Assembly: GCA_964247135.1 (NCBI GenBank) | Contig: CAXTTL010000076.1 | Location: forward strand, 4,880 to 19,239 | DNA: 14,360 bases | From: an uncultured Deinococcales bacterium | Lineage (GTDB): Bacteria > Deinococcota > Deinococci > Deinococcales > JAAFIG01 | Reading direction: 5' to 3' | Shown: piece after piece, positions 1 to 14,360 of the stretch | Position numbering within the stretch: the first letter of the stretch is position 1 | Layout: the number at the start of each line of letters is the position of its first letter | The notes under the pieces: model-generated | Seen by the model: only the letters and a program-made list of their open reading frames with translations | Databases searched by the model: none | What the model was told of the DNA's origin: nothing | Translations under genes and position numbers: made by a program

Positions 1-38
1 AAATCACATGGTCTTGTCTAAATCACATGGTCTTGTCT
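1..38. repeat. 19-bp exact tandem duplication AAATCACATGGTCTTGTCT x2
   Basis: Positions 1-19 and 20-38 are identical. It lies at the window edge, so a contig-end or assembly artefact cannot be excluded. Confidence 0.85.
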
Positions 39-56
39 CGAGATCAAGACCATGTG
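24..56 (-). terminator. Hairpin just downstream of the 66..797 gene, possible intrinsic terminator
   Basis: 12-bp perfect inverted repeat CACATGGTCTTG (24-35) / CAAGACCATGTG (45-56) around TCTCGAGAT, about 10 nt past the stop codon. The U-tract on the minus strand is weak. Confidence 0.5.
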
Positions 57-65
57 CACCAACAT

Positions 66-797
66 TTAAGGAAGGTAATTGCCTGGGGTGGCGAGCGTGC
101 CTGGTTTCATGGTGTATTGACCGCTAATCCCGAGCAAGAAACCGCCGTTGAAGCCCGTATAAACGCCCAAACGAAATTGCGGAACAATGTCGTAATACAA
201 ACCGGCTCGGATGTCATAAACCAGACCTGCGCCCGAGGTTCCAACGCTCGAGATGTTGTTGTAACCGACACCAGCCTGGGCGTAAAGCGAAAGCGCACCG
301 ATGGGTTCAAATTTCAGACCTCCGTAAGCACTGATTGAGGGATTCAATGCGCCAACGCTGAAGTTGTAAGCCAAAGCACCGTCCATGCCGCCGTAAATTT
401 TGACAAAATCGGCGACGCCGTAACGACCAAAAACCCCCGCATTCACGTCTGCACTGACCGAGACTGGCGATGGCAAAATTTGTAAGTTCACACCTGCACC
501 CGTATAAACGTTGACGTAGGTTTTGCTGGTATCAATCACTTGCATGATGTATTTGGCGCCGATTCGGGTGCCGAGTCCAAATTGGGCGCTCGAAGGTGCG
601 CTGGGCACAAAAACAAGATTTAAGCTGCCACCAACGAACAGGTTTGGGATGACCTCGTAACTGTAATTGAGTCCGGTGCCAATGCTAAAATTGGGCGAAA
701 TCGGGGCATCGACGGTCACTGAAAAGCCATCGGCGAGGGCGGGAGCGTTGAGGGCGAGTAAACCTGCAAGAGCAATAATGATGGAACGTGGTTGCAT
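66..797 (-). CDS. Secreted protein, probable outer-membrane beta-barrel (243 aa)
   Basis: Start moved to the ATG at 797, which has an AAAGGA SD upstream. Signal peptide MQPRSIIIALAGLLALNAPALA-D. The mature chain is a series of amphipathic G/Y/F/V-rich beta-strands (LFVGGSLNL, VNVYTGAGVNL, LSLYAQAGVGY, YDIRAGLYY). No family recognised. Confidence 0.75.
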   Translation of the reverse strand: MQPRSIIIALAGLLALNAPALADGFSVTVDAPISPNFSIGTGLNYSYEVIPNLFVGGSLNLVFVPSAPSSAQFGLGTRIGAKYIMQVIDTSKTYVNVYTGAGVNLQILPSPVSVSADVNAGVFGRYGVADFVKIYGGMDGALAYNFSVGALNPSISAYGGLKFEPIGALSLYAQAGVGYNNISSVGTSGAGLVYDIRAGLYYDIVPQFRLGVYTGFNGGFLLGISGQYTMKPGTLATPGNYLP

Positions 798-940
798 AAG
801 ATTCCTTTCGATCATAAACCTCGAGTTCGGCTTTTGAGGCGCGAGGTCCATGTCAATAACGGTTGAGGGCTTGGGTTGGGAATGTGGGTGTTGCGTTTTT
901 TTGATTGAAATGACTTTTAATTTAACGACTTGTGACTCAA

Positions 941-1186
941 CTACTTGGTCTTTGCTTTGGCGTCATGGGCTGCCGCTTTGACCTTACCAACACCAGCTTT
1001 TATATTTTCACTGACTTTGGTGATCGGGTTGTCGCTCGCCTCTGCTTTGACTTCATGAACTGCCGCCTTGGCGCGTTCGGTGGTTGCCTTCACTTTTTCA
1101 CTGGCTATACCCGCTGATGTCTTGGCGCTTTTCACCGCGTCTTTGGCAACCTTGGTTGCGTCATCAATAAAAGTTTTATTGGTCAT
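941..1186 (-). CDS. Small Lys/Ala-rich LEA/hydrophilin-like protein (81 aa)
   Basis: ATG at 1186 preceded by AAGGGAG SD. The sequence is dominated by A/K/E/D/T/V in amphipathic-helix periodicity (AKDAVKSAK, KATTERAKAAVHEVKA, KVKAAAHDAKAK), with no Cys, Trp or Tyr. Confidence 0.7.
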   Translation of the reverse strand: MTNKTFIDDATKVAKDAVKSAKTSAGIASEKVKATTERAKAAVHEVKAEASDNPITKVSENIKAGVGKVKAAAHDAKAKTK

Positions 1187-1375
1187 ATCTTCTCCCTTGC
1201 TTTCGTGCCTTAGGCTAAAATCTACGGCTGATGATAAGTTGAGGGCTAACTGAATGAAGATCAAATGTAGCTTGCATTGATCGTCAAGGCACTTTTAAAC
1301 CCGAGCGACTTTCAAGGTCACTGTGGGCAGGAATCTCGAGCATTTGAGGAGATTTCAACGCCTCTGTGCAATCTG

Positions 1376-1423
1376 TCCAACGCTACACAAAGCCGTGCTT
1401 TCCGACGCTACATAAAGCCGTGC
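1376..1423. repeat. Imperfect direct repeat (23 bp, period 25) duplicating the USP stop-codon region
   Basis: TCCAACGCTACACAAAGCCGTGC (1376-1398) vs TCCGACGCTACATAAAGCCGTGC (1401-1423), 21/23 identical. Confidence 0.85.
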
Positions 1424-1860
1424 GCCGCTTGAACCCGCACCGGAACAATCTGCACCGGAATGCTCGAGCTGCCAGCCACGGCTTGCGCCCCCGAACCCAG
1501 TTGCAGACGTTCAATGCCCTCCCGTCCGTGCGTGCCCATGACAATCAAATCGGCTTTTTCGGTCTTCGCCACCTCGAGAATGAGCTTTGCAACACTGTCA
1601 CTGCTGCTGACCAGGCGAATCTGAGGTTCAAACCGTGCCTGCTTGGCAAGTTCGGTCAGCCAAAAGCCTTCTTGGCTCAATTCGTCAGATTCATTTTGAA
1701 CATGCAACAACGTTTCATTTTGAACATGCAACAACGTTTCATTTTGAATATGCAGCAACGTCACCCGAGGACCGAGCAACCTCGAGAGGTCAAAAGCGTG
1801 TCTGGCAGCAATTTGGCTGCACGGGTCATTGCCGAGGGGAATCAGGATGTGTCGGTACAT
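1408..1860 (-). CDS. Universal stress protein (single USP domain)
   Basis: N-terminal MYRHILIPL, RVTLLH strand, and ADLIVMGTHGREGIERLQLGS with an intact G-2X-G-9X-GS motif, then IPVQIVP. Confidence 0.92.
   Translation of the reverse strand: MYRHILIPLGNDPCSQIAARHAFDLSRLLGPRVTLLHIQNETLLHVQNETLLHVQNESDELSQEGFWLTELAKQARFEPQIRLVSSSDSVAKLILEVAKTEKADLIVMGTHGREGIERLQLGSGAQAVAGSSSIPVQIVPVRVQAAHGFM
1690..1761. repeat. In-frame 24-bp tandem repeat x3 inside the USP gene
   Basis: TTCATTTTGAACATGCAACAACGT at 1690-1713 and 1714-1737 (identical) and at 1738-1761 (2 mismatches). Encodes TLLHIQNE-TLLHVQNE-TLLHVQNE. Confidence 0.95.
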
Positions 1861-1938
1861 GAATCAGCCTTTAAGAACAACAACCCAATTTGTTAATGAA
1901 TCGAAAAACGCTGTAGGGTAAGAAATATTTATAAGGTT

Positions 1939-1970
1939 ACTGTGAAACCCGAGCATTACAAAGCCATTAC
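1939..1970 (-). promoter_or_regulatory. Putative SARP-box promoter for the USP gene: GTAATG-N5-GTAATG-N9-CACAGT
   Basis: CATTAC at 1954-1959 and 1965-1970 (11-bp period). The -10-like CACAGT on the minus strand is at 1939-1944. Same geometry as three other sites in the window. Confidence 0.6.
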
Positions 1971-1999
1971 CGTGAATTCTGATTGTGCTGCAAGGCGTT

Positions 2000-2031
2000 G
2001 TAATGGTTTTGTAATCTCGAGGTTGAAAACT
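2000..2031 (+). promoter_or_regulatory. Putative SARP-box promoter for the regulator (autoregulation): GTAATG-N5-GTAATC-N9-AAAACT
   Basis: GTAATG 2000-2005, GTAATC 2011-2016, AAAACT 2026-2031. Confidence 0.6.
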
Positions 2032-2080
2032 GAACAGACAACGATTCAGACACGTCAATTCAGAAACCCGAGGTCAGACC

Positions 2081-2914
2081 ATGAACAAACTTGAGATCAA
2101 CACCCTTGGAAAAAGCGAAGTGCTGATAGACGACGTTCCTGCCCAGTGGCACGCCCAAGCCGCCCAAGAATTGTTCTTTTACCTGCTCTCGCACGTTGAG
2201 GGTTGCCGCAAAGAAGAAATCCTCGAGCAACTCTGGGGCTTAGAACCAGACGCAAACGCCAACAACCGTTTTCGGGTGACCGTTCACCGCGTTCGCACGG
2301 CTCTTGGGCGATCCGACGCGCTGCAAGAAGAATTTGGGCGCTACCGCCTCTCGAGCGAAGTCTTGATGGCGACCGACGTGCATCAATTGTATTTGACCCT
2401 CGAGCAAGCCAACCACACCAGCGAACCCGCCGTGCGACAGCGCCTGTATCAGCATGTCTTAAATTTGTACCACGGCGATTACCTGCCTGGCGAGCACGCC
2501 GATTGGGCGCGTGCCGCCCGCGAAGAGTACAAATCGGCTTACGTCCGTGCGGCGCTCGAGTTGAGTTTGATTTATTGCGATCACGGTTCTTGCGATGCGG
2601 CGGTCGGCGCTCTGGTGAGGGCGCTAAAAGCCGATCCGTTTATCGGCGAAAATTACCATCAAAAATTGATGACCTGTTTAAGTGTGGTCGAAGGCAAGTA
2701 CGCCTCGATAGAACATTACCGACGGTTTTTAAACTTCTTGCGCGAAGAACTCGACGACACGCCGATGGGCGAAACCAAGGATTTGGCAGAACGCATCAAA
2801 GCCGGTGAAAGCATCTGCAACCGCCGACCAAATGAGCATTTAACCCTCAATTGCCCATTGACCTCGGATGGTTCTTGCCCAGGCGTGTTCGGTGAACTGA
2901 TCAAACTCACCTAA
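2081..2914 (+). CDS. SARP-family (OmpR-like wHTH + BTAD) transcriptional regulator with Cys-rich C-terminus
   Basis: LEINTLG..EVLID start, ELFFYLL, EEILEQLW, FRVTVHRVRTALG recognition helix, BTAD motifs LYHGDYLPG..DWA..RE, ALKADPF.E.YHQKLM and ELDDTP..ET. GAGG SD upstream. Seven Cys at 42, 166, 171, 199, 246, 258 and 266. Confidence 0.88.
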   Translation: MNKLEINTLGKSEVLIDDVPAQWHAQAAQELFFYLLSHVEGCRKEEILEQLWGLEPDANANNRFRVTVHRVRTALGRSDALQEEFGRYRLSSEVLMATDVHQLYLTLEQANHTSEPAVRQRLYQHVLNLYHGDYLPGEHADWARAAREEYKSAYVRAALELSLIYCDHGSCDAAVGALVRALKADPFIGENYHQKLMTCLSVVEGKYASIEHYRRFLNFLREELDDTPMGETKDLAERIKAGESICNRRPNEHLTLNCPLTSDGSCPGVFGELIKLT

Positions 2915-2932
2915 ACTCAAGTCGCAATTGAG

Positions 2933-2962
2933 AACCTCGAGCGACTTGACGCTCGAGGTTTT
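2933..2962. terminator. Hairpin between convergent genes, probable (bidirectional) intrinsic terminator
   Basis: 11-bp perfect inverted repeat AACCTCGAGCG (2933-2943) / CGCTCGAGGTT (2950-2960) with a 6-nt loop, running into TTTT on the + strand. Lies between the stops at 2914 and 2970. Confidence 0.7.
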
Positions 2963-2969
2963 GTGATCT

Positions 2970-4610
2970 TTAACGCAAGATCGTCAGCAGCAACTGCGCA
3001 ATCAAAATTTTGCCAATCATCGCCATCGGGTACACGCTCGAGTAACCCATGTTTGGCAAGTCATTTTGGGCACGTTCATTGGCAAAAGCCAGAACGGCGG
3101 GTTGGGTTTGAATGCCCGCCAGCATTCCAGTCAACATCGGAAACGAAATTTTAAGGACTTTATAACCCACCCAAAGCGTTAAAAAAGCCGTGAAACACGT
3201 GACCAAAGCGCCGATCAAAAACAACAGTATGCCGCCGCCACCCGCAAAGGTGCTGACAAACGCAAAGCCCGAACGCGTGCCGACGCCCGCCAGAAACAAA
3301 ATCACGCCCAGTTGCCGCAAGGTCAAATTGGCGCTGTGCGGCAACTGCCAGACCACCGAGCCGGTGCGACCGAGCGCCCCAAAAATCAAACCCACAATCA
3401 ATGGACCGCCCGCAATGCCAAGTTTTAAACTCGAGCCACCAGGCAACGGCAGACTGATCGCGCCGAGCAGCAAGCCCAGCGCAATGCCGACGCTGAAGGT
3501 CATGACATCAATCTCCGAGATGGCGCGGTACGAATCGCCCAGCGCTTTTGCCACCCCGTTCATCTGATCTGGCGCACAGACCACCCGCACCCGATCTCCC
3601 AACTCGAGTTTGAAATCTTTACTTGGCAGCAAATCCACATCGCCGCGCCCGACCCGCGTGATGATCGCGCCAAAATGTTGTGGCAACTCGAGTTGGTTTA
3701 AGCTCTTTCCCGCCACGCTGGGGTTGGAAACCAGCACCCGACGAAAATCGAGGTTCGAGCGGTTTAACTCGAGTGCCTCTAAGCTGGGTTCGCCCAGCTC
3801 GTTCATGACGGCGCCCACCTCAGACGGCGAACCCACCAAACTGATGACGTCGCCAGGTTGCAGGCGCGTTTGGGGACTGACCAGACTGAGGTTATTCGCG
3901 TGTTGATACCGTCCAAACACCACATGCCAACCGCGTTCTTTGGCAATTTGTGTGATCGGCTGGCTCTGAAAGTTTGATGATGTCACCACCACACTCTGAT
4001 GCGTGATGCCCTCAAAAGAACCCTTCAACTCTGAAGCTTTGCTCGCCTCGAGCCTTTGATCGATACGCCAGACGCGCTCGAACAAACCGATTGCCAGCAG
4101 CATTCCAATCACCCCAATCGGGTACGCCACCGAATACGCCACGACCGGTTCGACCAAAACCTGCTCGAGAAGCGCTTTGGGGGCGAGAGACTTGAGCGTC
4201 TCGAGTGCCCCAGCGAGGGCTGGGGTGTTGGTTAAAGCCCCTGCGAACAAGCCAGCGGCACTGGTAGACCTGAGTTTGAAAAGCAGGCTGGCAAAAACCA
4301 CCACAGCGCCCGCCGCAAACAAAATTCCGAGCGCGAACAAATTATCGCGCAAACCCTTGCGCCGCAACGCCGCAAAAAAACCAGGTCCGCTCGAGAGACC
4401 AATCGTGTAGACAAAAAGAACCAAACCAAACTGATACACGACTTCTGGCAACTTCATGTCGCTCGCCAGCGAACCAAACACCAAACCCGTGAACAACACC
4501 GCCGAGACCCCAAGCGAAAAACCAGCCAATTTCAAACGCCCAATCGGGTAGCCAATTCCAGCCACCAAAAACAACAGCAACAACGGACTTTGCTCGAGCA
4601 ACCCCAACAT
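2970..4610 (-). CDS. AAE-family (AspT/YidE/YbjL) transporter with two TrkA-C (RCK_C) domains
   Basis: Duplicated membrane domains with GLVLFVYTIGLSSGPGFF, GLFAGALTNTPALA, YSVAYPIGVIG and GLLLG..LG.AGGPLIVGL.LG, LRQLGVILFLAGVG, G.LAGIQTQPAVLAFA, GYSSVYP. Soluble central region with LQPGDVI and LELGDRVRVV. AAGGAG SD. Confidence 0.92.
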   Translation of the reverse strand: MLGLLEQSPLLLLFLVAGIGYPIGRLKLAGFSLGVSAVLFTGLVFGSLASDMKLPEVVYQFGLVLFVYTIGLSSGPGFFAALRRKGLRDNLFALGILFAAGAVVVFASLLFKLRSTSAAGLFAGALTNTPALAGALETLKSLAPKALLEQVLVEPVVAYSVAYPIGVIGMLLAIGLFERVWRIDQRLEASKASELKGSFEGITHQSVVVTSSNFQSQPITQIAKERGWHVVFGRYQHANNLSLVSPQTRLQPGDVISLVGSPSEVGAVMNELGEPSLEALELNRSNLDFRRVLVSNPSVAGKSLNQLELPQHFGAIITRVGRGDVDLLPSKDFKLELGDRVRVVCAPDQMNGVAKALGDSYRAISEIDVMTFSVGIALGLLLGAISLPLPGGSSLKLGIAGGPLIVGLIFGALGRTGSVVWQLPHSANLTLRQLGVILFLAGVGTRSGFAFVSTFAGGGGILLFLIGALVTCFTAFLTLWVGYKVLKISFPMLTGMLAGIQTQPAVLAFANERAQNDLPNMGYSSVYPMAMIGKILIAQLLLTILR

Positions 4611-4648
4611 GATGTCTCCTTGTGAAACTCGAGATGCGCAAACTTTTT

Positions 4649-4773
4649 CCCTCTCATCCCCAACCCTTCTCTCCTGGGAGAGAAGGGAGCTTTATTGCTC
4701 TACACGTGTGGCTCGAGGGGTTTTGTCCTTCTCCCTGCGGGAGAAGGTGTCAGCGAAGCTGACGGATGAGGGG
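4649..4773. repeat. REP/CIR-like intergenic palindromic element (CCCTCTCCC/GGGAGAGGG type)
   Basis: Hairpins CCCTTCTCTCC/GGAGAGAAGGG (4664-4687), CCTTCTCCC/GGGAGAAGG (4727-4747) and GTCAGC-GAA-GCTGAC (4749-4763). The ends CTCATCC (4653-4659) / GGATGAG (4764-4770) are complementary. Confidence 0.7.
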
Positions 4774-4774
4774 A

Positions 4775-6634
4775 TTACTCTGGTGCCAAACCCCAGTGTT
4801 CGGGCGCACGCCAGAGGCTCGAGAGGATCAGTTCGCGGATAAAGATAAATTCTTTGGGCAGCTTGTCGTAAAGTTTAAAGAACAATTCGTCGTGACCGAC
4901 GATCTCTCGCTGCCATGCTTCACGCTCAACGCTCATCAGGTTTTCAAAATCGTCCCTCGAGAAATCAAGTCCGCGCCAATCGATGTCCTCATAGGTTGGC
5001 ATCCAACCCAGTGGGCTTTCGATGCTGGCGGCGTGTCCTCGGGCGCGTTCGACAATCCATTTTAAAATACGCATGTTCTCGCCAAAACCAGCCCACAAGA
5101 AATTGCCGTCCTTGTCTTTGCGAAACCAGTTGACGTTAAAGATACGCGGCGGGTTGTGAATGCTGCGCCCGAAGTTCAGCCAGTGGTTGAAGTAATCGCC
5201 CATGTGATAACCGGTAAAGGGCAGCATGGCAAACGGGTCGCGCCGCACCTCACCGAGTTTGCCTGCGGCGGCTGCCGTCATTTCGCTGCCCATGGTGGCG
5301 GCGGCATAAACGCCGTAATTCCAGTTGAAAGACTGGTACACCAACGGCACGACGCTCGAGCGGCGACCCCCGAAAATAAAGGCACTGATCGGCACGCCAG
5401 CCAGATTATCGGCTTCTGGGTCAATGCTTGGGCATTGTGAAATGGGCGCGGTGAACCTCGAGTTGGCGTGCGCGGCTTTGCGTCCGCAATCGGGCGTCCA
5501 GTCCTGCCCAGTCCAGTCGATCAGGTGCGCGGGCGGGGTTTTGGTCATGCCCTCCCACCAGATGTCGCCGTCATCGGTCAGGGCAACGTTGGTGAAAATC
5601 GTGTTCTTTTCAATGCTCGCCATCGCGTTCGGGTTGCTCGAGGTGTTCGTGCCAGGGGCGACGCCGAAGAAACCATTTTCGGGGTTGATGGCGTAAATTT
5701 TGCCGTCGCTGCCAGGTTTGATCCAGGCGATGTCATCGCCGACGGTGGTGATTTCCCAACCCTCGTCCAAGAATAGCTTGGGCGGAATCAGCATCGCGAA
5801 ATTGGTCTTGCCGCAGGCGCTCGGGAAGGCTGCCGCAACATAGGTTTTTTCGCCCGTTGGGTCTTTGACGCCCAGAATCAGCATGTGCTCCGCCAACCAG
5901 CCCTCGTCCCGCGCCAGAACGCTGGCGATTCGCAGCGCAAAGCATTTTTTGCCCAACAGCGCGTTGCCGCCGTAGCCGCTGCCGTAACTCCAGATGCTGC
6001 GTTCCTCTGGAAAATGCGAGATGTACTTGTCGGTTTGATTGCAAGCCCAGGGCACGTCTTTTTGCCCAGGCTCGAGCGGCATTCCGACGCTGTGCAAGCA
6101 ATGAACAAAATCGTTGTCGCCCAGCACCTCGAGCACCTTGTTGCCCATTCGGGTCATGATGCGCATGGAGACTGCGACATAAGGCGAGTCCGAAATTTGC
6201 ACGCCAATGTGCGCGATGGGCGAACCGACTGGTCCCATGCTGAACGGAATCACGTACATGGTGCGACCGCGCATCGAGCCGTCGAACAACGGTGTCAAAA
6301 CCGCTTTCATTTGCTTTGGAGCCATCCAGTTGTTGGTCGGACCCGCGTCGGATTTGGCGAGGCTGCAAATAAAGGTTTTCTCCTCGACTCGAGCGACATC
6401 GTTCACGCCTGAGCGTGCCAAAAAACTGTTCGGACGCAAGTTTGGATTCAGGCGAATAAACGTGCCGCTCTCGACCATCTGCTCGCACAAGGTGTCGTAC
6501 TCGAGTTGCGAGCCGTCGCACCAATGAACCTTGTCTGGCTTGCAGAGCGCTGCGGTTTCTTTGACCCACTCGAGCAAACGGGCGTTGCTGACAAAACTTG
6601 GCGCTGAACTGAGGGGCTTATCGGCAATCAACAT
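4775..6634 (-). CDS. pckG: Phosphoenolpyruvate carboxykinase (GTP) (619 aa)
   Basis: Signature motifs [74 protein letters not shown] and VNWFRKD. Start moved to the ATG at 6634, which has an AGGAGG SD. Confidence 0.97.
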
Positions 6635-6688
6635 GGTTTTCCTCCTGGGGTTCTCGAGCATCCATCTCGAGAGAACCTTCACCAGCCA

Positions 6689-6720
6689 AGTCTGGAGGAA
6701 CGGCATTACCGAGGCATTAC
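6689..6720 (-). promoter_or_regulatory. Putative SARP-box promoter for pckG and the AAE transporter: GTAATG-N5-GTAATG-N9-CAGACT
   Basis: GGCATTAC at 6702-6709 and 6713-6720 (11-bp period). The -10-like CAGACT on the minus strand is at 6689-6694. Confidence 0.62.
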
Positions 6721-6740
6721 GAACTGCGCTCGAGGGACTG

Positions 6741-6772
6741 GTAATGCCCTGGTAACGAGCAAAACCTAAACT
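6741..6772 (+). promoter_or_regulatory. Putative SARP-box promoter for CBS-USP: GTAATG-N5-GTAACG-N9-TAAACT
   Basis: GTAATG 6741-6746, GTAACG 6752-6757, TAAACT 6767-6772, then an AGGAGG SD and the ATG at 6790. Confidence 0.65.
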
Positions 6773-6789
6773 TTGTTCAGGAGGTTCTT

Positions 6790-7200
6790 ATGCAAGTCCG
6801 CGAATTCATGACCACCAACCCCGTCACGGTGCATCCAGACACCACCATGCCCGCCGCCAGCGAATTGATGAAAAAAGGCGGTTTCAGACGCCTGCCGGTG
6901 GTTGACAACCACCAAAAAGTTGTCGGCATCATCACCGACCGAGACGTGAAACACGCCATGCCCTCGGACGCGACCTCGCTTTCGATCTGGGAAATCAATT
7001 ACCTGGTCGCCAAAATCAAGGTCGGCGAAATCATGTCGCACCCCGTTCATTTTGTGCTCGAGGATGCCAGCCTCGAGTACGCCGCCGAACAAATGCTGAA
7101 ATACAACATTGGCGGTATGCCCGTCATGCACGGCGATCAACTGCGCGGCGTGATCACCACCACCGACGTACTGCGAGCCTTTGTCGGTCACAGAGAGTGA
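6790..7200 (+). CDS. CBS-domain pair protein (AcuB-like Bateman module, no ACT domain)
   Basis: VREFMTTNPVTV, RRLPVVD..VVGIITDRD, KVGEIMS.PV and IGGMPV..LRGVITTTDVLRAF. The PSDATSLSIWEINYL linker is typical of AcuB-like proteins. AGGAGG SD. Confidence 0.92.
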   Translation: MQVREFMTTNPVTVHPDTTMPAASELMKKGGFRRLPVVDNHQKVVGIITDRDVKHAMPSDATSLSIWEINYLVAKIKVGEIMSHPVHFVLEDASLEYAAEQMLKYNIGGMPVMHGDQLRGVITTTDVLRAFVGHRE

Positions 7201-7207
7201 GGGCAAG

Positions 7208-8074
7208 ATGTTCAAGCATATTTTGATTCCGGTGATGCCCGAACCATGCAGCGAACAAGCCGCGCTGATGGGTTTGGACTTTGCCAAACGCATCAAGGCT
7301 CGGGTGACCTTTACTTACGTCATGACCAAACTCGACACGACCACCTACGCTCGAGGGTTGCTGGGCACCTGGAAAAACCGCGCCGTAGAAAAAGGCGTGA
7401 TTAGCGATGAGCTGCTTTTGCAAAACCTTGACATGCACCTTGGCGATGCGATTGCCAAGGAAGCCAACCACGAAGATTACGACCTGATTTTGATGGGCAC
7501 CCACGCTCGAGAAGGCTTGAATCGGCTGCTGCTGGGCAGCGTTTCTGAGCGCGTGGTTCGGATGGCACACATTCCAGTCATGGTTTCCAGGGCGGCAACC
7601 AACGCAGAATTTAAACGAATTCTTGTTCCCCTGGACAGCACCCTCAGCAGTCTTCAAATCGTCGAGAGCGCCAAAAAACTGGCGCTCGAGTTGCCCGCAA
7701 AATTGCACTTTGTTCACGTCGTACAGGACGTTCCAATGCCGTTTAGCGATTCGTTTGGAACATACGGCGCTTTTGATGCCGCAGGCTTGTCAAAATCATT
7801 CGAGGAAACGGGGAAGTTAACACTTCAAAAAGCCGTGGCGCTGTGCCCAGAATTAACGCCCACAACCAGTATTTTGCACGCCAACACCAGCCAGATTCAC
7901 AACGTTATTTTGGGCAGCGCCAAAGACGTTCACGCCGATCTGATCCTCATGGGCACCCACGCTCGAGCTGGCATGGAACGCCTGTTGCTGGGCAGTGTGA
8001 GCGAGGGCGTGGCGCATCACGCCAACGTGCCAGTGTTGTTGATGCGCCCGACGATGGTCAAAGCTGAAGCCTGA
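7208..8074 (+). CDS. Tandem (two-domain) universal stress protein (288 aa)
   Basis: MFKHILIPV...DLILMGTHAREGLNRLLLGSVSERVVR..IPVMV, then FKRILVPLD...DLILMGTHARAGMERLLLGSVSEGVAH..VPVLLMR. The ATG at 7208 is 7 nt after the CBS stop, suggesting an operon. Confidence 0.93.
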   Translation: MFKHILIPVMPEPCSEQAALMGLDFAKRIKARVTFTYVMTKLDTTTYARGLLGTWKNRAVEKGVISDELLLQNLDMHLGDAIAKEANHEDYDLILMGTHAREGLNRLLLGSVSERVVRMAHIPVMVSRAATNAEFKRILVPLDSTLSSLQIVESAKKLALELPAKLHFVHVVQDVPMPFSDSFGTYGAFDAAGLSKSFEETGKLTLQKAVALCPELTPTTSILHANTSQIHNVILGSAKDVHADLILMGTHARAGMERLLLGSVSEGVAHHANVPVLLMRPTMVKAEA

Positions 8075-8252
8075 GTTCGTGAAGGCTCGAGAAACAGCTA
8101 GGGCTTGTTTTCTCTTGAACCCCTTTCTTAAAAAGCAGCACTGCAGCACTGAAAATCGTGCCAAGCAAATAGCCAATTCCAGTGCAAACCACCGCCACCC
8201 ACAAGGTGATATTCCAAACTTTAGCGCCCAGACTCGGGCAGTAAAACCTGCG

Positions 8253-8283
8253 GGTGACGGTGCTCGAGGTGGCGGTGCTCGAG
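8253..8283. repeat. 15-bp tandem duplication containing CTCGAG
   Basis: GGTGACGGTGCTCGA (8253-8267) and GGTGGCGGTGCTCGA (8268-8282), 1 mismatch. Confidence 0.7.
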
Positions 8284-8376
8284 TTGCGTGATTGCGCTTT
8301 GAATGTGGTGTAAATCGGTGTGACGCCAGGATTGCCAATCTCGGGCAGCAGAGCGATTTTATGCCAACCTCGAGTC

Positions 8377-10941
8377 TTAACCTGGAACGCCAACGCTAAT
8401 CAGCACGGTGTCTGTGCCTGTTAACCCCTCATCGTCGGTGATGGACAATTTGAGCGTCAGGAAGGCGGCTGGTGAGGCGCCATAACCGTAGTCGGCAGGG
8501 CTGAAACACGCAAATGGAATGTTGAGCAATTTGCAAGTTTTGGGCGTCACCACGGTTTGTGTGCTGCCAATTTTGATGCTCCAGACAACAGTGTATTGCG
8601 TGGTTGGCGTACCACCTGGGTCATCGTTGGAGTAACTGAGACGAATGGCAGTGTTGGGATTCGGAAATGTTTGTCCCGCCGTTGGCGATAAAATTTTTAC
8701 TGCTGGCGGTCCCGCCAAGGGTTTGGTGGTGACGCTGATCACCACGCTTGCCGTCCCCGTCAAACCGTAGGCATCTGTCCCTTTCAGCGTGATCGTGCGC
8801 TGACCGGTCGTGGCAAATTGCGCCGTAAATTCGCAGCCCGCTCCAAGCACGTCGCTCGAGTTGCTCGATTTCCAGGTCAGGGCGGTGCAGGGCAATTCGC
8901 CAAAAATCCCGTCGCCGTCAATTGAGCTGCCCTTGAACGTGACCTGTGTGCTGTTCGCCCAGATCACAGCGCCAGGCAATGGCGCGTCAATGAAGACTTT
9001 GGGCGCTTGGTTGACACCCGTAACCGTGATGGTGGCGCTGGCGGTTGCGCCTTTGTCATCGGTGGCGGTTGCCGTAATCTTGCGCGTGCCCGGACTGCCA
9101 AAACCGTAATTGATGCTCGAGCCTGTGCCGATGGTGCCGTCAATATCCGAAGTCCAAACCACGGTTGGCGCGGGTCCGTCCGCATCGTTGGCATTGGCGG
9201 TGTAGGTGGTCACGGTCGCGTATGGGAAGCTCGAGTTTGTGGTGGGCGCGGTGATTTGAATGCTTGGAATTGAATTGGGCGTGCTCTTAAATTCGGCGCT
9301 GGGTTTGGAGGCAAAGACCGTGACTTGCGTGAAATACTCTTTTGCCCAAGTTACCGGCACGTAAATATAGCCCGCATCGCCAAAGCAGTAACCCCAAGAA
9401 TTCTTGACGATAAAATATCCACCGCCAGAATTGCTCGAGGCATCCTTGACGTTGCCCGGCAGGTTTGGGTGGGCTTGAATATCGCTATCGGAGACAAAGC
9501 CCACCACTTGTACGGCGTGTCGCCCTCGGTTTTTGATGTCGGTCAGGGTGGTGATAAAGCCGTTTGGGCTTGGGTGGTCAAAACCAAAATTCACCAGGAT
9601 TCCGGCGACCATCGGGTGTCCGTGACGCAACAAGGAACGCATTTCGTCCACGGGCAAACTGCCGGTGCTGTACCAGTCGTAAATCGTGTCCGGTTCGGAT
9701 TCTTTAAACTTTTCACCCGTGGCGGGCGGCATGTGATACCCACACACTGGGTCACCGCCTGGCGGGTAGGTGCAAATTTCTTTTAACTGGTGCGAGGCGT
9801 CCGAGCAAAATTCGCTGTAACCAACACAGCTCGAGCTGTAATATTCGTCATTTTCGTGATCGACCCGCTTTCTGGAGGTGTTGTAATTCCAGACTTGCTC
9901 GAGTGGCAGCGCAAAATTCTGCTCGAAAAAATCCTCGGCACGGTTGGGCAGTATTGTGCCGTCCCCGTACTCTCGAGCGTCCCAGTCCGAGGCAATCTTG
10001 CCCCACAGGTATTGTTCGGAGACATTCACCCAACGGCTTTTTTCAATCGCAATCCGAGTCTCGAGCGCCCCCGCCAACGCAAACGCCACGCATGACCCGC
10101 GACGTCCTTGGGCTTTGACGCTGGTGGCGTAAAACTTTTGTCGCCACCAAAAATTTTTTGCCAAGCCAAAATCGGTTGCGGTGTTGCACTCGTCGTGTTC
10201 ATGGTCGATGCCTTTGCCAGCGCCCTCCTCGAGGTTTGCCGAGGCTGGGTAACCCGCAGGTTTGGCATCGGGCGCAATGCTGCGCGATTTTAAGCTGATC
10301 GCTCGAGCGTCCAAGAGTTCCAATGGATTGTCTTTTAAGCGCTCACCCAAGGCTTTTCTGGCGTTTAAAATCGTCTCGAGGTTCGCACCCGCAAGACTGT
10401 CGGGCGTGACCAAACCTGTTCGTAAATTTTCGGCAAGCTCGTCGTAACCGGTGCGGTAAATCCTGATTTGACCGCTCAAATCTTCAAACTTTTTTCGGGA
10501 CTCGAGCATGTCGGCGTACAAAGCACGTTTGCCGTCGGTCACAACTTCAAACGCACCTTTGTTGCCTTGAACGGTAATCAGGTAATTGCCGTCGGGCAAG
10601 ATTTTTAACGTGCCATCGGTGGTGTCAGGCTCGGTCAGCGCTTTGTTGTAGGCAGGAGATTGCGCTGCGAGGCGTTTCACCTCATCGGTATCGGCTTTGA
10701 ATTTTGCGGCGGTGGCTGCTTTGCGCTCGGCACGTAATTTGAGGGTGTCTATCGAAAAGCCTTCGGTGGTGCTGAGCGTCTTAAATTCTTCTGGCGTGAC
10801 CACCTGGGCATCTGTGGGAACCGTGCCACCAAAAGTGTTTTCGGGCTTGAACAACGGATCGGTTTGGGTTGGTGGGTCGGTTTGACAGGCAACCAAAATG
10901 ATCAACAGCACAGCCAGCAAGAACTTCCAAAGTTTTTTCAT
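8377..10941 (-). CDS. Lipoprotein C1A (papain-like) cysteine peptidase with C-terminal Ig/PKD-like domains (854 aa)
   Basis: Lipoprotein signal MKKLWKFLLAVLLIILVA-C. Catalytic motifs VKAQGRRGSCVAFA (Gln, Cys), VSEQYL, RHAVQVVGF (His) and YFIVKNSWG..FGDAGYIY (Asn). Three Thr-rich Ig-like units follow (WTSDIDG..GTRKITATATDDKG; GQRTITLKGTDAYG; LKLSITDDEGLTGT). GGAGG SD before the ATG at 10941. Confidence 0.9.
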   Translation of the reverse strand: MKKLWKFLLAVLLIILVACQTDPPTQTDPLFKPENTFGGTVPTDAQVVTPEEFKTLSTTEGFSIDTLKLRAERKAATAAKFKADTDEVKRLAAQSPAYNKALTEPDTTDGTLKILPDGNYLITVQGNKGAFEVVTDGKRALYADMLESRKKFEDLSGQIRIYRTGYDELAENLRTGLVTPDSLAGANLETILNARKALGERLKDNPLELLDARAISLKSRSIAPDAKPAGYPASANLEEGAGKGIDHEHDECNTATDFGLAKNFWWRQKFYATSVKAQGRRGSCVAFALAGALETRIAIEKSRWVNVSEQYLWGKIASDWDAREYGDGTILPNRAEDFFEQNFALPLEQVWNYNTSRKRVDHENDEYYSSSCVGYSEFCSDASHQLKEICTYPPGGDPVCGYHMPPATGEKFKESEPDTIYDWYSTGSLPVDEMRSLLRHGHPMVAGILVNFGFDHPSPNGFITTLTDIKNRGRHAVQVVGFVSDSDIQAHPNLPGNVKDASSNSGGGYFIVKNSWGYCFGDAGYIYVPVTWAKEYFTQVTVFASKPSAEFKSTPNSIPSIQITAPTTNSSFPYATVTTYTANANDADGPAPTVVWTSDIDGTIGTGSSINYGFGSPGTRKITATATDDKGATASATITVTGVNQAPKVFIDAPLPGAVIWANSTQVTFKGSSIDGDGIFGELPCTALTWKSSNSSDVLGAGCEFTAQFATTGQRTITLKGTDAYGLTGTASVVISVTTKPLAGPPAVKILSPTAGQTFPNPNTAIRLSYSNDDPGGTPTTQYTVVWSIKIGSTQTVVTPKTCKLLNIPFACFSPADYGYGASPAAFLTLKLSITDDEGLTGTDTVLISVGVPG

Positions 10942-10962
10942 GATCAACGACCTCCGCGCTCG

Positions 10963-10996
10963 AGCTTAGATTAAGCGGCGTTGCGCGGGCGTTGCG
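10963..10996 (-). promoter_or_regulatory. Putative SARP-box promoter for the protease: CGCAACGCC-N2-CGCAACGCC-N8-TAAGCT
   Basis: Perfect 9-mer GGCGTTGCG at 10977-10985 and 10988-10996 (11-bp period). The -10-like TAAGCT on the minus strand is at 10963-10968. Confidence 0.62.
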
Positions 10997-11001
10997 TGGT
11001 T

Positions 11002-14000
11002 TTAAAGTTCGAGCAGGTCGCGGTATTTGGTGGCAAAGCTTTTTTGAAGTTCTGGAAATTCCTCGAGTGAAGTTTTCATCTCGAGCAAGATAATTTTGGT
11101 TTTTGCTCGAAACTCGAGGGCGTATTGAGGCTCGAGCATGTCAATCAAAACACGGCGCAACTCGAGGCTGGCGAGGCATGGTGGGCTGGTTTCGAGCACC
11201 TGGAATGCAGCTTCGAGGTCTGGCTGTAAATCCAGAGTGTGTTGTGCTTTCAACTCGAGGCTCAAGAGTTGCAGTTTGGCTTCTGGGAAAACTGAAGGTT
11301 TTAAAGACTCGAGTTGCGCAAGGGTTTTGTCCGATTGTTCAGTTTGCAACCAAAGGGTTGCTTGGATCAGCCAAACTTCGTCTTTTTCTTGCTGTTCACT
11401 GCGTCCAAAATGCTCAAACGCCACGCCAAGATGCTGGGCAGCATTTTGAGGGTTTTGAAGCTCGAGTTCGGTTTTGGCAAGCCCAGTCTCGAGCGAACAG
11501 ACATAAGCCATACTGCCACTGTTCAGGGCAAGTTGAAGCGCTTGCTGGTACAACGCCTTGGCTTGAATGGTTTGCCCAATTCCGAATAAAAATCCTGCCA
11601 GGTGATTCTGCGCCAGAATTTCTGAAGCAACACCTGCAATCTTGGCTTGCTCAAGTGCCATTTGAAAGCTGGCAAACGACGGTCCAAGTTGACCATTCAA
11701 GGCGTGCCATTTGGCTTGCAAACACAACAAACTGCTGCGCCACAAGACATCTCCGCTCTTGGTTGCCAACATTAAACCTTGTTCAATATTTTGACTGGCT
11801 TCTTTGAAACAAAACAGGCGCAAATGGTTGTACCCCAACCAGGTCAGGGGAAAAACCTGTTCTGGGACATGCCCAATTTTTTGTGCCAACTCGAGCGAGC
11901 TTTTTAGTTTTTGAATTGCACCCAAGCCATCACCTCGGCTGGTGGCAATACGGGCAAGAGCAGTCAACGCCTCGAGTTTCCCAGCCAGATTTCCCGTGTT
12001 TTCCAGAAGGGCTAAACCCAATATGGTGTGCTGTTCAGCACTTTGAAAATCACCTTCGTAAAGGGCAATCGCTCGCAATTTACTGTGAATTTCACCGAGC
12101 GTCTCAGGCTCGAGCAGGTTTGCATTTTTAAGGGCAAAATGCAGGTCGGCTTTGCCCGTTTGCAATTGACCAATCCTGAACAATCCACTGCCCCGCTCGA
12201 GCAATGCCCAGGCAAGCTCACCAGGTTCGAGGTTCTGCGTTAAAAGTTGATTGATGGTCTGGATGGCTTGAGCATGTTGTTGCAGGCTGTTGTAATGTTG
12301 TGCCAACCTGAGTTGCGTCGCAATTTTCAAAGGCGGGTCGTTTAAGCTTATTGCAATTTCACGCATCGTTTCGAGCGCCCCGAGACGCTCTGCTTGCCGT
12401 CCGAGTGCTTCAAAAAGTTGCGCCCGAGCCAAATGAATTTCAAAGCGAACTTTGTCGCTTGCCCCGTTCAGTGCCAACTGATACTGCGCCAGTGCCTCCG
12501 TGTTGGCGTAAACCCGTCTGGCGGCTTCGGCGGCTCTCAGACGCCACGCCACCGCCTGCGCCGCCCGTCCCGCCCGCTCGAGGTGATCGGCAATGCTGGC
12601 TGGGGCGGCGTTCAGTCTCTCGAGGCTGGCAGCCAGTTTGGAGTGCAGCAATTTTTTTCGCGCCAAGCTCAGGTTCTCGGCAAGGGCGCTGCGCATCAGG
12701 TCGTGGCTAAACCTGTAACCTTCCCCAAATGGCTCAAGCACCCGCGCCGAGATTGCCAACTCGAGGGCTTCCAGCCCTTCCCAGTCGGACAATGCGGTTG
12801 CGCCACGCAGCGTCTCGAGGTCAAAGCCGTCGTTGGTTAAACTCGCGGCTTCCAAGAGTCGCCCCGTTGCCGCGCCCAAAATTTTGACGCGCCGCAAAAC
12901 CACTTCGCGCACGCTTGGCGGGATCGGCAGTTCGTCAGTCTGGTCTTGAATCCAGACCCCTTCTGGGGTCGGTCGCAAAAAATTTGCTTCGAAGAGCGCC
13001 CTGATCGTCTCGAGCGCAAAGAACGGATTGCCGCCAGTTGCGCGGTGCAAATGCTGTCCAAACAAACCGGTGCCGCTCGAACCGATCAGTCTATTCACCA
13101 ACTCGAGCGTGTCGGTTTCTTGCAAGGCTCCGAGTTCGATGGGTTCGGCTTGGCTGGAGAGGATAAAATCTTCGAGTTTGGTCTGGGCATCAATCGAGAG
13201 TTCATTGGCGCGAAATGACAACAGCACACGCTTGTCGCTCGAGACAGCCGCAAATCGCCCAGCCAGGTACAGCACGGCTTCAAAGCTGGCGCCGTCAAAA
13301 AATTGCAGATCATCCACCAGCAAGATTGGCACGTCCTGCAAAGCCAGCATCACAAATTCGGCAAGCGCCTTCAAAAACCTCAAACGTTCCTCGGGCGAGG
13401 AGATTGGGGCGGGCAACTCGGGCGCCAAACTTGGCACGAGCCGCGAAAGTTCGGTTTGTATCCAACTCGGCAGCAACAGGGTTTCGGTCCGCTCGAGCAG
13501 GTTTTGCAGGCTGCGCGTCAAGGTCGAGAACGGCGCAACCGTGTCGCCTGGTCGTCCAATAATGTGCTCAAACGCAGCTTGTGAAGTTGCAAACTCGAGC
13601 ATCAAGCGCGTTTTGCCAACGCCTGGTTCGCCATAAAGCACGATTGGTTTTCCAGCCTGCCAAGCCGCTTGCATTTGCGCCCATGTTGCAGATCGTCCAA
13701 TCAGTGGCACAGTCAAGAATTGCGCTTGGCTCAAAGGCTGGGCTTTCACTTGAGGCTCGAGCGTTTTGGTGGCGCGAATGCTGGCTGCCAGCTTTAGCGT
13801 TTCGGGCAAGGGCGTCAGACCCAATTCCGTCTCGAGCATGGTCTTACATTGTTCAAACTGCAACAACGCCGCCTCACGCATTCCGAGCAAGGCGTACAAA
13901 CGCATGACATCGCGGTGGGTGCGTTCCTGAAACAAGTTCAATTCAAGCAACCCATGATGAATCTCGAGCGCCTTGCGCCACTCGCCCCTGGTTTCAAGAA

Positions 14001-14360
14001 GCTCGGCACGCTCGAGCATGGCTTGTCGCCGTGAACGCTCAAAGCGCTCTCGTTTTTGGGTCAACCAGTCATGAAATTCGGTCGCGCCCTCGAGTTCCAA
14101 ACCCTCAAGCAACACGCCGTTGTAAAAGCCGAGTGCCTGTTCGACCTGACCAGCCTCGAGTGAGCGCTCAAAAAATCCGACATCGGTCTGAAACCCAGCT
14201 CGCAAGCCCAAACTGTGCTCAGACACCTCGAGTTGGTCGTTCAAGGCGGGCGAATCGTTTTTCAGGCGGTGCAATTCGCGCCGCAAATTGCGCCGTGCCG
14301 CCTCATCGGTCACTTCGGACCACAACAAACCCGCCAGTTTAGATCGTGGTGTCAAACCCT
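11002..14360 (-). CDS. Large SARP/BTAD-AAA(STAND)-TPR transcriptional regulator, 5' end outside the window
   Basis: wHTH remnant (PRSKLAGLLWSE..ARRNLRRELHRL), BTAD (YNGVLLEGL..FHDWL..RERF; ELGLTPLPET), PLIGR, Walker A GEPGVGKT, Walker B LLVDDLQ, ATGGNPFF, YRFSHDLMR, then a long helical TPR-like C-terminus. The frame stays open to the window edge. Confidence 0.9.
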   Translation of the reverse strand, partial: GLTPRSKLAGLLWSEVTDEAARRNLRRELHRLKNDSPALNDQLEVSEHSLGLRAGFQTDVGFFERSLEAGQVEQALGFYNGVLLEGLELEGATEFHDWLTQKRERFERSRRQAMLERAELLETRGEWRKALEIHHGLLELNLFQERTHRDVMRLYALLGMREAALLQFEQCKTMLETELGLTPLPETLKLAASIRATKTLEPQVKAQPLSQAQFLTVPLIGRSATWAQMQAAWQAGKPIVLYGEPGVGKTRLMLEFATSQAAFEHIIGRPGDTVAPFSTLTRSLQNLLERTETLLLPSWIQTELSRLVPSLAPELPAPISSPEERLRFLKALAEFVMLALQDVPILLVDDLQFFDGASFEAVLYLAGRFAAVSSDKRVLLSFRANELSIDAQTKLEDFILSSQAEPIELGALQETDTLELVNRLIGSSGTGLFGQHLHRATGGNPFFALETIRALFEANFLRPTPEGVWIQDQTDELPIPPSVREVVLRRVKILGAATGRLLEAASLTNDGFDLETLRGATALSDWEGLEALELAISARVLEPFGEGYRFSHDLMRSALAENLSLARKKLLHSKLAASLERLNAAPASIADHLERAGRAAQAVAWRLRAAEAARRVYANTEALAQYQLALNGASDKVRFEIHLARAQLFEALGRQAERLGALETMREIAISLNDPPLKIATQLRLAQHYNSLQQHAQAIQTINQLLTQNLEPGELAWALLERGSGLFRIGQLQTGKADLHFALKNANLLEPETLGEIHSKLRAIALYEGDFQSAEQHTILGLALLENTGNLAGKLEALTALARIATSRGDGLGAIQKLKSSLELAQKIGHVPEQVFPLTWLGYNHLRLFCFKEASQNIEQGLMLATKSGDVLWRSSLLCLQAKWHALNGQLGPSFASFQMALEQAKIAGVASEILAQNHLAGFLFGIGQTIQAKALYQQALQLALNSGSMAYVCSLETGLAKTELELQNPQNAAQHLGVAFEHFGRSEQQEKDEVWLIQATLWLQTEQSDKTLAQLESLKPSVFPEAKLQLLSLELKAQHTLDLQPDLEAAFQVLETSPPCLASLELRRVLIDMLEPQYALEFRAKTKIILLEMKTSLEEFPELQKSFATKYRDLLEL

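Follow-up and report, generated by a model that had tools for sequence, protein, structure and literature searches.

CTCGAG as a highly iterated palindrome of an uncultured Deinococcales family

The hexamer CTCGAG is a true highly iterated palindrome (HIP) of an uncultured Deinococcales family. Almost certainly, each copy is held individually by a weak directional force, which operates at the level of the DNA rather than of the gene product. This degree of confidence applies to the descriptive part as a whole, namely the HIP status, the retention of each copy, the override of codon choice, the resistance of some genes and the state of foreign DNA; the mechanism is graded separately and is proposed only tentatively. 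In the literature searched, no report of this abundance of CTCGAG was found.

The window, which is the whole stretch of 14,360 nt that was analysed, contains exactly 91 copies (Table 1). This agrees in number and position with the approximately 91 copies of the preliminary description. By comparison, 200 dinucleotide-preserving shuffles of the window yielded a mean of 2.43 and a maximum of 7 copies. Here, 76 of the 91 copies lie inside the eight ORFs used and 15 outside, close to the 16 or so previously placed outside coding sequences, and the earlier limit of about 600 bp for the gaps also holds. Within the ORFs, 50 copies are read as CTC GAG, 8 as xCT CGA Gxx and 18 as xxC TCG AGx, and the readings named beforehand for single copies were confirmed (Leu-Glu at 2222, (Leu)-Ser-Ser at 2350 and Ala-Arg at 7506).

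Table 1. Coordinates of CTCGAG copies and related features in the window.
Feature	Position	Strand	Remarks
Array of 91 exact CTCGAG	37..14232	.	Mean spacing 158 bp, largest gap 573 bp
GTP-dependent PEP carboxykinase (PEPCK) gene	4775..6706	-	Pfam PEPCK_GTP and PEPCK_N; 12 CTCGAG copies
CTCGAG copy encoding Leu68-Glu69 of PEPCK	6500..6505	.	Compared with 79 orthologs from other phyla
CTCGAG copy across Ala-Arg-Val of PEPCK	6388..6393	.	Compared with 79 orthologs from other phyla
CTCGAG copy encoding Arg-Ser-Ser, PEPCK residue 449	5355..5360	.	Compared with 79 orthologs from other phyla
Two intergenic CTCGAG copies, at 4628 and 4712	4628..4717	.	Between permease gene and PEPCK gene
Intergenic CTCGAG copy	10959..10964	.	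Between papain-like protease gene and BTAD-AAA-TPR regulator gene

Several of the copies in the PEPCK gene encode residues that are peculiar to the host lineage. Leu-Glu at residues 68-69 is present in none of the 79 orthologs, which mostly carry Glu-Glu (46), Ala-Glu (18) or Asp-Glu (10), and, judged from this comparison, it is an amino-acid change that creates CTCGAG. Likewise, Arg-Ser-Ser at residue 449 is found in 0 of 79 (Arg-Ala-Thr in 20, Arg-Ser-Thr in 14, Arg-Ala-Ser in 11). The Ala-Arg-Val stretch is invariant (79 of 79), and according to its codons (GCT CGA GTx) synonymous choice alone makes the word there. Of the two intergenic copies next to this gene, the one at 4712 sits within a REP-like repeat.

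The abundance extends over the whole genome. The assembly (5.09 Mb) contains 33,925 copies, i.e. 6.7 per kb or about one per 150 bases, and CTCGAG is its commonest hexamer, at 24.8 times the expectation from composition and 14.4 times that of a second-order Markov model. Windows of 10 kb across the genome hold 66 copies on average (sd 12, minimum 26), and 19 of 19 family genomes carry the word at 4.3-6.8 per kb, so that a confinement to this contig, regarded beforehand as a possible refutation, does not apply. The mirror word GAGCTC has 0 copies in the assembly and is one of many other palindromes that are avoided in these genomes. Outside the called ORFs the density is 7.6 per kb in comparison to 6.5 per kb inside, with an observed/expected ratio of 33.9 for non-coding DNA and similar values for convergent, tandem and divergent spacers (8.3, 8.1 and 7.0 per kb). 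The force that favours CTCGAG raises its frequency to about 25 to 34 times the value predicted from composition.

These numbers might be attributed to the usage of codon pairs or dipeptides, to the base composition or to an artefact of assembly or binning, as slightly more than half of the copies counted in called ORFs read Leu-Glu in frame (17,579 of 28,866; the two other frames hold 4,584 and 6,703) and some high-GC viral contigs reach 3-7 CTCGAG per kb, mostly with equal GAGCTC. However, ten shuffles that keep the protein and the codon counts, a check proposed in the preliminary description, yielded 4,050 copies on average and 4,106 at most, and the enrichment survives as a 7.1-fold excess. 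Furthermore, non-coding DNA is denser than coding DNA, GAGCTC is lacking, and 18 other independently assembled genomes, one of them closed, carry the same word, because of which CTCGAG is regarded as real and not as an assembly artefact. Such explanations are refuted by these data, and the chance that one of them is correct is vanishingly small. The source strain was found in no public sequencing run; contigs of about 90% alike relatives (four runs from three studies) cover part of the window (4000-9000), and none of the best-supported 40 of 732 differences to these contigs lies inside a motif.

At the protein level, CTCGAG encodes 77% of the Leu-Glu pairs, compared with about 5% predicted by background codon use. 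The proteome contains 22,935 Leu-Glu pairs versus 9,616 expected, and 9,694 Glu-Leu pairs. The force has added about 13,000 extra Leu-Glu pairs to the proteome.

The comparison of sites with relatives, also proposed earlier, revealed that 1,092 of 1,408 sites (78%) are common to the same-genus genome G004 at 83.9% identity, compared with 42.8% for all hexamers, which places CTCGAG at rank 1 of 1,286 hexamers. Synonymous third positions are kept more often inside than outside the word (CTC 89 versus 56%, GAG 90 versus 59%, CGA 84 versus 66%, TCG 82 versus 65%); the force overrides synonymous codon choice. Non-coding sites are conserved to 74%, as opposed to 40% for all non-coding hexamers. All six positions are about equally protected (identity 0.92-0.95) and the flanks have no effect on conservation. 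No single-step neighbour word is depleted, the transition neighbours standing at 1.2-1.8 times expectation, and no decay signature of 5-methylcytosine was found, since word-destroying transitions are about equal at all three position pairs. Conservation amounts to 75% for sites that have a neighbour within 30 bp and to 80% for those with none within 250 bp; this neighbour-independent retention argues against signals for which one copy per region suffices. A genome-wide process at the DNA level rather than codon usage, as previously supposed, is borne out by the non-coding density, the occurrence in all frames, the conserved synonymous sites and the changed amino acids. The earlier supposition of Deinococcota was likewise correct.

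A scaled strength of about 2 to 3.5 marks the force as weak. Here, abundance yields approximately 3.2-3.5 and the relative loss rate approximately 1.7-2.8, two estimates that differ by up to twofold. Codon-biased genes partly resist the force: the density is 7.5 per kb in the tenth of genes with the least codon bias and 5.2 per kb in the tenth with the most (Spearman 0.25, n=1,807). Genes free of the motif number 15 versus 1.3 expected and include low-GC defence or foreign genes; imported DNA is not yet shaped by the force. The spacing is geometric (mean 148, sd 143) and fits random placement with a 7-bp exclusion, and the only periodicity detected is the 3-bp one of codons, with no quasi-periodic spacing of the word. 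A weak symmetric flank preference (A at -3, G at -1, C at +1, T at +3) is present in non-coding DNA as well.

Within the order, a weaker enrichment at the DNA level was observed in single samples of three other Deinococcales families; this intermediate form is seen, in single samples, in families that include isolate-quality genomes. A genus-sized group (g9) is not enriched beyond what codon use explains, and g7, the largest genus of another family, avoids CTCGAG.

The analogy to HIP1 had implied a link to a DNA methyltransferase, for which the searches have so far given no support. An XhoI-family nuclease (PF04555) was found in 0 of 19 family genomes and in one of 31 overall (G021), in a search in which 14 control genomes also had no match and for which the G021 match is the one gauge of sensitivity. 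The methylase adjoining the G021 gene, the only such gene found in the order, has orthologs of 63% identity in G022 and G027 only; in the family no ortholog was found, the matches being 31-47% identical and most covering only the C-terminal conserved motif region. Seven methylase lineages were tested (five from G000, one from G009 and one newly recognised TaqI/BseCI-like methylase), and none is common to the family, each being present in 2 to 9 of 19 genomes, G000 included. The closed genome G011 has no N6_N4 methylase and G008 no C5 methylase. D12-class enzymes are present in five of five good genomes, as at least four unrelated lineages with none above 37% identical, and Eco57I-like proteins are 22-39% identical among genomes. 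Every methylase class is missing from a good genome or is represented by unrelated lineages only; this comparison is limited in that sequence does not reveal specificity, that the majority of the genomes are incomplete and that one site could be served by unrelated enzymes. An ordinary XhoI/PaeR7I-type restriction-modification system, with all sites methylated and the abundance as a by-product of protection, would fit CTCGAG as a classic type II site and these genomes, in which restriction-modification genes abound and many other palindromes are avoided. Nevertheless, restriction normally causes avoidance, as for the other palindromes here, and neither the nuclease nor orthologs of the linked methylase were found in the family. 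Such a system is highly improbable.

As the likeliest mechanism, though only tentatively, we propose that a sequence-specific recogniser biases mismatch correction or gene conversion toward CTCGAG. A putative protein would recognise the hexamer with a weak symmetric flank preference, and correction or conversion would be biased to the strand with the intact word. Losses of the word would then usually be reverted and chance gains usually fixed. In presumed multi-copy, recombination-proficient genomes, this bias would act like weak selection per site; polyploidy and the repair step are assumptions of this mechanism. Multi-copy genomes are known for Deinococcus and Thermus. A methyl group may serve as the mark, as a candidate only, and the mechanism names no recogniser gene. 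The same type of ratchet was proposed for HIP1 by Elhai (PMC4390886).

The present data fit biased repair and weak natural selection per site alike. For the latter, each copy would be the binding site of an abundant protein, e.g. a nucleoid or chromosome-organising protein, a defence or recombination nuclease reading a 'self' mark, or a palindromic Chi-like attenuator, and each extra site would bring a tiny gain in fitness. The maintenance per site, a strength comparable with codon selection and the uniform density in all contexts would be in line with this, the symmetric 12-bp preference suggests a dimeric binder, and no methylase is needed, in agreement with the negative searches. However, no candidate protein is known and the spacing is random instead of regular. 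Clustered sites are kept like isolated ones, which would require a benefit that remains additive even at a density of one site per 150 bp. To maintain tens of thousands of copies, each with a selection coefficient of about 1/Ne, is a heavy load for selection alone. Such selection is regarded as rather unlikely.

Molecular drive via natural transformation, where CTCGAG would be an uptake or recombination-enhancing signal that spreads with the DNA like the uptake sequences USS and DUS, appears distinctly improbable. The word is common to many genera and weaker in other families, like the 'dialect' of a clade, and foreign genes lack it. It also invades coding regions and alters peptides, as uptake sequences reportedly do (Findlay and Redfield 2009), and Deinococcus and Thermus are naturally competent. 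In addition, such a role has recently been proposed for HIP1. HIP1 is reported to enhance transformation in dependence on methylation (bioRxiv 10.1101/2024.09.10.611283) and to correlate with type IV secretion proteins (PMC13756078). On the other hand, known uptake signals are much longer than six bases and, at approximately 1 per kb, much sparser than CTCGAG with its 6.7 per kb. With 10 to 30 copies per fragment one more should hardly matter, yet copies that have another one within 30 bp are retained as well as solitary copies. Uptake of DNA by Thermus is reported to be sequence-independent, and g9 shows no excess over codon use.

Returning to biased repair, a wider reading would be a methylase-independent system that writes and repairs one hexamer via a sequence-specific bias in mismatch correction or in gene conversion among the copies of the genome. 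This system would be ancient within the order, have its greatest strength in this family and less in several others, have given way to avoidance in the largest genus, and have remodelled whole proteomes. This is a doubtful proposition; if it were true, a repair mechanism would generally give rise to iterated palindromes, and these would not be peculiar to cyanobacteria.

To our knowledge, about thirty years of work on HIP1, all of it within a single phylum, have brought no explanation. A second and denser case, with another word in another phylum, allows comparisons that are impossible from one lineage, and the gradient within one order (strong, intermediate, none, avoided) suits phylogenetic profiling for the responsible gene. 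The apparent absence of a conserved methylase tests the leading HIP1 model. If cultured members carry the word, methylome, heteroduplex-repair and transformation experiments become possible. In these genomes, CTCGAG is furthermore a strong marker that separates native from imported DNA. The extra Leu-Glu pairs bias codon and amino-acid statistics, which should be considered in annotation and in models of evolution.

Among known systems, XhoI/PaeR7I enzymes recognise the same six bases; in contrast to these, the family has no detected nuclease family or linked-methylase ortholog, and from restriction one would expect the site to be avoided instead of abundant. That mismatch correction can be sequence-specific and enrich a palindrome throughout a genome has a precedent in very-short-patch (VSP) repair, where Vsr with Dcm reportedly raises CCWGG in E. 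coli (Bhagwat and McClelland 1992; Merkl et al. 1992). VSP repair is limited to T:G mismatches at a single position, makes the corresponding one-off word rarer and produces a modest excess. In contrast, CTCGAG has six equally protected positions, no depleted neighbour and a 25-fold excess, and one family genome lacks a C5 methylase; a Vsr-type signature was sought and failed on the position identities and transition neighbours given above.

The uptake sequences of Pasteurellaceae (USS) and Neisseriaceae (DUS) resemble CTCGAG as clade-specific words in coding and non-coding DNA that constrain peptides. They accumulate by drive and are non-palindromic words of 9-12 bp at about 1 per kb. CTCGAG fails this format of a long, oriented word, as it is palindromic, comprises 6 bp and reaches 6.7 per kb without any sign of saturation.

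The closest likeness is to HIP1 (GCGATCGC) and the alternate cyanobacterial HIPs, which are also short, GC-rich palindromes with a tens-fold over-representation (PMC4390886, PMC5861425, PMC13756078). They share with CTCGAG the occurrence in all frames of coding DNA and in non-coding DNA, the clade-wide presence, the scarcity in foreign DNA, a conservation between relatives beyond neutral expectation and a function that is unexplained. CTCGAG differs in phylum and word, as a hexamer instead of an octamer, and is about six times denser than the approximately 1 per kb given for HIPs (Elhai 2015, PMC4390886). Its spacing is random, whereas a quasi-periodic arrangement has been described for HIP1 (Xu et al. 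2018, cited by PMC13756078). HIP1 and the alternate HIPs accompany methyltransferases specific for the word or its core, which occur wherever the word is abundant (Elhai 2015, PMC4390886), and for CTCGAG no conserved cognate methyltransferase was found. Unlike for HIPs, the order also includes a large genus that avoids the word. In common with HIPs, CTCGAG displays an at least 10-fold excess over both composition and Markov expectation, presence in all frames and in non-coding DNA, conservation and a clade-wide distribution.

The hexamer palindrome CTCGAG (the XhoI/PaeR7I site) is present 91 times in the window, so that the count of about 91 in the preliminary description proved exact, positions included. 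In 200 dinucleotide-preserving shuffles of the window, the mean was 2.43 copies and the maximum 7. Also the finer points of that description were recovered: the word is read as Leu-Glu at 2222, as (Leu)-Ser-Ser at 2350 and as Ala-Arg at 7506, 15 copies (about 16 had been given) lie outside the eight ORFs used, and the widest gap is 573 bp, in line with the absence of gaps beyond about 600 bp.

The window corresponds to C76:4880-19239 of the source assembly G000 (5.09 Mb, 386 contigs, 84% complete, 52.7% G+C, with no 16S rRNA found in it). G000 harbors 33,925 copies or 6.66 per kb, exceeding the composition expectation 24.8-fold and the second-order Markov expectation 14.4-fold. Here, CTCGAG is the top hexamer, and the runners-up, GCTCGA and TCGAGC, are its own overlaps. 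The excess is not limited to one contig: 319 windows of 10 kb contain 66 copies on average (sd 12, range 26-100), and all but 2 of the 386 contigs reach at least 3 per kb. The spacing between copies is approximately geometric (mean 148, sd 143, maximum 2,644) with a 3-bp codon periodicity, and no two copies are spaced by 6, a distance that would yield GAGCTC.

Crude gene calling with a minimum length of 100 aa yielded 4,550 ORFs, which together span 87% of the DNA. The word is denser outside these ORFs (7.61 per kb) than within (6.52 per kb), and within them it occupies all three frames, with 17,579 copies as CTC|GAG, 4,584 as xCT|CGA|Gxx and 6,703 as xxC|TCG|AGx. When synonymous codons were permuted within each gene, which preserves every protein and the codon counts of each gene, 4,050 copies were obtained (maximum 4,106 in 10 runs) instead of the real 28,866; permuting the codon order left 1,698. 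This bears out the earlier statement that codon-pair usage alone cannot explain the excess, and an origin in codon usage or in an artefact has a negligible probability. Public sequencing runs gave only small shares of matching sequence words (5-6%), and only contigs of relatives. The synonymous-codon null is conservative, since the proteome itself is altered. Leu-Glu pairs number 22,935, where amino-acid frequencies predict 9,616, and the reverse pair Glu-Leu occurs 9,694 times. CTCGAG spells 77% of the Leu-Glu pairs, whereas codon usage outside the word (CTC 0.148, GAG 0.324) predicts about 5%.

The PEPCK gene of the window shows this alteration directly. Leu68-Glu69, Leu45-Glu46, Arg-Ser-Ser449 and Thr-Ser-Ser355, all encoded at copies of the word, are each found in 0/79 orthologs, and three more sites carry minority residues shared by 20/79, 21/79 and 23/79 orthologs. 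One further copy sits on an invariant Ala-Arg-Val, where the word arises from codon choice alone. The spacer next to this gene contains a REP-like doublet, of which well over 100 partial copies were detected at the DNA level in the five genomes of the same genus. The window furthermore encodes two BTAD-domain regulators, one of which is a large BTAD-AAA-TPR protein extending past the window end, and a third such protein is found elsewhere in the assembly.

How the word is kept was followed in an alignment to G000 of 204 kb from G004, a genome of the same genus, at 83.9% identity. Here, 1,092 of 1,408 CTCGAG sites of G000 (77.6%) are intact in G004, compared to 42.8% for all hexamers, which places the word first among the 1,286 hexamers that occur 60 times or more. 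Each of the six motif positions shows an identity of 0.92-0.95, compared to 0.78-0.89 for the flanks. Synonymous positions, counted in genes of the displayed strand only and thus at about half of the sites, behave alike: the third-position C of CTC is retained in 267/300 cases before GAG and in 222/397 elsewhere, the third-position G of GAG in 269/299 cases after CTC and in 232/392 elsewhere, and the third positions of CGA and TCG in 65/77 and 93/114 cases in the word compared to 100/151 and 175/271 elsewhere. In non-coding DNA, 74.1% of the copies (n=189) are conserved, compared to 39.7% of all non-coding hexamers. Turnover is roughly balanced, with 316 sites private to G000 and 244 to G004, and the differences are mostly single transitions across all three position pairs.

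Conservation is independent of flank quality and amounts to 75.4% for copies with a neighbor within 30 bp and 80.4% for those with none within 250 bp. Sites are kept independently of their neighbors, which argues against signals needed once per region. A drive linked to transformation is rather improbable as the source of the excess. The force is weak: an observed/expected ratio of 25-34 corresponds to a scaled strength near 3.2-3.5, and loss relative to the synonymous rate (0.18-0.25 for copies in frame 0, about 0.3 for non-coding ones and about 0.4 for those in the remaining frames) to roughly 1.7-2.8. Both estimates lie within a factor of two; they are rough, because the neutral rate is near saturation.

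Tentatively, we place first mismatch correction or gene conversion with a sequence-specific bias that would favor intact CTCGAG. After normalization, CTCGAG exceeds its one-step neighbors 15- to 60-fold in non-coding DNA. Counted across G000, no depletion of single-step neighbors was found, and the transition neighbors stand at 1.2-1.8 times expectation, as the decay of an abundant word predicts. A Vsr-like enzyme restricted to one mismatch type does not fit, as no neighbor word is drained. Additive weak selection for a CTCGAG binding site is only slightly less likely than such a repair bias, and the data agree with either. The flanks show a weak symmetric preference, A at -3 (0.43), G at -1 (0.35), C at +1 (0.36) and T at +3 (0.43), which is retained in non-coding DNA (n=4,510) and is the trace that a dimeric DNA-binding protein would leave. 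Codon bias (Nc) was substituted for a test of expression on ribosomal proteins, as only two ribosomal or translation genes were located (S7 with 0 sites, EF-G with 4.2 per kb). Codon bias opposes the force: the least biased tenth of genes has 7.48 copies per kb and the most biased tenth 5.18 (Spearman 0.25, p ~1e-26, n=1,807 genes).

In G000, 15 genes are free of the word, compared to 1.3 expected. These include low-GC defence or foreign genes, among them an O-antigen ligase gene, as well as several ABC-transporter solute-binding proteins of normal GC. The reverse transcriptase listed in the table is probably defence-associated and located on imported DNA. The five motif-poor genes of normal GC encode mostly ABC-transporter solute-binding proteins and one permease, and one of them is very strongly codon-biased (Nc 34.5); they may be highly expressed and resist the word, or they may be recent imports from relatives lacking it.

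Across the order, the trait forms a gradient rather than an on/off pattern. The other 18 genomes of the source family f1, from five genera, all carry 4.3-6.8 copies per kb, whereas 0 of the 232 genomes outside this family (a sample of 251 Deinococcales genomes; G250, among those outside the family, is marked as unpublished and supports no claim here) exceed about 3.5 per kb. In one sample of 18-20 kb per genome, CTCGAG outnumbers every other hexamer in genera g13, g22 and g24 (all family f5) and in g41 (family f2); in g21 (f2) it ranks first in the 5.4-kb sample of G132, though not in the 20 kb sampled from G059. The whole-genome observed/expected ratio of these five genera is about 6 to 11. 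In one small sample per genome, the intermediate genera spell Leu-Glu as CTCGAG 1.7-9 times above the prediction from codon use and contain 1.7-3.8 copies per kb of non-coding DNA, while g9 (f5) and g33 (f3) display no excess beyond codon use in samples of that kind. Genus g7 (f3, 65 genomes) strongly avoids the word while sister families accumulate it, with 0.01-0.27 copies per kb compared to about 0.34 expected (26-1,010 copies in 1.9-6.1 Mb); a search of three g7 genomes revealed no XhoI-family nuclease. Aligned positions shared across genera or families were rejected as proof of common ancestry, because conserved Leu-Glu pairs would recode to CTCGAG independently.

On the viral side, a scan for clustered CTCGAG as a pointer to phages of the source family returned mostly high-GC contigs that are rich in GAGCTC as well, and thus did not single out such phages. 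Four IMG/VR contigs (L303, L288, L360, L310) contain 3-4 copies per kb and 0-2 GAGCTC at 63-69% GC. They share the signature of the intermediate genera and therefore may be phages of such hosts.

Many other 6-bp palindromes are nearly missing from G000 (GAGCTC 0 copies, GGGCCC 1, CGGCCG 3, AGGCCT 4, CGTACG 5, GGATCC 7, CCGCGG 11, CAGCTG 15), and among the 4-mers GGCC reaches 0.02 and CTAG 0.07 of expectation. GAGCTC is rare (0-25 copies) in most genomes of the family and relaxed in G008 (568), G010 (161) and G015 (114). This scarcity suggests that restriction, of SacI type and of other types, has long acted on these genomes.

For CTCGAG itself, an ordinary restriction-modification system is very improbable. 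The XhoI-family nuclease PF04555 was found in 0/19 genomes of the source family. The gene found in another family is convergent with an adjoining N6_N4 methylase, in a genome with an unremarkable 1.7 CTCGAG per kb, and orthologs of this methylase (63%) are restricted to G022 and G027. The methylases of G000 span five Pfam classes, and 45 of its ORFs match [DNS]PP[YFWH], of which 20 were sent to Pfam and proved mostly unrelated enzymes. None of seven methylase lineages followed across 31 genomes is common to the whole family; an N6_N4 methylase was not found in the closed genome G011, nor a C5 methylase in G008. D12-class enzymes occur in all five good genomes of the family, but in at least four lineages at most 37% identical, and the Eco57I-like proteins of these genomes are 22-39% identical. 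The suggested link to a methyltransferase is so far not supported, as no conserved orphan methylase was found in the family. This falls short of proof of absence, since the genomes are mostly 57-94% complete, sequence does not reveal specificity, and unrelated enzymes could share the CTCGAG site.

The candidate on contig C51 was rejected as the conserved factor, since homologs occur in only 9/19 genomes, with identities that track taxonomy (93%, 59%, 42-48%). It is a gamma-class adenine methylase of 514 aa, overlapped by a partner gene ahead; Foldseek with its model (pLDDT 68) returned M.BseCI as best match (E 2e-13), followed by CamA, MmeI and M.TaqI. The partner (217 aa in G000, about 220-260 aa overall) has no Pfam match and a PD-(D/E)XK-like motif read by eye from the alignment. 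This combination in 9/19 genomes therefore resembles a further restriction-modification pair. The closed genome G011 retains only 83 aa of the partner and has the methylase downstream of dprA, an adjacency not seen at other loci of this type; in genus g5, the catalytic NPPW is replaced by NFPW.

Features of the window, of the source assembly G000 and of other Deinococcales genomes (G, genome; C, contig; L, extracted locus). Close orthologs of the C36, C14, C178, C207 and C320 methylases are those at >=50% identity; for the enzymes of G009 and C51, all matches passing the E-value threshold are given.
Feature	Location	Strand	Remarks
PEPCK gene	window 4775-6706	minus	12 CTCGAG copies, compared with 79 orthologs from other phyla
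REP-like doublet	window 4650-4773		permease/PEPCK gene spacer
GC-rich hairpins of the doublet	window 4664-4687, ~4727-4747		within inverted arms 4650-4659, 4764-4773
BTAD-domain regulator	window 2081-2914
BTAD-domain regulator	window 11002-14358
Third BTAD protein	G000:C341:222-3227
Reverse transcriptase fused to trypsin-like peptidase domain	G000:C4:51606-53234		35% GC, motif-free
AbiEii-like AAA_21 ATPase	G000:C20:8448-9575		26% GC, motif-free
Normal-GC genes	G000:C1:85083-86447, C101:6270-7430, C105:7990-9093, C90:9284-10246		zero CTCGAG
Normal-GC gene	G000:C78:7786-9228		single CTCGAG
XhoI-family nuclease gene	G021:C1:74896-76793 (L181:1198-3095)		other family; sole one in 31 Deinococcales genomes
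C51 two-gene unit	G000:C51:8405-10599 (L228:851-3045)		source family only
C51 methylase	G000:C51:9055-10599		matches in 8 other source-family genomes
N6_N4 methylase	G000:C36		close orthologs G002, G007
C5 methylase	G000:C14		close orthologs G001, G012, G018
C5 methylase	G000:C178		close orthologs G001, G002, G007
N6_N4 methylase	G000:C207		close orthologs G006, G009, G017, G018
Dam-like methylase	G000:C320		close orthologs G001, G002, G003, G005, G011, G018
TaqI-like enzyme	G009		match in G014 only

No report of a CTCGAG excess in Deinococcota was found in the literature covered, which excludes subscription journals; CTCGAG, Deinococc- and "overrepresented" co-occur only in an m5C-mapping paper with a Halorubrum CTCGAG methylase. 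HIP1, a highly iterated palindrome (HIP) of cyanobacteria, is accompanied by a conserved orphan methylase, whereas none of that kind was found for CTCGAG. The available parts of Elhai 2015 (PMC4390886) and of a 2026 GBE paper (PMC13756078) treat HIPs as cyanobacterial. CTCGAG is securely a HIP-like word, held by a weak, site-autonomous bias at the level of the DNA.

Follow-up and report, generated by a model that had tools for sequence, protein, structure and literature searches.

Which protein reads the four promoters that flank a small regulator gene in an uncultured Deinococcales bacterium, and which signal sets them off? The DNA, called the window below, is a stretch of 14,360 nucleotides (GCA_964247135.1, contig CAXTTL010000076.1, positions 4,880 to 19,239, forward strand; GTDB lineage Bacteria; Deinococcota; Deinococci; Deinococcales; JAAFIG01), and the segment under study comprises window positions 1,376 to 8,074. 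The original prediction, made from the letters alone, had placed four identically built elements here, two in each divergent intergenic region. The pattern GTAAYG-N5-GTAAY indeed matches the window exactly four times (200 shuffles: mean 0.01, maximum 1), and the predicted 9 nt between the second GTAAYN and a downstream hexamer are found at all four sites. The gene identities (USP, BTAD, PEPCK, AAE, CBS, tandem USP) were likewise confirmed by Pfam and NCBIfam (Table 1).

Table 1 Genes, predicted promoters and cysteine codons in the window
Feature	Position	Strand	Basis or remark
USP, single-domain	1408..1860	-	Pfam Usp E 1e-25; divergent from regulator gene
Small SARP-type regulator, 277 aa	2081..2914	+	Pfam BTAD E 3.3e-13
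AspT/YidE/YbjL (AAE) transporter with TrkA-C	2970..4610	-	Pfam/NCBIfam
GTP-dependent PEP carboxykinase (pckG)	4775..6634	-	NCBIfam PRK04210, above cut-off
Stand-alone CBS pair, AcuB-like	6790..7200	+	Pfam
Tandem USP	7208..8074	+	Pfam Usp x2
Promoter 1, to USP	box 1970-1954 (GTAATG-gcttt-GTAATG), -10 CACAGT 1944-1939, predicted start ~1932	-	pattern scan
Promoter 2, putatively autoregulatory	box 2000-2016, -10 AAAACT 2026-2031, predicted start ~2038	+	pattern scan
Promoter 3, to pckG	box 6720-6704, -10 CAGACT 6694-6689, predicted start ~6682	-	pattern scan
Promoter 4, to CBS pair	box 6741-6757, -10 TAAACT 6767-6772, predicted start ~6779	+	pattern scan
Core Cys	C166 (2576), C171 (2591), C199 (2675), C246 (2816)	+	conservation
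Accessory Cys	C258, C266	+	2081-2914 protein

The box of promoter 1 is conserved upstream of orthologous USP genes in loci L104-L107, and a PEPCK gene is directly preceded by a box in L047, L100, L104, L105 and L267 as well. We took the SD-led codon as the start of pckG and discounted an in-frame ATG at 6706, which falls within the box. The AAE transporter gene is probably co-transcribed downstream of pckG. In L100 it follows the PEPCK gene by ~15 nt; in the window the two are 165 nt apart and the spacer folds strongly. The solved structure closest to the CBS pair is 5awe (E 1.5e-40). The single-domain USP contains three tandem 27-nt copies (LLHxQNEx, ~1691-1765).

The 2081-2914 protein was modelled as a winged HTH followed by BTAD/TPR, with the model running from residue 4 and the C-terminal tail at low confidence. 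Receiver, ATPase and GAF domains were not found in it. In Foldseek, the model matched AfsR (E 3.5e-10) and EmbR (E 2.7e-9) with TM 0.67-0.72, probability 1.0 and 245-255 columns, and a profile match to AfsR spans positions 5-241; the wHTH alone (Trans_reg_C) scored under the Pfam cut-off (16.9 vs 26.2 bits). The predicted fold agrees with the SARP-type assignment made originally. By Pfam, Foldseek and profile match, an OmpR-like wHTH is N-terminal and BTAD follows, as in small SARPs, and the computed sites are likewise direct repeats of 11-bp period ~8 nt upstream of a putative -10. From the weak -10 and the fixed spacing we infer a further small-SARP trait, recruitment of RNA polymerase as a tandem dimer. 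The recognition helix comprises residues 58-75 (~2252-2305), and 201-204 of 204 alignment rows retain its residues N62-V66, R70 and R72. Two more specific names were rejected: an AfsR ortholog (NCBIfam NF053617; 51.6 bits vs a cut-off of 1430, for a protein of 277 aa) and 'Two-component SAPR response regulator', a database label of its homologs (no Response_reg match at E 0.01). ESM Atlas returned generic SARP/BTAD clusters and nothing more specific.

AfsR, small SARPs and EmbR (PDB 8k60, 8hvr, 2ff4) share with this protein the OmpR-type wHTH and a seven-helix BTAD. According to the accessible text of the AfsR study (PMC11301090), AfsR repeats overlap the -35 and stand upstream of the -10 by eight nucleotides. 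The layout is of the same type here (direct repeats over the -35, 8-9 nt upstream of the -10), and the spacing is equal if the repeat unit is taken as the heptamer GTAAYGC. The invariant residues P186, G189, E190, H193 and V203-Y207 align with the AfsR dimer interface III linkers described in that text. The differences from these systems are ~22% identity, another box sequence, a different phylum, a conserved Cys set, the lack of an ATPase, TPR or FHA extension, and a target set of respiration, fermentation and dormancy genes in place of antibiotic clusters.

The box geometry is strict. Near regulators, 115 cores have a period of 11, with 0-3 otherwise across periods 8-15, and NANNNT stands at offset 9 in 90 of 116 cores. 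The source genome contains 17 strict sites (two order-4 Markov genomes: 2 and 0); NANNNT is at offset 9 in 17 of its 21 cores and occurs 0-3 times at each of 13 other offsets. A genome-wide signal at period 12 (38 vs 40 at period 11) was discarded: it reaches the level of other multiples of three, is zero near regulators, and is hence taken as codon periodicity. A search for a third repeat further upstream was negative (7 of 170 sites vs 9 and 3 at adjacent offsets). Among 170 sites, the ATGs of leaderless genes cluster at 6 nt behind the hexamer (18 sites), which gives comparative support to the proposal that the hexamer is a -10. A second ATG peak lies 17-20 nt behind the hexamer, with GGAGG at 7-8 nt; the distance is most often 17-18 nt across the regulon, and promoter 4, with a predicted 11-nt leader containing AGGAGG, fits. 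On these sequence comparisons, the hexamer is the -10 element of the box promoters. It is a weak one, as its first T is present in just 31 of 110 sites. Rex, CRP and FNR were rejected as readers, since their consensus motifs gave 0, 0 and 1 matches around 22 promoters; the lone FNR-like match allows 1 mismatch.

Does the box travel with the regulator, as the original prediction implied? Among 200 Deinococcota genomes, 86 with and 114 without an ortholog of the 2081-2914 protein, at least two sites occur in 73/86 and 4/114, respectively. The same holds within Deinococcus (49/60 vs 2/23) and Meiothermus (14/14 vs 0/4), and a reversed-pattern control gave 21 matches vs 401 for the true pattern. 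Since the genomes are related and the regulator often travels with its targets, these tallies overstate independence. The motif occurring without the regulator had been named in advance as a sign of a different factor. At two or more sites this is confined to the four genomes above, but at least one strict site occurs in 36/114 ortholog-less genomes; 18 of these 36 represent one Thermus locus with a C/C variant. In G089, a 30-codon regulator relic adjoins the ba3 box. No relic explains the sites in the ortholog-less genomes G146 (3 sites), G134, G019, G104 and G183, several of which have withheld or missing sequence; in G146, a box precedes a CBS gene shortened to 50 codons. Conversely, G169 and G191 have the ortholog and zero strict sites. 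DoxX orthologs carry the box in 0/10 cases in regulator-negative genomes, and regulator-positive ones yielded six DoxX genes with a box. Self-activation, also proposed originally, gains comparative support: an exact box lies at most 260 nt upstream in 25/57 distinct regulator genes, and in 4% of stretches drawn at random.

The box could instead be read by another protein, with the 2081-2914 gene as a passenger. Candidates are a second paralog, an OmpR-family response regulator or a BTAD protein of MalT-like or STAND type. The paralog, split over contigs C359/C9 of the source genome, has 50% identity and the same recognition helix motif and could, from its sequence, read the same box; several further BTAD proteins are encoded in this genome. 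The Thermus box (GTAACG-N5-GTAACR) has identical spacing and adjoins an 860-aa TPR protein whose C-terminal part matches a wHTH weakly; boxes almost the same are thus in use with other regulators. We consider this alternative very improbable. A distant BTAD match is present in 83/83 Deinococcus genomes, whereas multiple sites go with the ortholog, and in minimal regulons the sole site lies directly behind the regulator gene. The Thermus sites are GTAAC/GTAAC in 18/18 cases with a T-led -10, in contrast to GTAAT in 97/110 sites of ortholog-bearing genomes; with a different neighbour regulator as well, they were excluded from the regulon. Since the paralog is of the same family, its involvement would alter the wiring and leave the system unchanged. 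Direct binding of the 2081-2914 protein to the box is very likely. Two source-genome sites (GTAACC/GTAACC, contigs C278 and C34) may belong to another factor; the C278 site lies near a response regulator gene.

The compact six-gene regulon of the original prediction did not hold, since the regulon is genome-wide (17 strict sites) and order-wide. In the source genome, strict sites precede USPs, PFOR, LDH, phosphoketolase and a multiheme cytochrome, among others. From the cross-genome comparison, CBS, USP, DoxX and the ba3-type oxidase are the predicted core targets, and PEPCK and the AAE transporter lineage-specific members: in 72 regulator loci, many with flanks of 1.5 kb only, AAE occurs in 5 and PEPCK in 4. 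CBS, the commonest target family across Deinococcus, heads 17/79 target units. In Deinococcus, presence of the ba3 oxidase goes with presence of the regulator (54/60 with vs 3/23 without); in 35/54, no more than 4 kb separates the two, and a box stands upstream at 30/30 ba3 loci examined; no ba3 match was found in the source genome, which is 84% complete. Target content across genomes (ba3, PFOR, multiheme cytochromes) supports the low-oxygen character claimed at the outset. Recurrent targets further include Hsp20, a CBS protein, a ferredoxin, a P-type ATPase, a NarK-like MFS protein and a phosphoribosyltransferase/hydrolase, all of which also occur in the M. tuberculosis DosR regulon.

With the activator and box as proposed, the signal might be the energy or growth state (stationary phase, adenylate charge), conveyed by a neighbouring USP or CBS protein as partner, with the cysteines holding structural zinc. 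USP and CBS are nucleotide-binding families and together head 33/79 target units; 44/72 regulator loci have a USP gene at a distance of up to 1.5 kb, mostly divergent, among them the Cys-less Meiothermus loci, where regulons survive without the Cys core. However, the condition-specific targets have to do with oxygen (ba3 oxidase, PFOR, NrfHA-like and multiheme cytochromes), and the tie of ba3 to the regulator also speaks against an energy signal, which we regard as rather unlikely. We favour low oxygen as the probable signal.

The Cys-rich character noted originally stands in part. The four-Cys core is widely conserved: it is present in 40/40 sequences of one divergent clade and in the deepest branches of the regulator tree (a quick version of the tree search), and it is missing from 6 outgroup rows. 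In contrast, Meiothermus orthologs retain C199 alone, with a mean of 7 sites per genome; the Cys site is therefore dispensable for DNA reading and no universal sensor. The tail bearing C246-C266 is weakly modelled (pLDDT ~50). Conservation suggests a role of the core as an Fe-S or thiol sensor. The cysteines might also act as a thiol-disulfide switch, an NO switch or one based on zinc release, in which case the regulon would respond to redox or nitrosative stress and not to a lack of O2. There are up to six Cys, beyond the need of one cluster, and the targets include CoA-disulfide reductase, a DsbA-like protein, SufS/SufU, nitroreductase, bacterioferritin and multicopper oxidase. Yet catalase, peroxiredoxin, thioredoxin reductase and flavohemoglobin are not among the first genes behind the scanned boxes, and PFOR, being oxygen-sensitive, would be unexpected in a regulon induced by oxidation. 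We judge a redox switch unlikely; Fe-S as the cofactor is itself a tentative assignment.

The 2081-2914 protein is probably the master activator of a Deinococcales low-oxygen/dormancy regulon. By analogy with AfsR, two copies would bind head-to-tail on one helix face to the GTAAYG(C) repeats of 11-bp period, which would stand in for the -35 element, and would recruit sigma-A RNA polymerase to the weak -10 (NANNNT) 9 nt downstream. The regulator would activate its own gene in a positive feedback, together with USP, CBS and DoxX genes. Its further targets would be the ba3 oxidase of high affinity, in genomes that have it, and enzymes of fermentation or anaerobic metabolism (PFOR, LDH, PEPCK, PEP synthase, phosphoketolase, NrfHA). 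The likeliest switch would be a metal centre, at best guess an O2-labile Fe-S cluster, on the four core Cys. Taken jointly, this may be a new class of one-component O2 sensor, in which a cluster inside the BTAD TPR repeats, held by C166/C171 of the alpha6-alpha7 hairpin, C199 of alpha8 and C246 from the folding-back tail, would gate SARP tandem dimerisation. Deinococcales would have reached a DosR-like dormancy programme independently of FNR and DosR, and Meiothermus would have lost the cluster and put its own box onto the -10, turning positive into negative autoregulation. This joint reading is possible and still doubtful.

FNR has a CRP fold, a palindromic TTGAT-N4-ATCAA site and four Cys that carry an O2-labile [4Fe-4S] cluster. 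Should the Fe-S reading hold, the 2081-2914 protein would resemble it as a one-component low-oxygen activator with four Cys ligands; identity was excluded by the SARP rather than CRP fold and by an FNR-like match in just 1/22 promoter regions. Mycobacterial DosR belongs to a two-component system: it is phosphorylated, works with heme sensor kinases and has a palindromic box, whereas our protein is one-component and predicted to read direct repeats. DosR/DevR identity was excluded, as receiver plus LuxR HTH and a palindromic box are both absent. The likeness to DosR is one of output only: in the accessible text of PMC11876180, its regulon contains several USPs and an Acg-type nitroreductase, and USPs, an Acg-type nitroreductase and related dormancy genes are among the targets here.

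Closer by phylum is DnrS of Thermus thermophilus, an oxygen-sensitive BTAD protein needed for anaerobic gene expression in an organism without FNR. In the accessible text of two reports (PMC5748679, PMC7694296), its O2 sensor, sensing mechanism and binding site are unknown and it is not amenable in vitro. [quoted passage not shown] No orthologs were found in 30 Thermus genomes at E 1e-10.

A literature search, with subscription papers largely and RegPrecise wholly outside its scope, returned no description of regulator, box or regulon. Deinococcus and its relatives, commonly seen as plain aerobes, gain a predicted low-oxygen master regulator with a precise site and a predicted programme that takes in the ba3 oxidase. 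SARP-type activation would be carried from secondary metabolism into core physiology, and Deinococcus engineering would obtain inducible promoters. BTAD proteins of 260-280 aa with four candidate ligands occur in the cultured D. geothermalis DSM 11300 (ABF44318.1) and D. ficus, making BTAD-based oxygen sensing directly testable. For D. geothermalis, the accessible text of two RNA-seq papers (PMC7674623, PMC8533066) leaves the regulator unmentioned by name; full data are in GEO GSE151903. For the window, no RNA data set was listed, which counts neither for nor against expression. In D. geothermalis, a cytochrome c oxidase cluster is also under the direct or indirect control of a LysR gene, according to the accessible part of PMC7674623. 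The cytochrome bd genes of this species are plasmid-borne.

We searched for the box, a GTAAYG-N5-GTAAY direct repeat of period 11, and for the strict site, in which a NANNNT hexamer follows 9 nt downstream. Four alike promoters had been claimed for the window, and exactly four matches were found there, at those places only, as compared to a mean of 0.01 in shuffled sequence. The six genes concerned were as named according to family profile matches. By its homologs, the organism belongs to the Deinococcales. The original prediction took these six genes as the regulon of the small SARP-type regulator (wHTH and BTAD) encoded at window 2081-2914. The window boxes are real, but the regulon is genome-wide and extends beyond the six genes: the genome of the window (G000) contains 21 GTAAYG-N5-GTAAY cores, 17 of which have NANNNT at 9 nt downstream (other offsets, 0-3). 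A relaxed pattern gave 22 sites, whereas each of two Markov genomes gave 3.

Boxes in the window and groups of loci with boxed promoters
Feature	Position or loci	Strand
Box and hexamer 1	1970-1954 and 1944-1939	-
Box and hexamer 2	2000-2016 and 2026-2031	+
Box and hexamer 3	6720-6704 and 6694-6689	-
Box and hexamer 4	6741-6757 and 6767-6772	+
Cys-less Meiothermus-type orthologs with the box over their own -10	L025, L029, L035, L128, L132, L133, L135, L138	
Thermus-type loci with a conserved GTAACG-N5-GTAACR-N9-TANNNT promoter	L040-L042, L157-L171, L178, L179	

Ten sites cluster on contig C6 of G000. The genes behind these boxes are USP genes, with one unit running on to LDH, as well as PFOR with a DHODH-like flavoprotein, a CoA-disulfide-reductase-like enzyme, a DsbA-like protein and a multiheme cytochrome c; the same cluster includes SufU and a SufS-like gene. 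PFOR is O2-sensitive. On contig C98, boxes are located upstream of DoxX-phosphoketolase-nitroreductase and of DUF6544. A regulator paralog (50% identity, helix SSNRFRVTMCRLR) adjoins a boxed USP gene and is split by contig ends (G000:C359:1-606 and probably the end of G000:C9). On contig C278 (L005), three Tat-type Rieske genes stand in tandem, the second preceded by a GTAACC/GTAACC box, and an OmpR-family response regulator adjoins them.

Box and regulator co-occur, as had been expected, in a sample of 200 Deinococcota genomes. Orthologs were defined by a best match with E < 1e-30, and the best-match E-values are split by a gap from 7e-34 to 4e-20. At least one strict site was present in 84/86 genomes with an ortholog and at least two in 73/86. 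The motif without the regulator, named beforehand as counterevidence, does occur as single sites (36/114 ortholog-negative genomes), whereas at least two sites were found in just 4/114. For at least two sites, ortholog-positive versus negative genomes gave 49/60 versus 2/23 within Deinococcus and 14/14 versus 0/4 within Meiothermus; all these contrasts are inflated by kinship and gene linkage, and the sequence of some genomes is incompletely covered. The reversed pattern gave 21 matches versus 401 for the true one. The regulator's own gene also holds as a target, with an exact box upstream of 25/57 distinct regulator genes versus 4% of random stretches.

A box precedes 0/10 DoxX orthologs of regulator-negative genomes, even with one mismatch allowed; G019 was left out for having a site, and its DoxX gene is boxed, with 32 kb of this genome not covered. 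Genome G089 has three boxes, one adjoined by a 30-codon relic of the regulator. This relic (L090:15830-15970) is the last BTAD helix, directly at the promoter of the ba3 oxidase, and the box overlaps its reading frame on the opposite strand. The boxed CBS gene is truncated in G146, and a boxed four-CBS gene is kept in G134, in which no regulator was found.

A single site, and no ortholog, is found in 18 of 30 Thermus genomes. All 18 sites are GTAAC/GTAAC with a T-led -10, and 17 precede a FabH-like gene, which is usually leaderless and shares its operon with an acyl-CoA ligase. A large gene is divergent from this operon; the two fetched encode TPR proteins of ~860 aa that match wHTH weakly. 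The Thermus sites are best taken as a local system of their own with the same geometry, in which the operon and the MalT-like TPR protein likely form a SARP-geometry system for lipid metabolism. Hence, other BTAD-type proteins can read related boxes, and single-site assignments call for caution.

The proposed role of the hexamer as -10 element is supported by the ATG distances among 170 distinct sites. ATG lies 6 nt behind the hexamer in 18 and 8 nt behind in 9 (offsets 0-5 and 10-16, 0-4 cases each). A second peak at 17-20 nt (16, 18, 9 and 13 cases) is accompanied by GGAGG at 7-8 nt in 30 cases. The peaks fit the leaderless TANNNT promoters known for the phylum, as described in excerpts of two reports (PMC4007540, PMC12340547). 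T is the first hexamer base in only 31/110 sites, as would be expected for activator-dependent promoters. Period 11 occurs in 115 cores near regulator genes, and each of the remaining periods (8 to 15) in at most 3. As position 7 of the repeat unit is C in 65% of sites, the unit may be counted as the heptamer GTAAYGC; the spacing is then the same as for AfsR, which binds as a side-by-side dimer to direct repeats eight nucleotides upstream of -10 (PMC11301090, in part).

The AlphaFold model of the regulator (pLDDT 91, tail ~50) had AfsR and EmbR as its only matches below E 1e-3. Nearly all rows keep its recognition helix NRFRVxxxRxR: 201-204 of 204, counted with duplicates, and 38-40 of 40 in a divergent clade. 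In the profile search, the family is compact (~40 clusters at 50% identity); the next matches are large MalT-like proteins whose SARP module is C-terminal. Some members have an extra C-terminal GAF domain. One subfamily (L096:1235-2641, L097, P0123, P0127, P0128, P0138-P0147) combines the four core Cys with a C-terminal GAF-like domain, the reverse of the domain order in DnrS.

C166, C171, C199, C246, C258 and C266 are found in 175, 187, 202, 182, 176 and 162 of 204 rows, respectively. The divergent clade has the first four in 40/40 rows and lacks C258 and C266. In a quick tree, these four core Cys are present in the deepest branches and missing from 6 outgroup rows. C166 and C171 likely flank the alpha6-alpha7 turn, with C199 on the next helix facing C171 (TPR register); by analogy, all three would be close to the dimer-forming surfaces of AfsR. 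The simplest reading is that four Cys form a metal site which the tail closes. Fe-S, zinc and disulfide are candidate chemistries that stand alike on present evidence, and we hypothesize that the chemistry is oxygen-sensing. The Meiothermus clade has Y/H, W and C at the core positions and no tail Cys, yet 7 sites per genome on average; hence, a Cys sensor is not universal. A few other, non-Meiothermus rows lack the set as well. In the eight Meiothermus-type loci (see table), the box overlaps the regulator gene's own leaderless -10 (GTAA-CARAMT-6 nt-ATG). As this predicts repression, these orthologs may have switched to negative autoregulation.

For the regulon content, we considered the first gene behind each strict site in a set from ortholog-positive genomes (79 genes), taken from the 30 loci listed by the search and from 40 regions that were chosen by site with the gene unseen. 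Pfam names were 17 CBS, 16 USP, 6 DoxX/DoxD, 3 regulators, 2 cytochromes c and 2 PEP synthases; 18/79 had no family at E 1e-7. Other sets added ba3 subunit II, bacterioferritin, Hsp20, P-type ATPases, ferredoxin, nitroreductase, SufS, a NarK-like MFS protein and multicopper oxidase, and NrfHA-like genes occur in a boxed unit. The ba3-type identity of the oxidase is given by structure 1ehk (E 2e-193), and ba3 is a high-affinity, low-oxygen oxidase. In Deinococcus, 54/60 regulator-positive genomes have it, versus 3/23 negative ones. It is no more than 4 kb away from the regulator in 35/54, and a box was found upstream in 30/30 best-scoring loci. We consider the regulon prediction strong. In one D. 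geothermalis mutant at OD 4, the cytochrome c oxidase cluster Dgeo_0015-0019 is down together with cytochrome bd, according to part of one report (PMC7674623); this fits shared control of low-oxygen oxidases and is no test of this regulator.

By analogy, activation would proceed as in known SARPs. The output resembles that of DosR, and the minimal mycobacterial dormancy regulon is defined by USPs and Acg (PMC11876180). Our literature search found no description of this pairing, the box or the Cys site. The closest functional precedent is the Thermus GAF-BTAD protein DnrS, which two papers describe as oxygen-sensitive, with neither mechanism nor binding site known (PMC5748679, PMC7694296).

Further features were observed in the window. 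The USP gene contains three 27-nt tandem copies (1691-1765, LLHxQNEx), and the protein has 150 aa versus 144 in close relatives. Strongly folding hairpin clusters lie in the pckG/transporter gap (4611-4774, -68 kcal/mol) and at the convergent ends of the regulator and transporter genes (2915-2975); they are probably dispersed hairpin repeats of the genome, or a terminator. A papain-family (C1) lipoprotein with PKD repeats is encoded directly 3' of a 1117-aa BTAD-AAA-TPR (STAND) regulator (8377-10947 and 11002-14355), and no GTAAY box was found at this gene pair. Positions 66-851 encode a probable outer-membrane beta-barrel protein of 261 aa without Pfam family, and locus L100 has a similar gene close to the regulator.
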